From NCBI GenBank assembly GCA_963733915.1, contig CAVTEP010000004.1, positions 112,758 to 176,757 of the forward strand: a DNA stretch of 64,000 nucleotides. The letters are read 5' to 3'. Source of the stretch: Candidatus Sulfomarinibacteraceae bacterium (lineage in GTDB: Bacteria; Acidobacteriota; Thermoanaerobaculia; Thermoanaerobaculales; Sulfomarinibacteraceae). Of this stretch, positions 1 to 64,000 are shown in pieces (the first letter of the stretch is position 1; the number at the start of each line of letters is the position of its first letter). The notes beneath the pieces were generated by a model, which saw only the letters and a list, made by a program, of their open reading frames with translations, did no database searches and was not told the DNA's origin. The translations under genes were made by a program, and so were the position numbers.

Positions 1-283
1 CGTAGGTGGTGCAGCCATCGCTCTGGATGTCGACCAGGATCGCCCGACCCGCGAGCTCGTCGAGAATCGTGCGTGCCGAATCCACCGGCATTTTCCAGAC
101 CCCTGCCGCTTTGTCGGCGGTGAACGGCCGGATCGGCAGCAGCGCCACCATTTCCGCTTCGCGTTCGGAGAACAGCATCTCGAGGATTCGGTAGAGGAGA
201 TCCGACGGCGGCGCGCCCTGAGGAAAACGATTGATCCGATCCACCAGATCCAGGTAGCCCTGTTTCACTGTGTGGTGCGCCAT
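1..283 (-). CDS. 5' end of a conserved hypothetical protein running off the window (MAHHTVKQGYLDLVDRINRFPQGAPPSDLLYRILEMLFSEREAEMVALLPIRPF...)
   Basis: Own reverse-complement translation: ATG is the complement of 281-283 and the frame is open to position 1 with normal composition. It is absent from the ORF track because the window edge truncates it. Function not recognised with confidence. Confidence 0.5.
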   Translation of the reverse strand, partial: MAHHTVKQGYLDLVDRINRFPQGAPPSDLLYRILEMLFSEREAEMVALLPIRPFTADKAAGVWKMPVDSARTILDELAGRAILVDIQSDGCTTY

Positions 284-326
284 CGGCTGCTCCGCGCCCA
301 TTATCGCAGCTCCCGTCCACCCCTCG

Positions 327-405
327 TTGAAAAGGAGAAAAGGAGAAAAGGAGAAAAGGAGAGAAGGGGAGGAGGGGCGGTCGCCTTTTCCCCTTTTCCC
401 CTCCA
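327..405. repeat. Octamer tandem repeat (GAAAAGGA x4) forming the left arm of an imperfect hairpin with CCTTTTCCCCTTTTCCCCTCC
   Basis: Read directly. It shares the TTGAAAAGGAGAAAAGGAG core with the element at 1434-1513. Confidence 0.7.
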
Positions 406-433
406 GCTCCTCGGAGTGGGTGGATTGGTGGTA

Positions 434-462
434 TTGCCATTCATGCAATACTTTTATACAAT
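434..462 (+). promoter_or_regulatory. Sigma70-like promoter TTGCCA-17-TACAAT for the antitoxin/toxin pair
   Basis: -35 at 434-439, 17-nt spacer, -10 at 457-462, about 20 nt upstream of ATG 483; lies in an AT-rich pocket. Confidence 0.5.
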
Positions 463-482
463 AAATTTTGGGAACACCATTC

Positions 483-749
483 ATGCCCGACAAGAAACTG
501 CGCAAGGTCACCTATTCGTTGCCGGAGGAACTGGTCGACGGGGTACGTCTCGTGGTCCGGGGGGGCGCCGCGCCGTCGTACAGCGCATTCGTCCAGCGCG
601 CCATCGCCGATGGCATCAGCCGTGCCCGCGAACAGCTGCTGGCGGACGCCTTCCGGAACGCGGCCCAGGACCCGGCTTTTCTCGCCGATGTCGACTGGGC
701 TTTGCGCGATGATGGTTTTGCCGACGATGTTGCGGACCAAGAGCATTGA
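483..749 (+). CDS. Type II antitoxin, ribbon-helix-helix/MazE-like
   Basis: Track ORF 468-749 (TTG); ATG at 483 preferred. Small acidic C-terminus, and its stop overlaps the start of a MazF/PemK gene (TGATG). Confidence 0.6.
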   Translation: MPDKKLRKVTYSLPEELVDGVRLVVRGGAAPSYSAFVQRAIADGISRAREQLLADAFRNAAQDPAFLADVDWALRDDGFADDVADQEH

Positions 750-1123
750 TGACGGCGCCGCCGCTCCAGTGGTCGATCTTCGCGATCGACCTCGACTCGG
801 CACCCGATCGCGGGCCGGCAGAAGCCCGGCCGGTGCTGGTGGTTTCACGCGAGTCCGCCAATGCCGCCTTGCCAATGGTGACGGTCGTGCCACTCGCCGA
901 ATTCCGGCCGGGTCGGCGTATCTACCCCAACGAAGTGCTGGTACCATCAGAGGTAGCTGGTTTGACCAACGATTCCATCGCTATGGCCCATCAGACCCGG
1001 ACTGTCCTCAAGCGGCGATTGACCGCGCCGGTCGGCGTGATCGACGACCCAGACCTGCGTTCGGCGGTGCGCCTGGCGATACGAATCCAGTTGAACCTGG
1101 AGCACGAGATCGGATCCGGATGA
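749..1123 (+). CDS. mazF: Type II toxin, MazF/PemK family endoribonuclease
   Basis: ARPVLVVSRESANAALPMVTVVPLAEF... matches the MazF/PemK core pattern (P-x-LVV-S..., V-x-V-P-L). Overlaps the upstream antitoxin. Confidence 0.8.
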   Translation: MTAPPLQWSIFAIDLDSAPDRGPAEARPVLVVSRESANAALPMVTVVPLAEFRPGRRIYPNEVLVPSEVAGLTNDSIAMAHQTRTVLKRRLTAPVGVIDDPDLRSAVRLAIRIQLNLEHEIGSG

Positions 1124-1154
1124 TGATGACTGCGAACTTCCGGGAGGATCGGTC

Positions 1155-1409
1155 ATGACAATGCAGAAGGTCCCGAGCAACGACGCCCAGAACGAGTTTC
1201 AATTCGTGATGGATCAGGTCTGCTCGGGGCTGGGACCGGTCCTGATTACGGGCATGCGGGGCAACGCCGTGCTGGTTTCGGAGAAGGAATGGCGCTCGCT
1301 GAAGAAGAGGCTCACGACCCTCGAGGTGTTTGCCATGGATCACGGGTCGGCAAAGGTTCCGGAGAGGGGTGCCGATCGCCCCTCCGTAGGGGGCATCATC
1401 CACGACTGA
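1155..1409 (+). CDS. Phd/YefM-family antitoxin, orphan (no cognate toxin downstream)
   Basis: GPVLITGMRGNAVLVSEKEWRSLKKRL resembles the YefM at 54475 (PILITGKRGNVVLVSEDDWRAIQETL). RBS GGGAGG upstream. Confidence 0.65.
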   Translation: MTMQKVPSNDAQNEFQFVMDQVCSGLGPVLITGMRGNAVLVSEKEWRSLKKRLTTLEVFAMDHGSAKVPERGADRPSVGGIIHD

Positions 1410-1433
1410 GCAGCACCCGCCCTCCCACCCTTC

Positions 1434-1513
1434 CTTGAAAAGGAGAAAAGGAGCAGAGGCGCAGAGGGGACGGCGCGGCTCCGTTTCTCCTTTTCCCTTT
1501 TCTCCTTTTCAAG
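1434..1513. repeat. Long imperfect hairpin element (CTTGAAAAGGAGAAAAGGAG ... CTCCTTTTCCCTTTTCTCCTTTTCAAG)
   Basis: Inverted arms read directly; same core as 327-405. Together they bracket the TA genes at 483-1409. Confidence 0.7.
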
Positions 1514-1557
1514 ACATCACCCCAAAGCCTCATAGCCTTGGGCGCGTTGTCGGTGTT

Positions 1558-2613
1558 ATGGTCGTACACGCGATCACCATGGACTTACCGGGTCTCTACC
1601 GCCAGATGCTTCGAGCTCGGAACTACGAGCTCGCCGTCGAAGATTTGTGGCACCGCGGCCTGATCTCGGGTGAGATGCACCTCGGTACCGGAGAGGAGGC
1701 GGTAGCGGCCGGCGTCGTGACCCTCCTCGTAGACGGCGACGGGTTGGCCCTGACCCACCGTTGTTCTCCGGCCCTGGTGGTTCGCGGTGTGCCCCTGGTG
1801 CCGATGCTGCGCGAGCTCATGGGATGCGAGGACGGGCTGTGCCGAGGCCGCGGGGGTCACATGCATTTGTTTTCGAAGGAGCATCTGGCGGCGAGCTCCG
1901 GCATCGTCGGTGCTTCACTGCCAGCGGCCGCCGGATTTGCCCTCGCCAACCGCCGGCTGCGCGCCGGCAACGTGGCGGTGGCTTTCACCGGCACCGGCGC
2001 CATGAACTCCGGGATGGCGCTCGAGACCCTCAACCTCGCCGTGGCGTGGTCGCTGCCGATGCTCGTCGTCTGCATCGACAACGGATGGGCCATCACCACC
2101 ACCTCTGAGGCGGTGACGGGCGGCAATCTCGTGGAACGAGCGCGTGCCTTCGGCTGGCGAGCGGAGTCGATCACCGGCCGCGATGTTCGCGTCGTCCACA
2201 AGGCCGCCACGAAGATGATCGAATCGTTGCGACGCGGCAAGGGTCCGGCCTTTTTGCACGCAACATGCCCGCGTCTCGATGGCCATTTTCTCGGCGACCC
2301 GTTGCTCCGGATGGCGAGGCGACCCTTCGCCGAAGGCAAGGAGACTTTCGGAAGAGTCATCAACGCCGCCGTGTCGCGTGGGGGCGGCGGGCTCACCGAA
2401 CGCGCCGGTGGGATGACCAGCATGATGTCGGTGATGGCCAAGGCGCGCCGGAGCCCGACTCGCGAGCGGCGTGGCGATCCGATCCTCGCGGCGCGCAAGG
2501 TGATGGGAAGGTTCGAGGTGGAGCGAAATCGGATCGACGCCGAGGTCACGGCCGAGATCGAGGCGGCTGTCGCTGCCGCGCTTGCCGATCGATCGGATGC
2601 AGCCGGTGCGTGA
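1558..2613 (+). CDS. Thiamine-diphosphate-dependent dehydrogenase E1 component, alpha subunit (pyruvate/acetoin/2-oxoacid type)
   Basis: Track ORF 1435-2613; ATG 1558 chosen because the upstream part runs through the hairpin repeat. Motifs GEMHLGTGEEA, GIVGASLPAAAGFA and FTGTGAMNSG are typical of E1 alpha. Confidence 0.85.
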   Translation: MVVHAITMDLPGLYRQMLRARNYELAVEDLWHRGLISGEMHLGTGEEAVAAGVVTLLVDGDGLALTHRCSPALVVRGVPLVPMLRELMGCEDGLCRGRGGHMHLFSKEHLAASSGIVGASLPAAAGFALANRRLRAGNVAVAFTGTGAMNSGMALETLNLAVAWSLPMLVVCIDNGWAITTTSEAVTGGNLVERARAFGWRAESITGRDVRVVHKAATKMIESLRRGKGPAFLHATCPRLDGHFLGDPLLRMARRPFAEGKETFGRVINAAVSRGGGGLTERAGGMTSMMSVMAKARRSPTRERRGDPILAARKVMGRFEVERNRIDAEVTAEIEAAVAAALADRSDAAGA

Positions 2614-3619
2614 GCTCGGCCTCGGGCAGGCGGTCGACCGCTCCATCGAGGACGCCATGGCGCGGGATGAGTCCATCATCCTCATCGGTGAGGATGCGCC
2701 GATGCTGCGGGCGCCGCTCCTGGCCCGTTTTGGCGCCGGCCGCGTCCTTGCCGCGCCGATCAGCGAGGCCGCCTTCCTCGGCGCCGCCGCCGGTGCCGCC
2801 ATGGCCGGGCTGCGACCGGTGGTCGAGCTCTACATGGTCGATTTCATCGCGGTCGCCCTCGACGCGGTGCTCAACCACATCGCCAAGCTCGAAGGGTTTT
2901 CAGGCGGTCGGTGGAAAGCGCCGGTCGTCATCCGCGCGCCGTCCGGCGGCGGCTACGGCGACGGCGGCCAGCACGCGCAGGCATTGTGGGGGAGCCTGGC
3001 CGCGATTCCGGGTCTCGCGGTGGTTGTCGCCTCGACCCCCGCCGACGCCTACGGTTTGATGTCGTCGGCGCTCGCCCACGACGGACCGGTGATCTTCATG
3101 GAACCCAAGCTCCTGTCCGACGAATGGCTCGAGTTTCTCGGCCGGGGCGGGCGCGACACCATTCAATTTGACGTTCCCGCGGACGGTCGTTTCGGCCCGG
3201 TACCCGATTTACCGTACACGACGCCGTTTGGTTCGGCAGTCGTCCGCCGCCAAGGAACGGACCTCAGCATCGTCTCGCTTGCAGTCGGCGTCCACCGCGC
3301 CCTCGAGGCAGCGGCCCGGCTCGCGGGCGATGGTGTTTCCTGCGAGGTCATCGACCTCCGTTCGCTGCGGCCCCTCGACACGGCAACCGTGATTACGTCG
3401 GTCTCCAAGACCGGCCGTTTGCTGGTGGTCGACGAGGATTACCGTGAGTTCGGGCTCTCGGGCGAGCTGGCGGCCGTTTGTCTCGAGGCCGGGCTCGGCC
3501 CGCGCTTTGCCCGGGTCTGCGTAGAGGACACCTTGCCCTTTGCCCGCCACCTCGAGGACGCCGCCCTGCCGAACGTCGGACGGATCATCGCCGCGGCAAG
3601 GTCGTTGACCGACTCGTAG
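2597..3619 (+). CDS. Dehydrogenase E1 component, beta subunit (transketolase-like pyrimidine-binding + C-terminal domain)
   Basis: Track ORF 2582-3619 (TTG); ATG at 2597 overlaps the alpha stop. Motifs ISEAAFLGAAAGAAMAGLRPVVE, GGQHAQ and VIFMEPKLL. Confidence 0.85.
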   Translation: MQPVRELGLGQAVDRSIEDAMARDESIILIGEDAPMLRAPLLARFGAGRVLAAPISEAAFLGAAAGAAMAGLRPVVELYMVDFIAVALDAVLNHIAKLEGFSGGRWKAPVVIRAPSGGGYGDGGQHAQALWGSLAAIPGLAVVVASTPADAYGLMSSALAHDGPVIFMEPKLLSDEWLEFLGRGGRDTIQFDVPADGRFGPVPDLPYTTPFGSAVVRRQGTDLSIVSLAVGVHRALEAAARLAGDGVSCEVIDLRSLRPLDTATVITSVSKTGRLLVVDEDYREFGLSGELAAVCLEAGLGPRFARVCVEDTLPFARHLEDAALPNVGRIIAAARSLTDS

Positions 3620-3692
3620 ACCGCGCCGCGCGGAAGGAGACCACCCGACCACACGGCAACTGACGCCCTTCGGGCGTCGTGACGCACCGTTG

Positions 3693-3896
3693 TCACCAGC
3701 TCTGGCGAACCGCCTCCTCCGCGATCCAGGAGTTGGTCGCCATCGGCCAGCCGTGTGCCCGGCTCCAGGTGTTGAGCTCCCGCATCAGGCGGTGATACTC
3801 CCGATCGGCCTCATTCGGCCATTCGGTGCGCTCGTCCGGGAGCGATTCGACTGCGGCGAAGCTCCGCAGGGTTTTGAGTTCCGATGTGGATTCCAT
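3693..3896 (-). CDS. Small hypothetical protein (67 aa, MESTSELKTLRSF...)
   Basis: Internal ATG (complement of 3894-3896) is preceded by GGAGGG on the minus strand. The longer track ORF 3693-4034 would overlap pncB. Confidence 0.4.
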   Translation of the reverse strand: MESTSELKTLRSFAAVESLPDERTEWPNEADREYHRLMRELNTWSRAHGWPMATNSWIAEEAVRQSW

Positions 3897-4030
3897 GACC
3901 ACCCTCCGTTTCCGCCCTCGCGACCTCAGCCGTTGAGAAATACGAGCTCGCGGCCGTCCGGGATACACACTATGGCATAAATAAGGTATAAATACAAGCG
4001 AAATATTCCTCTCATTCAGCTTTTTCTTGG

Positions 4031-5377
4031 TCAAGCCCGGGTGGCGAGCTCTTTTCGGAGCTTTTCGAGTCGGTCTGAGATCGCTACCGGGTAGGGTGAA
4101 GCTAAGGGCTTCAGCTTCCGCATCGGCTCCGGAAGCCTTCGCAGCTCGCCGGCCGCCCGTTCGCGCGCGGCGGTGAGGTCGTCGCCTTTCGTGTCGATTC
4201 GCAGGCCGTTTTTCATGACCGGCGCGAGCAGCGGTTCGCCGGGCAGACGCTCGCCGTCGAGGCCGACCACATCGCGCAGCGGGGTGCCGTCGTCCGCCCG
4301 TTCCCGCCAGATCTGCTTGACCCCGGGCAGGGAGGCCTTGTCGGTCGACAGTTTGAGCAGCGGCTTCTCGTCGAGCTGGGCCAGCTTGTAGACGATGTCG
4401 AGGTTGGGAGCGTCCTCGGAGGTACCGAGCCGGGTGCCGATGCCGTAAGCGTCGATGGGCGCGCCCGAGTGCGCCAGCTCCTGAACCCGGAGTTCGTCGA
4501 GGTTGCCGGAGGCGAAGATCTGCAGCTGCTCGAGGCCGGCGTCGTCGAGCATCCTCCGTACGGCCTTCGCCAGGTGCGTGAGGTCGCCGGAGTCGAGGCG
4601 GATCCCGCGCACCCGGAAGTCGTCCCCCAGCTCCTCGGCAAGATCGATCACCCGTCCGACACCGCGCAGGGTGTCGTAGGTGTCGACCAGTAGGATGGTC
4701 TCGGGGTAAGCGCCGACAAAGCTCCTGAAAGCGGCCGTCTCGTCACCCATCGCCTGGACGTAGCTGTGGGCCATGGTGCCGGCGACCGGAATGCCGAACT
4801 CCTTCCCTGCCTCGAGGTTCGAGGTGCCGTCGAAGCCCGCGACGAACGCGGCACGGGCGCCGAAGAGACCGGCCTCGCTGCCGTGGGTGCGGCGCAACCC
4901 GAAATCGAGCAGGCCGCGGCCGTCCGCGGCCAGAACCACCCGCGCCGCCTTCGACGCAATCAATGTCTGGTGGTGGATCTGGTTCATCACTGCGGTCTCG
5001 AGGAGTTGCGCTTCGAGGATCGGCGCCGTAATTCTTACGATCGGTTCGCCGGCGAAGGCGGTATTGCCCTCGGGCATCGCTGCGACGTCGCCCGTGAATC
5101 GAAAGTCCGCGAGGTATTCGAGAAAGGTCGGGCGGAAATATCCAAGGGACTCGAGGTACCCGAGATCGGAAGAGGTGAAGCGCAGGTCCTCGATCCGGTC
5201 GAGCGCCGGACCGAGCCCGGCGGTGAGCAGAAAGTCCCGTCCCGGAGGCAGGCGACGGACGAAGAGGTCGAAAGTGGCCCGCCCTTCGACGCCGTTTGAG
5301 TGGTAGGCCTGCATCATGGTCAGCTCGTAGAGATCGACGACGAGCGCTGACCACCAACGGGACGCGGAAGGCCTCAT
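4031..5377 (-). CDS. pncB: Nicotinate phosphoribosyltransferase
   Basis: 448 aa. N-terminal LVVDLYELTMMQAY signature and family-typical length; 4-nt overlap with pncA upstream. Confidence 0.9.
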   Translation of the reverse strand: MRPSASRWWSALVVDLYELTMMQAYHSNGVEGRATFDLFVRRLPPGRDFLLTAGLGPALDRIEDLRFTSSDLGYLESLGYFRPTFLEYLADFRFTGDVAAMPEGNTAFAGEPIVRITAPILEAQLLETAVMNQIHHQTLIASKAARVVLAADGRGLLDFGLRRTHGSEAGLFGARAAFVAGFDGTSNLEAGKEFGIPVAGTMAHSYVQAMGDETAAFRSFVGAYPETILLVDTYDTLRGVGRVIDLAEELGDDFRVRGIRLDSGDLTHLAKAVRRMLDDAGLEQLQIFASGNLDELRVQELAHSGAPIDAYGIGTRLGTSEDAPNLDIVYKLAQLDEKPLLKLSTDKASLPGVKQIWRERADDGTPLRDVVGLDGERLPGEPLLAPVMKNGLRIDTKGDDLTAARERAAGELRRLPEPMRKLKPLASPYPVAISDRLEKLRKELATRA

Positions 5378-5943
5378 ATTTCGGCCCCGGAGCGCAGCTC
5401 GACCCCGGCCGCCCGCAGCTGCTCCGTTGTACGTTCGCCGTCACCCGATTCGACCTCCACCGGCCGTGTTCCGTCCGCCAGCAGCACGACCTCGAAGCCC
5501 GCTTGAACTGCATCGAGGCAGGCGGCCCTTACGCAGTACTCGAGCGCGAGCCCACAGACGATGACTCGGTTGACGCCTCTCCGATGCAGGACCTCGCCAA
5601 GACCGGTGCCTTCGAAGTCAGAGTAGGCCTCGTGTTCCGAGGTCGTCGCCTTCTGCACAACGCAAAAGATCGGCGGCAGCTCGAGGGCGGGGTGGAGCTC
5701 GGCGCCGGCAGTGCCCTTGACGCAGTGTTTCGGCCACGGCCCACCCCGGGTCGCAAACGAGCAGTGGTCGGCGGGGTGCCAATCTCGAGTCACGAATACC
5801 GGCAGACCGGCCTCCGCGAAGATTTGCAGGGCGCGGTTGACCGTCGGCAGGATCGCGTCGCCGTCGGGCACGGCCAAAGCCCCGCCGGGGAAAAAGTCGA
5901 CCTGGGGATCGACGACCAACAACGCGTCGCATGACTCTGGCAT
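5374..5943 (-). CDS. pncA: Nicotinamidase/pyrazinamidase (isochorismatase family)
   Basis: LLVVDPQVDFFPGGALAV, TRDWHP and CGLALEYCV motifs; translationally coupled to pncB. Confidence 0.85.
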   Translation of the reverse strand: MPESCDALLVVDPQVDFFPGGALAVPDGDAILPTVNRALQIFAEAGLPVFVTRDWHPADHCSFATRGGPWPKHCVKGTAGAELHPALELPPIFCVVQKATTSEHEAYSDFEGTGLGEVLHRRGVNRVIVCGLALEYCVRAACLDAVQAGFEVVLLADGTRPVEVESGDGERTTEQLRAAGVELRSGAEI

Positions 5944-6084
5944 CGTCGCCTCCTCTCGTCGCCTCCCATGCTACCGGAAGTGCGCCTGGACACCGGAGAG
6001 GGTCATCCTCTCCGCCTCTCCGTGCGCGCCCGGAACCTTCAACATCTGACGGCGTATCATGACTGAAGCTGAAAGGAGCAAGCC

Positions 6085-6555
6085 ATGGTTCGAAACCTTC
6101 TTGTCGTTTTTCTCTGCACCGCCTTCCTTGCGATCGCGATTCCCGGTCTTGCCGCCGAAACCGACGACGAGGCGGCGATCAAGGCCACGGCTCTCGACTA
6201 CCTCATGGGCTGGTACACCGGCGACGCCGAGCGCATGGAACGGGCCCTCCACCCCGATCTCGCCAAACGTATCGTACGCATCGACCCCGAAGGCAAGTGG
6301 GACCGGGTCGACGGCATGTCGGCGATGACCCTCGTCCAGTTCACGCGTAAGGGCTACGGCACAAAGGTTCCGGTCGCCGAGCGCCAGGCCGACATCACCA
6401 TTCTCGATGTCTTCGGCAACGCCGCCTGTGTCAGGGCGGTGGCCCGCGATTGGGTCGATTACCTCCAGATCGGCAAGGTCAACGGCGAGTGGAAGATCAT
6501 CAACGTGCTATGGGAGATGAAGCCCCAGCCGCCGCATGAAGGTACCGGCCAGTGA
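6085..6555 (+). CDS. Secreted NTF2-like / putative lumazine-binding family protein
   Basis: Signal peptide (LLVVFLCTAFLAIAIPGLAAE), then AIKATALDYLMGWYTGDAERMERALHPDLAKR ... NGEWKIINVLW, typical of the lumazine-binding SnoaL-like family. Confidence 0.6.
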   Translation: MVRNLLVVFLCTAFLAIAIPGLAAETDDEAAIKATALDYLMGWYTGDAERMERALHPDLAKRIVRIDPEGKWDRVDGMSAMTLVQFTRKGYGTKVPVAERQADITILDVFGNAACVRAVARDWVDYLQIGKVNGEWKIINVLWEMKPQPPHEGTGQ

Positions 6556-6596
6556 CCGTCTGGAGGATTGAGCTCGGGGACGTCGTCTGATTGACC

Positions 6597-6950
6597 ATGA
6601 GCGCGAGCAGGAAGCCCCACACCGTCTACGCGACCGACCGCGGACGGGTGTGCCCGAAGTGCGGTTGGCCCATGGTGAGCTGCCGCTGTTCGGCGGGCTT
6701 TGACGAGACGGTGCCGGACCGCATCACGGCCCGCCTGCGCATCGAAAAGGCGGGCCGCAAGGGCAAGACTGTGACCGTGGTCGAGGGTCTGCCCCGAAAC
6801 AGCGCCTTCCTCAAGGACCTCGCTTCCGAGCTCAAACGTGCCTGCGGCTCGGGCGGCAAGGCCGGCGACGCTTCAGTCGAGATTCAGGGCGACCGCGTCG
6901 ACACCCTTCGCGAGCTCCTCCGCGCCAAGGGTTGGGTGGTCAAGGGGTGA
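6597..6950 (+). CDS. yciH: SUI1/YciH family translation initiation factor-like protein
   Basis: CPKCGWP..C.C zinc-ribbon N-terminus plus the SUI1 domain (RKGKTVTVVEGL ... LKRACGSGG ... IQGD). Track ORF starts at TTG 6591; ATG is at 6597. Confidence 0.85.
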   Translation: MSASRKPHTVYATDRGRVCPKCGWPMVSCRCSAGFDETVPDRITARLRIEKAGRKGKTVTVVEGLPRNSAFLKDLASELKRACGSGGKAGDASVEIQGDRVDTLRELLRAKGWVVKG

Positions 6951-6974
6951 TCGGGACGAGCCGTGGAACGCGGG

Positions 6975-7778
6975 TCAACAGCTGCGGTGGAGCAGCGCCG
7001 GTGGCTGGATCGCGGCGGCGGCGAAGCCTTCCATAACCCGCTCGGTGACGTCGGTCTCGAAGGCCTTCTCGAAGCTCACGTCGAGCACGTAGGCCTTGGC
7101 CCGAAGGCGCAATGCGAAGTAGCTGTCCTGCAGCACCTGAGAGATGGTGACCGCCCACGGGCGCGCGGTCGAAACGAAGCGGGAGCTGGTCAGGGCTTCG
7201 GTGACGATGCTCTTGGCCTTCGCAAGATCCTGGTCGAGGCCGATATAGAAGTCCATCTGCACCATCATCTCCACCGACCCGGCGTTGCCCGAGGCCACCG
7301 AGTCGGTGAGAAACCTGTTGTTCGGGATGGTCACCTGGGTGTCGTCGAGGGTCACGAGCGTGACCGACCGCAGTCCGATGTGGCGGATCTCGCCGTACCA
7401 GCCGTCGAATGTGACCCGGTCGCCGACCTGGAAGGGGTGGTCGATGAGGATGATCAGCCCGGCGATGATCGACGACACCAGGTCCTTGAGCGCGAAACCC
7501 ACCGACACTGCGGCGGTTCCGCCGAGCGCTAGCAGGACCTGCGGCGTTATCTCCACCACCGTGAGCGCGGCGGAGAGCAACCCGATGAGCAGCACGCCGA
7601 AACGCGCGAAGGAGCCGATCTGGTTGATGACGAGCCGTCTGTCGGTGAATCGTTGTCCGAGCTCGCTGAAGAGGCGCCGCGCCAGGTGCGCGATGACCAG
7701 GGTGACCACGATGACCAACAGCGCGTAGGGGAGATTCCCGGGTTGAAATATGGACAGCAGGCTCGTGTTTGGCTCCAT
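6975..7778 (-). CDS. Small-conductance mechanosensitive channel (MscS family)
   Basis: Track ORF 6975-8180 is trimmed to the internal ATG (complement of 7776-7778, MEPNTSLL). Three TM segments, then LIDHPFQVGDRVTFDGWYGEIRHIGLRSVTLVTLDDTQVTIPN, the classic MscS beta-domain. Confidence 0.85.
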   Translation of the reverse strand: MEPNTSLLSIFQPGNLPYALLVIVVTLVIAHLARRLFSELGQRFTDRRLVINQIGSFARFGVLLIGLLSAALTVVEITPQVLLALGGTAAVSVGFALKDLVSSIIAGLIILIDHPFQVGDRVTFDGWYGEIRHIGLRSVTLVTLDDTQVTIPNNRFLTDSVASGNAGSVEMMVQMDFYIGLDQDLAKAKSIVTEALTSSRFVSTARPWAVTISQVLQDSYFALRLRAKAYVLDVSFEKAFETDVTERVMEGFAAAAIQPPALLHRSC

Positions 7779-7785
7779 CACGCCC

Positions 7786-10299
7786 TCATGCCGGAAGCAG
7801 GTTGCGGCGGCGCAGCAAACGGACCGCCGCGCGATGCCAGGTAGTGGAGACCCGGTACATCTCGTTGTCGAGAGTGATGGCCCCGAGTTCGAGTAATCGA
7901 TCGAGGTGGATGAAACACTGGACGCGGTCAAACCGGGTGACCTCGACGAGATCGTCGAGGCAGATACTCTCGTGGGTGACGATGGCGCCAAGGACGAAGA
8001 GACCGTCCTGTCCCCCGTCCTCGAGCAATTCGACCTCAGGTGCCTTGAAGAGCCGCACGCGTACGCTGGACCCGCTGTCGGGGTCGAGCGAGCGCAGGAA
8101 AAAGTGCAGGGCCGCGCGAGGGTTTCCGTCCGAATAGTCCCACAGCAGGCGGGTGTAGCCCTCTTCGGACTCGACGACACTCGCGCGTACCGACACCCCT
8201 TCGAGCCGGTCGATCACGAGATCGGCGTAATTGAAGCGGACCCCACTTGCCGCGCACCGGGTGCGGATGAGCTCGGCGATCTGGCTGTCGCTCCAACCGG
8301 TGAGGTGGCGGCGTGTACGGAACACCCTCGCATCTGATCGTACCGCCGTCAGATGACGCCACGCGTAGGCACTCATGCTGCACAGCCAGAACACGTTGTT
8401 GCACGTGCGGTTGACGAGTGTCGCGAAGCCGCTGAAGGCCTCGTAGCCGCCGACGTTGGCGAGAAAGAGGTGTTGGGCCATGTCGAGCACGACGACACGC
8501 TTTGGTCCGTTGTACAGCGCGCGTCCGAGCTCGCGCGGTCCCGCATCGGGCCCAGCATCAACTTCCAAGAGCTCTGCGAGGCGAGTGCAGAGATCGGACG
8601 AGTCCGTCACCCGCCGGCCGAGCGTGATGCTTTGGATGTCGAGGTCGTCGCGCCGGATTTGATTGAGCCAGGTGGTCTTGCCGATGCCGCGTTCGCCGGT
8701 CAAGAGGTAGGAGCCTCGCGCTCCGGTGTCACGCCAGACCGTCAGGATCTCGTGCAGCTCGGTCAATCCCGGAAAGTTGGGCACCACCAACGGCCCGGCC
8801 TCGATGGCGTCTTCACCAAATGCCTCAATGAGTCCATCGGGCAGCTCTTCGACATCGCCCTCGGCGTAGCCCTGCTTTTCGGCCCGTCGCTGTACACGCC
8901 GTCTGAAGAGAAAAGCGAGAGCCTTCTGGGTCTGCTCGAAGCCGAGCGCGAACTCGCGGGTCACCGTTGCGGCCCCTCGACCCGCGAGCCACACAACGGC
9001 GGCGGGTGCGAGAAACACCCCGTACCAGCGCGACCTCGTCGTGCGCAGGATCGCCGCCAGCCGGCCCGTCGGTTGCATCTTCAAAAATGTGTCGATCATC
9101 ACACTGCGCCAGCGGAAGAGCTCGACGAGCACCGCGACCAAGACCACCACCCACGCGAACTTCATGACCAGGGTCGAGAGAAACCCCTGGCCCATGCCGC
9201 GCGACACCAGGGTGATCAGGATCAGGATCGTGGCAACGCGGAGGACCGTGCGAACACTGTGCAGCAGCGTCGCCCGGCGTGCGTCGGTCGCGTCGAGACC
9301 GTAGTGCACGGCGATGTTGACGAGCGTGGTTGCGAGGACATCGGTGGCGAGGCGGTAGACGCCGAAAACGATGAGTAATTTGAGCAGGACGCTGATCTCG
9401 GTGAACTCGGCGGCCGCGCCCAGCGCCCACTTGACGGCCGCGACGGTCATCAGGAACAGCGCCCACGGGGCGGCGGTCTCGCACCACCTGAACACCCGCT
9501 GCACCCTCCTTTTGGAGGCCACGCTGGCGAGCGAGCGGAAGGCCGCCGTCCGCAGTTGCTGGATCCACCCGCGCCACCTTTGGCGCACCCACAAGGCGGT
9601 GGCGAGCACCGCGATCACCAGGACCAGTTGCGAGAGGGCGGTGCCGACAGCAAAGAGATCGTGGGCCATCTGCGGCACGTCGTCAATCTCTTGCTGCCTC
9701 AGAAGGACGTGGTAGCGAGCCATGAGCGACACCGTGCGGACCTCGCGCCGTGCCTGCTGCAGACCTTCACGGCCGAAGCTGACCAGGGCACGGCGGCGGT
9801 CCTCCGAAAACGAGTCGCGCGACCGCTTCCGCAGCAGGACCAGGCGTTTCAACGCCTCGCCGTGCAGCTCGACCTCCTGCCAGCGAACGGCGGACTCATC
9901 GGCCGTAGGCGCCGAGTGGAACCGCGCGAGCGCGTCGGCAAGAGCCGTCTGTTCATCCTCGAGGGCAGTCACGAGGTCGACATCGATCTCATCGACCGCC
10001 ACGGTCCCGGGCGCGGCCGCCTGGAGGCGATCGGTGAACCCCTGAATTCGTCGGTCGATGGCCGTGCGCCTGGCCTCCAGGTCCAAGGCCGTTCTTTCGC
10101 CGTTTTCGCGTCCCGTGTCGGCGATTGGATTGCTGATTGGGGCAATCTCGGATTCGGATTCAACCGGGGCGGGGCTCGGAAGTGGCGTAGGAGCCGCAAC
10201 CGCCGTCGGCGTCGGCTCGTTAGGAGCCGCGGTCGGCACGAGACCGGCCGTCACCAGTGCGAGTACGGTGATTTGGATGACGGGTGCGATTCGGTGCAT
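7786..10299 (-). CDS. Multi-pass membrane protein with N-terminal signal peptide/coiled-coil region and C-terminal P-loop AAA-type ATPase domain
   Basis: 837 aa. Signal peptide, Pro/Ala-rich linker, long charged helical region, about 7-8 hydrophobic segments, then Walker A GERGIGKTT and Walker B VVVLDMAQ. Its stop is 7 nt upstream of the MscS start. Confidence 0.7.
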   Translation of the reverse strand: MHRIAPVIQITVLALVTAGLVPTAAPNEPTPTAVAAPTPLPSPAPVESESEIAPISNPIADTGRENGERTALDLEARRTAIDRRIQGFTDRLQAAAPGTVAVDEIDVDLVTALEDEQTALADALARFHSAPTADESAVRWQEVELHGEALKRLVLLRKRSRDSFSEDRRRALVSFGREGLQQARREVRTVSLMARYHVLLRQQEIDDVPQMAHDLFAVGTALSQLVLVIAVLATALWVRQRWRGWIQQLRTAAFRSLASVASKRRVQRVFRWCETAAPWALFLMTVAAVKWALGAAAEFTEISVLLKLLIVFGVYRLATDVLATTLVNIAVHYGLDATDARRATLLHSVRTVLRVATILILITLVSRGMGQGFLSTLVMKFAWVVVLVAVLVELFRWRSVMIDTFLKMQPTGRLAAILRTTRSRWYGVFLAPAAVVWLAGRGAATVTREFALGFEQTQKALAFLFRRRVQRRAEKQGYAEGDVEELPDGLIEAFGEDAIEAGPLVVPNFPGLTELHEILTVWRDTGARGSYLLTGERGIGKTTWLNQIRRDDLDIQSITLGRRVTDSSDLCTRLAELLEVDAGPDAGPRELGRALYNGPKRVVVLDMAQHLFLANVGGYEAFSGFATLVNRTCNNVFWLCSMSAYAWRHLTAVRSDARVFRTRRHLTGWSDSQIAELIRTRCAASGVRFNYADLVIDRLEGVSVRASVVESEEGYTRLLWDYSDGNPRAALHFFLRSLDPDSGSSVRVRLFKAPEVELLEDGGQDGLFVLGAIVTHESICLDDLVEVTRFDRVQCFIHLDRLLELGAITLDNEMYRVSTTWHRAAVRLLRRRNLLPA

Positions 10300-10455
10300 A
10301 AATGTTTGTCTTTCGGGCTCGAGATCATAGCAGGGATTGGTTGTGGTTCAATACGATGGATCTTCCACTTCACCACTGAAGTCTCCAGCCCGCTCGATTC
10401 CACTGCTAATATCGGTGCAGCCCAGCAAACATTCGGATCCGATGGGAGTTTCAGG

Positions 10456-11643
10456 GTGACACGCCGACGGATCAACCTCGCAACATTGCTCATCGCCACC
10501 GTGTCACTCGTCATCGGCTGCCAACCACCGATCACACAGACCTCCAGCACCGAGGTGGCCCTGCAGACGCTCGTCGACCGGGCCGTGGCCGACCACGAGC
10601 TCGTCCACGCCGCCGCCCTCCACGTCGATTCGCCCGCATCCGGTCTCGTCTGGGAGGGCGCCGCCGGAGCGGCCGACCCCGATACCGGTTCGGTGATGAC
10701 CGCCGCCACCCCGGTCCGGATCGCGAGCAACACCAAGACCTTTATCGCGGCCACAATCCTCCGTCTGGCGGAGGAGGGACGGCTCGGCCTCGACGACCCG
10801 ATCACAGCGCACCTGCCTGAAAACCAGGTCGGTCTGCTCCGGGCGGATGGCTACGATCCCGAGAAAATGACCGTCCGCCACCTCCTCACGCACACCAGTG
10901 GTCTTTACGATCACTCGCAGGGGGATCGCTACGGGGAGGAGATTCTGGCCGACCCCAACCACCGGTGGACCCGCGACGAGCAGCTCACGGCGGCGGTCGA
11001 GTGGGGTGAACCTCAGGCCTCGCCGGGCGAGGTCTACACCTACTGCGATACCGGCTACATCCTGTTGGGCGAGATCGTCGAACAGGTCGCGGGCCGGCCG
11101 ATGGCCGCCGCGGTGCGCGAGATCATCGGCTTTGACCGGCTCGGGATGAACTCGACCTGGTGGGAAACCCTCGAGCCGGCGCCGCGAGGCACGCCCGAGC
11201 GCGCGCACCAGTATTTTGGCGAGGTCGACACCACCGGCTTCGACCCCTCCTTCGACCTCTACGGTGGCGGCGGCCTTGTCTCCACGGTCGGTGATCTGGC
11301 CCGCTTCTACCGCGCCCTTTTCAACGGCGGTGTGTTCGCCAGTCCTGACGCCGCGGCCTCGATGCTGACCACCATCGACGGCGTGCGGGCGCTGCCCGAT
11401 GCGGGCGAAACCGACCTGCCGCCGGGCGCCTACCGGATGGGGGTGTGGGTGGTCGAGGTCGAGGGTCTGAGTACGTACCGCCATACCGGTTTCTGGGGCA
11501 CTCTCGCGACCTACGTTCCCGAGCTCGACCTCACGGTGACCGCGACCGTCAACCAGAACCAGGGCCGGGCGGCGCTCGAAGGGATGGTTCGCGAGGCGAT
11601 CGAGATCATGCGCTCACAGCACGTTGTGGGTGATCCAGTCTGA
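10456..11643 (+). CDS. Serine hydrolase, beta-lactamase/transpeptidase-like family, lipoprotein
   Basis: GTG 10456 after GGGAG. Lipobox LVIGC, SxxK motif (SNTK), HLLTHTSGL. The upstream part of track ORF 9556-11643 is an antisense shadow of the 7786-10299 gene. Confidence 0.8.
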   Translation: MTRRRINLATLLIATVSLVIGCQPPITQTSSTEVALQTLVDRAVADHELVHAAALHVDSPASGLVWEGAAGAADPDTGSVMTAATPVRIASNTKTFIAATILRLAEEGRLGLDDPITAHLPENQVGLLRADGYDPEKMTVRHLLTHTSGLYDHSQGDRYGEEILADPNHRWTRDEQLTAAVEWGEPQASPGEVYTYCDTGYILLGEIVEQVAGRPMAAAVREIIGFDRLGMNSTWWETLEPAPRGTPERAHQYFGEVDTTGFDPSFDLYGGGGLVSTVGDLARFYRALFNGGVFASPDAAASMLTTIDGVRALPDAGETDLPPGAYRMGVWVVEVEGLSTYRHTGFWGTLATYVPELDLTVTATVNQNQGRAALEGMVREAIEIMRSQHVVGDPV

Positions 11644-12411
11644 GGTCTCCTCGATCGAGCGGTTGGTGACGTCGACGGTGTGGATCGCGGGGATACGCGA
11701 GTAGATACTGTCTGCGTAATCGATCTCGGCGAAGATGTGTGACCGGTTCGAATAGCCGGGGATCCTCGCGCTGTGGCGGCTCGCCCGGTCGGAGCGCAGC
11801 TTGACCTGGCGATCGAGCTCCATCCGGAACCCGACCTTCGGCACCGACAGCTCCGTGACCTCGTCGGGAAGCGGCACGTCGAGGATGATCGGGATGTTGG
11901 CCACCTTGAGCTTGCGGCACGAGAGGAAGATGCTGGTGGGCGTCTTGCCCGTACGCGATACCCCGAGAATGATCAAATCCGCTTGATGAAGGGTTTCGAT
12001 TCCGGCGCCGTCGTCGTGTCGCAGCGTGTAGTGAATGGCCTCGGTCACGAGGTAGGTCTCCTCGCTCTGGCTGCGGAATACTCCCGGGGTCCGGCTCGGC
12101 GCCGATTCGAGGACCTTCGAGAAGATATCCATCAACGGGCTCATCACGTCCACCACCGTCAGGTCCTTGGCGCGACCGTGGCGAATCATCGCGTCGGCGA
12201 GCTCACGCGACACGAAGGTGAAGACGATGATGCAGGCGCCCGCCGGCGCCTCTGCGACGACCTCCTCGACCTGGGCCTCGGTGCGGACGAATGGAAAACG
12301 CCGGATGTTGGACTCGGCGCCGCCGAATTGGACCAGGGTCGAGGTCACGACCGCCTCGGAGGTGGCGCCGGTAGCGTCGGACACGATAAAGATATTGAGC
12401 GGCTGTGCCAT
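11614..12411 (-). CDS. ppsR: Pyruvate,phosphate dikinase / PEP synthase regulatory protein (bifunctional kinase-pyrophosphorylase)
   Basis: IFIVSDATGATSE N-terminus and GVSRTGKTPTS P-loop. Start ATG is the complement of 12409-12411. Confidence 0.85.
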   Translation of the reverse strand: MAQPLNIFIVSDATGATSEAVVTSTLVQFGGAESNIRRFPFVRTEAQVEEVVAEAPAGACIIVFTFVSRELADAMIRHGRAKDLTVVDVMSPLMDIFSKVLESAPSRTPGVFRSQSEETYLVTEAIHYTLRHDDGAGIETLHQADLIILGVSRTGKTPTSIFLSCRKLKVANIPIILDVPLPDEVTELSVPKVGFRMELDRQVKLRSDRASRHSARIPGYSNRSHIFAEIDYADSIYSRIPAIHTVDVTNRSIEETSDWITHNVL

Positions 12412-12445
12412 GGTCGGCGGCTCCCGGCCGGAAGGGGACTGACGG

Positions 12446-13390
12446 CTACTCCTCCCAAGCCTCCCACAGCATCTTCTTGAGAGTGCGGGCGACGGCGTCG
12501 AGGAGGTGGGCGTCATTGTCGGTGAGGTTTCTGGCCGAAATGGTCAGCTCGGGTGTGATCCGCGCCCGGTGCCAGCTCTCGGTGGTGCCGCGATTGCGGC
12601 GTGGGACATTGAGCACCCGTTGGAGTCGGGCGAGCGACCAACCCAGCCTCTCCTGCGGATCGATGGCATCGAATCCGTTGTGCCCGCCTGCCTCGCCACC
12701 CACGTCCGCGGAGGCCGGTGGATTGTCGGGTTTCGCCTGCTCGTACCTGAGCGGGCGTGGAACCACCTCCGGGTCGTCGGGCTCCTGTGCGGCGGGTTTG
12801 GGGGTGACGGAGGGAGTATCGGCCATGTGTTGTACCTCGTTGGGATCAGTCAGCGAATCGCCGAATGTCATCTCGTCCGGGTCGTCGATCACGACCTCGT
12901 AAAATTCGCCGGATGCCTCGGGGTCAAAGGCGGGCTGCACGATCGGCACGTGCATCGTGTCCAGGGCTTCGATCGTTCTGACGGCCGAACCGTTCGACCC
13001 GTTCCCGCCGGTGTTATCCGAATGTACCGGTTCCGCCCTGGCCGGCACCGGTCCGTCGCCCGCCACGGGCTCGGGGGAAGCGCCGACGTCGACCACCGGC
13101 AGCGGCTCTTCACCCTTGACCATGTCCGCGATCGTCTCCGGGCGTACGCGCTCGAGGATGTCGCGAATGTCTTTGAGGCTCAGGTTACCGACCTCTCCGT
13201 GGTCCTGTTTTTCCCGGATCATCTTCACGAACAACAGCCGATCGAGAAAAGTCTGCGGGTATCGGGTGCGCGGCCCCCGCCGGCCGACTTTTGGCAGCAG
13301 CCGTTTCTGGACGTAATAGGCGATGGTCCGCCGGTCAAAACCGCTCCGATTTTCGACTTCTTCCATGGTGTAGGTGCGGGTGATGGGCAT
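12446..13390 (-). CDS. MerR-type HTH domain protein with long low-complexity acidic/proline-rich middle region
   Basis: N-terminus YTMEEVENRSGFDRRTIAYYVQKRLLP looks like a MerR-family HTH; the rest is unrecognised. Confidence 0.55.
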   Translation of the reverse strand: MPITRTYTMEEVENRSGFDRRTIAYYVQKRLLPKVGRRGPRTRYPQTFLDRLLFVKMIREKQDHGEVGNLSLKDIRDILERVRPETIADMVKGEEPLPVVDVGASPEPVAGDGPVPARAEPVHSDNTGGNGSNGSAVRTIEALDTMHVPIVQPAFDPEASGEFYEVVIDDPDEMTFGDSLTDPNEVQHMADTPSVTPKPAAQEPDDPEVVPRPLRYEQAKPDNPPASADVGGEAGGHNGFDAIDPQERLGWSLARLQRVLNVPRRNRGTTESWHRARITPELTISARNLTDNDAHLLDAVARTLKKMLWEAWEE

Positions 13391-13396
13391 GTATCA

Positions 13397-13426
13397 AAAA
13401 TACCAATTGTGCACAACTTCTGTCAA
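13397..13426 (-). promoter_or_regulatory. Promoter TTGACA-18-TATTTT ending 6 nt before the ATG (leaderless architecture)
   Basis: Minus-strand reading of 13391-13426; no Shine-Dalgarno between the -10 and the ATG at 13390. Confidence 0.45.
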
Positions 13427-13548
13427 TAACTGTTGAAAAATCAAACAACTGTCATTGGGCTGGCAACAGCTGTCGAAAGCGGCCTGCGGCCCTTGATTTG
13501 AGGGCTAAGATCTTCGGTCCGTTCGGCTTGCGCGACCTGCGGGCGAGT

Positions 13549-14217
13549 TCAGCCCTCTTCCGTCCCCGAGTAGCGCTTCGCCATGTCGCGGACGACGTGC
13601 ACCGCGACGCCGACGTGGTGCCAGCGGTCCGCTTCGTATGGCACCGGCGGGTAATTGCGGTTGGAGGCGATCAGCAGCAGGTCCTTTTTGTCGCGCACCA
13701 GACGGCGCGCCATCGGCTCGCCGTCGAGATAGCCGACGACGATCCGGCCCGGCTTGGCCTCGAGCCTGGAATCGATGATCAGGTGGTCGCCCGGATACCA
13801 GTCGGGGATCATGATTTCCTCTTCCGCCCTCACCAGCAGGTAACGACCCGAGATCGGCGGCAAACGGAAGACCTTGACCAGCACCGACTCCCGGTGGACC
13901 CGAAGCTCGGCGGTCGGGGTATCGATGCCCGACGGATCGCCTGGTCTGCCGGAGTAGTACCGGATGGAAAAAAAGCTTTCGTCTCCACCCGCGAGAGAAG
14001 CGCACAGGTCTGGAAAGAGGGCGCACGGCGATTGGCCGAGGGCCTCGAGGAGCCGCTCGATCTGCAACCAGCTCGGGCTCACGTCTTCACGTTCATACTT
14101 CGACAGCAGGCTCTGGTCCATGCTCGCGGCATCGGCCAGTTCGGCCTGGGTGACGTCGAGCGATTCGCGGAGGTCCCGCAAGCGTTGTCCAAAACCGAGT
14201 GCGCTGGCTTTTCTCAT
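13549..14217 (-). CDS. XRE-family HTH repressor fused to an S24 (LexA/CI)-like C-terminal domain
   Basis: HTH (FGQRLRDLRESLDVTQAELADAASMDQSLLSKYE) plus an S24-like core (IMIPDWYPGDHLIID ... GRIVVGYLDGEPMARRL). Track ORF starts at GTG 14223; ATG is at 14217. Confidence 0.75.
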   Translation of the reverse strand: MRKASALGFGQRLRDLRESLDVTQAELADAASMDQSLLSKYEREDVSPSWLQIERLLEALGQSPCALFPDLCASLAGGDESFFSIRYYSGRPGDPSGIDTPTAELRVHRESVLVKVFRLPPISGRYLLVRAEEEIMIPDWYPGDHLIIDSRLEAKPGRIVVGYLDGEPMARRLVRDKKDLLLIASNRNYPPVPYEADRWHHVGVAVHVVRDMAKRYSGTEEG

Positions 14218-14297
14218 GCCCACCTCAATTCGTTTGGCTAGATCTTACATCGGATTGGGAGCAGATCGGCGGATGTCGAGAAATTCCTCGTGCTCTC

Positions 14298-14326
14298 TTG
14301 CATGGTTAAAAATTATATGGTACTAT
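14298..14326 (+). promoter_or_regulatory. Sigma70-like promoter TTGCAT-17-TACTAT for the tandem paralogue pair
   Basis: Lies in the AT-rich divergent intergenic region 14224-14380. The downstream ATG 14381 has RBS GGAGGA. Confidence 0.5.
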
Positions 14327-14380
14327 TTGCTCTAGGTGGAAAATCAACAGGTTATTTATAACAATGTGCACGGAGGATCG

Positions 14381-14908
14381 ATGAGCATTTGGTCCGCGTT
14401 CGTCAAATCAATAAATAAAAAAGGCGGCGAGCCCGTCGCCAGGGCCGCAGGCGTCCTCAAGGATGAAGGCGGCTGGTACTACGAGGAGTCGCAGAACTTT
14501 TCGAGCTCGCAAAGCACGGTTCGTGTCGAGCAGCGGCGGCCCGGCAGCTGGGAGGTCCGGAAGTCGTCGTGCGGGATCATGGGCCTTAACGATCGTGATC
14601 GCCGAACCGGGGTGGCACGTTTTTTTGCCGGTACCTACCGGTGGCTGCGGCTCGAACGCGAAGCACGAGGTTCGCTGGCCGGCAATGTCATCAAGATCGT
14701 CGGTACATACCGCGACAAGGCCGGCAAAGAGCATGCAACACTCCTCGGTTTCCTCGACGAGGAGTTGGCCGAGGAGCTCGAAGGGCAGGACGTCCGCAAT
14801 CTGTGGGGTCGGATTCGGTTCATCAAGTTTCCGATCCCCGGCCGCGACTCCAGGTATCTGGTGCGGTTCGATCTGATGGAAAATTCGAGCCCGAGACACA
14901 ACGGGTAA
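14381..14908 (+). CDS. Hypothetical protein, HIRAN-like C-terminal domain (paralogue A)
   Basis: Start moved to ATG 14381 (RBS GGAGGA; N-terminus MSIWSAF parallels MKFWSSIF of paralogue B). Shared motifs GWYYEES, RPGxW, FFAGxxRWLRxERE, IKIxGTY, LGxxxxExA, LWGRIR. Confidence 0.6.
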   Translation: MSIWSAFVKSINKKGGEPVARAAGVLKDEGGWYYEESQNFSSSQSTVRVEQRRPGSWEVRKSSCGIMGLNDRDRRTGVARFFAGTYRWLRLEREARGSLAGNVIKIVGTYRDKAGKEHATLLGFLDEELAEELEGQDVRNLWGRIRFIKFPIPGRDSRYLVRFDLMENSSPRHNG

Positions 14909-14926
14909 TGGCAGACGGAGAGGCCA

Positions 14927-15502
14927 ATGAAATTCTGGTCATCTATCTTTGGTCCCAGGCCCAAGGTGCAGGATTCCCTCGAGATCAGGCCCTCAGGGCT
15001 TCTCATGGATGCCGACGGATGGTACTACGAGGAGTCGCTGGACCCTGATTGTCCGCAGCGATCCATCCGCGTTCAACAGGACCGTCCGGGCGACTGGTAT
15101 GTCCGCAACACCAATTGTCGGATTGCCGAGCTCAACAGCCCCTCTCGCGCCGACGAGGTCCTCGGTTTCTTTGCGGGGTCATTCCGGTGGCTGCGCTTCG
15201 AACGCGAGACGGGCAATGGACGAGGCGACGCCATCAAGATCATCGGCACCTACCTCGATCAGGACGGAGCGACCTGCGAGTCCAACCTGGGCTATGTCGA
15301 GCCGGAAAATGCCGTAGCGCTCGCGGACAAGGACGTCGAGCGCCTGTGGGGACGTATCCGCTGCATCAGACCCCCCGGCCGCGGCCGGCAGCCGACCTTT
15401 TGTCTTCGCTATGATCTCTTGATCGAACTCGACGAGAAGATCTTCGGTGATGACAAGACCGTCGATGCCCGGCCGGACGACTTCCTTCCAGCTGCGCCCT
15501 GA
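14927..15502 (+). CDS. Hypothetical protein, HIRAN-like C-terminal domain (paralogue B)
   Basis: 191 aa, colinear with paralogue A over about 140 aa. RBS GGAGAGG upstream. Confidence 0.65.
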   Translation: MKFWSSIFGPRPKVQDSLEIRPSGLLMDADGWYYEESLDPDCPQRSIRVQQDRPGDWYVRNTNCRIAELNSPSRADEVLGFFAGSFRWLRFERETGNGRGDAIKIIGTYLDQDGATCESNLGYVEPENAVALADKDVERLWGRIRCIRPPGRGRQPTFCLRYDLLIELDEKIFGDDKTVDARPDDFLPAAP

Positions 15503-15519
15503 TTTGTCGTTCCCATCCA

Positions 15520-15652
15520 CACTGTGCCTCGAGATGCCCGCACCACGAATTCTCTCGAAAAACCGAGGGGAAATTGTGGTGCAGCCGTCCCGCCTGCATA
15601 TTTGCCTTTTCATCGATTCGAACTGTGCGCTGAGACGCTTGCACCACAAAGA
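15520..15652. repeat. Three degenerate copies of the GTGCGGGCG-hairpin (REP-like) family
   Basis: GAGATGCCCGCACCACGAA, ATTGTGGTGCAGCCGTCCCGCCTGCA and GTGCGCTGAGACGCTTGCACCACAAAG, compared with the intact copies at 24.1, 43.2, 43.9 and 45.6 kb. Confidence 0.6.
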
Positions 15653-15824
15653 AACGGGTCTGATCTTCGATCCCCGTGATTGAGGATTCATCTCAAAATT
15701 TCAGACCAACTGATTCTAAAATACTGAAAATCCAAACGTTAGGTATTGATGACGGGAATGGGATCGGCCACAATCGGGTTGCTTCGCACGATACTCACGA
15801 CTCGAAGGTGGAGGATCCCGGGAC

Positions 15825-17033
15825 ATGTCGACAACCGAGCCTCGTTTGTGCAGCAAATATCTGAACGCCATGGTTCCGATCACGGTCGCGACGATCGTCA
15901 TGCTGTCGGGTTGTTCACGGTCGGTTGAACCCCCGCCGGCGATCTCGCTGGTGCAGGAATTCTCGGCCGCCGAGGTGTCCGAATCACCGATCCGGCTGCT
16001 CGACTTCCCGGACCTCGAGTGGCGCTTCGACGGCGAGTCCCCGCTCGCCCCGAAGGAGAACGCCGGTGCGACCGTCGGCTGGTCGGCTTTCAACGACATC
16101 ACGGATCTCGGAGTCAACGATGGTCGGCTCGAGGGCCGCGCGGGGGACATGCCGATCCTCATGGTGGACGTTCCAGAGGATGCTTTCCCCAAGGACCGGC
16201 TGTGGGCCGTCGAGCTCAAGCTCCGTATCTCGGCCGGATCGAAGCTCGGCATCGATACCTTTCGTGACGACGAGGTCGACAAGGACGATTTTCTCAAGGA
16301 CCTCGAGGAGACCGGCCAGTCGGCGTACATGATCGATCTCCGACCGGGCGATGACGTCGCGACCTACACGCTGACCGAGAGCAATGCCACCTTTTCCAAG
16401 ATGGAGGCGATCGGCGGCCTCAAGCACATCGCCCTGCGCTTCGTCGATGCTGACGGCGCCGACTTCGCGCTCGAGTCATTCCGCATCATCCCGCGCACCG
16501 AGCACCTCGCCGGAGTGCCGGCAGGGGTCAGCTGGCAGGGCCTTGCAGGCGTCTTTCGCGAAACCCTGGTCGCGCGGGCGCCCGAAAAATTGACCTGGCA
16601 GCAGGATCTCGGCGAGCGGCCGTGGCTCGATCTCGCCATCGGTACACCGGACAACCACCCCATCGTCTTCAGGGCCGAGGTCGCGAGCCCGGGGCGCGAG
16701 ACGATTATCCGCGAGCGCACCATCACCGCCGGCGACCGCTGGGAGCCCTTCGCCGTCGATCTCGAGGAGCTTGCCGGCCGCCAGGTGACTCTGACGCTCT
16801 CGCTCGCCTCCGACGAGGACGGGCACATCGGCTTCTGGGGCGCGCCGGCCATCCGCCATCGCGGCGCCCGGCCCGCGGTGATCCGAGCCGTCCACCGCCC
16901 GCTCAGCGCTCGGCCCGGAAGGCCCACCGCGCGGCGTCATCGTCATCGTCGCCGACACCCTGCGTTCCGATCACCTCGAGGCCTGGGGCTACGAACGGCC
17001 TACTGCGCCGACTCTCGCCGCCCTCGCGACTGA
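15825..17033 (+). CDS. Lipoprotein N-terminal domain of a sulfatase-fold protein; 3' ~150 nt are out of frame (frameshift)
   Basis: Lipobox MLSGC. Sensible sequence runs up to ...DGHIGFWGAPAI, then Arg-rich nonsense. The sulfatase-fold frame opens at 16882. Confidence 0.6.
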   Translation: MSTTEPRLCSKYLNAMVPITVATIVMLSGCSRSVEPPPAISLVQEFSAAEVSESPIRLLDFPDLEWRFDGESPLAPKENAGATVGWSAFNDITDLGVNDGRLEGRAGDMPILMVDVPEDAFPKDRLWAVELKLRISAGSKLGIDTFRDDEVDKDDFLKDLEETGQSAYMIDLRPGDDVATYTLTESNATFSKMEAIGGLKHIALRFVDADGADFALESFRIIPRTEHLAGVPAGVSWQGLAGVFRETLVARAPEKLTWQQDLGERPWLDLAIGTPDNHPIVFRAEVASPGRETIIRERTITAGDRWEPFAVDLEELAGRQVTLTLSLASDEDGHIGFWGAPAIRHRGARPAVIRAVHRPLSARPGRPTARRHRHRRRHPAFRSPRGLGLRTAYCADSRRPRD

Positions 17034-17085
17034 GGGCACCCGCTTCGCCGACAACATCTCTCAGGGCGCGTGGACCAAGATCGCG

Positions 17086-18294
17086 GTGCCGTCGCTCTTG
17101 ACCTCGCTCTACGCCTCCTCACACGGCATCTATGACATCCCGCACAAGATTCCGGCATCGGTCACCACCATGACCGAGGTCTTTCGCGATGCAGGCTACG
17201 CGACCTTTCACACATCGTCGGTCCTCTTCTCGGGTAAGAACAGCAATCTTCAACAGGGAGTCGAGGTCCTCCACGAGCGCGAGTCCATCGACGAGCTCGG
17301 CGAGTACCAGTCAAAAACCTCACGCACCTACGTTGACCGGTTGTTGCCGTGGCTCGAGGACCACAGCGAAGAGCCCTTCTTCGTCTTCCTGCACGTCTTC
17401 GATCCCCACAGCCCGTTCCGTCCCATGCACCCCCATGACACGCGCTGGATAGCCGGCGACGCGGTCGCCGAGCACGAGAAACACCTCGAAAAGGTCAACG
17501 ACATCGTCAAGGTCTTTCACCACCTGCCGAGCGCCGAGCAGCTCGCCGAGGCCGAGGTCGACGCCGATGTCTTCCTCAGAGCCGAGAAGGCGTGGTACGA
17601 CGGCTCGATCCGGGCCATGGACTATGAGATCGCCCGCCTCCTCGAGCGTCTCGAAGAGCTCGGTCTCCGTGACGACACCCTGATCGCGTTCGTCGCCGAC
17701 CACGGCGAGGAGTTTCTCGAGCATGGCAACCACTGGCATGGCCACTCCGCCTACGGCGAGCTGGTCAACGTGCCGATGTTCGTGACCTGGCCGGGTGTGG
17801 TGCCGCCGGGTCTGGTGATCGACCGGACCACCCAGTCCATCGACCTCATGCCGACCTTGCTCGAGCTGGCGCAGCTGCCCGTGCCCGAGATGGCGCAGGG
17901 CGAGAGCCTGCTGTCGTTGATGGCGGCGCCCGATGATCCCGCGACACTCGGTTGGAACCGGCGCGCGGTCTTCACCGAACGCCGGAACCCGCCCTTCGAG
18001 GCTACAGAGGGGACGGCGGACTCCTTCGCCGTCATAGCCGACGGATGGAAGCTGATCTGGAACGTGGTCGTGCGCGACGACCGGCCGGAGATGGAGCTCT
18101 TCGACCACCTCGGCGATCCGCTCGACCGGGTCAACATCGCCGACCAGCATCCCGAAGTCGTTGCCGACCTCCGGCTCGAGCTCGAGCGCTGGCGTGAGAT
18201 GACCGAGGCCGAAAAGGTGAGCGCCGATGGCGAGGGCGCCGAGATCGACCCCGAGGAGCTCGAACAGCTCCGCGCGCTCGGGTATGCCGACTGA
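17086..18294 (+). CDS. Sulfatase-fold (alkaline-phosphatase superfamily) hydrolase domain, continuation of the previous gene
   Basis: This frame is open from 16882 and encodes GVIVIVADTLRSDHLEAWGYERPTAPTLAALATEGTRFADN upstream of the track start. Motifs FLHVFDPHSPF and ADHGEEFLEHGNHWHGHS. The position of the usual CxPxR formylglycine motif reads TKIAV. Confidence 0.75.
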   Translation: MPSLLTSLYASSHGIYDIPHKIPASVTTMTEVFRDAGYATFHTSSVLFSGKNSNLQQGVEVLHERESIDELGEYQSKTSRTYVDRLLPWLEDHSEEPFFVFLHVFDPHSPFRPMHPHDTRWIAGDAVAEHEKHLEKVNDIVKVFHHLPSAEQLAEAEVDADVFLRAEKAWYDGSIRAMDYEIARLLERLEELGLRDDTLIAFVADHGEEFLEHGNHWHGHSAYGELVNVPMFVTWPGVVPPGLVIDRTTQSIDLMPTLLELAQLPVPEMAQGESLLSLMAAPDDPATLGWNRRAVFTERRNPPFEATEGTADSFAVIADGWKLIWNVVVRDDRPEMELFDHLGDPLDRVNIADQHPEVVADLRLELERWREMTEAEKVSADGEGAEIDPEELEQLRALGYAD

Positions 18295-18329
18295 AATGAC
18301 GACGGGCTACCCTCGGCAGCCCAGTCGGA

Positions 18330-18535
<206 letters not shown>

Positions 18536-18685
18536 TCCCCCACCCCCTCCTCTGGTCTGTGGTTCCGTTCGATAGAAGGGTTGGAGGGGCAGGGGCAGCA
18601 GCAGGTACAGCGACCGGGGCAGCAGACCGCGTCAGGGGCAGTCCACAGGGGCAGCACCCGGACGGACCGGCGCGGAGACCTTCGA

Positions 18686-19060
18686 TCAGGCCTTTGGGTT
18701 GAGCAAACGCCAGGTGATGGCGCGGACTTGATCGAAGGTATCGAGCACGGTCGTGGCGCTTCGTCCATCAACGACACCAGCCTGAACCAGGAGGCGAAGG
18801 TGGCTGTCGACCTCCTTGGCTGAGCCGTAGGCGATCCTCCAGAAGTGCTGCCGGTCCCTCCCGGTCCGGCCGTGCCCTTCCGCCAAGTTGGCGGGGACCG
18901 AGCTTGCCGACCGGATCACCTGATCGGCGATCGATTTCAAAGGGGCCGGAACCCTCATCACAAGCTTGATCGCAATGCCAGCCGCGTCAAGGGCTTTCGA
19001 GTGGGCAACGAGGTTGGGTTTCGTGAGCGCGTCGGTCATGTTCACCTCCAGGTTGTTCAT
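18686..19060 (-). CDS. Four-helix-bundle protein (23S rRNA-intervening-sequence / S23 ribosomal protein family)
   Basis: QVIRSASSVPANLAEGHGRTGRDRQHFWRIAYGSAKEVDSHLRL matches the family signature (R-A-x-S-I/V-x-x-N-I/L-A-E-G ... GS-x-x-E). Start at MNNLEV (19060), or alternatively MTDALT (19039). Confidence 0.75.
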   Translation of the reverse strand: MNNLEVNMTDALTKPNLVAHSKALDAAGIAIKLVMRVPAPLKSIADQVIRSASSVPANLAEGHGRTGRDRQHFWRIAYGSAKEVDSHLRLLVQAGVVDGRSATTVLDTFDQVRAITWRLLNPKA

Positions 19061-19475
19061 GCCCTTCCCCGAGCCGGTGAGGCGGCCGATGTCAGGGGTG
19101 CGAAGCACCGGGCCCCTGGCCCGGCTTGCCCTTGACATCGTCCGACCACCGGCTACTTCTCGCACTGAACGACCCGGAGGTGAACATGCCGTCGTCACGA
19201 CCCGTGCTCGCTGCCCCGGCCGCTGCCGCGGACGCTGTTCACTGCCCCTGCGGTCGGTCGCTGTTCCTGTCGCTGCACATGCCAATCGGAACTTCCGAAA
19301 CCCGATCCCATCAAATTCCGGATGAGCCGAACGTTCCAGGACAATACCTGACGAGCCAACCGGCGAAAAGCGCTGCGCCCGCGGCACGATCCCGGCGCAC
19401 AGGGTACAATCGGGCGGTCAGCCCGAAGAGGCGTCACAGTATCCAGCCCGAACAGTATCGTCAGGGAGGTCGAGG

Positions 19476-21011
19476 TTGCAGCTCGTCAGCGTGTCGCGGG
19501 GCGAACAGGAGCGGGGCAAGATCTTCGCGCGGACCCTTGCTCAAAAGCTCGCGTTTCAGTGCCTCAGCCAGGAGGACCTGGCCGAGCTCGCAATCCAGGA
19601 AGGCATCGCCGTCGGCAAGCTCGAGACGGCTGTCGTCAAGAAACGTCATCTGACGGAGCGGCAGGCCCTCGAAAAGGAGCACTACCTCGCCTTCATCACG
19701 AAGGTGCTGTGTGAGCGCGCACGCGAAAGCAACCTGGTCTTTCACGGGCGCGCCGGTCACCTGGCCGTGCCGGGTCTGACGCACGTGCTTCGGATTCGAA
19801 CCCAGATCGAAACCGAGACCCACATCGAGGAGGTCATGCAAAGGCTGTCCCTCGAGCGGGACAAGGCCCGCGAGTATGTCGAGAAGGTGGACGAGGACAT
19901 CACCCGTTGGGTGCGGACGATGTACAGCATCAGCGGCGACCCGTGGGCGGGCTACGACCTGGCCCTCAATCTCGATCGGGTCGACGTTGGTGGCGCCACC
20001 ACGACTCTTTGCGGATTCGTCCAGCTGCCGGAGTTTCAGACGACGCCGGCAACCGACAACGTCCTCGACAATCTGTTGCTGGCGGCCCGGGTTCGGATTG
20101 CCCTTGCGCGGGACGAACGCACCTGGGCGGCGAGCTTCTCGGTGCGATCGGACGCCGGCCACGTGACAATATCCTACCTTCCTCACGACATGGCCGTCGG
20201 CGTCAGGGCGCCGGATGTCGTGGAAAAACTGAGCGGTGTCAAGGACCTCACCTGCTCCGTGGCATCGAGCAACATCCTGTGGGTCCAGGAGCGCTTCGAG
20301 GCCGCGGGTCCCACCTTCGATGCAGTCGTCAAGGCTGCCCACCACTGGCACTCCGCGGTCGAGCTGATGAAGGTCATTCCCGTGACTGCCGGGTCATCTG
20401 CTGTGGAGGCGGTGGCCCGCGACCTGAATGAAAAAGCTGGCAAGCCGGCGCCGTTGTTTACCGCCCGCCAGGTCGACGGCGGTATCGAGGCTGACCTGCA
20501 GAGTCCACCGGGTGGAGCCGAGGTCGACCGCGACCTGAGAAGGATGTTTGGCGAACTCAATTCTCGCGGGATCGCGGGCAGCGCGAGCCGGTTGCCGGCC
20601 GACATGAAGAGAATCCGTTCCGCCGTCAATCGATCCACCCCCTACAGCCTGGTGGTTGTCGACGAGGTGTTTATGGACCAGGCGCCCGCCACCCGCACGC
20701 GCAGGACTCGAGAGCTGGTGGGGCGCCTCGGAGAGGTCATCCAGGCGCCGGTGGTCAGTGCCGAAGATCTCGGCCAGCTGTTGCAAACGAGCCGATCCGT
20801 CTATCTGAGGATGGCTGCACTGGCGCTGGTCGTCGTAGGTGTCATGCTCTTGGTGTTCAACTACCAGAAAGAGGTGCTCGAGTTTTTTGCACCGGCGTCC
20901 GCTGCGGCAAAGATCGTCGCCTCCGTCGTCCTGCTGCTGGTGGTGCCGGTCTTTGCCGTGATTTACGGCACCCTGACGACGTCGGTGTTGAAATTGTTCC
21001 ACGTGGAGTGA
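19476..21011 (+). CDS. Cytidylate-kinase-like family protein with C-terminal transmembrane anchor
   Basis: TTG start after GGGAGG. The N-terminal ~180 aa resemble the cytidylate kinase-like (Cytidylate_kin2) family, with a degenerate P-loop (SRGEQERGK). Two C-terminal TM helices. Confidence 0.5.
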   Translation: MQLVSVSRGEQERGKIFARTLAQKLAFQCLSQEDLAELAIQEGIAVGKLETAVVKKRHLTERQALEKEHYLAFITKVLCERARESNLVFHGRAGHLAVPGLTHVLRIRTQIETETHIEEVMQRLSLERDKAREYVEKVDEDITRWVRTMYSISGDPWAGYDLALNLDRVDVGGATTTLCGFVQLPEFQTTPATDNVLDNLLLAARVRIALARDERTWAASFSVRSDAGHVTISYLPHDMAVGVRAPDVVEKLSGVKDLTCSVASSNILWVQERFEAAGPTFDAVVKAAHHWHSAVELMKVIPVTAGSSAVEAVARDLNEKAGKPAPLFTARQVDGGIEADLQSPPGGAEVDRDLRRMFGELNSRGIAGSASRLPADMKRIRSAVNRSTPYSLVVVDEVFMDQAPATRTRRTRELVGRLGEVIQAPVVSAEDLGQLLQTSRSVYLRMAALALVVVGVMLLVFNYQKEVLEFFAPASAAAKIVASVVLLLVVPVFAVIYGTLTTSVLKLFHVE

Positions 21012-21018
21012 TGTCCTC

Positions 21019-22107
21019 ATGCCAACAATGATCTTCGGAGACTTCATCACGCTGGACCTCGGTACTGCACTGCAGGTGGTCTTGCTGGGTTTTATCGGCG
21101 GCGTATTGAGCGGGTTCATCGGCAGCGGCGGTGCCTTTTTCATGACCCCAGGCATGATGAACCTCGGCATTCCCGGCGTCATCGCCGTCGGCAGCAACAT
21201 CACTCACAAGTTTGGCAAGGCGCTGATGGGATCGCGCAAACACGGCGAGCTCGGCAACGTCGACAAGAAACTCGGTATCTTCCTGCTCGCGACCTCGTTT
21301 GTCGGCATCCGGCTTGCGGTGTGGATCAACAGCACGCTCTTCGGGGTCGCTGACAGCCACGGCGCCAAGGGAGCGGCGGCGGACCTCTACATCAGCCTGG
21401 TCTTCGTCTGCATTTTGTCGGCGGTGGCCATCTCGATGCTGCGCGACGTTGCGACCTCCCGCAAGGACGAGGGGCCGTCGCGCAGGATCGCCGAGGCTCT
21501 GGGCAGGATGCGTCTGTTTCCGGTGATCGAGTTTCCGGTCGCCGACGTCAAGGTCTCGTTGTGGGTGCTCGCGCTTGTCGGTCTCGCGACCGGTTACCTG
21601 GCGGGCACCATCGGCGTCGGTGGTTTTGTCGGCGTCCCAGCCATGATCTACGTCTTCGGGGTGCCGACCGCCGTGGCCGCCGGCACCGAGCTCTTTCTCG
21701 CCATGTTCATGGGGGCGTTCGGCGCTCTCAACTATGTCATCGCTGGTTTCGTCGACCTGCGGCTTGTGCTGCTGCTCTACCTCGGCTCGCTGATCGGTAT
21801 CTACCTCGGCGTCTATGGGACCAAGTTCGTCAAGGAAGTCGTCATCCGGTTGGTAACGAGCGTGGTCATCCTGCTGTGCGTGGTGTCGCGCGGCATCGCC
21901 ATCCCGGTTTACCTGCGTCAGCTCGGGTTCGTCGCTTTCGATGAAGCCTGGGTCGGGTGGTTGCACCTGCTCAGCAAGGGAATGTTGTTCCTGGCGGGTG
22001 TCTCCGGGGTCGCGGTCATTCTCGTCAACGTGATCAAGGCGTATCGCAGGCGGGAATCAATTCGAAGAAGCCTCGCGGAATCGGCGGGTCTGTCGGAGAA
22101 GTTCTAG
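21019..22107 (+). CDS. TauE/SafE (TSUP) family anion-exporter-like membrane protein
   Basis: Polytopic, with the repeated GxGGxxxxP motifs typical of TSUP (GSGGAFFMTPGM; GVGGFVGVPAM). Confidence 0.8.
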   Translation: MPTMIFGDFITLDLGTALQVVLLGFIGGVLSGFIGSGGAFFMTPGMMNLGIPGVIAVGSNITHKFGKALMGSRKHGELGNVDKKLGIFLLATSFVGIRLAVWINSTLFGVADSHGAKGAAADLYISLVFVCILSAVAISMLRDVATSRKDEGPSRRIAEALGRMRLFPVIEFPVADVKVSLWVLALVGLATGYLAGTIGVGGFVGVPAMIYVFGVPTAVAAGTELFLAMFMGAFGALNYVIAGFVDLRLVLLLYLGSLIGIYLGVYGTKFVKEVVIRLVTSVVILLCVVSRGIAIPVYLRQLGFVAFDEAWVGWLHLLSKGMLFLAGVSGVAVILVNVIKAYRRRESIRRSLAESAGLSEKF

Positions 22108-22117
22108 GAGCCGGGCA

Positions 22118-22498
22118 ATGAGTGATCACAACATCCAGATCATGGTGCTTGACGACGAGGAGATCGTCGGCAAGCGGCTCAAGACTGCACTCGCAAAATC
22201 GAACTACGACGTGGAAATCTTCCACGACAGCCGGCAGGCGGTCGAGCGAATTGCTGAAAAGGAGTTCGACATCGTCGTGACCGACGTGCGGATGGACGAG
22301 ATCGGCGGCATGGAGGTCCTCGAGCGCGTGCTCGAGCATTCGGCTCGCACCAAGGTCATCATCATCACCGGTTACGCCACCGTCGAAGTGGCTCGCGAGG
22401 CCCTCACGCGCGGTGCCTTTGACTTCATCGCCAAGCCGTTCAAGCCCGATGATCTGCGCAAGGTCATCACCAAAGCTGTCAAGGAGCTGGAACGCTGA
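22118..22498 (+). CDS. Single-domain response regulator (CheY-like receiver)
   Basis: IMVLDDEE ... DIVVTDVRMDE ... AFDFIAKPF. Confidence 0.9.
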   Translation: MSDHNIQIMVLDDEEIVGKRLKTALAKSNYDVEIFHDSRQAVERIAEKEFDIVVTDVRMDEIGGMEVLERVLEHSARTKVIIITGYATVEVAREALTRGAFDFIAKPFKPDDLRKVITKAVKELER

Positions 22499-22543
22499 AA
22501 GGCCGTTGGGCCGTGAGCCCGCGCCGCCGCGGACTGGAGGATC

Positions 22544-24082
22544 ATGACCGAATCGGGAGGGCCGCCGGATCCGGCGTTTGGCGCGCTTGACCTCGTCAAG
22601 CGCGAGAGGTTGACGACCACCGAGGCCGAGAAGACTCTGCTCGCCCGTCCCAATTTCAGCATCCGCCGCCGGCTTGCCACCATGTTCATACTCTTCGCGG
22701 TCGGTTCAATCGCCATCACCGCCATTATGTGGTACCTGCTGACCCTCACCGAAAAAAAGATTGGGCTCATCGGAGTCGCGGACCAACTCAATTACGAAAT
22801 CCTCCAGGTCCGCCGCTTCGAGAAGAACTTCCTGCTCTATGGTGGTGATCTCGAGCACGTGGATTATCATATTGCCGCCGCCGAAGCCGCCTTGGAGAGC
22901 TCATCGTCGGAGCTCAACGACTTGGTCAGCAGCGAATGCCTCGAGTTTCTCGAGGTCAATCTGTGGCACTACCAGGAGCTCATAGGCCAGGCACGCAAGA
23001 TTGACCTGTCACAAAACCCCGCTGCGGTGAAGACCCGTGAAGAGATCTTTCATCGTCTCCGTAACACCGGCTCGGACCTCGTTTCGTGTGGACAGACGAT
23101 TGCCGACCTGGAACGAGAAAACGTTCGTTCATTGCTCCGCGTTTCCAGTCTGATTCCAGCGGTCTACCTGCTCCTGGTGGTCGCGTTGTCGGTCTACGCG
23201 GCCATCTTCATGCGACGGCACCTGATGCGGCGCCTCGAGCTCTTGATGGGCGCTGCTCGACGAATCGGGGAGGGTGATTTTTCACCGATCGTACCGGTCA
23301 GAAGAACCCGTGACGAATTCACCGACCTCGCCATCGCCATCAACCGGATGACCCGCGAGCTCGAGCGTCGCGAGGAGTTCCTGCTGCAGTCGCAAAAGCT
23401 CCGCGCCGTCGGCTCGCTGACGGCCGGTATCGCGCACGAGATCAACAACCCCCTCAACAACATCATGCTCACCGCGGCCGTGCTTCAAGAGGACTTCCAA
23501 GGCATGCCCGAAGACGAGCAGCAGGAGCTGATCGAGGACATCGTGGAGCAGACCGACCGCGCCCGCAGAATTGTCCGCAATCTCCTCGATTTCGCTCGCG
23601 AGAGTGAGATCAAGACCAAAGCGCTCAGACTTGACGAGGTCGTCGGTGACGCCGTCAATCTTTCCGCCAACGAGCTCAAGTTGGCGGGCGTCCGGCTGGT
23701 TCGTGATCTCGCCGAAGACCTACCGGAGGTCAACGGCGACCACCAGTACCTGAGCCAGGTTTTTGTCAACCTCATCCTCAACGCAGTCGAGGCGATGCGA
23801 GGCGGGGGCACGCTCACCCTGAGCAGCGATGTCAGCCTCGACACCGGCTGCGTCGCCATTCACATTGCCGACACCGGTCCGGGGATTCCTCCTGATGTAC
23901 TCAAGTCCATATTCGACCCGTTCTTCACCACCAGAACGAGCGGCCGCGGTACCGGTCTCGGTCTGTCGGTGTCCCTCGGCATCATCCAAAAGCACGGCGG
24001 CGAGATCCGGGTCGAATCGACGGTGGGCGAGGGCAGCACGTTCACTGTGATCCTACCCGCCTCACAGCAACCCGTTGGCTGA
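22544..24082 (+). CDS. Sensor histidine kinase (2 TM, HAMP, HisKA, HATPase_c)
   Basis: H-box GIAHEINNPL, N-box LILNAVEAM, G-boxes DTGPGI and GTGLGLSV. Confidence 0.9.
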   Translation: MTESGGPPDPAFGALDLVKRERLTTTEAEKTLLARPNFSIRRRLATMFILFAVGSIAITAIMWYLLTLTEKKIGLIGVADQLNYEILQVRRFEKNFLLYGGDLEHVDYHIAAAEAALESSSSELNDLVSSECLEFLEVNLWHYQELIGQARKIDLSQNPAAVKTREEIFHRLRNTGSDLVSCGQTIADLERENVRSLLRVSSLIPAVYLLLVVALSVYAAIFMRRHLMRRLELLMGAARRIGEGDFSPIVPVRRTRDEFTDLAIAINRMTRELERREEFLLQSQKLRAVGSLTAGIAHEINNPLNNIMLTAAVLQEDFQGMPEDEQQELIEDIVEQTDRARRIVRNLLDFARESEIKTKALRLDEVVGDAVNLSANELKLAGVRLVRDLAEDLPEVNGDHQYLSQVFVNLILNAVEAMRGGGTLTLSSDVSLDTGCVAIHIADTGPGIPPDVLKSIFDPFFTTRTSGRGTGLGLSVSLGIIQKHGGEIRVESTVGEGSTFTVILPASQQPVG

Positions 24083-24113
24083 CCAGCCGTCATCCTGAAC
24101 GAGAAGCGGTACG

Positions 24114-24192
24114 AAATTGTGGTGCGGGCGTTTCGCCCGCACATCTTCGATGGCTGTGGAATCGTGCGGGCGAGATGCCCGCACCACAAACG
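24114..24192. repeat. REP-like hairpin pair (TTGTGGTGCGGGCG-TTT-CGCCCGCAC ... GTGCGGGCG-AGAT-GCCCGCACCACAA)
   Basis: Two GC hairpins in inverted orientation between convergent genes. Confidence 0.8.
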
Positions 24193-24259
24193 AGAGGACC
24201 GATTTTCGATGTGTTCGTTGCGCTCGCTCAGGATGGCGGGCGACCCGGGCGAATCAGGG

Positions 24260-25249
24260 TCACTTCTCTTTCACGAGCGCGTACAAATCGTGGTCGGCAT
24301 CGAATCCCTCGACCGTGTGCCGGCCCAGCTCCTTGAACTTGAAACCGTCGCCCGCCATCTGGCGAGTGATCGGGCACACGATGATCGGTCCGGTGTCCTT
24401 GTTCGCGAGCTTCTCGATGCGGAACGCGAGCACCACCGACTCGCCAACCATTGACAGCCCGAGCGCACCGTCGCTCCCATAGCCGGAGATGGTCACCAGA
24501 CCCGTGCAGAGGGCGAAGTCCATGCCGAGCGGAAAACCGGCCACGTTCCACACCAGCGGGTCCGCTCCCAGCTTGGCAACCAGGCTCTTCAGGCGCAGGG
24601 CTGCTCGACAGGCCTGGCTGGCGTGACAGTCGTTCGAACTCTTTTCCCAAAAGGCGAACAACGCGTCGCCCTGAAACTCCTTGAGCGTTCCGCCGAGATC
24701 CCGAACCTCGTGCTCCAGGCGTCCGAAGACGCGATTGACCGAATCCTGGAGCCCGGTTTGGTCGGCCATTTGGACCATCGAGGTGTAGTTGCGAATATCT
24801 CCCACCAGGAGGGTGACCACGGTCGAGTCGGCGACGCCGAAGGTGTCCGTCGAGGTCGACTCGGTACCTGAGCCCACCGGGGGGTGGCCATCCAACCGCA
24901 GGTTCAGCACCTTGCCGATCGAAAGCACCTGGCCCGGAGACATCTCGGTCCGGAGGTTCGGCGACAGCCGGCGCCCGTCGAGCCGGGTGCCGTTGCGGCT
25001 CACGTCGCGTACATAGCAGCGGCCGTCCGGCTCCTGGGTGATGACGCAGTGGCGGGAGGAAACCGTAGGGTCGTTGACGAGCAGGAATCCCGGGAGCTTG
25101 CGGCTCTCTTTGTAGCGCCCGATCTCGATCCGGTCGAAAAAGAGGAAGACTTCGTTTTGGCCCGAGCCGCTGTCGGCGACCAACCACTTCCCCGGGTACT
25201 CGGGCACCGCTGGCGGGACGTAGTGGGTGATCGACTTGTCGTCAGCCAT
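24260..25249 (-). CDS. FHA-domain-containing adenylate/guanylate cyclase
   Basis: FHA (FDRIEIGRY ... VSSRHCVI ... YVRDVSRNGTRLDG) followed by a class III cyclase domain (VVTLLVGDIRNYT ... FQGDALFAFW). Start ATG is the complement of 25247-25249. Confidence 0.85.
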   Translation of the reverse strand: MADDKSITHYVPPAVPEYPGKWLVADSGSGQNEVFLFFDRIEIGRYKESRKLPGFLLVNDPTVSSRHCVITQEPDGRCYVRDVSRNGTRLDGRRLSPNLRTEMSPGQVLSIGKVLNLRLDGHPPVGSGTESTSTDTFGVADSTVVTLLVGDIRNYTSMVQMADQTGLQDSVNRVFGRLEHEVRDLGGTLKEFQGDALFAFWEKSSNDCHASQACRAALRLKSLVAKLGADPLVWNVAGFPLGMDFALCTGLVTISGYGSDGALGLSMVGESVVLAFRIEKLANKDTGPIIVCPITRQMAGDGFKFKELGRHTVEGFDADHDLYALVKEK

Positions 25250-25491
25250 GAGAGACCCCCCGCCGGTTATCGACACGGCCTTCCCCGTGGCCGGCCGCAG
25301 CCACGAACCGGCAACGCCGATCTGGAGAATCATTCATCAGATGCATGCTCACTAACCCCTAATGTGCGCCGGAGAGCCGTTATTCCTCATGGCGAAGCAT
25401 CGTTGTCTGGTGCCTCGAGCGCCGAAGCCCCCTGAGGCAGGAATATCTCGACTGCTGCACCTGATTTTGTAGAAAAAGAGGAGATTCGAAA

Positions 25492-26145
25492 ATGGCGACC
25501 AAGAAAGTCGGTGTCATCGGATCGGGGATCGTTGGTCAGGTGTTGGCAGCAGGTTTCGCCAAACACGGCTTCGAGACCATGATCGCCAGCCGCAAACCGG
25601 AGAACCTCGCCGAGTGGGCGGCGGGAACGGTTCCGCCAGTTACGCCCGGCACTGTCGAGGAGACGTCCCGCCTCGCCGACATCGTCGTGCTCGCCGTCAA
25701 GGGGACCGCCGCCGGGGAGGCCGTGCGCCTCGCGGGGGCCGACTCGCTTGCCGGGAAGATTGTCATCGACGCCACCAACCCGATCGCCGATGCGCCGCCC
25801 GAGGGCGGCGTTCTCAAGTTTTTTACCGATCTCGATTCATCGCTGATGGAGCTCCTCCAGGACGCGGCACCGGAGGCCCGCTTCGTCAAGGCCTTCAGCT
25901 GCGTCGGAAATGCGCTCATGGTCAACCCGGACCTGCCCGGCGGGCCACCGACGATGTTCATCTGCGGCAACGATCGTGCAGCCAAGAAGGAAGTGGCGGG
26001 AATCCTCGATCTCTTTGGCTGGGAGGTCGAGGACATGGGCGGCGCCGAGGCTGCGCGTGCCATCGAGCCGCTCTGCATTCTGTGGTGCATCCCGGGCTTC
26101 CTTGACAACCGGTGGATGCACGCCTTCAAGCTGCTGAAGGTGTAG
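25492..26145 (+). CDS. NADP oxidoreductase, coenzyme F420-dependent-type (NAD(P)-binding Rossmann protein)
   Basis: VGVIGSGIVGQVLAAGFAKHGF Rossmann N-terminus; length and C-terminus are typical of the F420_oxidored family. Confidence 0.7.
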   Translation: MATKKVGVIGSGIVGQVLAAGFAKHGFETMIASRKPENLAEWAAGTVPPVTPGTVEETSRLADIVVLAVKGTAAGEAVRLAGADSLAGKIVIDATNPIADAPPEGGVLKFFTDLDSSLMELLQDAAPEARFVKAFSCVGNALMVNPDLPGGPPTMFICGNDRAAKKEVAGILDLFGWEVEDMGGAEAARAIEPLCILWCIPGFLDNRWMHAFKLLKV

Positions 26146-26182
26146 GCGCCGCCCACGCGGACCGTGCACACGGCACGACAAG

Positions 26183-26212
26183 AAAAAACCCCTCCGTGGG
26201 GGAGGGGTTTTT
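26183..26212. terminator. Bidirectional intrinsic terminator (AAAAAACCCCTCC-GTGGG-GGAGGGGTTTTT)
   Basis: 7-bp GC stem flanked by an A-tract and a T-tract, between convergent genes ending at 26145 and 26231. Confidence 0.8.
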
Positions 26213-26230
26213 GTTGATTTGTCTGTGTGT

Positions 26231-26569
26231 TTACCAGCCGCTGTCGTAACCGCCGCGATCACCGCCGCCGCCGCGACCACCGCCGCCTCCACGACCGCCA
26301 CGACCGCCGCCGCCGGAACGCTCGCGAGCCTGGGCGACATCCACGCGAATGGTGCGGCCGTCGAGCTCGGTGCCGTTCATCGCCGCGACTGCCTTGTCGG
26401 CCGCGTCGTCATCATTGAAGGTGACAAAGCCGAAGCCGCGGGAGCGGCCCGAGTCACGATCAGAGATCACGATCGCCTCGGTGATCTCTCCGTAGGGACT
26501 GAATGCGGCGTGGAGGCCGTCATTGTTCGTGTCCCAACTCAAACTTCCGACAAACAACTTCTTCGACAT
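26231..26569 (-). CDS. Glycine/arginine-rich RRM (RNP-1) RNA-binding protein, copy 1
   Basis: RNP-2 LFVGSL and RNP-1 RGFGFVTF, with an RGG tail. ATG is the complement of 26567-26569. The remainder of track ORF 26231-27775 is a spurious extension. Confidence 0.9.
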   Translation of the reverse strand: MSKKLFVGSLSWDTNNDGLHAAFSPYGEITEAIVISDRDSGRSRGFGFVTFNDDDAADKAVAAMNGTELDGRTIRVDVAQARERSGGGGRGGRGGGGGRGGGGDRGGYDSGW

Positions 26570-26715
26570 ATCTCTTCTCATCTCCCTGGGCACTGCCATT
26601 TCCTGGCGCCCCCGTTTCGCACACCGTGGTGGAACCTGCTTCCACCCGAACAGAAGCCAGCCCCAATGGCCGGCAACGGAAATCCGAACATAGCAAACAT
26701 CCAGATGCAATTCAA
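26570..26715 (-). promoter_or_regulatory. Conserved leader + promoter (TTGAAT-17-TATGTT) of RRM copy 1
   Basis: -10 is the complement of 26687-26692 and -35 the complement of 26710-26715. The leader contains the two conserved hairpins shared by all five copies. Confidence 0.6.
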
Positions 26716-26767
26716 TCGTGCCTGAGCTCAGGAGTCTGCCGAGAATGCTAACCTCGATATCGATACC

Positions 26768-28729
26768 ATGACGAAGAACGACAAAGCCGCGACCGACTCT
26801 GAACGCTACCCGGGAGAGATCAAACTCGCCGAGTCGGCGTTTCACCTCCTGATGGAGCGAACCGCACGGGGCCGGATGCCCGGCGATGCGTTTCCAACCG
26901 GCGATGTCTACGACATCCTCGACACGGTGGGTGAGCTGCTTCACCTCGAGGCTCTCGAAGCAAAGGGTAAAAAGGTATCGAAGAAGAAGCTTGAGACGAT
27001 GGTTGATCGCCTGAGGTCCGCTCTCGAAGGCCTGGCGGCCTGGCCGGTGGGCTCCCGGGTTCTGGTCATCGCCCCGCTCGCCGAGGCCTTCGATAAAGCG
27101 GAACTCGACTGGGTTGTCGAGGAGCTCCTGGCGGCCCTGCCGGAGCCCGATGCCCTCAGCGCCAAAGAACGCAAAGCGACGGTCGACGCATACCGCCGCC
27201 TGGCGCCGGTCCGCACGCGACTGATGATCGAGATCGGCGTGTGGGACCCGAAGCTCGAGGGCCAGTTGCGCCTGCTTCGTGACCTGAGCGCCGACCAACC
27301 CGAGGACGACGATCTGCTCGAGATCCTCAAACGCGGCATCGTGCTCAACGCCCTCTCGGGACGTGAACACCTGCTGCTCGAGGAACGCCGCCGCCTCGCC
27401 GAAGCCGAGCCCCTGCCCGAGAAGATCGCCGAGGCTTTCGACCAGATCTCCGAAGAGCTGATTGGCATCGAGATCGCCCGCCTCGGCCTCCACCTCGTGC
27501 TGGCCGATGTCGTTGCGGCGGGCCTCGTCCCGAAAAAGGTTTCGGAACGACAAATCGTGGCCGGCGCGTATCTGGCGATGCTCCGCCGTGATGATCCGAG
27601 CCGGAAGCCGGATCTGCACAAGATCGCCGGTTGGGCAAAGATCAACCACCGCAAGCTCGACGTCTTTTCCGATGAGATGGCTGCCGTATTCAAGTGGAAA
27701 CCTCCCGGCCACGAAGGCTCGATTCAGGCCCGTGAAGAAAAACGGTGGCGGGTCGAATCGCTGACGCTCCAACACATGCCGGTGCGGTGGAGCCGGGGCG
27801 CCGATGCCGAGCGGCCTCCGTACTCGACGCGGGCGGCGCGCAAGCGGCTCAAAGAGCTTCGCGAGGTCGCGTGGATGATGATCGACTGGTTCGAGCCGGT
27901 GAGGTTCGTATCCGAGGCTTTTTCATACGGCGACGGCGCCCCCGATGAAATGGATCTCGAGATCGTGCGCGAGATCATCAATCTCTGGGAGGAACAGGCA
28001 CCGGTTCGTGGACTCGACGATCTCGACCAGAGTTACCTCGATGACGATTGGGTGGACGAGGAATGGGAGGACGACACCGAAGATTTCGGTGGCTCCCTGC
28101 CCACGATCGTCACCACCGACGGCGAGCCGTGGGTCTTCAGCACGACGACCTTCGACATCGCCAAGGGCGAGCGCAGCGAAGTCATCAAGTGTCTTGACTC
28201 GGTCGATGAGCTGAGCCGGGAGCAGGAGGCCGGCGGCGAGCGCTGGGTGTGGCTCGACCCGCGCACGGACGGCGATGTCGTCATCGCGAGCCTCACCCTC
28301 GAGGAGGACGTGCTCACCGTCGAGGCCCAGTCGGTCGCGAGATCGGCCAGGGTCAGCGCCCGGCTGGCGGATCTCATCGGCGACCGGATCATCTTGAAGG
28401 ACATCCACACCGAACAGCCGACGCCCGAGCTGATCGCGGATCGCGCCGCCGAACAGCTGGCAGTCGCCGACGGTCCGGGCATTCCGCGAGACGAGCAGAA
28501 ACGGATCGTGCTCGAGGTCATCGATCGACACTACCGCGCGTGGCCCGACCAGACCCTGCCGGCTCTGGGCGATATCACCCCCCGCGAAGCCGTCACCGAT
28601 CCGGTGCTTCGTGCCGAGGTGATCGCCATGCTCCTCGAGTTCGAGGAAAATACCCGCGCCGCCACCTGGCCGATGAACGAGTTCGACTTCGGCTTCCTGT
28701 GGAACGAGTTGGGTCTGAAGCGCGACTGA
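26768..28729 (+). CDS. Hypothetical protein, 653 aa, acidic, no recognised domain
   Basis: Long ORF with coding-like composition. The C-terminal LPALGDITPREAVTDPVLRAEVIAMLLEFE resembles a motif seen at the C-termini of various uncharacterised proteins (DUF2384-like). Confidence 0.7.
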   Translation: MTKNDKAATDSERYPGEIKLAESAFHLLMERTARGRMPGDAFPTGDVYDILDTVGELLHLEALEAKGKKVSKKKLETMVDRLRSALEGLAAWPVGSRVLVIAPLAEAFDKAELDWVVEELLAALPEPDALSAKERKATVDAYRRLAPVRTRLMIEIGVWDPKLEGQLRLLRDLSADQPEDDDLLEILKRGIVLNALSGREHLLLEERRRLAEAEPLPEKIAEAFDQISEELIGIEIARLGLHLVLADVVAAGLVPKKVSERQIVAGAYLAMLRRDDPSRKPDLHKIAGWAKINHRKLDVFSDEMAAVFKWKPPGHEGSIQAREEKRWRVESLTLQHMPVRWSRGADAERPPYSTRAARKRLKELREVAWMMIDWFEPVRFVSEAFSYGDGAPDEMDLEIVREIINLWEEQAPVRGLDDLDQSYLDDDWVDEEWEDDTEDFGGSLPTIVTTDGEPWVFSTTTFDIAKGERSEVIKCLDSVDELSREQEAGGERWVWLDPRTDGDVVIASLTLEEDVLTVEAQSVARSARVSARLADLIGDRIILKDIHTEQPTPELIADRAAEQLAVADGPGIPRDEQKRIVLEVIDRHYRAWPDQTLPALGDITPREAVTDPVLRAEVIAMLLEFEENTRAATWPMNEFDFGFLWNELGLKRD

Positions 28730-28753
28730 AAAACCCCTCCGCGGGGAGGGGTT
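28729..28753. terminator. Shared hairpin terminator AAAAACCCCTCCGCGGGGAGGGGTT
   Basis: Same sequence as at 33199, 38101 and 41506. The U-tract lies on the minus-strand transcript. Confidence 0.8.
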
Positions 28754-28775
28754 CGATAAATTGTCGAGTTACGGT

Positions 28776-29084
28776 TTACCAGCGGTCACCGGAGTCGCGA
28801 CGACCACCACGACCGCCGCCGCCGCCACCGGTACGTTGCTTGGCCTGGGCCACGTCTACCCGGATGGTGCGGCCGTCGAGCTCGGCCCCGTTGAGGGCTG
28901 CGATGGCCTTGTCGGCCGCGTCGTCATCCTCAAAGGTGACAAAGCCGAAACCCCGCGAGCGACCCGTGTCGCGGTCGCTGACCACAACGGCCTCGCTGAT
29001 CTCGCCGTGAACACCAAACGCGTTGCGCAGGCCTTCATCATTCGTGTCCCAGCTCAAACTTCCAACAAACAGTTTCTTCGCCAT
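28776..29084 (-). CDS. RRM RNA-binding protein, copy 2
   Basis: MAKKLFVGSLSWDTNDEGL ... RSRGFGFVTF ... GGGGGGRGG. ATG is the complement of 29082-29084. Confidence 0.9.
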   Translation of the reverse strand: MAKKLFVGSLSWDTNDEGLRNAFGVHGEISEAVVVSDRDTGRSRGFGFVTFEDDDAADKAIAALNGAELDGRTIRVDVAQAKQRTGGGGGGRGGRRDSGDRW

Positions 29085-29229
29085 TTCTCTTCTCATCTCC
29101 CTGGGCTTTGCCGCTTCACGGCGTGCCCGTTTCGCGATTATGGTGGACCCTGCGTCCACCCGTGCAGAAGCCAACCCCGGCGGCCGGCTACGGAGTCTGC
29201 AACATAGCATTCATCCTCATGTCAAGCAA
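29085..29229 (-). promoter_or_regulatory. Conserved leader + promoter of RRM copy 2
   Basis: -10 TATGTT is the complement of 29201-29206; -35 TTGCTT at 17 nt. Hairpins are conserved, with G-U-compatible substitutions. Confidence 0.55.
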
Positions 29230-29261
29230 TCAGGGAATAGGAGCCGCGCCCGACGTTTTTC

Positions 29262-32200
29262 ATGAGTGTGGGCACCACTGATTCAGAAACCATCGGCCTC
29301 GACAGCTCGACGGCCAGCGTCGAGGTGATGCCGACGGCCGTTGTCGGCGACACCTTCTCCAACCGCTACCGCCTGGATGAAGAGATCGGCCGCGGCGGCA
29401 TGGGCATCGTCTTTCGCGCCTGGGACTCGGATCTCGAGCGCCCGGTGGCGGTCAAGATCCTCGGCGCCCACCACCAGGTCGGCGACGCACGCGAGCGCCT
29501 CTTCCGCGAGGCCCGTGCCGCCGCCGCCCTCAGCCACCCGCACGTGGTTGCCGTCCACGACGTCGGCGAGCATCACCACATGCCGTACCTCGTCATGGAG
29601 CTGGTCGAGGGCCCGAGCCTCAAGGAACACAAACCCGAAACCCTCGACGAGACCATCGCGCTCGCCACCCAGCTCTGCAAGGCCCTCGAACACGCCCACC
29701 AGCACGGCCTCGTCCACCGCGACCTCAAGCCGGCCAATGTCCTGCTCGAGGACCGGGCCGATGGCCCATTCGTCAAGCTCGTCGACCTCGGTCTCGCCAT
29801 CCGCGAGCGCGCCGTCCGCATCACCCGCGAGGGCGGCATCACCGGCACCGTCGCCTACATGGCGCCCGAGCAGGCGCTGGGCAAGGAAATCGACGGCCGC
29901 ACCGATCTCTATGCCCTCGGCGTCATACTCTACGAGCTCACCACCGGCCGTCTGCCATTCGACGGCGACAACCCGCTGGCCGTCCTCAGCCAGCACCTGC
30001 ACGCACCGGTGGTCCCGCCCCGCACCTACCGCGCCGACCTTCCGGAGCACATCGAACGCGCCATCCTCCGCCTCCTTGCCAAAGAACCGGACGACCGTTT
30101 CGCCACCGCGAAAGAGGTCGCCGCGGTCCTCAACCAGAGCCCCGAGGCAGCGGCCATTTCGGCACCCATCGGTGTCTCCGCCGCCCTCGGCGGGCTGGTG
30201 CGCGGCCGCATGGTCGCCCGGGACACGGAAATCAACTCCCTCCGCCGCTCCTGGACCGAGACCAGCCTCGGCCGCGGTGGCATGGTACTGGTCTCCGGGG
30301 AGCCCGGCTCCGGCAAGACCCGCCTCGCCCGCGAGCTGGTCGACTACGCCCACATCACGGGCGGCGCCGTCATGTCGGGTGGATGCTACGAGCTGGAGGC
30401 AGCCACTCCGTATCTACCCTTCGTCGAAGCGCTGCGCTCCTGGGTCCATCAACGTACAGACGACGAGCTCCGCGCGGCCGCCGGTGACTCGGGTGCCGAG
30501 CTTGCCCGTCTGGCGCCCGAGCTCGGAAGCCGTATCGGCCCCTTCCCCGATGGCCCGGCGCTTTCGGCCGCCGAGCAGCGCCTCCGCCTCTACGACGGCG
30601 TCGCCCGCTGCCTCTTTCACCTCGCCGAGCCCGGGGGACTGCTGCTCTTTATCGACGATCTCCAGTGGGCCGACCAGGCCTCGCTGAGCCTGCTTCACTA
30701 CCTGGTCCGCCTCGCCGGCCGCGAGCGGCTGCTCATCCTCGGCTGCTACCGCGACACCGATCTCGACCGCTCCCACCCATTGTCCAGTGCCCTCGATCTT
30801 TGGAACCGCGAGCGAGCCTCGGTGCGGATCCACCTCGGCCGCCTCGGTCTGGACGGCACATCGGCCATGCTGAGGGTCCTGCTCGGCGACGAATGCATCT
30901 CCGAGCGGTTCTGCGCCGACATCCACCGCGAGACCGAGGGCAATCCGTTTTTTGTCGAAGAGGTCGTCAAGACCCTGGTCGACGAAAAGCAGCTCGTCTG
31001 CGAGTGCGGCGAGTGGCGGCGCCGCGACGAAGGAGAACATCTCGTCCTGCCCCAGGGCGTCAAGGCGGCCATCGGACGCCGGCTCGATCACGTGAGTGAG
31101 CCCACCACCGAGATCCTCCGCATTGCCGCCATTCTCGGCAAGACCTTCCAGTTCTCGGAGCTCGCGGCGGTCGCCGACCAGTCCGAGGACGCGCTCCTCG
31201 ATGCCCTCGACGAGGCCGTCGCGGGGCAGCTGCTGGAAACCGGATCCGGCGAAACCGTCGCCTTCACCCACGACAAGATCCGCGAGGTCCTTTACCACGA
31301 GCTCAACCCCATCCGTCGCCGCCGCCTCCACAGCCGTGTCGCCGAAGGGCTCGAAGCCCTGCGCGAGAGGGGAGGGCGGGTATCGGTCGAGGATCTCGCC
31401 CACCACTTCATGGGGGGCGGATGCCTCGAAAGGGGCTTCGACTACGCCATGCAGGCGGCCGCCGACGCCGCCACCCTCTTCGCCTACACCGACTCGATTC
31501 GCCTCTATGAACAGGCCCGCGACTGCGCCGAAGCGCTGGGTCGAACTGACGAGCTGCTGAAGATCGACACCGCCCTCGGCGATGTCTATTCCTTGAAGGG
31601 CGAGCCCGTCAACGCCACCGAGCACTACGAGCGGGCCCTCGCCGCCGTCGACGATCCCGCCGAGCAGCTGCGCCTCAAGTGCCTGATCGGCGAGGCCTAC
31701 GTCGTCGTCGGCGACGCCCGTGCATTGACCTACATCGAGGAGGCCAAGACGACCCTCGACCGCGAAGCCCAGCCTGCCGAGTTCGCCCGCGCGACCATGA
31801 TCGAGGCCCGCTTCCACCACTACCACGGTCAGTCCGGCACGGCCGCGGAGCTCCTCCTCCAGGCCATGGGGCCCGCCGAGAGGTCGGGCGACATCATGCT
31901 CCTGGCCTGGATCCACTTCTACCTCGCCGGCGCCTACCAACACCTGATCAACTTCGACGAGAGCAACCGTTGGACCCGACGAATCGTCGACCTCGGCGAG
32001 GCGCACAACAACCCCAGCATCGGTTCCATGGGTTACGAATTCCTGCAGGAGAACGCCTTCATGTGCGGCAAATGGAGCGAAAGCCTCGAGTATGCCGCTC
32101 ACCACCGCGAGCTGGGGGAAAAGGCGCACTCCTCCGACCGCCTGGCCTGGAACTTTCTACCCGTTTCCTACGCCAACTACGGCCTCGGCAACCTGGATGT

Positions 32201-32846
32201 GGCCGAGGTCGCCTGCGACGACGGCCTCGAGATGGCCGAACGCCTCGGCGACGAGCGCCTGGCCGCCTTTCTCGCCGGCTGGAAGGCGCTGATCGCCGCC
32301 GAGCAGGGCCGAATCGACGAGGCCATCCCCCTGGCCGACGCGGCCATCAAACGTGGCGACACCCTCGGCCTCAAGACCGGCCAGCTCGAAAGCCGCCGCG
32401 ACCGCGCCTGCATCGCTCAGCTCCAGGAGGACCACGAGGTCGTCCTCGACCTCACCGCCCAGATCGAAGAGCTCCTCGAAGGCACCGACGAGTCCATCCA
32501 ACCGGTTTGGATGAATCCCACCCGCTGCCAATCACTCATCGCCACCGGCATGCTCGACGAGGCCGAGCACCGGATCGAGACCATTCTCGAGGCCGCCCGC
32601 AAGGCCGACATGCCGCATTGGGAGGCCATGTGCCTCAAAGTGCGCGGGCAGCTGCATGTGGCGCGGGGTGACGACGAGGCTGCGCTTGACGATCTCGGTG
32701 TCGCGATCGAGATCTTCGAGAAGCTCGGGAGCAGAATCGAGCTTGGGCGGACGCTGGTGTTGCGCGGCAACGACGGGGATCTCCCCCGCGCGCGCGAGCT
32801 CTTCGAAGCCTGCGGCGCCGGCTGCGAGCTGACCAAGCTCGGATAA
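29262..32846 (+). CDS. Ser/Thr protein kinase fused to a STAND-type AAA ATPase and TPR-like C-terminal repeats
   Basis: Kinase motifs GRGGMGIVF, HRDLKPANVLL and GTVAYMAPEQ; P-loop GEPGSGKTRL with Walker B LLLFIDDLQWAD; long helical-repeat C-terminus. Confidence 0.85.
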   Translation: MSVGTTDSETIGLDSSTASVEVMPTAVVGDTFSNRYRLDEEIGRGGMGIVFRAWDSDLERPVAVKILGAHHQVGDARERLFREARAAAALSHPHVVAVHDVGEHHHMPYLVMELVEGPSLKEHKPETLDETIALATQLCKALEHAHQHGLVHRDLKPANVLLEDRADGPFVKLVDLGLAIRERAVRITREGGITGTVAYMAPEQALGKEIDGRTDLYALGVILYELTTGRLPFDGDNPLAVLSQHLHAPVVPPRTYRADLPEHIERAILRLLAKEPDDRFATAKEVAAVLNQSPEAAAISAPIGVSAALGGLVRGRMVARDTEINSLRRSWTETSLGRGGMVLVSGEPGSGKTRLARELVDYAHITGGAVMSGGCYELEAATPYLPFVEALRSWVHQRTDDELRAAAGDSGAELARLAPELGSRIGPFPDGPALSAAEQRLRLYDGVARCLFHLAEPGGLLLFIDDLQWADQASLSLLHYLVRLAGRERLLILGCYRDTDLDRSHPLSSALDLWNRERASVRIHLGRLGLDGTSAMLRVLLGDECISERFCADIHRETEGNPFFVEEVVKTLVDEKQLVCECGEWRRRDEGEHLVLPQGVKAAIGRRLDHVSEPTTEILRIAAILGKTFQFSELAAVADQSEDALLDALDEAVAGQLLETGSGETVAFTHDKIREVLYHELNPIRRRRLHSRVAEGLEALRERGGRVSVEDLAHHFMGGGCLERGFDYAMQAAADAATLFAYTDSIRLYEQARDCAEALGRTDELLKIDTALGDVYSLKGEPVNATEHYERALAAVDDPAEQLRLKCLIGEAYVVVGDARALTYIEEAKTTLDREAQPAEFARATMIEARFHHYHGQSGTAAELLLQAMGPAERSGDIMLLAWIHFYLAGAYQHLINFDESNRWTRRIVDLGEAHNNPSIGSMGYEFLQENAFMCGKWSESLEYAAHHRELGEKAHSSDRLAWNFLPVSYANYGLGNLDVAEVACDDGLEMAERLGDERLAAFLAGWKALIAAEQGRIDEAIPLADAAIKRGDTLGLKTGQLESRRDRACIAQLQEDHEVVLDLTAQIEELLEGTDESIQPVWMNPTRCQSLIATGMLDEAEHRIETILEAARKADMPHWEAMCLKVRGQLHVARGDDEAALDDLGVAIEIFEKLGSRIELGRTLVLRGNDGDLPRARELFEACGAGCELTKLG

Positions 32847-32848
32847 TC

Positions 32849-33180
32849 CGTGCGGGCGAGACGCCCGCACCCGATGCCAACACGACCCACCCGCCCGGCA
32901 GCCGGGACGGCTGCCCCACAATCGTTTCTCGGCTCCTCGAAATGGCTTGTGGGGCACGGGTCTCGCAAACCGGGTGGGCGGTTTGTCATTGGGGCTGAGC
33001 GCCGCTCCCTCCCGCTGTCATCCCGAGCGAGTAAACGGAGTGAGCGAGTCGAGGGACCCCCTGAAGCCAGAGAGTCTTCCGTGCTCATCACTCTCCGGAG
33101 AATTGAGGGGGTCCTTCGCACTCGGCGCCTGCGGCGCCTCGCTCAGGATGACAGAGGGGGGGGCTTGCTCGGGATGACAA
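32849..33180. repeat. Cluster of three interspersed repeat families (REP-like hairpin 32849-32871; ~100-bp composite element 32884-32982; GTCATCC(C/T)GAGCG-family pair 33017-33180)
   Basis: Each has other copies in the window (54.1-54.4 kb and 58.3-58.5 kb). Confidence 0.75.
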
Positions 33181-33198
33181 TGAGGGCAGGCGCGCCAA

Positions 33199-33225
33199 TA
33201 AAAAACCCCTCCGCGGGGAGGGGTT
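33199..33225. terminator. Shared hairpin terminator AAAAACCCCTCCGCGGGGAGGGGTT
   Basis: Identical to the other cassette terminators. Confidence 0.8.
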
Positions 33226-33247
33226 CGGTTGATTGATGAGTTACGGA

Positions 33248-33553
33248 CTACCAGCGGTCGCTGTAACCGCCGCGGCCACCGCCGCCGCCGCCACCACCGG
33301 AACGCTGCTTCGCCTGGGCCACATCCACCCGGATGGTGCGACCGTCGAGCTCGGTACCGTTGAGGGCTGCAACGGCCTTGTCAGCCGCCTCGTCGTCCTC
33401 GAAGGTGACAAAGCCGAAACCACGCGAGCGACCCGTGTCGCGATCGCTGATCACAACGGCTTCGCTGACCTCGCCGTGGGCGCCGAACGCGCTGCGCAGG
33501 CCCTCGTCGTTCGTATCCCAGCTCAAACTACCAACAAACAGTTTCTTCGACAT
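33248..33553 (-). CDS. RRM RNA-binding protein, copy 3
   Basis: MSKKLFVGSLSWDTNDEGLRSAF ... RSRGFGFVTF. ATG is the complement of 33551-33553. Confidence 0.9.
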   Translation of the reverse strand: MSKKLFVGSLSWDTNDEGLRSAFGAHGEVSEAVVISDRDTGRSRGFGFVTFEDDEAADKAVAALNGTELDGRTIRVDVAQAKQRSGGGGGGGGRGGYSDRW

Positions 33554-33696
33554 ACTCTCTCTTTTCTCCCTGAGCGCTGCCTTCCGGTGCGCCCGATTCG
33601 CAAACCGTGGTGGACCCTGCGTCCACCCATACAGAAGCCGGCCCCGCTGGCCGGCAACAGACATCGCAACATAACAGATATCTTCTTCTATTTCAA
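33554..33696 (-). promoter_or_regulatory. Conserved leader + promoter (TTGAAA-17-TATGTT) of RRM copy 3
   Basis: -10 is the complement of 33668-33673; -35 is the complement of 33691-33696. Confidence 0.6.
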
Positions 33697-33799
33697 ATAA
33701 TTTCTTTTGACGGCTCCAAAACCCTCTCGTTTGAGCAGGTAGATCGCGTTACAATCTCGTCTACAGTCGAAGCGAAGCTTGCCGTTGGAGGGACAATCA

Positions 33800-36025
33800 G
33801 TGTCCGACCGAGGACTTGTCATCATCGTCGACGACGACCAATCCAGCGCCGACACTCTGCAGGATCTCCTGGAAAAGGACGGCTACGACGTCGCCAGGAC
33901 GGCGAGCGGCCCGCACACCCTCGAGGCGATCGCCGCGGCCGGGGCCAACCTCGTGCTGCTGGACACCCTTCTCGAGCACACCAATCCGTTCGAACTGCTT
34001 GATGACATGAAGAAAAATCAGCAGGCGCGGGACCTTCCGGTGATCTTCATGACCACCCTCGACGACGCCGAGGCCCGACTCAAAGGGCTGGAGTCGGGGG
34101 ACGACCTGATCGTCAAGCCCTTCGACGCGCGCGAGGTCCTGGCGCGAATCGAGCGCCAGGTCACGGTCTCGAAGGTGCGGGCGGCGCTGCGCGAATCGGA
34201 GGCGAAGTTCCGGTCGGTCATGGAGTCGGCGATCGACGCGATCATCTCCGGTGACGCCGAAGGGAAGATCCGTTCGTGGAACACCGCCGCGACGGCGCTG
34301 TTCGGCTTTACCGAGGCCGAGGTGATCGGGCAGCCGATCGAGATCATCATCCCCGACCGCTATCACGAGGCTCACCAGGAGGGCATTCGCAGAGTGAGCT
34401 CGGGCGGTCCGAGCCACGTCATCGGCAAGACCGTCGAGCTTGCCGCGGTGCGCAAGGACGGGACCGAGTTCCCGGTCGAGCTGTCGCTGGCGACCTGGTT
34501 TCTGGACGAAAGGCGCTACTACACCGGCATCATCCGCGACATCAGCGAACGCAAACAGGCCGAGGAGAAGTTTCGCTCGGTCACCGAGTCGGCGATCGAC
34601 GCCATCATCTCGGCCGACCATGTGGGAGAGATCATCAGCTGGAACAAGGCCGCCACCCGCATCCTCGGCTACACCGAGGAAGAGACGGTCGGCCAGCGTC
34701 TCGAGCTGATCATCCCCGAACGCTTTCACGACGCGCACCGAGAGGGCATGAAACGGGTGACGGAGGCCGGAGAAAGCCGCGTTATCGGCTCTACGGTGGA
34801 GCTGGCTGCGCGCACGAAGAGCGGCGAGGAGGTACCGATCGAGCTTTCGCTGTCGACCTGGACGGTCCACGAGGAGCGCTACTACACCGGCATTATCCGC
34901 GACATCGGTGAGCGCAAGCGGGCGGAGGAGGCGCTTCGCCAGAGCGAGCAGGCGTTGCGCGAGAAGACCGAGGAGATGAAGCGGAAAAACGAGGTGCTGG
35001 AGGAGACGCTGCAACAGCTCAACGAGATGCACGACCAGCTCATCATCCAGGAGAAGATGGCCTCGCTGGGAAAGCTCAGCGCCGGCATGGCGCACGAGCT
35101 CAACAACCCCGCCTCCGCCGCACAGCGCAGCGCCGACCAACTCCAGAAGACCTTTTCACAGCTGCAGAACATCCAGCTGCGGCTGGGCGAGCAGAAGCTC
35201 GACCTCACCCAGATCCAACAGCTGGTGGAGCTGAACCGCATCGTCAAAGACCGCGTCCGCACGCCTGCCGAGATGAGCGCCATCGACCGCAGCGACCGGG
35301 AGTCCGCTCTCGAGGGGCGCCTGCACGAGCGGGGCATCGACACCACCGGCGAGCTGGTGCCGGCCCTGGTCAGCCTCGATTTCGACGAAGACGACTTCGA
35401 GTCCCTGGAGAAGACCTTTCCCGCCGAGCAGTATGCCCTCGTCGTCGATTGGCTGAGCTGCATGTTCGGGATCTACAGCCTGGTCGGCGAGATCGGCCTC
35501 GCCACCGGTCGCATCGTCGAGCTCGTCAAGGCCCTGAAGACCTACACCTACATGGACCAGGCGCCGGTGCAGTCGGTCGACTTGCGCGAAGGTCTGGACA
35601 ACACGTTGATCATTCTCCACAACAAGTTGAAGAAGGGTGTGACCGTGATCCGCGAATACGCCGAGGACCTGCCGGTCATCGAGGCCTACGCGAGCGAGCT
35701 CAACCAGGTGTGGACCAACATCATCGACAACGCCATCGACGCCATGGACGGCAAGGGAACGCTGATCATCAGGACGCGGTACGAAGACCCCTGGGTGGTG
35801 GTCGAGATCCAGGATGACGGCCACGGCATTCCCAAGGAGATACAGTCGAAGATCTTCGATCCCTTCTTCACCACCAAGGGCCCCGGCGAGGGCACCGGTC
35901 TGGGTCTGAACCTCAGCCTCAACCTCGTCGTCCAGAAACACCACGGAAAGATCACGGTGACGTCGAAACCGGGCAAGACCTGTTTCGCCGTGCGGTTGCC
36001 GATCGATTTCAAGCCCCCCGAATGA
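33800..36025 (+). CDS. Hybrid sensor: N-terminal receiver + three PAS domains + histidine kinase
   Basis: GTG 33800 after GGAGGG (track start is TTG 33779). Three near-repeated PAS units (FRSVxESAIDAIIS ... ERKxAEE), H-box GMAHELNNP, and G-boxes DDGHGI and GTGLGL. Confidence 0.9.
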   Translation: MSDRGLVIIVDDDQSSADTLQDLLEKDGYDVARTASGPHTLEAIAAAGANLVLLDTLLEHTNPFELLDDMKKNQQARDLPVIFMTTLDDAEARLKGLESGDDLIVKPFDAREVLARIERQVTVSKVRAALRESEAKFRSVMESAIDAIISGDAEGKIRSWNTAATALFGFTEAEVIGQPIEIIIPDRYHEAHQEGIRRVSSGGPSHVIGKTVELAAVRKDGTEFPVELSLATWFLDERRYYTGIIRDISERKQAEEKFRSVTESAIDAIISADHVGEIISWNKAATRILGYTEEETVGQRLELIIPERFHDAHREGMKRVTEAGESRVIGSTVELAARTKSGEEVPIELSLSTWTVHEERYYTGIIRDIGERKRAEEALRQSEQALREKTEEMKRKNEVLEETLQQLNEMHDQLIIQEKMASLGKLSAGMAHELNNPASAAQRSADQLQKTFSQLQNIQLRLGEQKLDLTQIQQLVELNRIVKDRVRTPAEMSAIDRSDRESALEGRLHERGIDTTGELVPALVSLDFDEDDFESLEKTFPAEQYALVVDWLSCMFGIYSLVGEIGLATGRIVELVKALKTYTYMDQAPVQSVDLREGLDNTLIILHNKLKKGVTVIREYAEDLPVIEAYASELNQVWTNIIDNAIDAMDGKGTLIIRTRYEDPWVVVEIQDDGHGIPKEIQSKIFDPFFTTKGPGEGTGLGLNLSLNLVVQKHHGKITVTSKPGKTCFAVRLPIDFKPPE

Positions 36026-36048
36026 CCGTGGAGGGGAAGGAGACGGAA

Positions 36049-37710
36049 ATGGCCAAACCAGTCGTGATGACGATCGATGACGAGCCGCACGTGCTCAACG
36101 CCATCGCGCGCGATCTGCAGGCGCACTATCAGAAGGACTACCGGATCGTCAAAGCGAGCTCGGGCACCGAAGCCCTGGAGACGGTGCAGGAATTCAAGCG
36201 CCGCAACACGCCGCTCGCGCTCTTCCTGGTCGACCAGCGCATGCCGGTCATGAGCGGCGTCGAGTTTCTGGCGGAAGCCATCAAGCTCTATCCGGAATCG
36301 AAAAGGGTCCTGCTGACCGCCTACGCCGATACCGATGCGGCGATCGCGAGCATCAACGCCATCGATCTCGACTATTACCTGATGAAACCCTGGGACCCCC
36401 CCGAGGAGCGCCTCTATCCCGTGCTGGATGACCTGTTGAGCGACTGGCTGGCCAGCGTGCCGGTCCCCTATGACGGCATCCGGGTGGCCGGGACCTTGTG
36501 GTCGGCGGGCTCGCACAACGTCAAGGAGTTTCTCGCCCGCAGCCAGATACCGTACAAGTGGTTGGATATCGAAAAAGACTCAGAGGCGAGGGAGCTGGTC
36601 GAGACGAGCTCCGATGGGCGGCCCCGGCTGCCGACCGTGTTCTTTCCGGATGGCAGCACCCTGGTGGACCCGGACCTCCGCTCGCTGGCGGAGAAGGTGG
36701 GTTTGCAGGCTTCCGCACAACAGCCGTTTTATGATCTGATCATCATCGGCGCCGGTCCGGCAGGCTTGGGTGCCGCCGTCTACGGGGCGTCCGAAGGACT
36801 GCGGACGGTGGTGATCGAGAAGGAAGCGGCCGGAGGGCAGGCCGGGACCAGCGCTCGGATCGAGAACTATCTCGGCTTTCCGAAGGGTATCAGCGGGGCA
36901 GACCTCACGCGACGCGCGACCACCCAGGCCAAACGCCTCGGGTCCGAGATCCTGACCGCCCAGGAGGTCGCCGGGCTGCGGGTCGAAGACCCCTATCGGA
37001 TCGTGACCCTGGACGACGGCAGCGAGCTGAGCTGCCACGCGCTCCTGGTGGCGACCGGCGTCAAAGTCCGCGAGCTCGACGTGCCGGGCATCGAGCCCCT
37101 GGTCGGAGCCTCGGTGTACTACGGAGCCGCGACCTCCGAAGCGGTTCACTATCAGGGCGGAAAGGTCTTTGTGATCGGCGGCGCCAACTCGGCCGGCCAG
37201 GGTGCGATGTTCCTCTCTCGGTTCGCGAGCGAGGTCACCATCCTGATCCGCGGGGACTCGTTGAAGACGAGCATGTCCCGGTATCTGATCGATCAGATCG
37301 AAGGGACGAAAAACATCTCGCTCAGGGTGAACACCGAGGTGACCGCCGTGGCCGGCAGCGACCATCTCGAGACAATAACGGTGAAGAACAACACAACCGG
37401 CGAGACCGAGACCACGCCGGCTGACGCGATCTTCATCTTCATCGGCGCGGTGCCCCACTCCGACATCGTGGCAGGCATCGTCGAGCGATCCGACGCGGGC
37501 TTCATTCTCACCGGACCGGATCTGATGCGCGATGGGCGCCGTCCGAAGAACTGGAAACTGCAGCGCGACCCGTTCCTGATGGAGACCAGCGTGCCCGGCA
37601 TTTTTGCGGCCGGCGACGTGCGCCACGGCGTCATCCGGCGGGTCGCCTCGGCGGTCGGCCAGGGTGCCATCGCGGTCAGCCTCGTGCACAAGTATCTCGA
37701 GACCGTGTGA
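36049..37710 (+). CDS. Fused response regulator / thioredoxin-disulfide-reductase-like FAD oxidoreductase
   Basis: ATG 36049 after AAGGAG (track start 36022 overlaps the HK stop). Receiver domain, then GAGPAGLGAAVYGASEGL and GGANSAGQGA dinucleotide-binding motifs. Confidence 0.85.
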   Translation: MAKPVVMTIDDEPHVLNAIARDLQAHYQKDYRIVKASSGTEALETVQEFKRRNTPLALFLVDQRMPVMSGVEFLAEAIKLYPESKRVLLTAYADTDAAIASINAIDLDYYLMKPWDPPEERLYPVLDDLLSDWLASVPVPYDGIRVAGTLWSAGSHNVKEFLARSQIPYKWLDIEKDSEARELVETSSDGRPRLPTVFFPDGSTLVDPDLRSLAEKVGLQASAQQPFYDLIIIGAGPAGLGAAVYGASEGLRTVVIEKEAAGGQAGTSARIENYLGFPKGISGADLTRRATTQAKRLGSEILTAQEVAGLRVEDPYRIVTLDDGSELSCHALLVATGVKVRELDVPGIEPLVGASVYYGAATSEAVHYQGGKVFVIGGANSAGQGAMFLSRFASEVTILIRGDSLKTSMSRYLIDQIEGTKNISLRVNTEVTAVAGSDHLETITVKNNTTGETETTPADAIFIFIGAVPHSDIVAGIVERSDAGFILTGPDLMRDGRRPKNWKLQRDPFLMETSVPGIFAAGDVRHGVIRRVASAVGQGAIAVSLVHKYLETV

Positions 37711-37772
37711 CAACGAAGCGTGCGCGGGTGGGCGGATTTCCTAAGACCCTTCGCATTTCGGGAGATACCCTC

Positions 37773-38028
37773 GTGCAGAAGAAACTGACCATCACGATTG
37801 ACGAAGAGGTCTACAAGGGATTGCATGCCGTTATCAGTCGAGGGCGATTCAGCCGTTTTCTCGAAAAACCTGGCACGGCCACACGTCGTTTCGCCCGATT
37901 TCGAAGCCGCCTACCATGAGGCGACCGGCGATGAGGTCAGGGAAGCGGAGGCCAGGAGTGGGCCGAGGGCGTAATCGGAGATATCGCCGATAACCCGAGC
38001 TGAGGTGTGGTGGGTGAGTTTTGATCCT
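37773..38028 (+). pseudogene. Decayed copy of the antitoxin/MazF module found intact at 40903-41452
   Basis: Nucleotide-level alignment to 40903-41155: A5 instead of A4 at ~37865 and a 1-nt deletion at ~37952 break the antitoxin frame. The toxin ATG is lost (GATAAC vs GATGAC), and the toxin is truncated after EVWWVSFDP, replaced by a repeat element. Confidence 0.75.
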
Positions 38029-38100
38029 CCTTCTCGCTCGCTCAAGATGACGGTACGGGGAAGCCGCTTCCCCGGTTTGGCAGCCTGGCGGGCACATCAC

Positions 38101-38127
38101 TAAAAAACCCCTCCGCGGGGAGGGGTT
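38101..38127. terminator. Shared hairpin terminator AAAAACCCCTCCGCGGGGAGGGGTT
   Basis: Identical to the other cassette terminators. Confidence 0.8.
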
Positions 38128-38149
38128 CAATTGATGAATGAGTGACGGT

Positions 38150-38443
38150 CTACCAGCGGTCGCTGTAGCCGCCGCGGCCACCGCCATTCGAACGCTGCTT
38201 GGCCTGGGCGACGTCCACCTTGATGGTGCGGCCGTCGGGCTCGGCCCCGTTGAGCGCCGCAACGGCCTTGTCGGCCGCCTCGTCATCCTCAAAGGTGACA
38301 AAGCCGAATCCATGCGAACGACCCGTGTCGCGATCGCTGATCACGATGGCTTCGCTGATCTGGCCATGGGTAGTGAAGACGCTGCGCAGGCCCTCGTCGT
38401 TCGTATCCCAGCTCAAACTTCCAACAAACAATTTCTTCGAAAC
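38150..38443 (-). CDS. RRM RNA-binding protein, copy 4 (canonical start lost; possibly decaying)
   Basis: The homologous ATG position reads GTT (complement of 38441-38443). The only in-frame starts are TTG/GTG at 38521/38518, inside the conserved leader. RNP-1 is altered (RSHGFGFV), and there is an L-to-P change (AEPDG). Confidence 0.6.
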   Translation of the reverse strand, partial: VSKKLFVGSLSWDTNDEGLRSVFTTHGQISEAIVISDRDTGRSHGFGFVTFEDDEAADKAVAALNGAEPDGRTIKVDVAQAKQRSNGGGRGGYSDRW

Positions 38444-38588
38444 GACTCTCTTTTTCTCCCTGAGCGCTACCTTTCTGGGCGCGCCATTTTCGCAAACCGC
38501 GGTGAACCCTGCGTTCACCAAAACAGAAGCCGGCCCCGTTGGCCGGCAACAGACATCGCAACAAAACAGATATGTTCTTCCAATTCAA
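38444..38588 (-). promoter_or_regulatory. Conserved leader + weakened promoter (TTGAAT-17-TTTGTT) of RRM copy 4
   Basis: -10 is the complement of 38560-38565 and carries a T-for-A change at the conserved second position. Confidence 0.5.
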
Positions 38589-38740
38589 TCATTTTCTCTT
38601 GAAGTTTTCGATCGCACGGCAATCCCTCCTTCCGAGCGCGGGTAGAAACGACCCTTCTTCGTCCTCCAAAAGGACTTCGCGCAACGTCCCGCCGTCGCTT
38701 TGGGGAGGCCGCAGAAAGGCGCCAGGGGCTGATGCGGGCG

Positions 38741-38769
38741 TTGAAATCTGGTATAACCGGAGTTATACT
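38741..38769 (+). promoter_or_regulatory. Promoter TTGAAA-17-TATACT ending 6 nt before GTG 38776 (leaderless architecture)
   Basis: Hexamers and spacing read directly; no SD before the start codon. Confidence 0.5.
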
Positions 38770-38775
38770 CCAGTC

Positions 38776-39012
38776 GTGAAAACCGCGATCTCGATTCCGG
38801 ACGAAGTCTTCGATGCGGCCGAGGACATGGCCAGACGCCTCGGTATGAGCCGCAGCCAGTTTTACGCGACCGCGGTCCGCGACTACCTCGAGGCGCATCG
38901 CAGCCGCGGCGTAACGGCTCGCCTCGATCAGATTTACGAGAACGCCGATTCTCGTCTCGACCTCCGCGTTGCCGAGGCGCAGACGGTTTCGCTCGGCGAA
39001 GACGAGTGGTGA
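38776..39012 (+). CDS. Type II antitoxin, ribbon-helix-helix (CopG/MazE-like)
   Basis: VKTAISIPDEVFDAAEDMARRLGMSRSQFYATAVRDYLE is a typical RHH. Its stop overlaps the MazF start. The upstream part of track ORF 38539-39012 is rejected. Confidence 0.7.
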   Translation: MKTAISIPDEVFDAAEDMARRLGMSRSQFYATAVRDYLEAHRSRGVTARLDQIYENADSRLDLRVAEAQTVSLGEDEW

Positions 39013-39350
39013 TGCAGCGCGGTGAGATCTGGTGGGCGACCCTCCCGGGCCCAACAGGCTCGGGGCCGGGGAAACGCCGCCCCGTCCTGATCGTCCAGTC
39101 CGATGCTTTTAACGCCAGCCGGCTGCAGACAGTGATCGCCGTTGTGATCACCTCAAACGTGGAGCTCGCGGCCGCACCCGGCAATATCCTCCTGCGGCGA
39201 CGCGACACCAAGCTGTCAAAAGACTCCGTGGCCAACGTCTCACAGCTGATCACCCTCGACCGGTCCTTCCTCAATGACCGGGTGGGGGAGCTCCCGAAGA
39301 GACTCAGCGGCGTGCTCGACGAAGGGCTCCGCCTGGTTCTCGGTTTGTAA
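39012..39350 (+). CDS. mazF: Type II toxin, MazF/PemK family
   Basis: RGEIWWATL ... RRPVLIVQSDAFN ... VVITSN. ATG 39012 sits in a TGATG overlap (track start is GTG 39006). Confidence 0.8.
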   Translation: MQRGEIWWATLPGPTGSGPGKRRPVLIVQSDAFNASRLQTVIAVVITSNVELAAAPGNILLRRRDTKLSKDSVANVSQLITLDRSFLNDRVGELPKRLSGVLDEGLRLVLGL

Positions 39351-39377
39351 CCACGGATTCCTGCCACCATCCCTCAT

Positions 39378-39625
<248 letters not shown>

Positions 39626-39668
39626 TTTTAGGGAGAAATAGCCAACAACACGAGGAGCGGCCACGACC

Positions 39669-40651
39669 ATGAAAAACTCGGAAACTCGGATCTCGAAATC
39701 TCACCCATCGGTCTCGGCACCTGGGCCATCGGCGGTGACGGCGGCGGTTTCACCTGGGGTCCGCAGGATGATGCCAAGTCGATCGCGGCCATCCGCCGCA
39801 GCGTCGAGCGCGGCATCAACTGGCTCGACACCGCACCGGTCTATGGCCTGGGTCATTCGGAAAAGGTGGTGGCGCGGGCCCTCGCGGAGATCGGCAGCGC
39901 TGGCCGGCCGCTGGTCTTCACCAAGTGCGGGCTGATCTGGGACGACGGCGGCAACATTAGCCACCACATCAAGGCCGACTCGATCCGCTCCGAGGTCGAG
40001 GACAGCCTCGGCCGCCTCGATGTCGACGTCATCGATCTCTACCAGATCCACTGGCCGGCCTTTCCCCCCGGCGGCGACGCCCCCGATATAGAGGAGGCGT
40101 GGGAAGCCCTCGTCGAACTCAAGGAGCAGGGCAAGCTCCGCGCCATCGGCGTCTCCAACTTCGACGCCGGCCAGCTCGAGCGCGCCCAGAAGATCGCCCC
40201 GATCACCTCGCTGCAACCGCCGTACTCCGCCCTCATGCGCCAGATCGAGGACGAGATCCTACCCTACTGCCTCGAGCACGATATCGGCACCGTTGTCTAC
40301 TCACCGATGCACAACGGCATGCTCACCGGCACCATGACCCGCGAGCGCATCGACAACCTCCCCGAGTCCGACTGGCGCAAGCAGCTCAACCCGGCCTTCA
40401 AGGAACCGCTCCTGACCAAATGTCTCGAGTTTGTCGAGGTGCTGCGCGGTATCGCCGATCGTCACGGCCGCTCGGTCGCCGAGGTCGCCCTTGCCTGGAC
40501 GCTTCGCCACCCGGCCGTCACAGGCGCCATCGTTGGCGCCCGCGACGCCGAACAGGTGGACGGCTTCATCGGCGCCATGGACTTCCGGCTCGGCACCGAA
40601 GACCTCGACGAGATCGAGGCGGCGCTGCCCGACTCCTTGACGTTGCTTTAG
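39669..40651 (+). CDS. Aldo/keto reductase; start codon is out of frame with the body (1-nt indel in an A-run)
   Basis: The AKR frame (EKLGNSDLEISPIGLGTWAIGG ... DTAPVYGLGHSEKVV ...) is open from ~39650 but has no start before GTG 39866. ATG 39669 is followed by A5; one extra A would give MKKLGNSDLEIS. Confidence 0.8.
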
Positions 40652-40828
40652 CCCGCTTATCTCACCGGGTTTCGTGACGAGGGCGGCGAAGCGCAAGTAT
40701 CCGGTGGGTTTGGCGTGAATCGGGCGACGCAGTCGTAGTAGCGCTACGTCGAGGAGCACGATTTGCGACAAGCACGGCGGGACGCCGCGATTCGGCGTCC
40801 GTAGTAGACACCCGGTGAGATAAGCGGG
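40652..40828. mobile_element. MITE-like element with perfect 19-bp terminal inverted repeats (CCCGCTTATCTCACCGGGT / ACCCGGTGAGATAAGCGGG)
   Basis: TIRs at 40652-40670 and 40810-40828, non-coding interior. Solo end copies at 48874-48925, 52486-52530 and 56815-56837. Confidence 0.6.
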
Positions 40829-40866
40829 TTAGGAGCAGAATCGTCATTTGCTCGCGGAATCGCCAT

Positions 40867-40887
40867 TATACGTGTATAGTACGTATA
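40867..40887. promoter_or_regulatory. Inverted repeat TATACGT-N7-ACGTATA upstream of the antitoxin gene (candidate TA operator)
   Basis: Perfect 7-bp arms, 16 nt upstream of ATG 40903, in an AT-rich pocket. Confidence 0.45.
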
Positions 40888-40902
40888 GGTGGAGAAACTC
40901 CT

Positions 40903-41133
40903 ATGCAGAAAAAACTTACCATCACGATTGATGAAGAGGTCTACAAGGGATTGCATGCCGTCGTCGGTCGAGGGCGGATCAGCCGCTTTCTCGAAAACCT
41001 GGCGAGGCCACACGTCGTTTCGCCTGATCTCGAAGCCGCGTACCACGAAATGGCCGGTCACGAGGTGCGCGAGGCTGAGGCCGAGGAGTGGGCCGAAGGC
41101 GTGATCGGAGATATCGCTGATGACACGCGGTGA
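40903..41133 (+). CDS. Type II antitoxin (RHH-type; [33 protein letters not shown]...)
   Basis: Small protein with an acidic C-terminus. Overlaps the downstream MazF by 14 nt. Confidence 0.7.
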
Positions 41134-41452
41134 GGTGTGGTGGGTGAGCTTTGATCCTTCGATCGGCGGTGAAATCAAGAAAACCCGACCGGCGGTCATC
41201 GTCAGCAACGACGCCTCGAACCGTCACCTCAACCGGGTACAGGTCGTTCCCCTGACGTCGAATGTGGATCGAGTGTTCCCGAGCGAGGCTCTTGTCCGGC
41301 TGGATGGCGAGACACGAAAAGCCATGGCCGATCAAATCGCCACAGTCAGCAAGCGCCGTTTGGTAAACCTCGCGGGACGTCTCTCGGGAGATGACATGCA
41401 GGCCGTCGAGCACGCGATTGGCATCCAGCTTCAGTTGGTTTCCGTGGCTTGA
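41120..41452 (+). CDS. mazF: Type II toxin, MazF/PemK family
   Basis: [30 protein letters not shown] ... VVPLTSN. Confidence 0.85.
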
Positions 41453-41505
41453 CCGAGGCCCTGAGTCAGCCTCCTGCTCAAGGGCAGGCCGAAATCTCGG
41501 GCACC

Positions 41506-41531
41506 AAAAAACCCCTCCGCGGGGAGGGGTT
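41506..41531. terminator. Shared hairpin terminator AAAAACCCCTCCGCGGGGAGGGGTT
   Basis: Identical to the other cassette terminators. Confidence 0.8.
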
Positions 41532-41553
41532 CGGTTGATTGATGAGTTACGGA

Positions 41554-41856
41554 TTACCAGCGGTCGCTGTAGCCGCCGCGGCCACCGCCGCCACCGCCAT
41601 TCGAACGCTGCTTGGCCTGGGCGACGTCCACCTTGATGGTGCGGCCGTCGAGATCGGTCCCGTTGAGCGCCGCAACGGCCTTGTCGGCCGCCTCGTCATC
41701 CTCGAAGGTGACAAAGCCGAATCCGCGCGAACGACCCGTGTCGCGATCGCTGATCACGATGGCTTCGCTGATCTGGCCATGGGTACTGAAGGCGCTGCGC
41801 AGGCCCTCGTCGTTCGTATCCCAGCTCAAACTTCCAACAAACAATTTCTTCGACAT
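41554..41856 (-). CDS. RRM RNA-binding protein, copy 5
   Basis: 100 aa with RNP-2 LFVGSL, RNP-1 RGFGFVTF and a GGGGGGRGG tail. Matches the track ORF exactly. Confidence 0.92.
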   Translation of the reverse strand: MSKKLFVGSLSWDTNDEGLRSAFSTHGQISEAIVISDRDTGRSRGFGFVTFEDDEAADKAVAALNGTDLDGRTIKVDVAQAKQRSNGGGGGGRGGYSDRW

Positions 41857-41999
41857 GACTCTCTTTTTCTCCCTGAGCGCCGCCTTCCGGCGCGCCCGTT
41901 TCGCAAACCGCGGTGAACCCTGCGTTCACCAAAACAGAAGCCGGCCCCGTTGGCCGGCAACAGACAACGTAAGATAGCAGATATCTTCTTTAATATCAA
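41857..41999 (-). promoter_or_regulatory. Conserved leader + promoter (TTGATA-17-TATCTT) of RRM copy 5
   Basis: -10 is the complement of 41971-41976 and -35 the complement of 41994-41999. Hairpins at 41912-41930 and 41940-41958. Confidence 0.6.
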
Positions 42000-42011
42000 A
42001 TATTTTCTTTT

Positions 42012-42107
42012 TCGAGACGTATCAACATCCAGCGCCGGCTGGTGTACCAGGTGCTCAAGGACGAACGCACCGTGAAGGTCCTCCGCATGTGGACCCATTA
42101 CCAGTGA
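42012..42107 (+). pseudogene. 3' remnant of a YoeB/Txe-family toxin gene
   Basis: Encodes SRRINIQRRLVYQVLKDERTVKVLRMWTHYQ*, near-identical to the C-terminus of the intact YoeB at 54714-54980. No N-terminal part and no antitoxin. Confidence 0.7.
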
Positions 42108-42229
42108 GGCTCGGTCGTGTTGTGATGCGGGATTCCCGCCCGCACATCTTTCGTCCGCCCGACGACGAGCCCGGACCGATGGCCGTGTCGCGCAGCTGCC
42201 CGCCATCGCGCCGCACGAAGGCTCCGAGC

Positions 42230-42346
42230 GGAATAAGATGGGTCTCCCGACTGCTATCAAGATCAGAATCCATCGTGACCAGCCGGTTGGAAACTGTCCG
42301 AGGCTTCGGCTACCGCTGGAAAGACGTACAAACTCAACAGAAATAG
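42230..42346 (+). pseudogene. 3' remnant of an OmpR/PhoB-type response regulator (winged-helix C-terminus)
   Basis: ...IVTSRLETVRGFGYRWKD* matches the (I/L)ETVRGxGYR terminal signature. Nothing upstream resembles a receiver domain. Confidence 0.5.
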
Positions 42347-42449
42347 ATATTTACAATTTTTCCTGAAATTTCATCAAAATCTAATGCAACTGGGTCTCAT
42401 TCAATCTATGTTGAAGTCATTACCAATAGCGAGAACGAGAGGGGGAACG

Positions 42450-42977
42450 ATGATGAGTGTAAAGAAAGTAGCGTGGGTAGTTGTAGGACTGATGGTGGCG
42501 GCCCTTCCGGTCGCGGCGACCGACGCCGTCGACACGCCGACCGTCGCCGAGCAGATCGCCGGTCTCCAGCAGATGTGCGCGGATACCGAGCAGGCGCGGG
42601 CGCAACGGCAGGCCGACACCTCGCTGTACGAGCGGCTCGGTGGGTATGACCGCATCCACGAGTTCACCCTCGAGGTGGTTCGCCTCCACAACCAGAACCC
42701 GGCAATCCAGAGCATGTTCGTCGACGTGGATGGGGACCGGTTGGCCAAGGACGTTGCCGATTTCGTGGCCAGCGGCACGGGCGGCCCGGCCACCCACGCC
42801 TACACGGGGCGCGATATGCCGTCCTCCCACCGCGACCTCAACCTCACCGATGCAGACTTCCTGTCGGCGGGCGGCGACATCGTCACCGCCATGAAGACCA
42901 CTGGATATGGCCAGAACGAGATCGACGAGATGCTCTGCATCCTCGTCTCGCTCAAGGACCAGGTCGTCTTCCAGTAA
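42450..42977 (+). CDS. Truncated (2-on-2, group I-like) haemoglobin family protein with N-terminal signal peptide
   Basis: LYERLGGYDRIHEFTLEVV ... FVASGTGGPATHAYTGRDMPSSHRDLNLTDADF. ATG 42450 after GAGGGGG. Confidence 0.7.
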   Translation: MMSVKKVAWVVVGLMVAALPVAATDAVDTPTVAEQIAGLQQMCADTEQARAQRQADTSLYERLGGYDRIHEFTLEVVRLHNQNPAIQSMFVDVDGDRLAKDVADFVASGTGGPATHAYTGRDMPSSHRDLNLTDADFLSAGGDIVTAMKTTGYGQNEIDEMLCILVSLKDQVVFQ

Positions 42978-43149
42978 TCGCTACCGGAGAATGTCAGGCA
43001 CGAATCGCCGCCCAACGGGGCGGCGATTCGTCGCCACTCCTCCGTTGTTCCTCAGGTTGACAACTCACCAGTGCGGCGCGGCGCTCTGGCGCGGTCACTC
43101 GACCGCATTGAACGGATACACATGCTGGGCGTCCCGCAGGGTGAGCTGT

Positions 43150-43238
43150 TTTTTGTGGTGCGGGCGTCTCGCCCGCACAATGCCTCGCAGTAGCGTCGAA
43201 TCCTGAGGTTGTGCGGCCGGGACGGCCGCACCACAACG
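43150..43238. repeat. REP-like hairpin pair (TTGTGGTGCGGGCG-TCT-CGCCCGCAC ... GTGCGGCCG-GGA-CGGCCGCACCACAA)
   Basis: Read directly. Confidence 0.8.
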
Positions 43239-43330
43239 ATCCTTTTCATCTCGAAACACCGCCGCCCTGCAACCATCCTTGGACGACGACGTTAGATACT
43301 GTGAACGCTTCAATGAAAAGGAGCATATCC

Positions 43331-43807
43331 ATGACCTCACGACCCATCGACCGTCGCACCTTCATTTCGACCGGCGCCACCGTGTGCGGGCTCTGCGTGT
43401 GCTCGCAGTTCCCGTTCGCCGCCTACGCCGGGGACGAGCCGATCGACCCCAAGAAGCTCAACTACTGCGGTTACACCTGCCCCAAGGACTGCACCTTCCT
43501 CCGGGCAACGCTCGAGAACGACCTCGAGCTCAGGAAGGAAGCCTGGAAAGAGTGGAAGATCGAGGAGAACTACGGCCTCGAGTTCGACGAAGAGCAGGCC
43601 TTTTGCTACGGCTGCAAGGAGCTCGACAAGCCCGAGGGCGTCGTCCTGGAGCGCTGCACCGTCAGGGCTTGCGCCCGCGAAAAGAAGCTCGATGCCTGCA
43701 TCGAGTGCGACGAGCTCGCGACCTGCGACAAGGACCTCTGGACCCGCTTCCCCACGTTCCACGAGAAGGTCCTCGACATGCAGCAGCGATACCGGCAGCA
43801 GACCTGA
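43331..43807 (+). CDS. Cys-rich DUF3795-like protein with Tat-like signal (RRTFISTGA)
   Basis: ATG 43331 after AAGGAG. Cys pattern C..C....C ... C.GC ... C.VR.CA ... C..C..C fits DUF3795-type proteins. Confidence 0.55.
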   Translation: MTSRPIDRRTFISTGATVCGLCVCSQFPFAAYAGDEPIDPKKLNYCGYTCPKDCTFLRATLENDLELRKEAWKEWKIEENYGLEFDEEQAFCYGCKELDKPEGVVLERCTVRACAREKKLDACIECDELATCDKDLWTRFPTFHEKVLDMQQRYRQQT

Positions 43808-43865
43808 TCCTCAGATCCGTTCTGCCCCCGCCCAGAGTCCTCGTCGCTACCGGCTCCGCTCTCGG

Positions 43866-44028
43866 GTCCGCCCGGACGGCCGCACCACAAGAGCGACACC
43901 TGGGCCGGATTGTGGTGCGGGCGTCCCGCCCGCACATCTGGAATTGTCTGGCAACCGTGCGGCCGGGACGGCCGCACCACAAAAGCGACACCTGGGCCGG
44001 ATTGTGGTGCGGGCGTCCCGCCCGCACT
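43866..44028. repeat. Array of four REP-like hairpins arranged as two ~75-bp composite units
   Basis: The unit CGGCCGCACCACAA(A/G)AGCGACACCTGGGCCGGATTGTGGTGCGGGCGTCCCGCCCGCAC is repeated twice. Confidence 0.85.
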
Positions 44029-44173
44029 CTCCCTCGGCTCTCCACCCCGGAGCGCGGCGAACCTTCCCAAGTTCGTTGTCGAAAAATGAGATGAACGCGA
44101 TTTTTCAGTGGACGTTTTCGCGCTGAAGCACCACATTCCTCGCTGAGGAAGAAGTGTATAAAAAGAGGAACAC

Positions 44174-45550
44174 ATGAAATATTCAGATCTGGCGCTGGCC
44201 TGTGGCCTGACTCTCACCCTTGTGGCGCTGCCCGGCTCTCCGGTTCGGGCGGAGACCTATTACGTCGACGACGACAGCTGCCCCGGGCCAGGGGCCGGAA
44301 CGCCGGGCGATCCGTTCTGCAGCATCCAGTCGGGCATCGATGCGGCGTCCGCTGGAGACACGGTCCAGGTGGCCACCGGCACCTACCTCGAGAACATCAC
44401 GATGAAGAGCGGTGTCGTGATTCAGGGGGCGGGGCAGGGTGTCACCACCATCGACGGCGGCGGCAGCGGCTCCGTGGTGACCGCCAACGGCGTCGATTCC
44501 GCCGCGATGCTCGACGGGTTCACGATCACCAACGGTGACGCCGACGACGGCGGCGGGATGTACAACAACGGCTCGTCACCGACGGTGAGCAACTGCACCT
44601 TTTCCGGGAACACTGCCTTTTTTATGATCAATTTCGGGAGAGGCGGCGGGATGTTCAACCAGTCTTCCTCTCCGACGGTGACCAACTGCACCTTTTCCGC
44701 CAACGATGCCGAGGAACGCGGCGGCGGAATGTACAACGTGAACTCCTCACCGACGGTGAGAAACTGCACCTTTTCCGGGAACACCGCCCATCGGGGCGGT
44801 GGAATGTACAACGAGTCCTCGTCGCCGACGGTGACACGGTGCAGCTTCAACGGCAACTCTTCCACATTGAACCTGGGCGGCGGGATGGCCAACGATGGCT
44901 CCTCCCCGACGGTGAGCAGGTGCTCCTTCTTCGACAACGACGCTTACAACTACGGTGGCGGGATGGCCAACTTCAGCGGATCATCTCCGACTGTGGCCAG
45001 CTGCATCTTCTCCAAGAACCACACCGTTTTATACCCCGGCGGTGACGACATATCCAACCAGGGCTCGGGTTCATTGCCCACTGTGATCAACTGCACCTTC
45101 TATACCGAGGCCCTTCTCGGGTACATGATGTTCAACGAAAACTCCTCTCCGACGGTGACAAACTGCATATTCTGGGGATTTGGTGACCCCATCTGGAACA
45201 GCGGTACCTCAGCACCGACGGTGACCTTCAGCGTCGTGCCGTACAGCGGAACCGGCAACATCTGGGAAGACCCGACGTTCGTGGACTCGGTGAACGGAGA
45301 CTTTCATCTCCTGCCGTCTTCACCGTGCATCGATGCCGGGGACAACTCGCCTCCGGCCCTGCCCACCACCGACATCGATGGCGATAACCGCAGGATCGAC
45401 GATCCTGAGGTCGTCGACACCGGCTACGGGACGCCGCCGATCGTCGACATAGGGGCTGACGAGTTTAATCCGCCGACACCCATCTTTTCCGACGGCTTCG
45501 AGTCCGGCGACTGTACAGCCTGGTCGAACACGGTTGGCGAGGTGACCTGA
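44174..45550 (+). CDS. Secreted right-handed parallel beta-helix repeat protein
   Basis: Signal peptide. About 9 repeats of the GGGMxNxxSSPTVxNCTFSGN pattern, and a C-terminal DIDGDNR / IGADEF motif typical of this class. Confidence 0.8.
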   Translation: MKYSDLALACGLTLTLVALPGSPVRAETYYVDDDSCPGPGAGTPGDPFCSIQSGIDAASAGDTVQVATGTYLENITMKSGVVIQGAGQGVTTIDGGGSGSVVTANGVDSAAMLDGFTITNGDADDGGGMYNNGSSPTVSNCTFSGNTAFFMINFGRGGGMFNQSSSPTVTNCTFSANDAEERGGGMYNVNSSPTVRNCTFSGNTAHRGGGMYNESSSPTVTRCSFNGNSSTLNLGGGMANDGSSPTVSRCSFFDNDAYNYGGGMANFSGSSPTVASCIFSKNHTVLYPGGDDISNQGSGSLPTVINCTFYTEALLGYMMFNENSSPTVTNCIFWGFGDPIWNSGTSAPTVTFSVVPYSGTGNIWEDPTFVDSVNGDFHLLPSSPCIDAGDNSPPALPTTDIDGDNRRIDDPEVVDTGYGTPPIVDIGADEFNPPTPIFSDGFESGDCTAWSNTVGEVT

Positions 45551-45562
45551 CCGCGGCCTTCT

Positions 45563-45705
45563 TGTCATCCTGAGGGAGGTGGAGCCGACCGAAGGATCTG
45601 GGGGACGGGCAGCAGCGCGCTGACTTTCACTATTGTGGTGCGGGCGTCCCGCCCGCACATCTGGAAATGCTGACAACCGTGCGGCCGGGACGGCCGCACC
45701 ACAGA
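45563..45705. repeat. GTCATCCTGAG-family fragment + REP-like composite unit
   Basis: 45631-45705 is nearly identical to the unit at 43907-43982. Confidence 0.8.
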
Positions 45706-46026
45706 TACATTCAGTTCGACGAATCCAGACCACGGTCTTTTCGACGAGGCTCGATCCGATGGAGTGTGTCGAGATGAGATGTTATCGCAACACAGAGGCA
45801 GCCTCGGTTTGATTTTCCTCATCTCGATCCTTGTAACTTGCGATCAGCTTTCCTAAGATGCCCGCAGAGTCAACGGAAAAGCGATGTCTGAGACCTCACG
45901 TCTCGTCCGTGGAGGCCGGTTCGGCGACGCCGGCGAGGCGCGGTGCGTGGGTGCGTTCGTTCCTCGGTTGCCCGTGCGGTCGCCGACCGCGGGCTCGCCT
46001 CGAAACTCAACAGAAGGGGGGGTGCG

Positions 46027-46278
46027 ATGAATATTCCTGTGTTGGCGCTCGGTGCGCTCGTTGGTTGGTGCGGAACCCGGGGGCCGCGACCGCCGGGCCC
46101 CAGGGACCCCATCATCGGCATGATCGTTGGTGTCGTGGCGGTGGTGCTGTTCGGCTGGGCGCTGGGCTATGAGGCCATGCCTGCCGCGGCGGAAATCGTT
46201 GTCCTCTCGATCGCAGCATTCGCCGCCGCCAGGTTCGTGACCGACGTGGTGAACTTCGTCATCGGACCCAAGAACTAA
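46027..46278 (+). CDS. Small membrane protein (83 aa, two predicted TM helices)
   Basis: ATG 46027 after a G-rich RBS; hydrophobic segments. No family recognised. Confidence 0.4.
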   Translation: MNIPVLALGALVGWCGTRGPRPPGPRDPIIGMIVGVVAVVLFGWALGYEAMPAAAEIVVLSIAAFAAARFVTDVVNFVIGPKN

Positions 46279-46340
46279 CTCTGAGAGGGTCCGGGCGTTC
46301 GCCTCCGGGTGGCCCTCCACGGTGGACTGAGGGGCCTTCC

Positions 46341-48875
46341 GTGCCGCCGGGTCGACAGGTCCACGACAAGGGGAAAGCTGTGGAAACGACGAGTCGAGTC
46401 GGAACCACCGTCGGGCACATCCGCATCACCCGGTTTATCGGCGCGGGCGGCATGGGCGAGGTGTACGAGGGTTTTGACGAGACCCTGCGCCGCAAGGTGG
46501 CGGTCAAGACCATCGGCAGGAAGGCACGGCTCACGCCGACCGCGAAGGCCCGCTTTCTGCGCGAGGCCAGGGCGCTGTCGGCGCTGGATCATCCCCACAT
46601 CTGCAAGATCTACGATTACGTCGAGGGCGACGGGAGCGACTTCCTGGTGCTCGAGCACATCGAGGGCAGCAACCTGGCGGACGCCATTCAATCCGGTCTC
46701 GATCGAAATCTCAAGCTCAGAATCGCCGAGCAGATCGCCGGCGTGCTGGTTGCCGCACACGAGAAAGGAGTCGTGCACAGGGACATCAAACCCACCAACG
46801 TGATGCTGACTCGGGGTGGCAACGCCAAGGTCCTCGACTTCGGGCTGGCGCGCCTCGCCCAGCCCAAAGACCGGGGGCGGAAGCCGCTCGCGCTTCCAGC
46901 CATTCGGGGCCGGCCGAACAACGGGCGATCGACCCTGCGGAGCTCGAGGCTCCAACGATGGGCTTCACCGAGGCTGGGCAACTTCCGCCTCGGGAACCCG
47001 CCGCCGCAGAGTCGGGCCCGGACACCATCAGAACGATACGCGGCAGCGTCATGGGCACCCCGAGATACATGAGCCCCGAGCAAGCCCGGGGCGAGGTGGC
47101 GACCGCCGCCAGCGACATGTTCTCGTTCGGGTTGATGCTGCGCGAGCTCTTCACCGGGCGGCGGCCCGACGAAAGGGCGAGCGAATCCTCGGACTCGCCG
47201 GATGCGACCGAGCCGAAAAGGCCCCGGTCGATCCCGGGACTCAGCGGCGACCTGCGGGCGTTGATCGAACGGCTCGAGGCGCCGGCGCCGAGCGCCAGAC
47301 CTTCGGCCTCGGAAGCCCTCGATCGTCTGCGCTGGATCCGCGACCGACCAAAGCGGCGAACGCGCAGGATTCTCATCGCAGCCGCCATCGTTCTCGCGCT
47401 GGTCGGCGGGCTCAAGTACACCCTTGATCTCCGCCAGGAGCGGGCGCAGGCGATCGCGGCCCGTGACCAGGCGGAAGCGCTGGTGGATTTTCTGGTTGGT
47501 CTCTTCGAGGTCTCCGATCCGGGAGAGGCGCGCGGCCGGACGATCACCGCGCGGGAGATCCTCAGCCGGGGCGCGGACGAGGTGTCGGCGGAGCTCGGCG
47601 ACCAACCGGCGACCCAGGCCACGCTGATGGAGACGATCGGTGTCGTCTACACCAAGCTCGGTCTCTACGAGGAGGCGAGGCCTCTGCTGAATGCGTCCCT
47701 CGACCTGCGACGCGACGCCGTTGGCGGCGAAACGCTCGCAGCCGGCAGCAGCCTCCAGAGCCTGGCCGAACTGGATGACCGAACGGGGCTGTACGAGGAA
47801 GGGGAAGGGCTGGCCCGTCATTCGTTGGCGATCCGGGAGGCCGAGCTGGGTCCCGAGAGCCTCGACGTCGCCGAAAGCCTCGACGTTCTCGGCCGCTTGT
47901 CCGAACGGCAGGCGAAGTACGACGAGGCCGAGGCGGCATTCACCCGGGCGATCGCAATCCGCGAGAAGATACCTGGGCGCCGATCACCCGGTTGTGGCGG
48001 AGAGCCTGCGCGAGCTCGGAATCGTGTACCAACGGCAGAATCGACTCGAAGAGGCCGAGGCGTGCTACACGAGGGCGCTCGCCATCCGCGAGCAGGCGCT
48101 GGGCGAGGACCACCCGGAGGTCGGCGCGAGCGTCAACAGCCTCGCCTCGCTGTATTACCTCCAGGGCAGGGTGGAGGAGTCCGAGACCATGTATCGCCGG
48201 GCCCTCGAAATCCGCGAGAAAACCCTCGGACCCGATCATCCCGATGTCGCCCTGGCCCTCGACAACATCGCCTACTTCGATCAGATACAGGGACGAAACG
48301 ACGAGGCCGAGGCCAACTACCGCCGCGCACTCTCCATCCAGGAAAAGTCCCTCGGCCCTGACCACCCCGAGGTCGCCGAAACCCTGCGCCGGATCGGAGT
48401 GTTGTGTGCCGAGACCGGCCGGCCGGACGAGGCCGAACCGGCCTTTCGACGTGCGGTCGCGATCCTCGAGGTCGGCGAATTCGCAGACAGCCCGCAACTG
48501 GCGATGGCGCTGCTCGATCTTTCGAGTTTTCTGGACGACGAGGGCCACTATGTGGAGGCGGACGAGACCACCCGTCGCGCGCTCGATATCCAGGAACGGA
48601 CCCTCGCCGAAGACGACCCGGCGATCGCCGAGAGTTGCTTCGGTCTCGCCCACCTGCGCCACCGGCACTTCGACCGGCCCGACGAGGCCGTGCCGTTCTA
48701 CGCTCGCGCCGTCACCATCCTCGAAGACAAGGTCCCTGCGGACGACCCCTACCTGATCACGATCATCGCCGAATACGCGAAGCTGCTCCGCGAGCTCGAC
48801 CGCGATGACGAGGCGCTGGCCCTCGAAGAGCGAATCCCACCGGAGGTCGTGAGCGGCCCCTCGACCGTTCACTAG
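46341..48875 (+). pseudogene. Ser/Thr protein kinase - TM - TPR (TPR_12-like) protein, interrupted by two frameshifts
   Basis: Three consecutive track ORFs (46341-47072, 46958-48361, 47691-48875) carry, in order: kinase subdomains I-VII (GAGGMGEVY, HRDIKPTNVML, DFGLARL); subdomain VIII onward (GTPRYMSPEQ), a TM segment and the first TPRs; then the remaining TPRs. Frame changes lie at ~46860-46960 and 47966-47972. Confidence 0.8.
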
Positions 48876-48885
48876 CCCGCATATC

Positions 48886-50775
48886 TCAGCGGGTTTCGTC
48901 GCGAGGGCGACGAAGCAAACAAGACACGGGCGCCGCCGCCAGATCGGGCTTTTGCCATCCCGGATCGCCGACGTGGAGGTCGCGAGCTCGATTTTTCCTC
49001 AGTTCGACACGCAACACCGTACGCAGTCGTTCGATTGGCCCAGCGAGGTATAGCCGGCCGGGCACGACGCGGACTGGCTGCAGTAGTTCACCGCCCATCG
49101 CGCCGCACGACGGTGGCGACAGGCAGCACCGTGTGCAGTCGGACGACGGACCCAACGAGGTGTAGCCGCCCGGGCAGCTGGTGGTCTGGCTGCAGTAGTC
49201 ACCGCCCATTGCACCGCACGACGGCGCGCAGCCGCCGCAATAAATCGATTCCCCACAGTTGTCCGTCCGCCATCCACAGCTTCCGGGTGGGCACCCGGTC
49301 GAAGTACACGGTTGGGTCTTGCAGCACGGGTTGCAGTCGTAGGACACGCCGAGCGAGCTGTAGCCCGCCGGGCAGCTCCCGGTCTGGCTGCAGTAGTCGC
49401 CGCCCATCGCGCCGCAGGAGGGTGCGCAGTCGCCGCAGAAGATCTCCTCACCGCAGTTGTCGGTCTGCCACCCGCAGCTTCCGGGCGGGCACCCCGTCGA
49501 AGTACACGGTTGGGTCTTGCAGCACGGGTTGCAGTCGTAGGAGGCGCCGAGCGAGCTGTAGCCCGCCGGACAGCTCCCGGTCTGGCTGCAGTAATCGCCG
49601 CCCATCGCCCCGCAGCTTGGGAGCGACACACAGCAGTTCCTGCAGTCGAAGGTGGGGCCGAGCGAGTCGTAGCCCGCTGGGCAGCCGTCGAGATCGCTGC
49701 AGTAGTCACCACCGATCGATTCGCACTGGGTCGCGGTGCCCTCGAAGCAGCACGGGTTGCAGTCGCTCGTCAAACCCAGCGATGAAAAGCCATCCGGACA
49801 GCCACCGGTCTGGCTGCAATAGCTGCCGCCGATTTCGCCGCAGGTCGTCATCGGAACGTCGTCGGCCACCTCGAAGGCCAACGGCACGCTCGTCGGCCCC
49901 GCAGTCGTCGAGTTGAGCGCCTGAACGGTCCATGTGTGTTGGCCGGGGTCGAGGACCCGCGTCGGTGTGGACGCACACCACTGGGTGTTGCACTCGGGAA
50001 CCACAAGCTCGTCGATCACCGGGCCGGACTGGTCTGAAACGATCAACCGATAGTGGGTGACGTGTTTCAGATCCGCGGCCCAGGTGTAGGTTGGATTCCG
50101 CGTCCTCACAAAACCCGACGGGCTGATCGGCGTCGGTTGGCCGAGCTCACCGTTCCAGGCCTCGCAGTCTGAAGGCTCGCAGAGCACATGGGGGTTTGAA
50201 GGATCTGGACAGGTCTCCCAGAACCCGCCGAAGAACGCGTCCTCACGCTTGTCGGGGCTGAACGGCTGATAGAAATCCGTCTCGTTGCAATTGCTGCCGC
50301 AGGACAAGCTGTTATTGATCAATGCGCCGATGACCGCCTGAAAGGCCGGCACCTGGAACATCTCCTCCTCGTAGACACAGGCGTCCCAGACGCCGAGAAG
50401 CGACACCAGGAACGGGCCGGTATTGGGAGGACAGCTGTTCCCCGGGCAATTATCGGTTCCGCACGGGCTGTGCTTCGGATCGACATCGCCGCAGAACTGG
50501 CAGCACAGCACCTTGTCGTACACCGCAGTGCGGACGGGGGTGCCCAGCTCGCTGAAAAGACGGACACCGACACAGGTGGTGCAGTCGTGTCCCTCGTAAC
50601 AGTTACCGCCGCAGTCCTCGGATTTGAGGTCGCCGGTCACCGACAACGCAAACCGGAGACTCACCTTGTACTTCTGCGGGGGGTCCGCACCTTCGAGCGG
50701 AGCGGCCGACCAGCCGAGAACAACCGCGGCCAATACCAGGAAAAGCGCAAACCGAGGCGTGTTGCAACGACGCAT
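48886..50775 (-). CDS. Secreted cysteine-rich repeat protein (six CxxxGGxYCSxxxxCPxGYxSLGxxxDCxxCC modules); probable frameshift near the 3' end
   Basis: ATG is the complement of 50773-50775, after GAGGAGG. Signal peptide MRRCNTPRFALFLVLAAVVLGWSAAP. The last module switches frame at ~49087 (AA where the other modules have A); the corrected frame stops at 48999-49001. Confidence 0.75.
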   Translation of the reverse strand: MRRCNTPRFALFLVLAAVVLGWSAAPLEGADPPQKYKVSLRFALSVTGDLKSEDCGGNCYEGHDCTTCVGVRLFSELGTPVRTAVYDKVLCCQFCGDVDPKHSPCGTDNCPGNSCPPNTGPFLVSLLGVWDACVYEEEMFQVPAFQAVIGALINNSLSCGSNCNETDFYQPFSPDKREDAFFGGFWETCPDPSNPHVLCEPSDCEAWNGELGQPTPISPSGFVRTRNPTYTWAADLKHVTHYRLIVSDQSGPVIDELVVPECNTQWCASTPTRVLDPGQHTWTVQALNSTTAGPTSVPLAFEVADDVPMTTCGEIGGSYCSQTGGCPDGFSSLGLTSDCNPCCFEGTATQCESIGGDYCSDLDGCPAGYDSLGPTFDCRNCCVSLPSCGAMGGDYCSQTGSCPAGYSSLGASYDCNPCCKTQPCTSTGCPPGSCGWQTDNCGEEIFCGDCAPSCGAMGGDYCSQTGSCPAGYSSLGVSYDCNPCCKTQPCTSTGCPPGSCGWRTDNCGESIYCGGCAPSCGAMGGDYCSQTTSCPGGYTSLGPSSDCTRCCLSPPSCGAMGGELLQPVRVVPGRLYLAGPIERLRTVLRVELRKNRARDLHVGDPGWQKPDLAAAPVSCLLRRPRDETR

Positions 50776-51116
50776 GTGACCTCCTCGATCGTCCGGGCCG
50801 GCCGCGCGCGGCGCGATCGGCGTTCCCGTTTCTTTTTCTCGCAGCAACGTGAACAGATTATAGACCCGGCGGGGTGGTTCATGGGCGTTCCGCCGCACGG
50901 CGGGTCGTCCATTCCGATCCCGGAGGGTACCCAATGACTCGGACCCAAGGGCCTCGTGCTTTTGACTGAGAGTGGGACGCCTTTGCTATGGATGACGCCC
51001 AATTGTCATCCTGAGGAGGGCGGAGCCCGACGAAGGATCTGGGGGGAGGTCAGGATCACCTCGAATGACTGGCAACCAGCCTTGAAGCGGAAGCGTCCCG
51101 CCCGAGAATCTCCTGA

Positions 51117-51161
51117 AAACGCAACGTGAAAGTCCTGCGAATGAGGACCCATTACGAGTGA
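51117..51161 (+). pseudogene. Short 3' remnant of a YoeB-family toxin (..VKVLRMRTHYE*)
   Basis: Matches the last 11 codons of the YoeB at 54714-54980 and the remnant at 42012-42107. Confidence 0.5.
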
Positions 51162-52357
51162 GGGTCGGTCCATGGATAGCTCTGGATCTCTTTCCAGGGC
51201 AGTACCAGACCGCCAGACCGCTGCTGGCGGTCGCTGCCCCCGGACACCAGGACCCTCTGGACGCCCTCCGTTGGCGGCGGCACCGCTTCGCGGGCCAGCG
51301 ACGAGAATCGATCCAGGGACTCGAAGAACGACGGGTGAACGGTGGCGCCCGACTTCGCCTCCACCGCCACCACATCGCGGCCGCGGTCGATCACCAGGTC
51401 CACCTCGCGGCCCCGGTGGTCGCGCCAGTGGTGAAACTTCGAACGCACGCCCCGGTTGGCAAATGCCTTGCCGATCTCCGCCACGACCCATGACTCGAAC
51501 AGCGCGCCGCGCAGTGGGTGGCTCTTCAGCTCCTCCAGCTTTCGGATGCCGAGCAACCAGCAGGCCAGACCGCTATCGACGAAATGCAGCTTCGGAGCTT
51601 TGACAACCCGTTTGCGCAGGTTTCGATGCAACGGCGGCAGCCTTTGCACGACGTAGCCGGCCTCGAGGACTGACAGCCATGAGCGGGCGGTATTGTGGGA
51701 CACGCCAGCGCCCTCGCCGAGCGCCGTTTGGTTGACGAGGTTGGCGGTCTGCGAGGCGACGAGCTCGAGAAAGCCCTGAAAAGCCGCCAGATCGTTAACC
51801 GCCAGATGTTGACGAACGTCGCGTTCGACGTAGGTCCTGACATACGCGGCGAGCCATTGATCGGCCGGCACCGCGCGGTGGTGAATGGCCGGATAGCCGC
51901 CCTGCCACACGGCCTGCCAGAGATCGTCGACCGGCGACAACGCAACCCGCTCATTGATGTCGAGAGGCAGAAGCTCCACGAGGGCCGTGCGCCCGGCCAG
52001 CGACTGCGTGATTTCGGAACGAACGCCGAGGTTGACGGAACCCGTAAGCACGAAGCGGCCGGGTCGAGGGTCGTCGTCGACCATACCTTGCAGGTAGCTC
52101 GGCAGCTCGGGTGCCCGCTGCACCTCGTCGAGGATCGCCCCGCCGGCCAGCTCATTGAGCAATCCTCGCGGATCGTCGACCGCAAACCGGCGCTGATCCG
52201 GGTCCTCGAGCGAGACGTATCGCAGCTCCGGAAAGGCCATCCGGCAGAGGGTCGTTTTTCCTGACTGGCGAGGTCCGGTGACGGTCACAACTGGAAACGA
52301 CCGGGCCAGCTCGACGAGAGCCGGCTGGATGCGGCGCTCGATAATGTTTTTGGCCAT
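51152..52357 (-). CDS. AAA-family ATPase with DUF4143-type C-terminal domain (paralogue 1)
   Basis: Walker A GPRQSGKTTL and Walker B AILDEVQ, with a restriction-endonuclease-like C-terminus (EVDLVI ... AVEAK). Start is the complement of 52355-52357. Confidence 0.85.
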   Translation of the reverse strand: MAKNIIERRIQPALVELARSFPVVTVTGPRQSGKTTLCRMAFPELRYVSLEDPDQRRFAVDDPRGLLNELAGGAILDEVQRAPELPSYLQGMVDDDPRPGRFVLTGSVNLGVRSEITQSLAGRTALVELLPLDINERVALSPVDDLWQAVWQGGYPAIHHRAVPADQWLAAYVRTYVERDVRQHLAVNDLAAFQGFLELVASQTANLVNQTALGEGAGVSHNTARSWLSVLEAGYVVQRLPPLHRNLRKRVVKAPKLHFVDSGLACWLLGIRKLEELKSHPLRGALFESWVVAEIGKAFANRGVRSKFHHWRDHRGREVDLVIDRGRDVVAVEAKSGATVHPSFFESLDRFSSLAREAVPPPTEGVQRVLVSGGSDRQQRSGGLVLPWKEIQSYPWTDPHS

Positions 52358-52391
52358 GTACAAATTGTAAATCAAATTTCCAATTTGTACA
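52357..52391. promoter_or_regulatory. Perfect 11-bp inverted repeat TGTACAAATTG-N13-CAATTTGTACA overlapping the -35 and the start codon of the ATPase gene
   Basis: Arms at 52357-52367 and 52381-52391. On the minus strand the promoter reads TTGTAC-17-TACAAT-6-ATG. Confidence 0.55.
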
Positions 52392-52408
52392 AATGCCGGC
52401 GACGAACC

Positions 52409-52489
52409 CGAATCATCTACGCGTATGAGGGTGCCGAGCTTTTGATCTCGGTCGTGCGCATGGGTCACCGCCGCGAGGTCTACCGGCAG
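52409..52489 (+). pseudogene. 3' remnant of a RelE/ParE-family toxin gene
   Basis: RIIYAYEGAELLISVVRMGHRREVYRQ matches the typical RelE/ParE C-terminus (RIIY ... V.I...HR.E.Y). No upstream part. Confidence 0.55.
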
Positions 52490-52636
52490 CCAGGTCGCGA
52501 GGGCGGCGAAGCGCACGTATCAGCTGGGATTGATATTGCCGATCCGGGACCTTATCGACGCCCTGTTGGTCCCCATTTCGCACCGAATCATGAAAATCCG
52601 TCATGCCATGATGGAATTTCATGGTAATATTTCAGC

Positions 52637-53797
52637 ATGATCCATCGAAAATCCATCGTGAATACCTTGAAGAACGCCCTCAATCGCAGTCGCGTTGTGG
52701 TGTTGGTCGGTCCGCGGCAATGCGGCAAGACAACGCTGGCACGGCAGCTGCTCTCAGAGGATTCCGTCAATTATTTTGACCTCGAGGACCCTGCCGGCCT
52801 GGCACGGTTGGATGAGCCGATGACGGCGCTCGGCCCTCTGCGGGGCCTGGTCGTGATCGACGAGGTGCAGCGGCGACCCGACCTCTTTCCGGTGCTGCGG
52901 GTACTGGTCGACCGCAACGACAGTGAAGTACGCTTCCTGATTCTCGGCAGCGCCTCTGGTGATCTGATGCGGCAAACCTCCGAAAGCCTGGCCGGCCGGA
53001 TGGAACGCGTGACGATCGGCGGCTTTTCGATGTCAGAGCTCGGGGCGGAGGTGGAGCAGACGTTGTGGCTGCGCGGTGGTTTTCCTTTGTCCTATCTGGC
53101 GCCGACCGAAGCCGAAAGCGATGCGTGGAGGAGGAGTTTCATCCAGACCCTGCTGGAACGCGATTTTCCCCAGTGGGGGGTCCGCGTCCCGGCAGTTTCC
53201 CTCCAGCGTTTCTGGACCATGCTTGCGCACTATCACGGTCAGGCCTGGAGTGCGGCAGAACCCGCCAGAGCTCTTGGGGTGAGCGAATCCACCACCCGTC
53301 GCCACCTCGATCTGCTGACGGACGCACTCATGGTCCGCCAGCTGCAGCCCTATCACGTCAATATTCGCAAGCGGCAAGTCAAAGCCCCCAAGATCTTTGT
53401 ACGCGACAGCGGTCTCCTCCATCAGCTTCTCGGAGTCGACTCGCTCAAATCACTGATGACGCACCCGAAGGTGGGAGCCTCATGGGAAGGATTCGTGATC
53501 GAGCAGGTGCTGACGGCGGTTGGTCATGATGACGCGTTTTTCTGGGGCACGCACCAGGGGGCGGAGATCGATCTGGTGCTTCGCCGGGGCGGTGAACTCC
53601 TGGGGGTGGAGTGCAAGCGCACCGATGCGCCGCGCATGACGCCCTCTATCAGAGTTGCACTGGAGGACCTGGAGTTGGCGAGAGTCGCCGTGTTGTACCC
53701 CGGATCGAAGCGGTATCCCATTGCCGAGAATGTGGAAGCGGTGCCCCTGCGCACGATCGGCGAGGGAGAGGAAATATTCGGCGAGAGCCCCCCATGA
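52637..53797 (+). CDS. AAA-family ATPase with DUF4143-type C-terminal domain (paralogue 2)
   Basis: GPRQCGKTTL, VVIDEVQ and EIDLVL ... GVECK. Confidence 0.85.
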   Translation: MIHRKSIVNTLKNALNRSRVVVLVGPRQCGKTTLARQLLSEDSVNYFDLEDPAGLARLDEPMTALGPLRGLVVIDEVQRRPDLFPVLRVLVDRNDSEVRFLILGSASGDLMRQTSESLAGRMERVTIGGFSMSELGAEVEQTLWLRGGFPLSYLAPTEAESDAWRRSFIQTLLERDFPQWGVRVPAVSLQRFWTMLAHYHGQAWSAAEPARALGVSESTTRRHLDLLTDALMVRQLQPYHVNIRKRQVKAPKIFVRDSGLLHQLLGVDSLKSLMTHPKVGASWEGFVIEQVLTAVGHDDAFFWGTHQGAEIDLVLRRGGELLGVECKRTDAPRMTPSIRVALEDLELARVAVLYPGSKRYPIAENVEAVPLRTIGEGEEIFGESPP

Positions 53798-54145
53798 GAT
53801 TCCCGTTGCTCAGCGACGCGCCTTCAATTCCCGCACGCCTAGCCAGCCAGAATCATCCGATATCGATTCCCGATGGCCCGGTCTGTCGAGGACGCGAAAA
53901 ACCCCTCCGCGCGATTACAGTAGAGCCATGTCCAGGAAACGGAGCAAGGGAACCGGTTGGCTGACGGCAAAAACCGCGATCGCCACCGCCGCCGGCGCCC
54001 ACCTCGGCGAGCCCACAAAGATCAGCGTCGGGTGGGTGAAAAAAATCGGACGATGGCACGCACCCGCCCGAAACATCTCGCGATCGCCTTCGCGGTCTGC
54101 TGCGCCGGATCGAAGACTGAATTGAGTGCCCTCGCCTCCGAATGA

Positions 54146-54400
54146 CAAGACCCACCCCCACCCGGCAGCCGAGACGGCTGCCCCATAATCGTCCCTCGAT
54201 CTCTCGACATGGTTTGTGGGGCACACCTCCCGCGTGTCATCTCGAGCGAGCGCCATCCCCCCTCTGTCATCCTGAGCGAGCGAGCCCGGCGAGCGAGTCG
54301 AAGGATCCCCCCAAGAATCAGCAGAGCCTACCCGGAGGGGATCCCTTCGGCTCGGCCCGTGGCCTCGCTCATAGCAGGCTCGTCGACTCCAGCGCCGCCG
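54146..54400. repeat. ~100-bp composite element (54146-54241) followed by GTCATC(T/C)(C/T)GAGCGAGCG-family copies
   Basis: Same families as at 32884-33180 and 58310-58468. Confidence 0.75.
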
Positions 54401-54437
54401 CGCGGCGCCTTCGCACCGGATGACGACTCTTGACGTC

Positions 54438-54457
54438 ACGTACGGAATGCCGTACGT
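54438..54457. promoter_or_regulatory. Inverted repeat ACGTACGG-N4-CCGTACGT overlapping a TTGACG-17-TACGTT promoter (candidate YefM/YoeB operator)
   Basis: Perfect 8-bp arms ending 18 nt upstream of ATG 54475. Confidence 0.45.
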
Positions 54458-54474
54458 TTGTCATGGAGGTGAGC

Positions 54475-54717
54475 ATGACGACGATCACCGTCACCGACGC
54501 TCGGGCCAGGTTGTACAAGCTCGTGGATCAGGCGCGTGACGCAAGTGAGCCCATCCTGATCACCGGCAAGCGAGGCAACGTCGTCCTCGTCTCCGAAGAC
54601 GATTGGCGGGCCATCCAGGAAACGCTCCATCTGCTCTCGATTCCAGGGATGCGGGAGTCGATCAGGGAGGGTATGGCCGAATCAACTGATGAGTGCAGCG
54701 AGGAGCCGGGCTGGTGA
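54475..54717 (+). CDS. yefM: Phd/YefM-family antitoxin
   Basis: MTTITVTDARARLYKLVDQA ... PILITGKRGNVVLVSEDDWRAIQETLHLLSIPG. RBS GGAGGTGA. Confidence 0.85.
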   Translation: MTTITVTDARARLYKLVDQARDASEPILITGKRGNVVLVSEDDWRAIQETLHLLSIPGMRESIREGMAESTDECSEEPGW

Positions 54718-54980
54718 GCCAATGGCGGCTCGTCTTCACCAGACAGGCCCAGAAGGACGCGAAGAAGATAACCGCATCTGGTCTCCGTGACAAAACACAG
54801 GCCCTGCTCGATGTCCTTGCCGAGGATCCCTTCAAATCGCCGCCGTCCTTCGTACAGCTGGTTGGTGATCTCGCCGGAGCGTATTCGAGGCGCATCAATA
54901 TCCAGCACCGGCTCGTCTATCAGGTCGTGAAGGACGAACGCACGGTCAAGGTTCTGCGGATGTGGACCCAATACGAGTGA
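54714..54980 (+). CDS. yoeB: YoeB/Txe-family toxin
   Basis: GTG 54714 in a GTGA overlap with the yefM stop. ...YSRRINIQHRLVYQVVKDERTVKVLRMWTQYE. Confidence 0.85.
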   Translation: MSQWRLVFTRQAQKDAKKITASGLRDKTQALLDVLAEDPFKSPPSFVQLVGDLAGAYSRRINIQHRLVYQVVKDERTVKVLRMWTQYE

Positions 54981-55516
54981 CCGGCCGCCTTCGCCAGGAA
55001 ATCCCCGACGGGCCCTACGAACTCTCGGACTGAAATCGCTTCCCAAACCTGTGAAACAGATCGTCGACATCGTCTGCCGACATTTCTGACCCAATAGTCG
55101 ACAAAAAGAGAAAACATCGACGCGTCTCTCCGATATGTCGATCCCATCGACACGCCGGATCGCGCCGCCTGACGAACCACCATTGGGACGCTTGGTATTC
55201 GCCCCGAAGGCTCCTCACCGCGAATTCCTGAGTTGAGAAACGGTTCTTTACTACTGCCGGCCAATAAGAAAGAATTCTTGCCAATGGTGTAAAAGAGGAG
55301 TAAATTAGCCAAAATGATCCTGCAACGAAAGCCGCCGCCATTGACGAAGAGCCTGTTGGCGACTCTATTTATTGCGTACCACCCCCGTTGCTGCGGTGCG
55401 GGGCGCGAAACCGCCGAAAGGCGGTTTCTGCATTTGTACCGCCGATCTTTCTATAATCTCAACAGCTTTTGCCACCGCACTCTTCCTGAACTTTATTTGC
55501 TCATAGGCAAAAAAAG

Positions 55517-55545
55517 TTGCAACATTTTTTGCTTTCGCGCATAAT
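55517..55545 (+). promoter_or_regulatory. Promoter TTGCAA-17-CATAAT abutting the ATPase start codons (leaderless architecture)
   Basis: The -10 ends at 55545. ATG 55546 abuts it, and ATG 55552 lies 6 nt downstream. Confidence 0.5.
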
Positions 55546-55551
55546 ATGCCA

Positions 55552-56730
55552 ATGTCGGAACCACGTTACCTCGAGCCCGCGATGGAATCGGATCTGAAAC
55601 AGAAGATGGTTTTCATGGCCGGCCCCCGTCAGGTCGGGAAGACGACCCTCGCCAAGCGATTCCTCGCGCGCTGGCCGGTTGGCCTCTACCTGAACTGGGA
55701 CAACCGTGACCACAGGTTGGAGCTTCGCGAGCCCCGGTGGCCCACCGAACCCGCGCTTGTCGTCCTTGACGAGATCCATAAATGGCGGGGCTGGAAGCGG
55801 TGGATCAAGGGCGAGTACGACGAGCACGGGGACCGTATTCACTTCCTGGTCACCGGAAGCGCGCGAATGGATGTCTACCGTCGCGGTGGAGACTCGTTGC
55901 AGGGCCGGTATCACCACTACCGCCTTCATCCGTTCACGCTGGCGGAGATCGAGCACAAGAAACCGAATCCGAGCACACTCGAACCGGGGCGGGAGATCCC
56001 GCTGAATCGTTCACGGGCCGGCGGCGAGATCGAGGCGATGATGCAATTCGGGGGCTTCCCCGAGCCTTTCCTCGCGCAGAGCCCGAGGACCCACCGGCGG
56101 TGGCTCAAGGAGCGTTTCGATCGGTTCATCCGCGAGGACGTCCGCGACCTCGGGTCTGTGAGAGATCTCTCGCAGATTCAGCTCCTGGCGGACCTCCTCC
56201 CCGATCGGGTGGGGTCGCCGCTGTCGCTCAATTCGCTCCGCGAGGATTTGGAAGTCAGCCACAGGTCAATCACCCATTGGATGGAGATTCTGGAGCGCCT
56301 GTACTTCGCGTTTCGGATCGCGCCGTTCAGATCGAGGGCGGTGCGGTCGCTCAAACAAATGCCGAAAGCCTACCTGTGGGATTGGAGCGCGATTGCGGAC
56401 AAGGGGGCGCGTTTCGAAAACCTGGTTGCCCTTCACCTCCTCAAGCTCTGCCACTACCTCGAGGATGCCGAGGGCCACCGGGTCGCACTCCACTACCTGA
56501 GGGATCGCGCCGGGCACGAGGTGGACTTCCTGGTAACGGCGGATCGCAAACCGTGGTTCGCCGTCGAGGCGAAGCTGCGTGCCGATCGGGCGGATTCCTC
56601 GCTGCGGTACTTCCGCGATCGGCTCAAGATTCCATGGTCCTACCAGGTGAGCCTCGAGGGCGAACGCGATGTTCTGGACGACGGTATCCGTTGTCTGCCT
56701 GCGGCGAAATTCCTGGCTGCACTCGTGTGA
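55552..56730 (+). CDS. AAA-family ATPase with DUF4143-type C-terminal domain (paralogue 3)
   Basis: GPRQVGKTTL, VVLDEIH and EVDFLV ... AVEAK. Track start is 55546; 55552 is preferred if the transcript is leaderless. Confidence 0.85.
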   Translation: MSEPRYLEPAMESDLKQKMVFMAGPRQVGKTTLAKRFLARWPVGLYLNWDNRDHRLELREPRWPTEPALVVLDEIHKWRGWKRWIKGEYDEHGDRIHFLVTGSARMDVYRRGGDSLQGRYHHYRLHPFTLAEIEHKKPNPSTLEPGREIPLNRSRAGGEIEAMMQFGGFPEPFLAQSPRTHRRWLKERFDRFIREDVRDLGSVRDLSQIQLLADLLPDRVGSPLSLNSLREDLEVSHRSITHWMEILERLYFAFRIAPFRSRAVRSLKQMPKAYLWDWSAIADKGARFENLVALHLLKLCHYLEDAEGHRVALHYLRDRAGHEVDFLVTADRKPWFAVEAKLRADRADSSLRYFRDRLKIPWSYQVSLEGERDVLDDGIRCLPAAKFLAALV

Positions 56731-56996
56731 TCCTCAGCCCCCTCCGCGGCCTCGAGGCCATCCAGCAACGCCGGCTCGACCAGCTCGAACTCCGCGATTC
56801 GCAGTCGGCAGCAGACACCCGGTGAGATAAGCGGGCTAACACTTTCTGGGGCAGGCGGCCTGTCACGGCGTAGCCCGGGCGAAGCCGGATCCCGCCTGCC
56901 GGGGGTTGGTGGCCCCCAAGCCCACCCCCGCAGCACCCAAGACCACGGGGCTGTCGGGGCAACTGGTTTGCCTGCTTGAACCCCGTGCAGACGCCT

Positions 56997-58172
56997 TCAC
57001 CCAGCGTCGTCCTCCGTCCCCTCGCGGAGTAGATCGAGGTACCCGGCATAGCCGAATACGCGGTCCCGTCGTCGACCGGTGGTTTCCTCGAGCACGCCGG
57101 CGCTCACCAGCGCAGCGGCCGCCTTGGACGCGGTCGGCTTGGTCGTCCCCAGCAGCTTCGTGACGCCCGCCAGGGTCACCATCGGGTGACGCGGCAGCTC
57201 TTCGAAAAGACGGGCGGCAGAGACCGTGGTCGCCGGATGGGCGAGCACGGTGGAGCGATCCCGGCTCACCAGGGCGTACAGCTCGCGCACCGTCGCCGTG
57301 GTCTCGTCCGCGGTCACGCGAACGCCGTCGAGGAAGAACGCTACCCAAGCCTCCCAGTCTCCATCGGTACGGATTGCGCCCAGCCGGCGGTAGTACTCCT
57401 CGCGGTGGCGCTTGAAATACAGGCTGAGGTACAGCAGCGGCTCCCCCAGGAGGCCCCAGTGCTCGAGCAGGAGTGTGATCAACAACCTGCCCACCCTCCC
57501 GTTTCCGTCGAGATACGGGTGGATGGTCTCGAACTGCGCATGCAACAGCGCGCACCTCACCAGCGGGTGGGAGGAATCGTCGCCGTGGATCGCGCGCTCG
57601 AGCTGGCTTAGCACCTCGGGTAGGGCGTGGGGAGGTGGCGGCACGAACACGGCATTCCCGGGCCGCGTGCCGCCGATCCAGTTCTGGCTGCGGCGCACCT
57701 CTCCCGGCCGTGCGCCTCGCCCGGGCCGCCCGGCCATCAGCCTTCGGTGAGTGAGGTTGAGCAGGCGGACGCTGATCGGCAGGCCCTTCGGGCGCTGCAG
57801 CTCGGTCCTTGCAAACGAAAGCGCCGCCAGGTAGTTGCACACCTCGTCGACATCAGAATCGGCCGGCACCTCGTCGAGGTTGGTCGCCTCGAAAGTGAAG
57901 AGATCGACTAGGGTCGCCTGGGTGCCCTCGATCTGGGACGACAGCACCGCCTCCTTTCGCACGAAGGCGTAGACCAGCCAGTCGATGGACGGCACCATCT
58001 CTCCCGCCACCGCCAACCGCGCCAGTGCGGCTTCCGCTGCACCCAGCGACTCCGTCATCGGCGGGTCCATCTGCAGCGCCGGCCTCTTCGGCGGCAGAGG
58101 GTAGGGGATAAACGCCCGCACCTCTTCGCCCGCGACCGTTGTCTTCTCGTATGAGCCGGTGGTCCTCTTCAT
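56997..58172 (-). CDS. Fic-family protein (AMPylase-type, with C-terminal winged-helix region)
   Basis: Fic motif HPYLDGNGRVGR. Start is the complement of 58170-58172, after GGGGAGAGG. Confidence 0.85.
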   Translation of the reverse strand: MKRTTGSYEKTTVAGEEVRAFIPYPLPPKRPALQMDPPMTESLGAAEAALARLAVAGEMVPSIDWLVYAFVRKEAVLSSQIEGTQATLVDLFTFEATNLDEVPADSDVDEVCNYLAALSFARTELQRPKGLPISVRLLNLTHRRLMAGRPGRGARPGEVRRSQNWIGGTRPGNAVFVPPPPHALPEVLSQLERAIHGDDSSHPLVRCALLHAQFETIHPYLDGNGRVGRLLITLLLEHWGLLGEPLLYLSLYFKRHREEYYRRLGAIRTDGDWEAWVAFFLDGVRVTADETTATVRELYALVSRDRSTVLAHPATTVSAARLFEELPRHPMVTLAGVTKLLGTTKPTASKAAAALVSAGVLEETTGRRRDRVFGYAGYLDLLREGTEDDAG

Positions 58173-58309
58173 GGCCTCTCCCCTTAAGAAACTATTCTTT
58201 ACCAAATTTGATGGAAAGTAAAGAGACGTTTACTATCATGAGCCTTGATCAGATGCCGGCAAGGGGAGCTAAGGTTCTTGAGTTCAGGCCCAAAAGCCGC
58301 TGGCGGCGA

Positions 58310-58468
58310 GTTGAGGGGATCCTTCGGCTCGGTCGCTCCGCTCCCTCGCTCCCAATGACAATACGGCCCACCCACCCGGCAGCCGGGACGGCTGCCCCAC
58401 AAGAGTCCATGGTATTCCGAGACCATTTGTGGGGCACGCGTCTCGCGTGCCGGGTGGGTGGTTTGGTC
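58310..58468. repeat. GTCATC-family fragment + ~100-bp composite element (CCCACCCGGCAGCCGGGACGGCTGCCCCACAA ... TTGTGGGGCACGCGTCTCGCGTGCCGGGTGGG)
   Basis: Third copy of this element in the window. Confidence 0.8.
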
Positions 58469-58570
58469 AGTTGATGTGTCGTCGCCCGATTCGGCGTAAC
58501 GGCGCTCAGGATGACAGCGCGCACCTGTCCCGTGGTCCTCGGCTCACTCGGGAGAGCACGTTCGCCGGGA

Positions 58571-58788
58571 GGGCGGGTGGGGAACTCAAAACTCAAAACT
58601 GCCTGAATGATGGGGTGGTGGGAACTCAAAACTCAAAACTCAAAACTCAAAACTCAAAACTGCCTGAATGGTGGGGTGGGCGGGAACTCAAAACTTAGAA
58701 CTCAAAACTCAAAACTCAAAACTGCCTGAATGGTGGGGTGGGCGGGAACTCAAAACTCAAAACTCAAAACTCAAAACTCAACACTCAT
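58571..58788. repeat. Nested tandem repeat: four units of GGGAA-(CTCAAAA)n-CTGCCTGAATGGTGGGGTGGGC with n = 2-5
   Basis: Heptamer arrays separated by a conserved 22-24-nt linker, read directly. Confidence 0.9.
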
Positions 58789-58835
58789 ACGACGGCCTCA
58801 CTCCTCAATCCGAATTCCTCAGTTCACTCCTCCCC

Positions 58836-60929
58836 CTACCTCAAATTCCGCTCCCAGAACTCCAGCATGGTGGTGTACAGGTGCTTCTGGGCCGGGTCAT
58901 CTTCGATGCCGTGCTTGCGCATCGGGTAGACCATCATGTCCAGGGTGATGCCCGCTTCGATCAGCTCGTTGACGAATCGCCAGGAGTTTTGCGGGTGGAC
59001 GTTGTCGTCGTAGGTGCCGTACACCAGCAGCAGCCGTCCGCTCAGGTTCTTTGCCCGCTCGGCGTGTGAGGTCTTCTCGTACCCCTCGGGGTTGGCCTGC
59101 GGGGTCTTCATCATGGCCTCGGCCCACTTGGTGTCGTAGTAGCGCCAGTCGCTGACCGGGGCCACGGCGATCCCGGCGCGGAACTCCTCGGACCCGGTCA
59201 ACGCCAGCAGCGTGTACGAGCCGCCGCCGCTCCAGCCCCAGATGCCGACCCGGTCCGGGTCGACAAAGCTCTGGCCCTTGAGCCACCTCACCGCATCGAG
59301 CAGATCATCGAGCTCCGTCGAGCCGTACGCCTCGCCGACGATGCGATTCTCCAGCGTCTTGCTGATGGCCGTCGCACTGCGGTTGTCGACGCAAAGAACG
59401 ATGAACCCCTGGTTCGCCAGCACCTGCTCGTAGAGACCACGAGCGTTACCGCTCCAGGCGTCAGCCACCTCCGGCGCCGAGGGGCCGCCGTAGACGTAGA
59501 CGACCACGGGATAGCGCGTGCTTGGATCGAAATTCCTGGGCCTGAGCATCATCGCCGGCATGGCAAAGCCGTCGTTCGTCGCGATGGTGAACAGCTCCCG
59601 GGGCAGCAGATCGAATGGCTCGAGGCGCTCGGGGCGCTGGGGTGAGACAACAACCGCCTCGCCACCCTCCGGACGGCGCAGCGTCAACGACGGCATCTCA
59701 TCGATCGCCGACCACGAGTCGAGGTAGAACGCCCCATCGTCGCGGAACAGGATGCGGTGGGTGCCGTCCTCGCCGGTCAGCCGCTCCATCCCCGAGCCGT
59801 CCAGGTGGACGCGGTACAGGTGCTTCTCGATGGAGGATTTTTCGAGCGCGGTGAAGTAGACCCAGTCGTTCTCCTCGTCGATGTGGGCGACGGCCTGGCG
59901 CAGCCAGAAGACGCCGCCCGATCCGCGCAGCGCCCACTCGCCGCGCGTCACCTGGCCGACGAGCGTGCCGTCGTTCTCGTAGAGATAGAGGTGCGCGTAC
60001 CCATCCCGCTCCGACGCCCACAGGAACCGATCGCTGTGCTTCAGGAAGTACAGGTCGTCGTGGAGATTGACCCACCCGGGGTCGGTCTCACGGAGGATGT
60101 GCTGCACCGTGCCGGTGGCGGCATCGGCCAGGAAGAGATCGAGCGTCGTCTGCGGCCGGTCGAGGGTCTGCACGGCCAGCCGCTTGCTGTCGGGAAGCCA
60201 GTTCACCCGCACCAGGTACTCGTAGGGGTAGACCCCGAGATCGACCCAGGTGGTCTCCCCACCATCGGCGCCGATCACGCCGGCGCGGACGCGGGGGTTG
60301 GCCTCACCGGCCTTCGGATAGCGCTGCTCGATGACGCGCGGCAGGTTCGGCTCCACGTCGACGAAGTGCATCACGCCGACCACCGACTCGTCGGTCTGCA
60401 GGTAGGCGAGGGACCGCGAGTCGGGCGCCCACCAGTAGCCGCTGTCGTTGCGCCCGAACACCTCCTCCCAGTACACCCAGGAGACCGTGCCGTTGAGCAG
60501 CGTGTCGGAGCCGTCGCTGGTCAGCCGCTTCGCGGTGCGCTCCTCGACGTCCCACACCCAGAGGTCGTTGTCGCGAACAAAGGCGAGCTTCTTCCCGTCG
60601 GGGGAAAACCGTGCCGACTTCTCGTCGGCGTCGGTGACGGCGACCGGCACGAACGTCGACGAGCGCAGGTCGAGGAGCACGACGTCGCCCTCGTGCTCGT
60701 AGACCGCCCAACGGCCGGTCGTGTCGAACGAATCCGGCCAGCCGATCTCCTCGATCGCCTCCTCCGGCTCGAGCACCTGGTTGAGGCTGGCCAGCGCCGT
60801 GGCCGCGTCGACCACCACCTTGCGCTCGCCGGTGACGGGGTCGAAGGACTCGAGGGTCCGCTCAGCCTTCGGCGGGTAGGTGTCGTAGAGCATGGCGATG
60901 CCCGTATCGAGCCAGGCATGCGAGGGCAC
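58836..60929 (-). CDS. Prolyl oligopeptidase family S9B (dipeptidyl-peptidase IV-like) serine peptidase
   Basis: Beta-propeller N-terminal region plus a catalytic domain with the GWSGGG nucleophile elbow. The true start is probably ATG 61062 (RBS GGAGGTGA), with a frameshift in the signal peptide. Confidence 0.85.
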   Translation of the reverse strand: MPSHAWLDTGIAMLYDTYPPKAERTLESFDPVTGERKVVVDAATALASLNQVLEPEEAIEEIGWPDSFDTTGRWAVYEHEGDVVLLDLRSSTFVPVAVTDADEKSARFSPDGKKLAFVRDNDLWVWDVEERTAKRLTSDGSDTLLNGTVSWVYWEEVFGRNDSGYWWAPDSRSLAYLQTDESVVGVMHFVDVEPNLPRVIEQRYPKAGEANPRVRAGVIGADGGETTWVDLGVYPYEYLVRVNWLPDSKRLAVQTLDRPQTTLDLFLADAATGTVQHILRETDPGWVNLHDDLYFLKHSDRFLWASERDGYAHLYLYENDGTLVGQVTRGEWALRGSGGVFWLRQAVAHIDEENDWVYFTALEKSSIEKHLYRVHLDGSGMERLTGEDGTHRILFRDDGAFYLDSWSAIDEMPSLTLRRPEGGEAVVVSPQRPERLEPFDLLPRELFTIATNDGFAMPAMMLRPRNFDPSTRYPVVVYVYGGPSAPEVADAWSGNARGLYEQVLANQGFIVLCVDNRSATAISKTLENRIVGEAYGSTELDDLLDAVRWLKGQSFVDPDRVGIWGWSGGGSYTLLALTGSEEFRAGIAVAPVSDWRYYDTKWAEAMMKTPQANPEGYEKTSHAERAKNLSGRLLLVYGTYDDNVHPQNSWRFVNELIEAGITLDMMVYPMRKHGIEDDPAQKHLYTTMLEFWERNLR

Positions 60930-61311
60930 CGAGGCCGCCGTCTTGCCCTCGTCGCTGAAGATCCAGTCGATGGTCAGCTTCTCGTCCGCGGCCAGGGCCG
61001 GCGAGACGAGGGCGAATGCCAGAACGAGTGAGCAAGCCGAGACGAACGAGCCCGAACCGCATTTCGATCACCTCCGGAGAACGGTCGGGGTATTGTACGC
61101 GGCGCGATGAGTACTGCGCATACCCGGGCACCACCTACACAGTTGTCGAATTGTGCCGATCACTCGACACCCGTGGTTCGCCCGAGAGTGCCGGTGGCAG
61201 CTCGATGGGCGAACCAACAACCGTGTCATCGTAAACGTGGTACCCAGCCTCCGTCGGAAGGATCTCAGGGGCGGGGCAGCGGCACAATCTCGGCAAAAAC
61301 TGTTCAAACAC

Positions 61312-61340
61312 TTGACAATCGCGATTCAATCGAGTATATT
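61312..61340 (+). promoter_or_regulatory. Near-consensus sigma70 promoter TTGACA-17-TATATT
   Basis: Hexamers at 61312-61317 and 61335-61340. Confidence 0.6.
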
Positions 61341-61346
61341 AATAAG

Positions 61347-61457
61347 TCCAACGGCGCCGATTTACTTCGCAACTTGCGGGCGCCATAAACAAATGCCGCT
61401 AAAGCGCGAACGGCCAGGAGGACAGCTTCAGCCCGTCGCGTACCGACGGGCTTTTTT
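61347..61457 (+). ncRNA. Candidate ~110-nt small RNA or terminator-containing leader (promoter to intrinsic terminator)
   Basis: Starts ~7 nt after the -10. Ends at the hairpin AGCCCGTCG-CGTAC-CGACGGGCT (61430-61452) followed by TTTTT. No ORF inside. Internal GGCGCC ... GGCGCC pairing is possible. Confidence 0.45.
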
Positions 61458-62053
61458 GACGGCGCCTCCTCCCATTCTGCTCGGCGGCGGGACACAAAGG
61501 AGTTCTCTATGGACACGTACTCGCCCCGCCACGCTCATCGCCTGTAGTGTCGGAATCTGAGACCGGGGGCCGAAACGACAGGTCAAGGGACCTGATCATG
61601 TCCTCCTCGGACCGCCTCCGACCGGAGCCCGTCGACCGGATCGCCGGGCCGCCGCACGGGCGTGCATCACCCCGAAGAGGAGTGGATCGAGACGGTCGCG
61701 GTATGGTCAACGAGCTCCTCGAGCCCAGCAGGCGACGGAAGATCGCACCCTCGACGACCATCGTCTCGCTGGCCCTCGACCAGCGGTCACGGTCTGGGGC
61801 GTCAGCGGCGCACTGCACGTGCAGTGCGGCTCGCCGAGATCCCGGGTCTGACCATCGCATGTACCCGCAGGTCGCTCGACCTGCGCCGGCCGGCCGGTGA
61901 GAACGCGACTTCGCCGACCCCCAGATCCGCGGCCGCATCGCCCGCTACCTGATGCAGTACACGCAGTGCCGACTGGGTGATTTGCACCGCCGTTTATCCG
62001 GCCGACGAGCCCGGGCTTCCCGACCTCGGCAACCGGCCGGAAGGAGGCCTGAC

Positions 62054-62854
62054 ATGCTCGGAGCCATCGCAGGCGACATCTTCGGCGCGGCCTTCGAGGG
62101 CCACCCCCTCAAGAAGGAAGACTTCGACCTCTTCGGCGAGACCACCGCTACTTCACCGACGACACGATCCTCACCGTGGCCACCGCCGACGCCCTGATGG
62201 GCGACGGCGACTACGCCGCCGCCTATCGCGAGCTGGGGCCGGCGCTACCCCGGCCGCGGCTACGGCGGCATGTTCCGGCTCTGGCTGGGCGACTCGAGGC
62301 GCGGCCCGTACAACAGCTTCGGCAACGGCTCGGCGATGCGCGTCAGCCCGATCGGCTGGGCCTTCGACACCCTCGACGAGGTCCTCGCCGAGGCCGAGCG
62401 CTCGGCCGCCGTCACCCACAACCACCCCGAGGGCATCAAGGGCGCGCAGGCCACCGCGGCCGCCGTCCACCTCGCCCGCATCGGCGCCACCAAGGACGAG
62501 ATCCGCGCCGAGATCAGCGGCCGCTTCGGCTACGACCTCGACCGCACCATCGCCGCCATCCGCCCCGACTACCGCTTCGACGTCACCTGCCAGGGCTCGG
62601 TGCCCGAGGCCCTGATCGCCTTCCTCGACGCCGACGACTTCGAGCACGCCATCCGCCTCGCGATCTCCCTCGGCGGCGACGCCGACACCCAGGCCGCCAT
62701 CGCCGGCGGCGTCGCCGAGGCCTTCTTCGGCGGCGTGCCCGAGCGCATCGAGGCCGAGATCGACACCGTCCTCGACCCACCGCTGCTCGAGGTCGTCGAG
62801 CGTTTTACGTGGATGCTCGAGAACGGGCGTGGCCTCGCAGAGCAGGGGAGGTGA
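62054..62854 (+). pseudogene. ADP-ribosylglycohydrolase family protein, interrupted by two frameshifts
   Basis: The family-typical sequence is spread over three frames: MLGAIAGDIFGAAFEGHPLKKEDFDLFGE / YFTDDTILTVATADALMGDGDYAAAYRELG / RRYPGRGYGGMFRLWL ... NSFGNGSAMRVSPIGWAF ... THNHPEGIKGAQA ... SLGGDADTQAAIAGG. Frame changes at ~62141-62148 and at the G4 run 62235-62238. RBS GGAAGGAGG before ATG 62054. Confidence 0.75.
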
Positions 62855-62949
62855 GCCGTGGTTCTTGAAAGCGGAGGATTTCGGCGACTGACAAAAGCCG
62901 CGAAGAGATCTGGGCGGAACGCATCCGAACCGACAAAGAACCTGATCAC

Positions 62950-63474
62950 ATGGCCGTTCACGCGGACATCGTCAACAGGCGGTGCGCTACTTCGGAGCGC
63001 ACCACCGGCCGCTGCTCACCTACATCTTCCAGCGACGACGAGTACGACCAGATCGTGGTCGCCGAGGACATCGGCTCCGGATACAGGTTCTACGACTCCG
63101 ACGATCGCGTACACATGCCGGAGGTCGAGCACCTGGCGCGAGTTGGCCGAGTGGCGAGGGGGAGGACATGGAGGAGTTCGCCGCTGACCACGGCCTCGAG
63201 GAGGACGAGTGGGACGAGCCACTCGGCATGCGGCGTCATCGAGGAGCACTCTCCCATACGACGCCACGCCCGAAGGCCGCGCGTTCGACACTGTTCACGA
63301 CCTGTTCTGCACCGCCGGCGAGGTCGGTCGAGCTCCCGATCGGCGAGTTCGGCTCGACTGCGGCAACGGACCTCTCGCCTGCGATCGAGCCCGAAGGTCG
63401 CCCTGACCTTCCTCCAGATCCTCCTCGATTACGAGGAGACCGGGATCAAGATCGTGCTCGAGGAGAGTGGTTGA
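62950..63474 (+). pseudogene. Heavily frameshifted unknown gene
   Basis: Protein-like stretches alternate between the three plus frames every 60-120 nt: DDEYDQIVVAEDIGSGYRFYDSDDRVHMPEVEHLARV / EDMEEFAADHGLEEDEWDEPLGM / YDATPEGRAFDTVHDLFCTAGEV / VELPIGEFGSTAATDLSPAIEPEG / KVALTFLQILLDYEETGIKIVLEESG*. Confidence 0.35.
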
Positions 63475-63623
63475 AGCAGAAGCGCGAATCGGAAGAGGAC
63501 GGGCCGACATCCCGACATGAAGACTCGCCGAGCAAACCGACTGGAAGCCCTGCCGATGCCGGAGCTGCACGACCACCATCCCGCTGGCGGCCTGCTCGTA
63601 CCACGCGGAAGCAGGTCCTCCTG

Positions 63624-63990
63624 ATGCAACGCGGCGTCATTCCCCGCGAGATGGAGGACAAGTGGTTCGTCTACTGGAAGGACGACCGGCTCCACTTCCA
63701 CCGCAGCTGGACCGGCTTCTGCATCTACATCGTGCGCTTCGAGGTGCGAGGACATGGGCGCCAAGGCGGTGGCGGCGATCCGTCAACCGCGACCCCGACC
63801 AGTACGGCAACACCGACGACGCTCTACGACGCGCAGGATGATTCAGTACCTGATCAGCGTCCTGCTGCTGCGGCGACCCGCGAAGTTTCCCGTCGAAGTC
63901 GAAGGACAGAAAGCGCAGCGGCCCTCGAGCAGTGGAGCCAGGTCGGCCGCGCCGGCCTCGGCGAACACCCCGACGACGAGGTGAATTGAA
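63624..63990 (+). pseudogene. Frameshifted small hypothetical protein (MQRGVIPREMEDKWFVYWKDDRLHFHRSWTGFCIYIVRFE...)
   Basis: The N-terminal 45 aa are convincing. Downstream, plausible sequence continues only by switching frames: ...AKAVAAIR / VNRDPDQYGNTDDA / RMIQYLISVLLLRRPAKFP. Confidence 0.35.
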
Positions 63991-64000
63991 TGAGCGGCCC

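Follow-up and report, generated by a model that had tools for sequence, protein, structure and literature searches.

A canonical MscS channel co-inherited with a membrane-anchored ORC/Cdc6-like AAA+ protein, its putative partner subunit

Two adjacent minus-strand genes of Candidatus Sulfomarinibacteraceae bacterium encode an 837-aa membrane protein ending in an ORC/Cdc6-like AAA+ module (P0001) and a 267-aa MscS-type channel, and they were found together, as a pair, in other Acidobacteriota and in Myxococcota. We propose, with a probability that we put at roughly one half, that the two proteins are subunits of one channel system, in which the 837-aa protein would be a dedicated partner of the pore, i.e., a nucleotide switch that docks on MscS and sets its opening. 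If so, a class of channels regarded as self-sufficient would have a partner subunit not described so far, and the ORC/Cdc6-STAND type of AAA+ switch would have a new task at a channel in the membrane. MscS-type channels are the textbook case of gating by 'force from lipid', and the MscS of E. coli needs no accessory protein in order to gate (PMC13591265), therefore a partner is not required for the basic function. An MscS partner of such kind is absent from the same 2026 review of MscS-like gating (PMC13591265), and a literature search for an ATPase partner of MscS returned nothing relevant.

The DNA analyzed here, referred to as the window, is a stretch of 64,000 nucleotides. Both open reading frames lie exactly at the positions noted in an earlier reading made by a model from the letters only (hereafter, the sequence-only reading). 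The features of the locus are:

6975–7778, minus strand: mscS gene, coding for the 267-aa canonical MscS (three TM helices, beta domain, C-terminal alpha/beta domain)
7779–7785, minus strand: intergenic spacer of 7 nt, with a GAGG-like ribosome-binding site overlapping the stop codon
7786–10299, minus strand: large gene, coding for the 837-aa membrane protein with the ORC/Cdc6-like AAA+ module
7789–8034, minus strand: MarR-like winged helix and conserved basic C-terminal helix (W821...LRRRNLL), residues 756–837
8092–8289, minus strand: AAA+ lid, residues 671–736, with the invariant R681 and the DGNPR motif (R728)
8302–8766, minus strand: AAA+ alpha/beta core, residues 512–666 (Pfam AAA_22, Cdc6 fold match)
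8479–8496, minus strand: Walker B VVVLD, residues 602–606, followed by Met607
8674–8697, minus strand: Walker A GERGIGKT, residues 535–542
8962–9657, minus strand: membrane region, residues 215–446, with five TM helices and a sixth conserved hydrophobic helix
9664–10116, minus strand: periplasmic helical domain, residues 62–212, a three-helix bundle and a juxtamembrane helix
10225–10299, minus strand: signal peptide or signal anchor, residues 1–25 (hydropathy peak at 4–22)
10324–10351, minus strand: promoter-like site (TTGAAC, 16 nt, TG-TATGAT), ~25 nt upstream of the large-gene ATG

The short distance between the genes, already noted from the sequence, was confirmed by the junction, which reads TGA-GGGCGTG-ATG. 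Because of the 7-nt gap and the GAGG-like Shine-Dalgarno sequence that overlaps the stop codon, the large gene and mscS are translationally coupled, with the large gene first. The promoter-like site was the sole sigma-70-like match between positions 6800 and 10600 and represents a consensus match, nothing more. A 326-aa minus-strand ORF located upstream (10504–11484, 'hyp326') was ruled out as a further operon gene: although it seemed syntenic by tblastn, it was not conserved outside the genus, and it is the shadow of a plus-strand gene (10459–11643) encoding a beta-lactamase-family lipoprotein. The operon therefore consists of two genes only.

In the sequence-only reading, the downstream gene was described as a separately encoded pore/beta domain. 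It is indeed a separate gene, but its product aligns as a full-length MscS and not as a mere pore/beta fragment: residues 12–260 could be aligned with residues 27–269 of E. coli MscS, all three TM helices included (phmmer, E 5e-17), by which we class it as a complete canonical three-TM MscS. The Pfam MscS beta-domain (PF00924) was found with 68.9 bits (cut-off 20.2, E 4e-19), and NCBIfam MscS models matched at 1e-15 to 1e-19, all of them under their equivalog cut-offs. At the positions aligned with the gate residues of the E. coli channel, which we take to be L105 and L109, V and F are present. The paired MscS proteins share 44–65% identity across phyla, as opposed to 24–36% over partial lengths with the paralogues of the same genome (the four detected by BLAST out of five other MscS-domain genes), and on these identities they form an orthologous group of their own. 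When the window's MscS was compared with 12 distant paired MscS, identity was highest in TM3 and the beta domain (59%), lower in the C-terminal domain (47%), and lowest in TM1-TM2 (26%), i.e., the cytoplasmic parts are the better conserved ones.

The distribution of the two genes supports a conserved, co-inherited unit rather than a chance neighbourhood. The conserved synteny that the sequence-only reading had left to be checked was found in all 32 examined loci of full-length relatives (Acidobacteriota, Myxococcota, and unclassified; 29/29 genome-contig loci together with L062 and L073 and L074, the latter two being second copies in Myxococcota genomes), each with an MscS gene directly downstream, and adjacency on the same strand extends to Myxococcota relatives in which the large protein has 25–30% identity. 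No other conserved neighbour, and so no conserved third gene, was seen in the examined relatives' loci. Of 24 genomes of the genus, 8 contain both genes and the remaining 16 contain neither, hence the pair is dispensable; in two genomes of the genus (G003 and G015) an empty SUI1-MerR site is found where it would sit. Among 301 Acidobacteriota genomes, the same 11 contain both genes, including one (G056) that holds them on different contigs, and overall about 4% of the sampled Acidobacteriota genomes and 31% of the sampled Myxococcota genomes carry the pair. In addition, the divergence of one protein tracks that of the other (Pearson r 0.95 over 325 pairs, 0.76 among distant pairs alone), and each of multiple copies within one genome keeps its own MscS. 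Soluble forms of ~930 aa, which comprise the ATPase and winged helix but lack TM helices, precede an MscS gene in four of five loci, therefore the cytoplasmic module is the constant partner. The ATPase family is thus dedicated to MscS and is not the stand-alone family adjacent by chance that the earlier reading had named as its own counter-case. It is large, with over 1,500 clusters when grouped at 50% identity. Two distant ATPase-only relatives (L061, L076) had no adjacent MscS. A fused ATPase-MscS protein was not found among proteins > 1,465 aa, which is weak evidence.

The C-terminal cytoplasmic P-loop ATPase with its winged-helix-like tail, recognized previously from the motifs (found in the translation as LTGERGIGKTTWL and RVVVLDMAQHL), was recovered by both Foldseek and VIA as an AAA+ core, a lid, and a winged helix. 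The whole module is of the ORC/Cdc6 type (Foldseek E 1e-8), with VIA matches over residues 484–837 to Cdc6 7jgr_G (Z 15.9), 2qby_B (Z 15.3), and 1w5s_A (Z 14.5), while the winged helix (756–837) matched 3oop_A (Z 12.0). At the level of sequence, Pfam AAA_22 was detected at residues 527–635 (E 3.4e-7) and MarR_2 in 6 of 38 family members. According to the alignment columns, the Walker A lysine (K541) is kept in 61/69 members and the Walker B aspartate (D606) in 60/69; position 607, the site of the catalytic Glu, holds Met in the 837-aa protein and differs among family members (D13, L12, G7, M6, Q6). R681 and the GNPR motif are conserved across the family, and by analogy with the GDAR motif of Cdc6/Orc1, the R728 in DGNPR is presumed to be sensor 2. 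Because the Walker B catalytic Glu is absent and Walker A and sensor 2 are kept, the module looks like one for nucleotide binding and switching rather than for ATP hydrolysis or motor activity. The missing Glu and the limited conservation of an Arg-finger candidate (44/69 members) would also be compatible with a degenerate structural scaffold that is no nucleotide switch. STAND-type Pfam models matched the family members weakly (NACHT 12/38, nSTAND5/6 4–5/38) and the winged-helix residue H776 is a possible counterpart of the STAND 'MHD-like' histidine; the chain stops after the winged helix and lacks the C-terminal sensor repeat domain of the STAND architecture.

The AlphaFold2 model of the 837-aa protein (pLDDT 88.6) consists, in order, of a disordered Pro/Ala linker (residues 19–62), long helices (62–212), a helical membrane region (215–476), the alpha/beta core, the lid, and the winged helix. 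As a fold search with the whole model returned the ATPase half alone, the N-terminal half was folded separately. The signal peptide, linker, and helical region proposed from the sequence are all present, the last one with ~150 aa instead of ~170, but the count of 7–8 TM segments was not reproduced: five TM helices are clear (215–238, 277–297, 302–331, 349–366, and 373–395), followed by the conserved hydrophobic helix at 428–446. The Lys/Arg counts of the loops agree with an N-out/C-in orientation and five spans, whereas the hydrophobic helix has Lys/Arg-rich flanks on both sides and does not fit a simple five-TM topology. Relatives of the protein show typical cleavable signal peptides (e.g., ...AWA/EE). 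The periplasmic domain is modelled with helices at 62–94, 100–128, 133–163, and 177–206 (pLDDT > 90); in its juxtamembrane helix, R157, G179, and E186 hardly vary within the family, and its fold matches were generic three-helix bundles only (Z 9–12).

The N-terminal half had been likened to the extension of the large MscS-family channels MscK (KefA; PDB 7uw5/7ux1) and MscM (YjeP; 11sm/11so) of E. coli. This likeness holds for the layout, as these channels and the 837-aa protein plus MscS have in common a signal peptide, a long helical periplasmic domain, extra TM helices, and an MscS pore module, but not for family membership by sequence: neither Pfam MscS_porin (PF12795) nor MscS_TM (PF12794) was detected in P0001 (E <= 1) or in 38 diverse family members (E <= 0.1). 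These MscK models of Pfam were used since a search for MscK homologues gave only enterobacterial sequences at identities of at least 84%. A PDB profile search with the large protein likewise gave no MscK or MscM at E <= 1. Among fold matches of the N-terminal half, E. coli MscK structures 7ux1 and 7uw5 ranked first and second in Foldseek, with non-significant E values of 0.15 and 0.46. VIA aligned the TM residues 227–439 to MscK 505–694 (7ux1; rmsd 5.1 Å, 147 residues) with a Z of 9.0, close to the scores for MSL1 (8.7) and YnaI (8.5) and, as these, under the helical-noise level of ~13; an hhalign comparison with MscK gave a probability of 3% for a region (473–667) that overlaps the one aligned by VIA. 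Beyond layout, a resemblance between the membrane part and the MscK extension is therefore not established, and we treat it as architectural only. There are also differences: the extension of MscK is fused to the MscS pore, whereas here it is a separate polypeptide, set apart by a stop codon and the 7-nt gap; MscK has eight extra TM helices compared with about five in the 837-aa protein; and MscK has no AAA+/winged-helix module at its end.

In the two-subunit system that we favour, the pore would be a canonical MscS heptamer and the constant part of the partner would be the cytoplasmic ORC/Cdc6-like (STAND-like) core, lid, and winged helix. As a switch that binds ATP/ADP, this module would dock on the cytoplasmic cage of MscS, which is conserved, and would thereby decide if the channel opens, or at what membrane tension. 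The switch of this lineage is predicted to be anchored by five TM helices and to bear the periplasmic helical domain, a layout similar to an MscK N-terminal extension provided in trans, which could pass an envelope or periplasmic signal into the switch. The strict co-occurrence with one MscS subtype would imply that solute release is subject to a further level of control, widespread but so far unstudied, which probably acts via nucleotide binding. A more tentative proposal, to which we give clearly less than even odds, is that no bacterial mechanosensitive channel before this one had an accessory subunit as an obligatory component, the gating of MscS being licensed by the ATP/ADP state of a dedicated ORC/STAND-like switch. 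The emergency release of solutes would then be tied to the energy state of the cell or to a signal from the periplasm, and the view that channels of the MscS type work without accessory proteins would have an exception.

Control could also run in the opposite direction, which we regard as unlikely: MscS or the partner's membrane part would sense tension or envelope stress and the ATPase/winged-helix module would be the output, e.g., an oligomer switched by ADP/ATP that controls a process in the cytoplasm or at the cell wall. Signal transduction is the typical role of STAND and ORC-like switches, and the weak STAND-type matches, the near-invariant juxtamembrane residues, as well as an N-terminal GH25 lysozyme domain on one family member (P0137), a hint of a connection with the cell wall, are in line with such a flow. 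However, the examined loci offer no conserved third gene as a target, soluble forms without any periplasmic part still keep MscS, and the modelled winged helix is part of the AAA+ fold, so that DNA binding by it would be hypothetical. An abortive-infection or conflict system, in which the STAND/ORC-like NTPase would sense an invader and open the MscS pore in order to depolarise or drain the cell, has in our view quite a low probability. In its favour, the pair occurs patchily within the genus, in the form of an indel at a fixed site, and in the two phyla, and the fold lies near AAA+/STAND defence ATPases (VIA Z 13.2 for BrxC and 11.6 for Avs5). Yet PADLOC gave no match to either protein (E <= 0.1), and the genes that flank the pair, here as well as in five distant loci, have metabolic or signalling roles and none in defence. 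The MscS is, moreover, complete, canonical, and strongly conserved, the two proteins co-diverge with no effector swapping seen, and additional copies in one genome come each with its own channel.

Two further roles for the large protein leave gating aside. Many AAA+ proteins remodel or load other proteins, and the stoichiometric coupling of the genes would suit an assembly, insertion, or quality-control factor for the paired MscS, but the ORC/STAND clade acts by switching and not by unfolding. With the catalytic Glu absent and the Arg-finger candidate poorly conserved, no working remodelling motor is expected, and canonical MscS assembles by itself (PMC13591265), which makes this role very improbable. 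We give hardly any credit to a membrane-tethered transcription factor that regulates the adjacent mscS via its winged helix, with adjacency reflecting regulation and not a complex. The MarR-like fold of this domain and the MarR_2 matches speak for it; on the other hand, a winged helix is a standard component of ORC/STAND modules, co-oriented and translationally coupled genes with the putative regulator first are atypical for a regulator and its target, and the co-occurrence holds in G056, where the genes are unlinked.

Among known systems, bCNG channels similarly combine an MscS-type pore with a nucleotide-binding regulatory module, but theirs is fused in cis and binds cNMP, whereas here a separate AAA+ P-loop protein accompanies an MscS without an extra domain. 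Bacterial ion-flux systems such as TrkH-TrkA/KtrB-KtrA and KefC-KefF have separate cytoplasmic subunits that bind ATP/ADP or NAD(H) and resemble the proposed system in concept, in that their pore is gated by a separately encoded nucleotide-binding subunit; their regulators (TrkA, KtrA, KefF) have RCK/KTN or flavodoxin folds, not AAA+, and their pores are not of the MscS type. The Orc1/Cdc6 and AAA+/STAND switches (7jgr_G, archaeal Orc 2qby/1w5s, TnsC 7mbw, Arch_ATPase 2qen/2fna) differ in that the 837-aa protein is membrane-anchored, lacks the Walker B Glu, has an ion channel as its putative partner, and shows no link to replication or transposition; a role as replication initiator is implausible. 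In a profile search, the sequence similarity to these switches was confined to the P-loop region, while core, lid, and C-terminal winged helix are shared at the level of fold (VIA Z 14–16 over residues 484–837), together with Walker A, the Walker B Asp, and a G-x-x-R sensor-2-like motif.

The gene for P0001, the 837-aa ATPase protein, is followed by an MscS gene on the same strand, and the junction between them (TGA-GGGCGTG-ATG) leaves a gap of 7 nt, with a GAGG-like ribosome-binding site overlapping the P0001 stop codon, so that the two genes are coupled in translation.

Features around the gene pair (window positions)
6591–6950, plus strand, SUI1 gene, downstream of and convergent with the MscS gene
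6975–7778, minus strand, MscS gene, 267 aa
7786–10299, minus strand, P0001 gene, 837 aa
10351–10324, single predicted sigma-70-like site with extended −10, just upstream of the P0001 gene
10459–11643, plus strand, beta-lactamase-family lipoprotein gene (PF00144, E 3.5e−57), divergent, upstream of the pair

The lipoprotein encoded at 10459–11643 carries an SxxK motif and the lipobox L-V-I-G-C. A 326-aa minus-strand ORF (10504–11484) was considered as an upstream operon member and rejected as an antisense shadow of this plus-strand gene, so the operon comprises two genes. Further upstream, the minus-strand ORFs 11614–12516 and 12446–13390, for a PPSR-type kinase/pyrophosphorylase (PF03618) and a MerR-type protein, overlap by ~70 nt when read from their first start codons, and the real start of the downstream gene probably lies further in.

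The 267-aa protein matches PF00924 (68.9 bits) and its residues 12–260 align to residues 27–269 of E. coli MscS (E 5e−17) with all three TM helices present; judged by its sequence, it is a complete canonical MscS. Hydrophobic residues (V and F) occupy the positions that we take to be those of the E. coli gate residues L105 and L109.

Whether the two genes are conserved as a pair across genomes had been left as a question by the sequence-only reading, and the answer is clear: in 29/29 loci from species-representative genomes, including Myxococcota and unclassified lineages in which the large protein is only 25–31% identical, an MscS gene lies directly after the ATPase gene on the same strand. 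One more Acidobacteriota locus has the same arrangement, as do the second copies carried by two Myxococcota genomes. As the window genome (4.65 Mb) holds six MscS-domain genes, chance adjacency would be expected at about one in a thousand per gene. When all ORFs of 16 loci and the window were clustered, no third conserved neighbour emerged, only the two families, shadow frames aside; at five distant loci the flanking genes code for kinases, MarR, Usp and peptidases. The P0001 family is present in 63/201 Myxococcota, 11/301 Acidobacteriota and 8/24 genomes of the window's genus; the same 8 genus genomes hold both genes, the same 11 Acidobacteriota genomes hold a family match together with this MscS type, and the pair was found in 0/16 searched genomes of the neighbouring family. 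One of the 11 (G056) carries the ATPase relative and the MscS on different contigs and is an example of a pair that is unlinked yet co-occurring. There, NadA and a BON-domain gene, not MscS, follow the ATPase relative (L061, G056:C8), and the matching MscS type (L077, G056:C22) has ~3.8 kb upstream of it before the contig ends, where no ATPase relative was found.

The paired MscS proteins are a distinct subtype, with 44–65% identity across phyla vs. 24–36%, over partial length, between the MscS of the window and the paralogues of its genome (4 detected by BLAST of the 5 other MscS-domain genes). From pair to pair of genomes, the identity of one protein correlates with that of the other (r 0.95, or 0.76 for distant pairs alone), a measure of consistency and not a formal test, related sequences being non-independent. 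We consider the pairing real, on the grounds of adjacency, the sole conserved neighbour, co-occurrence, the distinct MscS subtype and co-divergence. In other Acidobacteriota, ~930-aa proteins have only the ATPase, lid and winged-helix module in common with P0001 and lack hydrophobic helices, and MscS follows in 4/5 of their loci; what stays constant in the partner is hence the cytoplasmic module, to which the widespread subfamily of P0001 adds a periplasmic and TM part. Examples from Myxococcota (L073, G339:C9; L074, G340:C31; L075, G342:C6) show genomes with at least two partner copies, every copy with its own MscS directly downstream, and more distant ATPase-only relatives that precede more divergent MscS-like genes.

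The architecture of P0001 was taken from an AlphaFold2 model built on a 69-sequence alignment (mean pLDDT 88.6).

Segments of P0001 in the AlphaFold2 model (residues)
N-terminus, signal peptide
19–62, disordered Pro/Ala linker
62–212, periplasmic helical domain
215–476, helical membrane region
512–666, alpha/beta core
671–736, lid
756–831, winged helix

By hydropathy, both P0001 itself and the family alignment show five clear TM helices (215–238, 277–297, 302–331, 349–366 and 373–395), with loop charges that agree with an N-out/C-in topology, plus a sixth hydrophobic helix (428–446); the 7–8 TM helices proposed from the sequence at first reading were not reproduced. The sixth helix is conserved as well as the other five, forms the first part of an unbroken helix of 50 residues and has Lys/Arg-rich segments on either side. 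Since an even number of spans would put the ATPase in the periplasm, it was taken as non-spanning, and it could be a membrane-interface or docking helix.

For the C-terminal half, the earlier assignment to a P-loop ATPase with a winged-helix tail held and was narrowed to a Cdc6/Orc1-type AAA+ fold (Foldseek match 7jgr_G, E 1.2e−8; structure comparison with VIA, Z 15.9, rmsd 3.3 Å over 240 residues; TnsC, Z 14.9), with residues 756–837 matching MarR-type winged helices (Z 12.0). Across 38 family members, Pfam reported AAA_22 in 36/38 and MarR_2 in 6/38. Of 69 members, 61 retain the Walker A lysine and 60 the Walker B aspartate. The position after this aspartate is normally the catalytic glutamate; in P0001 it is Met, and it is variable across the 69 members. 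R681 and the DGNPR motif vary little or not at all; by analogy with GDAR in Cdc6, the latter can be read as sensor 2. Such a pattern would suit a switch that binds nucleotide better than a motor that hydrolyses it.

The reading that we favour, with a probability of about 0.5, is that of a channel with two subunits, where the ORC/STAND-like module of P0001 would bind ATP or ADP and serve as a switch on the cytoplasmic cage of MscS, a function suggested by genomic association and fold. Between the window MscS and 12 distant paired MscS proteins, identity is 59% in TM3 and the beta domain, 47% in the C-terminal cytoplasmic domain and 26% in TM1-TM2, a pattern compatible with partner contact at the cage. 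The membrane and periplasmic part of this lineage would then be an MscK-like sensor supplied in trans. P0001 and MscK do share a layout in which a signal peptide is combined with helices in the periplasm and additional TM helices, as had been proposed before, but the fold and profile matches to MscK are not significant. Modelled on its own, the N-terminal half (pLDDT 80) had E. coli MscK as first and second Foldseek match, but with E 0.15 and 0.46; the VIA alignment of P0001 227–439 to MscK 505–694 (Z 9.0, rmsd 5.1 Å, 147 residues) lies in the noise range of helical proteins, as do those to the TM regions of YnaI and MSL1 (Z 8.5–8.7), and the overlapping region 473–667 picked by hhalign against E. 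coli MscK (probability 3%) is likewise in the noise range. Pfam MscK models had no match among the 38 family members scanned. The likeness thus remains a lead, not a finding.

Signalling could also run in reverse, from the channel or the membrane to the switch, which we regard as unlikely. An abortive-infection system seems somewhat more doubtful, given the lack of PADLOC matches, the ordinary neighbours and the strict co-divergence of the two proteins. That the ATPase protein is an assembly factor for the channel appears improbable, and a membrane-tethered regulator of mscS would be the most surprising of these outcomes. A review on the gating of MscS-like channels from September 2026 (PMC13591265) is silent on ATP and on partner or auxiliary proteins, repeats that MscL and MscS are activated without accessory proteins, and names bCNG channels as the sole nucleotide-linked MscS relatives; an ATPase partner of MscS was not found in the literature searched.

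An exhaustive profile search for the P0001 family returned 3,260 clusters (50% identity) at E ≤ 1e−3 and 1,514 at E ≤ 1e−30, most of them 850–1,250 aa long with a full-length match, and the source annotations say no more than 'hypothetical' or 'ATP-binding protein'. Where genus genomes lack the pair (L069, G003:C78; L070, G015:C16), SUI1 directly adjoins the MerR-type gene, so the block with the MscS, ATPase and beta-lactamase-like genes is an insertion or deletion at a conserved position in the chromosome; in the window the block also holds the PPSR-type kinase gene. The beta-lactamase-like gene is missing from the empty site and occurs in 1–2 copies in 6/7 pair-bearing genus loci fetched, with no match in the seventh (L022). 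A non-systematic look at the site revealed no mobile-element genes.

One genus genome carries, besides an intact-looking pair (G016:C36), a second copy (L035 / L008, L015–L018; G016:C3:80540–84950) in which both genes are apparently decayed, with the MscS in pieces and the ATPase frame interrupted by frame breaks and TGA stops; the copy may be a duplicate turned pseudogene, or it may stem from faulty binning or assembly (contamination 4%). In six MAG loci (L023, L024, L025, L034, L036 and L040) the ATPase gene is split by one frame break at varying positions, with high identity on both sides, and these are likely sequencing indels, not true disruptions. P0137, a metagenomic family member of 1,622 aa, carries a GH25 lysozyme domain (PF01183, E 2.4e−38) at its N-terminus, before its periplasmic, TM and ATPase parts, a hint that peptidoglycan may be what the periplasmic part acts on in some members.

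Follow-up and report, generated by a model that had tools for sequence, protein, structure and literature searches.

A conserved three-gene cassette in a marine-sediment acidobacterium: a LexA/CI-type repressor without the S24 catalytic dyad facing two duplicated HIRAN-like genes

Within the 64,000-nucleotide stretch of acidobacterial DNA analyzed here (the window), one locus of this marine-sediment bacterium is a conserved three-gene cassette in which a LexA/CI-type repressor faces two duplicated HIRAN-like genes. ORF calls recovered all three genes in the divergent layout described by a previous, sequence-only reading, namely a regulator on the minus strand (13549-14217) and two tandem genes on the plus strand, paralogue A (14381-14908) and paralogue B (14927-15502). 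In GC content, the cassette does not differ from the window (63.6%).

The regulator is a 222-aa protein with an N-terminal XRE-type helix-turn-helix (HTH) and a C-terminal S24-like domain that lacks the catalytic dyad. Its start, the ATG at 14217, agrees with that of its orthologues, all of which open with MRKAS. Pfam searches matched HTH_31 (E 6.7e-13) and Peptidase_S24 (E 8.5e-12), and a score of 45 bits against PF00717 (cutoff 23.3) places the protein among homologues of the S24 fold; it also matches PHROG 4, “transcriptional repressor” (E 1e-19). The DNA-binding domain (residues 9-64; 14026-14193, minus strand), recognized by both HTH_31 and HTH_3, is almost invariant among orthologues. 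The S24-like domain (residues 123-212; 13582-13851, minus strand) covers positions 32-116 of the Peptidase_S24 profile, and chains of UmuD and UmuD' match residues 124-212 (E 5e-6).

The catalytic residues themselves have been replaced. In the HMMER alignment to UmuD, the nucleophile position (UmuD Ser60, LexA Ser119) is occupied by Ile135 (codon 13813-13815, minus strand), with EEIM in the regulator opposite GDSM, and the general-base position (UmuD Lys97, LexA Lys156) by Arg171 (codon 13705-13707, minus strand), with ARRL opposite VKKL. The suspicion that the dyad is dead, raised earlier from IMIP standing for SMxP and from ARRL at the lysine, was thereby borne out, and the loss is family-wide. 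Across 72 regulator homologues, the Ser column reads I41 V10 T9 A6 M2 S1 W1, so that approximately 60 of them carry a hydrophobic residue there (I, V, A or M); at the Lys position, 71 have Arg and none has Lys. No Ser/Lys dyad at shifted positions was found in this alignment of 72 sequences. Likewise, no conserved Ala-Gly or Cys-Gly scissile bond was found in the linker among orthologues, where HLG[DSET] lies at the place equivalent to LAGG in the window's regulator.

LexA, lambda CI and UmuD (MEROPS S24), together with HdiR and the S. suis PrlP, resemble the regulator both in joining an N-terminal DNA-binding domain to a C-terminal S24 fold and in lying divergent from the gene or genes they control. 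The regulator differs from LexA, CI and UmuD in the family-wide replacement of Ser by Ile, Val, Thr or Ala and of Lys by Arg, and in having no conserved Ala-Gly site, so that the self-cleavage chemistry that defines S24 is absent; PrlP (PMC12273997) and LexA exert their regulation precisely through self-cleavage. One might argue that the regulator still cleaves itself through substitute residues, given that Thr occupies the nucleophile position in 9 of the 72 homologues and Ser in 1, that the window's own linker contains Ala-Gly, and that Arg can sometimes serve as a base. Residual chemistry in a few homologues is possible. As an account of the regulator, however, substitute-residue cleavage is extremely improbable in light of the prevailing hydrophobic residue at the nucleophile position, the complete lack of Lys at the base position, and the failure of orthologues to keep the linker Ala-Gly. 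Although catalysis has been lost, the D-x-MIPDWYPGD surface motif of the S24-like domain is conserved, and the combination of a family-wide dyad loss with a nearly invariant MIPDWYPGD motif and HTH indicates, at the level of sequence, that these regulators form a clade of non-catalytic S24 members under purifying selection.

Paralogue A (175 aa, pI 9.75) and paralogue B (191 aa, pI 4.8) are divergent HIRAN-like proteins, with HIRAN-like cores encoded at approximately 14561-14881 and 15107-15430, respectively. Across an aligned stretch of 166 aa the two are 43% identical (E 1e-45), which identifies them as true paralogues, and all of the motifs previously read as common to the two (GWYYEES, RPGxWxVR, CxIxxLN, FFAGxxRWLRxERE, IKIxGTY, LGxxxxExAxxL and LWGRIR) are indeed present in both. 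Most of these motifs are invariant or nearly so among 111 family members, and a number of Arg and Trp positions show no variation. Paralogue B ends in an acidic C-terminal tail (R-x-E-D-F-L-P), and the B-type family is acidic in general, with a median pI of 4.9. Every one of the 135 homologues of paralogue B is unnamed, and neither A nor B has a match in Pfam, NCBIfam, PADLOC or PHROGs. GGAG-type ribosome-binding sites precede both genes, an arrangement that, along with the 18-bp gap between A and B, is compatible with a single operon.

The HIRAN-like character of the C-terminal part, which had been proposed by eye, was upheld through a chain of profiles. The Pfam HIRAN model itself gave no direct match to A or B at E <= 1. 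A profile built from the 111 family members and searched against 1.84 billion representatives, however, reached approximately 120 distant proteins (E 1e-15 to 1e-3), and 101 of the 116 that were scanned carry Pfam PF08797 (HIRAN) over the matching stretch. At this intermediate-profile step, hhalign returned a probability of 99.75% (E 3e-27), and the profile of the intermediate proteins matches the solved HLTF HIRAN domain in turn (E 6e-6). HIRAN ancestry of the family is therefore supported by transitive sequence profiles. Alignment of the family straight to HLTF with hhalign yields the same register (P 0.001-0.003), in which WLRFERE...AIKIIG...LGY.E.E.A..L of the family corresponds to MVALQRDPNNPYDKNAIKV...VGHLKKELAGALA of HLTF.

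The fold assignment rests on the profiles, since Foldseek against the PDB found neither HIRAN nor any other significant match with the full model and likewise none with a core-only model (pLDDT 91). Against BFVD, the best E for the full model was 0.02, with a phage “ATP dependent helicase” and “DNA polymerase III alpha” at the top (TM 0.35-0.49), and the A1 profile found only noise among PDB sequences (E ~1). The AF2 model of paralogue B has pLDDT >90 across residues 24-167. The modelled succession of elements (one beta strand, the inserted helix, three strands, a helix and two final strands) is compatible with the HIRAN topology of the HLTF structures. The N-terminal ~60 aa, earlier described as unrecognized, indeed have no library match, but they are not unique to the family, as part of this region is also present in distant bacterial HIRAN relatives.

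The roles of the HLTF residues that form the 3'-OH pocket are those given in the literature (Kile 2015; Hishiki 2015) and in PMC8262856. As a set, these residues (Asp94, Tyr93, Arg71/Tyr72 and Asn90/91) are not conserved in the family: 60 of 79 B-type sequences have Gly in the Asp94 column, which varies among G, A, S and T in A-type sequences, the Tyr93 position is variable, and the Arg71/Tyr72 positions hold Asn/Ser. The HLTF HIRAN domain (PF08797; PDB 4S0N/4XZF/5BNH) and the window's family share a homologous core, and the order of strands and helices predicted for the family equals that of HLTF. In HLTF, a P-N-N-P-Y-D-x-N loop holds the 3'-OH, whereas the loop in its place, between ERE and AI, is hypervariable in the window's family, which also differs in having a helix inserted after the first strand, a three-stranded N-terminal extension, no direct Pfam match, and acidic B-type members. 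A degenerate pocket motif and the acidity of paralogue B thus make classical DNA 3'-end binding by A and B doubtful, and recognition of 3' DNA ends, named in the sequence-only reading as a property of the HIRAN domain, should not be extended to the paralogues.

It is common for genes that diverge from a LexA-type regulator to be induced by damage, and A and B occupy just such a setting. It is tempting to suggest, then, that they act as classical HIRAN proteins that bind ssDNA 3' ends or reversed forks and serve as effectors of a RecA-independent DNA-damage regulon under a non-cleavable repressor. The family's homology to HIRAN, its invariant Arg and Trp residues, and the basic pI of paralogue A would all fit this suggestion. 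The change of Asp94 to Gly, the other pocket substitutions and the hypervariable loop speak against it, as do the acidic B-type proteins and the lack of linked repair genes, none of which were found in the neighborhoods of the cassette. On balance, this explanation is unlikely.

The regulator and paralogue A are separated by a 163-bp control region (14218-14380) with a GC content of 43.6%, relative to 63.6% for the window, in keeping with the AT-rich region of about 160 bp noted previously. Alignment of 15 orthologous intergenic regions revealed three phylogenetic footprints. The first, TAGATCTTACAT (14239-14250; family consensus TAGGGnAGATCTTACAT; columns >90% conserved), is located 22 bp from the regulator start; read on the minus strand, it contains the -10-like hexamer TAAGAT, after which comes the ribosome-binding site of the regulator. 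This block, which occurs as a single exact copy within the 64-kb window, is a candidate regulator promoter and/or auto-operator. On the plus strand, a candidate promoter for the HIRAN-like operon (14298-14326) consists of TTGCAT at -35 (14298-14303), a 17-nt spacer, and TACTAT at -10 (14321-14326), the latter forming part of an extended -10, TGGTACTAT, at 14318-14326. This had been judged a good promoter. Its elements are present, and the extended -10 block (TGGTAnnAT) is kept in 13 of the 15 loci, but the -35 is not conserved, and a simple sigma-70 consensus scan made no call at 14298-14326 because TTGCAT fits only three of the six positions of TTGACA; the earlier judgment therefore holds only in part. 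The third footprint, GGTTATTTATAAC (14350-14362; family consensus ATTTTTAAC[C]), is a conserved block containing the imperfect palindrome GGTTA-N4-TAAC. Situated approximately 25 bp downstream of the -10, within the predicted 5' leader, it is unique in the window and constitutes a candidate operator.

Neither footprint 1 nor footprint 3 recurs convincingly elsewhere in the 64-kb window, which therefore gives no sign of a wider regulon. The three blocks are what the control regions have in common; no palindrome shared by all loci was found among them, a search of the window's own intergenic region turned up no repeats, and inverted repeats called locus by locus were inconsistent between loci. 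An inverted repeat linking the -10 to footprint 3 was considered as a family feature and rejected, as it rose above shuffled sequences only in L009, L015 and L016. A scan of 13000-16000 with Rfam identified no RNA family.

The arrangement, whose absence from other genomes would have counted against the earlier reading, does recur elsewhere. In 15 of 15 distinct loci recovered, the regulator lies upstream of a single family member or of two, in divergent orientation, with a tandem pair in four, and all of the loci but one short contig are labelled Ca. Sulfomarinibacteraceae or Thermoanaerobaculia. The distance between the regulator and the family member is 156-184 bp in 14 loci and 307 bp in the other (L001), which is also the only one missing an A-type orthologue (50-65% identity elsewhere). 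Regulator orthologues are 70-96% identical in every related locus, and the regulator is better conserved (70-81%) than its target (35-73%). Regulator and target co-occur strictly one-to-one, and at least 13 species-level genomes preserve the synteny in part. In the loci of two more distant regulator homologues (L019 and L020), the A1 and A3 profiles detected no HIRAN-like gene, so the link between regulator and HIRAN-like protein is restricted to the close clade (>=70% identity).

More distant homologues of the regulator keep different company. A 47%-identity homologue with a dead dyad (P0325), the only one with a phage setting of this kind, is a prophage CI adjoining an integrase, and beside a 61%-identity homologue lie BrxE/BrxA/BrxB and a NERD/UvrD helicase, such that a mobile-element origin or a conflict-related role is possible. 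Other members of the wider HIRAN subfamily occupy prophage accessory positions, and A and B have a GC3 of 0.73, a little under that of their neighbors (0.78-0.86). From these observations, the cassette could be read as a domesticated prophage or defense remnant, composed of a CI-type immunity repressor and accessory genes for anti-phage activity or superinfection exclusion. The immediate surroundings argue otherwise, as the neighbors are housekeeping genes (Kinase-PPPase, MerR-like, sulfatase, beta-lactamase-fold and FHA) and the vicinity of the cassette contains neither an integrase nor a cro-like or phage gene. Given, in addition, the synteny among species, the absence of PADLOC or PHROG matches to A and B, and the lack of relatives of either the regulator or the HIRAN-like family in the IMG/VR viral contigs scanned, such an origin is quite improbable.

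Bacterial HIRAN domains also serve as accessory or regulatory modules beside HTH-containing systems in the Hip kinase TA modules HipIN and HipL (Gerdes et al. 2021, PMC8262856), where most HipN/HipL HIRANs are reported to keep most DNA-contact motifs. The window's cassette differs from these modules in that neither a HipA-family kinase nor a HipS-like domain was found in it or in its flanks. A second parallel is offered by ImmR/ImmA, DdrO/IrrE and CapH/CapP, in which an XRE-type repressor is likewise inactivated without catalysis of its own. In contrast to these switches, no Peptidase_M78 gene was found in the cassette or among its neighbors, and the regulator has an S24-like C-terminal domain that ImmR, DdrO and CapH do not. 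Distant relatives of the HIRAN-like family form the C-terminal domains of M78 proteases in mobile-element-like contexts (P0247, with M78 at E 2.8e-21 plus HIRAN, and P0168). Small ORFs beside these fusions, scanned for HTH domains, gave only a weak Cro/YdaS-like signal.

By analogy with ImmA/IrrE-type M78 proteases, a class that inactivates XRE repressors, the HIRAN-like proteins might act as sensors of a stress or nucleic-acid signal and relieve repression by binding to the dead S24-like domain. This loop would stand in for RecA*-driven cleavage, with positive feedback on its own operon, and it would be in accord with the strict one-to-one co-occurrence of regulator and target and with the D-x-MIPDWYPGD surface that has outlived catalysis. 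Its argument is one of analogy alone, however. The fusions are far from the window's family (E 1e-4 to 1e-7), and a sensor repressed by its own target would require basal expression, making this scheme rather unlikely.

Taken as a whole, we lean, with guarded confidence, toward a chromosomal cassette, confined to one lineage, whose CI-like repressor works without proteolysis and governs remodelled HIRAN-like effectors, with induction that does not involve RecA-type self-cleavage. The cassette would be vertically inherited and specific to Ca. Sulfomarinibacteraceae (Thermoanaerobaculia, Acidobacteriota). Its CI/LexA-type repressor would bind the 163-bp control region through the XRE helix-turn-helix and shut off the neighboring operon, which encodes one HIRAN-derived protein or two; it would probably repress its own gene as well. 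With the Ser nucleophile and Lys base lost and no conserved Ala-Gly site, the S24-like domain would be incapable of self-cleavage, having presumably been kept for dimerization and/or signal reception. Derepression would then need a trigger that is not autoproteolysis stimulated by RecA, for example a ligand, a partner protein, or a protease acting in trans. The proteins under this control would derive from the HIRAN fold plus an N-terminal beta extension, with the canonical 3'-OH pocket loop swapped for a hypervariable one and a new invariant set of Trp, Arg and Cys residues fixed, and most likely bind a ligand other than that of classical HIRAN domains.

The cassette varies known parts, the S24 fold and HIRAN. 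With it, the LexA/CI (S24) regulators gain a clade that is clearly non-catalytic, which raises the question of what induces a CI-like repressor that is incapable of self-cleavage. A second outcome is a HIRAN-derived family of narrow distribution and without annotation, in which the DNA-end pocket has been rewritten and which is strictly coupled to a regulator. If that coupling is not functional, the cassette would represent a lineage-specific regulated operon in uncultured sediment Acidobacteriota, of use mainly for annotation. As far as could be traced in the literature, no experimental characterization of bacterial stand-alone HIRAN domains was found, and a functional coupling would give these domains a role. 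Finally, should the HIRAN-like protein prove to be a sensor or anti-repressor, the cassette would constitute a switch that does without RecA, with a HIRAN-derived sensor in place of autoproteolysis and the M78-HIRAN fusions as a mechanistic parallel, and thereby a new route of bacterial stress or DNA-damage signaling.

The cassette comprises three open reading frames, recovered exactly where the sequence-only reading had placed them: the XRE/S24-like regulator gene (13549-14217, minus strand, 222 aa) and, divergent from it, the tandem paralogues A (14381-14908, plus strand, 175 aa, pI 9.75) and B (14927-15502, plus strand, 191 aa, pI 4.8), which lie 18 bp apart, each preceded by a GGAG-type ribosome-binding site. 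Its GC content is the same as that of the window (63.6%), with A and B slightly below their surroundings in GC3. With one genome searched per GTDB species, 13 loci emerged; their sources are MAGs of Ca. Sulfomarinibacter, Sulfomarinibacteraceae or Thermoanaerobaculia, apart from a 4-kb contig under the name Chondromyces that has probably been mis-binned. The metagenomic locus L001 and the window bring the number of distinct loci to 15, and in 15/15 a regulator orthologue (70-81% identical) is found divergent from and upstream of a family member, 307 bp away in L001 and 156-184 bp away in the other 14. The pairing of regulator and HIRAN-like gene thus recurs outside the window, as a tandem A+B pair in four loci (the window, L005, L006 and L007), with a single B-type gene in L001 and a single A-type gene in the remaining loci. 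In L016 the regulator orthologue (L016:4104-4765) is broken by frameshifts, probably through poor assembly rather than gene decay.

The flanking genes are of a housekeeping kind and partially syntenic (Kinase-PPPase, MerR-like gene, sulfatase, FHA and beta-lactamase-fold gene), and no relatives of the regulator or of the A/B family were found in IMG/VR viral contigs. The cassette has the look of a chromosomal module passed on vertically and not of a recent mobile insertion; a prophage relic, one of the options initially offered, is not evident, and what stands is a module of the chromosome restricted to this family. The regulator is directly followed downstream by a MerR_1-family gene (12446-13390, minus strand, 314 aa) with its own promoter (TTGACA-18-TATTTT, 13397-13426). 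A homologue of this gene adjoins the regulator in L001, L010, L011 and L016, and the two may be neighbours in function as well. The Kinase-PPPase open reading frame, as listed (11614-12516), overlaps the 3' end of the MerR-like gene by 71 bp; its homology begins only at residue 32-42, so the true start is probably further downstream. In L016, the Kinase-PPPase beside the regulator also aligns piecewise. Downstream of B, the sulfatase gene (15825-18294) contains a frameshift between ~16865 and 16936, with residues 32-344 of the 819-aa L004 orthologue matched in frame 3 and residues 368-819 in frame 1, and is either a pseudogene or the product of an assembly error. Finally, the open reading frame at 18686-19387 (minus strand) encodes a domain of the 23S rRNA intervening-sequence protein kind (PF05635, E 2.6e-15); its long N-terminal extension may be an artefact of an upstream start codon.

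The regulator possesses an HTH_31 domain at residues 9-64 (Pfam, E 6.7e-13) and a Peptidase_S24 domain at residues 123-206 (Pfam, E 8.5e-12), and PHROG 4, "transcriptional repressor", covers it almost end to end (E 1e-19). In HMMER alignments to solved UmuD/UmuD' chains (E ~5e-6), the G-D-S60-M of UmuD pairs with E-E-I135-M of the regulator, and T-V-K97-K-L pairs with M-A-R171-R-L. A global MAFFT alignment shifts the nucleophile site, yet places no Ser at the regulator position; the dead dyad proposed earlier is therefore borne out, with Ile135 and Arg171 at the catalytic positions. Among 72 full-length homologues (45-96% identity), the Lys column holds Arg in 71 and Lys in none, and the Ser column is I41 V10 T9 A6 M2 S1 W1, while the flanking D-x-M-I-P-D-W-Y-P-G-D is near-invariant. 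Because the dyad is lost family-wide and its flanking motif is so well kept, the loss is ancient and fixed, with the domain still under purifying selection. No conserved Ala-Gly was found in the linker among orthologues. Judged by sequence, the C-terminal domain is a non-peptidase S24 homologue. LexA, CI and UmuD cleave themselves by an established Ser/Lys mechanism, and by analogy the regulator would be incapable of self-cleavage. PrlP, another XRE-S24 regulator, works via active self-cleavage (PMC12273997), in contrast to the window regulator with its missing dyad.

Aligned over 166 residues, paralogues A and B share 43% identity (E 1e-45), and every shared motif listed in the sequence-only reading is present in both. 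Neither matched Pfam, NCBIfam, PADLOC or PHROGs, and of the 135 homologues retrieved from 5.8 billion proteins none carries a name. Positions invariant among 111 family members include W32, E36, Q51, R53, P54, G55, W57, C64, F81, W88, G122, W141, R143 and D163. A profile built from these 111 members and searched against 1.84 billion representatives reached ~120 distant proteins outside the family (E 1e-15 to 1e-3), and Pfam HIRAN (PF08797) was present in 101 of the 116 scanned. In the cases inspected, the HIRAN match coincides exactly with the stretch aligning to A/B; for example, the distant homologue P0136 is matched by the family profile at residues 188-281 and by HIRAN at residues 234-282. 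Profile-profile comparison of the family with the distant proteins gave 99.75% probability (E 3e-27, 160 columns), and the profile of these intermediates matched the solved HLTF HIRAN domain (4S0N, 5BNH, 4XZF; E 6e-6). Direct hhalign comparison of the family with the HLTF HIRAN sequence was weak (P 0.001-0.003), with the register unchanged: WLRFERE...AIKIIG...LGYVEPENAVAL of the family stands opposite MVALQRDPNNPYDKNAIKV...VGHLKKELAGALA of HLTF. Essentially this register had been picked out by eye beforehand. AlphaFold models are confident (B residues 24-167, pLDDT >90; core-only model, 91) and predict a three-stranded N-terminal extension followed by a HIRAN-like core, the element order being strand, inserted helix, three strands, helix and two strands, an order that fits the HIRAN topology. 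The HIRAN link is transitive and structurally unconfirmed. With a HIRAN match reached, no displaced dyad and the pairing present in other genomes, the sequence-only reading survives on all three points that it had named as decisive.

HIRAN ancestry need not bring HIRAN function with it. In HLTF, the 3'-OH is held by the loop P-N-N-P-Y93-D94-K-N, and Arg71 and Tyr72 stack on bases; a summary of the motifs is given in PMC8262856. In the A/B family, by contrast, the loop running from ERE to AI is hypervariable. At the position of Asp94, 60 of 79 B-type sequences have Gly and A-type sequences have G/A/S/T; the Tyr93 position is variable, and Arg71/Tyr72 are replaced by Asn/Ser. As these residues are not kept, and B-type proteins are acidic (family median pI 4.9), the recognition of 3' DNA ends ascribed to HIRAN is unsafe to carry over. 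On these alignments the 3'-end pocket is gone, and a new conserved surface seems to have evolved on the fold. Only B-type proteins end in an acidic tail, in which R-x-E-D-F-L-P is conserved (15431-15502); A-type proteins stop directly after the core. In style, the tail is reminiscent of the acidic tails used for protein interaction, as at the C-terminus of SSB. At the other end, A (14381-14410) and B (14927-14956) share the motif M-S-[IL]-[WF]-S-x-[IL]-F-G, which is also found in distant HIRAN relatives from unrelated organisms (P0146, P0142 and L018:713-1369), with variants MSIFSKLFG, SLWSALFG and MSLFSMLRG. The region is predicted to be disordered (pLDDT <50), and the motif might serve in targeting, as a degron or in binding a partner.

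More distant relatives lie in other contexts. A 47%-identical dead-dyad homologue of the regulator (MVPDWVPGD, MVRRL) takes the place of CI in a prophage (L020:1-5727), with an integrase downstream and divergent HTH_17, AAA_24 and PDDEXK genes upstream, so non-cleavable S24 repressors also occur as phage immunity repressors. A second, 61% identical (L019:1-6355), lies between BREX genes (BrxE, BrxA and BrxB, with four small ORFs of no known kind) and a NERD/UvrD-type helicase, and may regulate a defence island. No HIRAN-like gene was found near the regulator in either locus. Some distant members of the HIRAN subfamily occupy prophage accessory positions, and in P0247 and P0168 HIRAN is the C-terminal domain of an ImmA/IrrE-type Peptidase_M78 (L021:4001-5020 and L022:4001-5047), the L022 fusion being in an ImmR/ImmA-like position beside IstB/DnaA-like replication genes. 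ImmA/IrrE-type M78 proteins are a class of proteases that inactivate XRE repressors, and the fusions suggest that HIRAN serves anti-repressor proteases as a sensor module. In a rival and less likely reading, drawn solely by analogy with these fusions and with the prophage and BREX relatives, the HIRAN-like proteins would be sensors or anti-repressors that bind the dead S24-like domain of the regulator and so lift repression; the same relatives suggest that the cassette may have originated in, or be linked to, lysogeny and conflict circuitry.

Between the starts of the regulator and A lies a divergent intergenic region of 163 bp (43.6% GC). The good promoter claimed here, TTGCAT-17-TACTAT (14298-14326, plus strand), is present in sequence, and its TG-extended -10, TGGTACTAT, is conserved, but a simple promoter scan does not call it because the -35 fits the consensus at only 3/6 positions. 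Alignment of the 15 orthologous intergenic regions revealed three footprints. Footprint 1, TAGGGnAGATCTTACAT (14239-14250), adjoins the regulator start and reads on the minus strand as a TAAGAT -10-like hexamer followed by a ribosome-binding site; footprint 2 coincides with the extended -10, TGGTAnnAT (14318-14326); and footprint 3, ATTTTTAAC(C), lies ~25 bp downstream of the -10, where the window has the imperfect palindrome GGTTATTTATAAC (14350-14362). Footprints 1 and 3 are each unique in the 64-kb window, no single operator consensus was derivable across the orthologous regions, and Rfam gave no match at the control region. An inverted repeat linking the -10 to footprint 3 was rejected as a feature of the family, being significant in only three loci. 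From the architecture, we infer that the regulator represses the A/B operon and autoregulates.

S24 homologues that lack catalysis are a known kind, and so are HIRAN proteins in bacteria; those discussed in the literature searched, HipN and HipL, are bioinformatic predictions (PMC8262856). The novelty lies in this particular HIRAN-like family, with its altered pocket and its duplication in tandem, and in how strictly it is coupled to a dead-dyad repressor.

Follow-up and report, generated by a model that had tools for sequence, protein, structure and literature searches.

Five RRM genes in an acidobacterial locus share a conserved leader of predicted structure and an RRM-specific terminator hairpin

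Five RRM genes and what they share

Five RRM_1 genes lie close together on the minus strand of an acidobacterial genome (positions 26183–41999 of the 64-kb stretch analysed, here called the window), and the question they raise is whether they are copies of a dispersed, modular repeat, as an earlier note on this DNA proposed, or members of an older gene cluster. The five reading frames that the note had located were all borne out, with Pfam RRM_1 (PF00076) matching 5 of 5 proteins (E-values 2.6e-22 to 3.2e-24; profile positions 1–70). The proteins are 97–112 aa long and contain the RNP-2 and RNP-1 motifs in a single RRM_1 domain (in copy 4, R is replaced by H at the first RNP-1 position), followed by a Gly/Arg-rich C-terminal tail (e.g., GGGGGGRGGYSDRW); Trp is the last residue of the RRM proteins, including those of all relatives. 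With an RRM domain and a Gly/Arg-rich tail, all five belong to the bacterial single-RRM glycine-rich Rbp type.

A repeat search of the window recovered the CDS, the leader and the terminator region in five copies each (families D1, D3, D5 and D8). In a five-way alignment, the conserved stretch begins at the −35 box and ends past the terminator T-run, so that conservation reaches beyond the CDS, and the promoter, leader and terminator claimed to be shared are indeed common property. Identity between copies is 68–95% in the leader, 77–96% in the RRM domain and 67–98% in the 3′UTR and terminator; flank identity is mostly 28–49%, in keeping with the claim that sequence outside the unit is unrelated, but this claim does not hold for copies 4 and 5 (37761–38028 versus 40891–41158, 85%). 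These results support the reading of each copy as a self-contained unit with a promoter, leader, CDS and terminator of its own (Table 1). The labels previously given to the neighbouring genes were confirmed by a Pfam scan of ten neighbouring proteins.

Table 1 Features of the five RRM units (positions in the window).
Feature	Position	Strand	Remarks
Copy 1 terminator hairpin	26183–26212	−	CCCCUCC-CCCAC-GGAGGGG; A-run and T-run flanks on both strands
Copy 1 RRM gene, 112 aa	26231–26569	−	Most divergent paralogue; orthologue L020_1724
Copy 1 leader and promoter	26570–26715	−	Putative leader 26570–26686
Copy 1 promoter boxes	26687–26692; 26710–26715	−	−10 TATGTT; −35 TTGAAT
Copy 2 terminator hairpin	28728–28757	−	Abuts stop codon (28729) of convergent 653-aa ORF
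Copy 2 RRM gene, 102 aa	28776–29084	−	
Copy 2 leader and promoter	29085–29229	−	−35 TTGCTT 29224–29229
Copy 3 terminator hairpin	33200–33229	−	
Copy 3 RRM gene, 101 aa	33248–33553	−	Identical protein on metagenome contig L079
Copy 3 leader and promoter	33554–33696	−	TTGAAA-17-TATGTT, TG before −10
Decayed antitoxin-2 and first ~35 nt of mazF-2	37761–38028	+	85% to 40891–41158
Copy 4 terminator hairpin	38102–38131	−	
Copy 4 RRM reading frame	38150–38443	−	Probable pseudogene
Copy 4 leader and promoter	38444–38588	−	Damaged −10 box
Intact duplicated segment: antitoxin-2, mazF-2, copy 5 unit	40891–42008	.	
Copy 5 terminator hairpin	41506–41535	−	
Copy 5 3′UTR, most of	41536–41553	−	Hairpin 5′ flank counted with terminator; putative conversion tract
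Copy 5 RRM gene, 100 aa	41554–41856	−	Intact recent duplicate of copy 4
Copy 5 leader and promoter	41857–41999	−	TTGATA-17-TATCTT, TG before −10

The sigma70-like promoter ascribed to every copy was sustained in part: aligned boxes are present in all five, but a consensus promoter scan scored copies 3 and 5 only (9/12 matches, TG before −10), leaving those of copies 1, 2 and 4 as aligned equivalents unscored by that scan, and copy 4 has a −10 box of TTTGTT instead of TATGTT. The common hairpin terminator stood up fully. Every RRM gene is followed by a 7-bp stem (all G/C plus one A/U) and then 5–6 T, as expected of an intrinsic terminator, and the CCCCTCC-N-GGAGGGG hairpin occurs exactly 5 times in the window versus 0 expected. 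The same stem pattern gave 46 matches in ~0.8 Mb of loci in addition to the 5 in the window, each just 3′ of an RRM gene; the CCCCUCC/GGAGGGG stem is specific to RRM genes. We could not uphold the suggestion that this terminator serves convergent transcription each time: T-runs flank the hairpin on both sides in copy 1 only (26184–26212 scored on the plus strand), whereas the plus strand after the hairpin reads TTCG or TTCA in copies 2–5, where a T-run is confined to the RRM side.

A conserved leader with three predicted hairpins

Sequences resembling promoter boxes are found ~110 nt before the ATG, and what lies between is conserved and apparently structured; the extent of this putative leader and its transcription start site were placed from these promoter-like sequences. 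When copy 1 is compared with the other copies, the leader is more conserved than synonymous sites (76–79% identity, versus 58–64% at third codon positions). The five window leaders were used to build a covariance model; searched in the loci of relatives (cut-off E ≤ 0.01), it returned 45 further matches, all abutting an RRM start codon, with scores of 53–124 bits in Thermoanaerobaculia and 21–39 bits mainly in Holophagae loci. The ~110-nt leader is predicted, with good comparative support, to fold into three covarying hairpins, P1, P2 and P3: pairing holds in 91% of cells, and 22 of 31 pairs changed on both sides, in an alignment partly fitted to the model, and these pairing and covariation values were reached by 0 of 500 shuffles, with slid controls at 33–49% paired. 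An independent MAFFT alignment likewise contains compensatory changes in P2, together with G-U variants in P1 that are sensible at the RNA level only. Folding energies of single leaders were unexceptional (z from −0.7 to −1.4) and their long-range pairings inconsistent; because the single-sequence z-scores are unremarkable, the case for leader structure rests on covariation, not energy. Compensatory changes and a fixed site upstream of one gene family are the properties expected of a structured cis-regulatory RNA, and on this comparative basis the leader appears to be one.

P1, with the core GGCC-NNCGG-GGCC, extends further. A P1-like hairpin was found upstream of 51 of 90 RRM genes (background, 0.009 per 200 nt), among them RRM genes of Planctomycetota and of some loci labelled Myxococcales or delta-proteobacteria. 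A metagenome scan with a degenerate 24-nt P1 pattern placed the ATG 101–107 nt past the P1 start among the matches listed, about half of the matches listed being chance occurrences in G+C-rich coding DNA; the matches bear on the specificity of the pattern and say little about individual strains. We set aside the idea that the P1 palindrome acts as an operator in DNA, given G-U at one P1 pair in 11 of 49 sequences. Sequestration of the Shine-Dalgarno region by the CUUCUG linker is at most conceivable, as this pairing is not kept in the Holophagae versions. Rfam 15 gave no match at gathering score across the whole 64-kb window, Chlorobi-RRM (RF01697) included, and nothing relevant at E ≤ 10 in 41400–42100, which holds the copy 5 unit; our literature search found no description of the leader or the terminator.

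Age, duplication and recombination of the units

For each paralogue lineage of the window, a separate orthologue exists in other Thermoanaerobaculia genomes, where the RRM locus is syntenic and adjoins a conserved FHA-domain gene. Third-codon-position identity between paralogues is only 58–78%, and the paralogues are therefore old; judging from these comparisons, the window holds four old paralogue lineages and one recent duplicate. The situation that the earlier note had named as contrary to its proposal, the same five genes as syntenic, anciently diverged paralogues, is thus largely what we observed. Nor is the density of RRM genes an oddity of this window, as several side by side are the norm in this family, and relatives often carry the units as plain tandem arrays with ~570-nt spacing (L005 and L006 are pure tandem arrays). 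The description of a dispersed modular repeat rather than a tandem one is accurate insofar as the units are self-contained here, but relatives hold the same units in tandem. Intervening genes differ between close relatives: L079, a near-identical metagenome contig, has copies 3 and 2 adjacent without kinase or two-component genes, L003 has a same-strand peptidase as neighbour, and L156 has a different order. The tandem arrays in relatives favour reading the dispersed layout as an array with unrelated genes between its units, and not as a spreading cassette.

Copy 4 is probably a decaying pseudogene, with GTT instead of ATG at the start-codon site (38441–38443), the substitutions R44H (in RNP-1) and L69P, and lineage-specific changes that comprise 9 non-synonymous versus 1 synonymous. 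Copies 4 and 5 trace back to a segmental duplication that spans at least 1.1 kb; relative to the intact segment, 37761–38028 carries one 1-nt insertion and one 1-nt deletion, and the remainder of mazF is lost. In copy 5, the 3′UTR has copy-3-type differences from the stop codon over about 27 nt, and the L079 orthologue is of copy-4 type, suggesting a short gene-conversion tract from copy 3. L079 itself carries a chimera of copy-4 promoter and copy-3 body and is missing intervening genes over stretches of 4.9 kb and 3.95 kb. Recombination of RRM units with each other is thereby supported, on the basis of one short metagenome contig in which assembly error across repeats is possible. Exact-protein look-ups found no identical protein on record for copies 1, 2 and 5, the F420-type reductase and mazF-2; copy 3 is the sole protein looked up that has an exact match.

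Explanations and comparison with known systems

We consider it fairly probable, from the comparative evidence and by analogy, that this is an old, recombining rbp-type cluster whose units are kept by selection and whose leader controls rbp expression post-transcriptionally. The cluster would be conserved family-wide within the Thermoanaerobaculia (Acidobacteriota), with each RRM gene its own transcription unit of sigma-70-type promoter, ~110-nt leader, CDS and intrinsic terminator, and the likeness of the non-coding parts would reflect selection, not recent cassette spread. Most likely, Rbp would bind the sequence-conserved P1, or the UCUG stretches flanking it, and so exert feedback on its own mRNA and those of the other copies, with temperature-dependent access to the ribosome-binding site possibly contributing. 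Strain-variable genes (kinase, two-component, toxin-antitoxin, reductases) would lie between the units of a probable former tandem array, whose ~0.5-kb direct repeats may undergo homologous recombination and gene conversion.

A mobile cassette, in which the ~0.5-kb unit would copy itself to new places through site-specific recombination, with the palindromic hairpin of the terminator serving somewhat in the manner of attC, would account for the perfectly conserved inverted repeat of the stem at every copy, for the variable genes between units, and for the position of the copy-1-type unit relative to the F420-type reductase gene, which is on one side in the window and on the other in L020. We nevertheless regard it as very improbable: there are separate orthologues for each copy in conserved order and locus, the paralogues are old, each unit carries its own promoter, the copy-4/5 duplication exceeds the unit, and the Pfam scan found no recombinase or integrase domain in the ten neighbouring proteins. 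The sole crossover mapped, that of L079, falls at the promoter/leader boundary and not at the hairpin. Of the proposed spread by recombination at terminator hairpins it is recombination between units that survives, and an integron-like cassette is not supported.

Another suggestion, that the RRM proteins or antisense read-through control the convergent signalling genes as a local regulon, is improbable as well. All intervening genes in the window lie on the strand opposite the RRM genes, 3 of 5 have their ends no more than 55 nt from an RRM terminator, and the copy 2 promoter is divergent from a Ser/Thr kinase gene (start, 29262), the only recurring neighbour pair, found again in L012 and L008; yet close relatives have other neighbours or none (L079, L003, L005, L006 and L156), which makes dedicated control of the neighbours unlikely, and strong terminators speak against read-through. 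We are similarly doubtful that the leader is an attenuator or ligand-sensing riboswitch, with P1 and the following U-rich stretch acting as a conditional terminator instead of a protein-binding or temperature-sensing element. In its favour, all three hairpins are highly conserved and a terminator scan flagged P1 plus UUCUGUUUUG in copies 1, 3, 4 and 5, but the U-tract is weak, with interruptions (UUCUG...), and in copy 2 and many relatives it is not rich in U, a search for a conserved anti-terminator alternative pairing found none, the leader is without an Rfam family match, and the downstream gene encodes an RNA-binding protein, neither a metabolic enzyme nor a transporter. A broader form of the cluster reading is tentative and, in our estimate, rather unlikely: P1 would be a cross-phylum operator for single-RRM autoregulation, forming with the 3′ hairpin a new autoregulatory mRNA architecture in Acidobacteriota (the 5′ element also in Planctomycetota and some Myxococcota), and the arrays would be homology scaffolds that shuffle accessory genes. 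If so, the arrays of ~0.5-kb units would let strains excise and exchange kinases, two-component genes and toxin-antitoxin pairs and bring them into new combinations.

The role of bacterial RRM proteins as global RNA regulators, and as cold-shock factors that do not belong to the Csp family, has only recently begun to be appreciated. For the control of these proteins themselves this locus offers a concrete candidate, a predicted three-hairpin leader whose P1 recurs before RRM genes of two or more further phyla, going by the assignment of the loci, and which is paired with a terminator of RRM-unique stem sequence, neither matching Rfam. The locus also suggests that conserved direct repeats can destabilise a chromosomal region between near-identical strains.

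The Chlorobi-RRM RNA motif is located upstream of RRM genes. This candidate cis-regulatory RNA (RF01697), named for those genes and classed among likely cis-regulatory RNAs, not among riboswitches (PMC2864571), does not match the acidobacterial leader, which is a separate motif. The E. coli cspA 5′UTR (cold box/thermosensor), as treated in excerpts of PMC13370968, is a long structured leader before a small, abundant, multi-copy, autoregulated gene for a nucleic-acid-binding protein; the likeness is a functional analogy only, as protein fold and leader sequence are unrelated to the RRM units. Closer are Bacteroides RbpA, RbpB and RbpC, which the same excerpts describe as small single-RRM proteins with several copies per genome, as here, with 5′UTRs of 122–155 nt, cold induction and redundant self-feedback, transcriptional and post-transcriptional, in 5′UTR reporter fusions (PMC13370968). 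Their genes have widely separated locus numbers (BT0784, BT1887 and BT3840), whereas the acidobacterial genes form one array, and a shared leader motif or gene-specific terminator was not found described in those excerpts. Cyanobacterial Rbp proteins (RbpA1, Rbp1–3) also combine an RRM with a glycine-rich tail and have at least three paralogues per genome; they belong to another phylum. They are cold-induced, rbp1 rises on deletion of rbp2 and rbp3, and Rbp3 binds mRNA 3′ ends (PMC12232666), and the title of Ehira et al. 2005 (cited in PMC4152365) links the rbpA1 5′UTR to low-temperature transcript accumulation. That the conserved 3′ hairpin of the acidobacterial units would be an Rbp target is speculation; for the leader, the analogy with Bacteroides and cyanobacterial Rbp proteins makes feedback or cold-responsive control of rbp expression the most likely role.

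Five self-contained RRM units

The five minus-strand ORFs that the earlier note had described as RRM genes (copies 1–5) were all found, at the same coordinates, and all five proteins matched the Pfam RRM_1 profile across its full 70 positions (E 2.6e-22 to 3.2e-24). A repeat search of the window returned the CDS, leader and terminator region each as a five-copy family. Alignment of the five units, taken with generous flanks, revealed similarity from the -35 box to just past the terminator T-run, with pairwise identities of 68–95% in the leader, 77–96% in the RRM domain and 67–98% in the 3'UTR and terminator; the module thus includes a shared leader and terminator, as had been proposed, and not the CDS alone. 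The flanks, described as unrelated, were indeed only 28–49% identical in most pairwise comparisons; the exception was copies 4 and 5, where 37761–38028 and 40891–41158 match at 85%. Pfam agreed with the labels given to the neighbouring genes (F420-type oxidoreductase; a 653-aa protein without a family; a kinase with AAA_16 and TPR; a receiver-PAS-histidine kinase; a receiver-thioredoxin-reductase-like protein; an aldo-keto reductase; two PemK/MazF toxins). With some corrections the observation is confirmed, the units being real and self-contained, and its interpretation is supported in part. Every RRM protein, in the window and in the loci from other genomes, ends in Trp after a Gly/Arg tail (...DRW, ...GGW, ...SRW), in Thermoanaerobaculia and Holophagae alike.

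Coordinates of the RRM units, related loci and other repeats
Feature	Locus	Positions
RRM genes, copies 1–5 (minus strand)	window	26231–26569, 28776–29084, 33248–33553, 38150–38443, 41554–41856
FHA-domain gene	window	24260–25333
Head-to-tail units	L005	5306, 5880, 6430
Head-to-tail units	L006, L015, L002, L011, L009	
Head-to-tail units	metagenome contigs L084, L103, L113	
Spacer, copy-2-type unit/kinase	window; L012; L008	29229–29262; 1357–1617; 8183–8291
211-nt leader match	L016; L117	4248–4458; 1343–1553
Non-Acidobacteriota RRM leaders	L047, L050, L060, L063, L067, L072	~100–130 nt upstream of position 6001
Non-Acidobacteriota RRM leaders	L065, L078; L064, L066, L076	
P1-like hairpin before CspA-type gene	L140 (metagenome contig Ga0207651_10004566)	6554–6614
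REP-like hairpin	window	24107–24146, 42110–42149, 43900–43939, 43992–44031, 45623–45662
Reading-frame remnant	window	42020–42105
Further copies of the remnant's 3' gene end	window	51118–51170, 54937–54989
Small dispersed repeats	window	33104–33160, 38030–38100, 39450–39506, 58311–58367; also 32866–32921, 54133–54188, 58347–58402
Three tandem 62-nt units, AACTCAAAACTC-rich	window	58612–58797
(AAAGGAGA)n runs, ~1.1 kb apart	window	304–370, 1420–1470
Internal coding repeats, ~80-nt units encoding ...SSPTVTNCTFSGN... (presumably beta-helix-like)	window	44529–45167
Internal coding repeats, 126-nt units (presumably TPR-like)	window	47920–48759
Cysteine-rich units of ~110–200 nt in a 682-aa minus-strand ORF (48886–50934)	window	48998–49842

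A structured leader and a constant terminator stem

A covariance model built from the five window leaders scored these at 114–139 bits and returned 45 more matches at E ≤ 0.01, all 45 ending at an RRM-gene start codon; scores were 53–124 bits in Thermoanaerobaculia and 21–39 bits in a set of mainly Holophagae loci. From a MAFFT alignment of 39 leaders, RNAalifold predicted hairpins P1 and P2, part of P3 and a short linker/Shine-Dalgarno pairing, with UA-to-CG, AU-to-GC and GC-to-AU exchanges in P2. In a model-based alignment of 50 leaders, which is fitted to the model so that its pairing figures are biased towards structure, 91% of cells were paired and 22 of 31 pairs changed on both sides; the observed pairing values were reached by none of 500 shuffles, and sliding the 3' partner lowered pairing to 33–49%. 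Holophagae leaders have whole P2 and P3 stems swapped for other complementary sequences, and G-U variants in P1 argue for a role at the RNA rather than the DNA level. Single leaders had unexceptional folding energies (z -0.7 to -1.4). Compared with copy 1, the other copies are 58–64% identical at third codon positions and 76–79% identical in the leader; in closer paralogue pairs the two identities are similar. In two loci (L016, L117) the model matches 211 nt where ~120 is usual, indicating a ~90-nt insertion inside those leaders.

A P1-like hairpin (stem of at least 6 bp, five-base loop NNYGK, CC/GG closing) occurs in the 200 nt preceding 51 of the 90 RRM genes in the loci, against a background of 0.009 per 200 nt; some of these 51 genes are from Planctomycetota, others from loci with a Myxococcales or delta-proteobacteria label. 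These leaders look like related but distinct families: in Planctomycetota a further hairpin (CCCUCGGGGAGCGAGGG) and a conserved run of AAACCCACGAAACCCGUU come after the P1-like one, and the Myxococcales/delta-proteobacteria-labelled group shows a conserved leader of its own, with GGUGGUCC-AUCGU-GGGCUGCC at about -179. A metagenome scan used the P1-plus-linker pattern only; among the 83 matches listed, 37 have an RRM start codon 101–107 nt downstream, two more real members escaped that filter, ~40 are chance matches in coding DNA and four lie too close to a contig end. Among these listed matches, 29 of 31 complete RRM genes end with a CCCCUCC/GGAGGGG stem. One metagenome contig (L140) carries a P1-like hairpin (GCCGGCC-AAGGT-GGCCGGC, then CUCUGG) ~80 nt upstream of a CspA-type cold-shock gene (MIEGTVKWFNESKGFGFL), a single case that could be chance.

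The pattern CCCCTCC-N(2-7)-GGAGGGG has five matches in the window, where none is expected, and all 46 matches in ~0.8 Mb of loci lie directly 3' of an RRM gene. All copies do carry the common hairpin terminator that had been described: the CCCCUCC/GGAGGGG stem is identical in every copy and genome examined, Holophagae included, and only the loop varies. A plus-strand T-run follows the hairpin at copy 1 only, so the proposal that it serves convergent transcription every time does not hold. A stable stem is normally enough for a terminator; its constant sequence therefore points to a possible added role beyond termination. Binding of Synechocystis Rbp3 to the 3' ends of mRNAs (PMC12232666) is, by analogy, only a lead towards such a role.

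Old paralogues, recombination and decay

Scanning the genome collection with the copy 3 protein yielded 78 loci, the closest being Thermoanaerobaculia metagenome-assembled genomes, many labelled Candidatus Sulfomarinibacteraceae (Acidobacteriota), and head-to-tail units with ~570-nt spacing occur in many relatives. In a neighbour-joining tree of RRM-domain DNA, different orthologues partner different window copies: L020 and L034 group with copy 1, L003_6001 and L004 with copy 3, and L003_1052 with copies 4 and 5, and copy 2 falls in a group including L012, L015_6604 and L008_8411. In seven loci the RRM cluster has a homologue of the FHA-domain gene on its downstream side. The tree groups and the FHA/kinase synteny indicate a syntenic locus with four old lineages of paralogues and a single recent duplicate; this comes close to the syntenic, anciently diverged paralogues that the earlier note had set against its dispersed repeat.

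Copies 4 and 5, as their related flanks indicate, arose when a segment of at least 1.1 kb was duplicated. Segment 37761–38028, beside copy 4, holds a second antitoxin gene copy and the first ~35 nt of mazF, with a 1-nt insertion, a 1-nt deletion and the other ~275 nt of mazF gone. Copy 4 itself is damaged, and its side of the duplication is decaying: it has GTT at the start codon position, a -10 box of TTTGTT (undamaged form TATGTT), and nine non-synonymous and one synonymous nucleotide changes since its split from copy 5, including R44H (in RNP-1) and L69P; copy 5 gained none. Since the derived D68 is common to copy 5 and its counterpart in the metagenome locus L079 (JGI sample 3300060480), and copy 4 lacks it, the duplication predates the split of the window and L079 strains.

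L079 encodes a protein identical to copy 3 and is 94–98% identical to the window across shared DNA. Its order, in RRM sense, is globin, a copy-5-like unit, mazF-2/antitoxin-2, aldo-keto reductase, mazF-1/antitoxin-1, one RRM unit, ~45–55 nt and the copy 2 unit. The RRM unit beside copy 2 has a copy-4-type upstream flank and promoter up to GAACATATCTGTT, and copy 3 sequence from the -10 box on. Missing from L079 are 4.9 kb (copy 4 body, toxin-antitoxin remnant, both two-component genes, copy 3 promoter) and 3.95 kb containing the kinase. The 4.9-kb junction would most simply be read as a deletion in L079 through homologous recombination of copy 4 with copy 3. The 3'UTR is of copy-4 type in the L079 copy-5-like unit and of copy-3 type in window copy 5; ~7 differences clustered within ~27 nt, in units otherwise ~98% identical, would fit a short gene-conversion tract in window copy 5. 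Order also varies in L003 (a 1013-aa peptidase and a 369-aa protein, on the strand of the RRM genes, between copy-4/5-type and copy-3-type units), L156 (653-aa ORF homologue, one RRM unit, toxin-antitoxin pair 2, kinase) and L020 (copy-1-type unit on the opposite side of the reductase gene from the window), although these, like L079, are metagenome assemblies with possible errors across repeats; the unique sequence of the L079 copy 3/copy 2 spacer supports that junction as real.

Several other repeats adjoin the units. A reading-frame remnant (...RRLVYQVLKDERTVKVLRMWTHYQ*), which we take to resemble the C-terminus of a RelE/ParE-type toxin, adjoins the copy 5 promoter; after it comes one of the window's five REP-like hairpins (GTGCGGGCGTCCCGCCCGCAC, conserved flanks), just upstream of that promoter. 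L156 has similar elements between its mazF-2 and kinase genes. Small dispersed repeats (core ...GCTCAGGATGACA...) stand directly downstream of the copy 3 and copy 4 terminators, one at the mazF-2 loss site beside copy 4, and may be miniature mobile elements.

Spread, neighbouring genes and likely function

The earlier note had offered two readings, a cassette spreading by recombination at terminator hairpins and a regulon for the neighbouring signalling genes. Site-specific spread at the hairpin is argued against by the orthology of the copies with those of relatives, the synteny of the locus, the third-codon-position divergence between copies, the lack of a recombinase among ten neighbours scanned, and the crossover in the L079 unit, which maps to the promoter/leader boundary and not to the hairpin; the similarity of the units reflects conserved function in an old gene family. 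Dedicated control of neighbours is likewise unlikely, as neighbouring genes are gained and lost between close relatives, the recurring copy 2/kinase pair being a notable exception. Three genomes have that pair, a copy-2-type unit divergent from a Ser/Thr kinase across a very short common spacer; each of them has close relatives (L079; L005, L006) with no kinase at the site, and in L008 the kinase is missing its central AAA/TPR part.

Three features appear to be new: the leader with its three hairpins, the terminator specific to RRM genes and the array of recombining units. They matched no family in Rfam 15, Chlorobi-RRM included, and our literature searches turned up no account of them; the RRM proteins as a family, and the general way in which they are regulated, are already known. 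By analogy with three published systems, the leader would most likely provide post-transcriptional control of expression of the single-RRM protein genes (rbp), through Rbp feedback, temperature, or both. According to PMC13370968, Bacteroides RRM-1 proteins have 5'UTRs of 122–155 nt, are cold-induced and show redundant feedback, tested by 5'UTR reporter fusions; the cyanobacterial Rbp proteins (PMC12232666) and E. coli cspA (as described in PMC13370968) are the second and third systems behind this reading.
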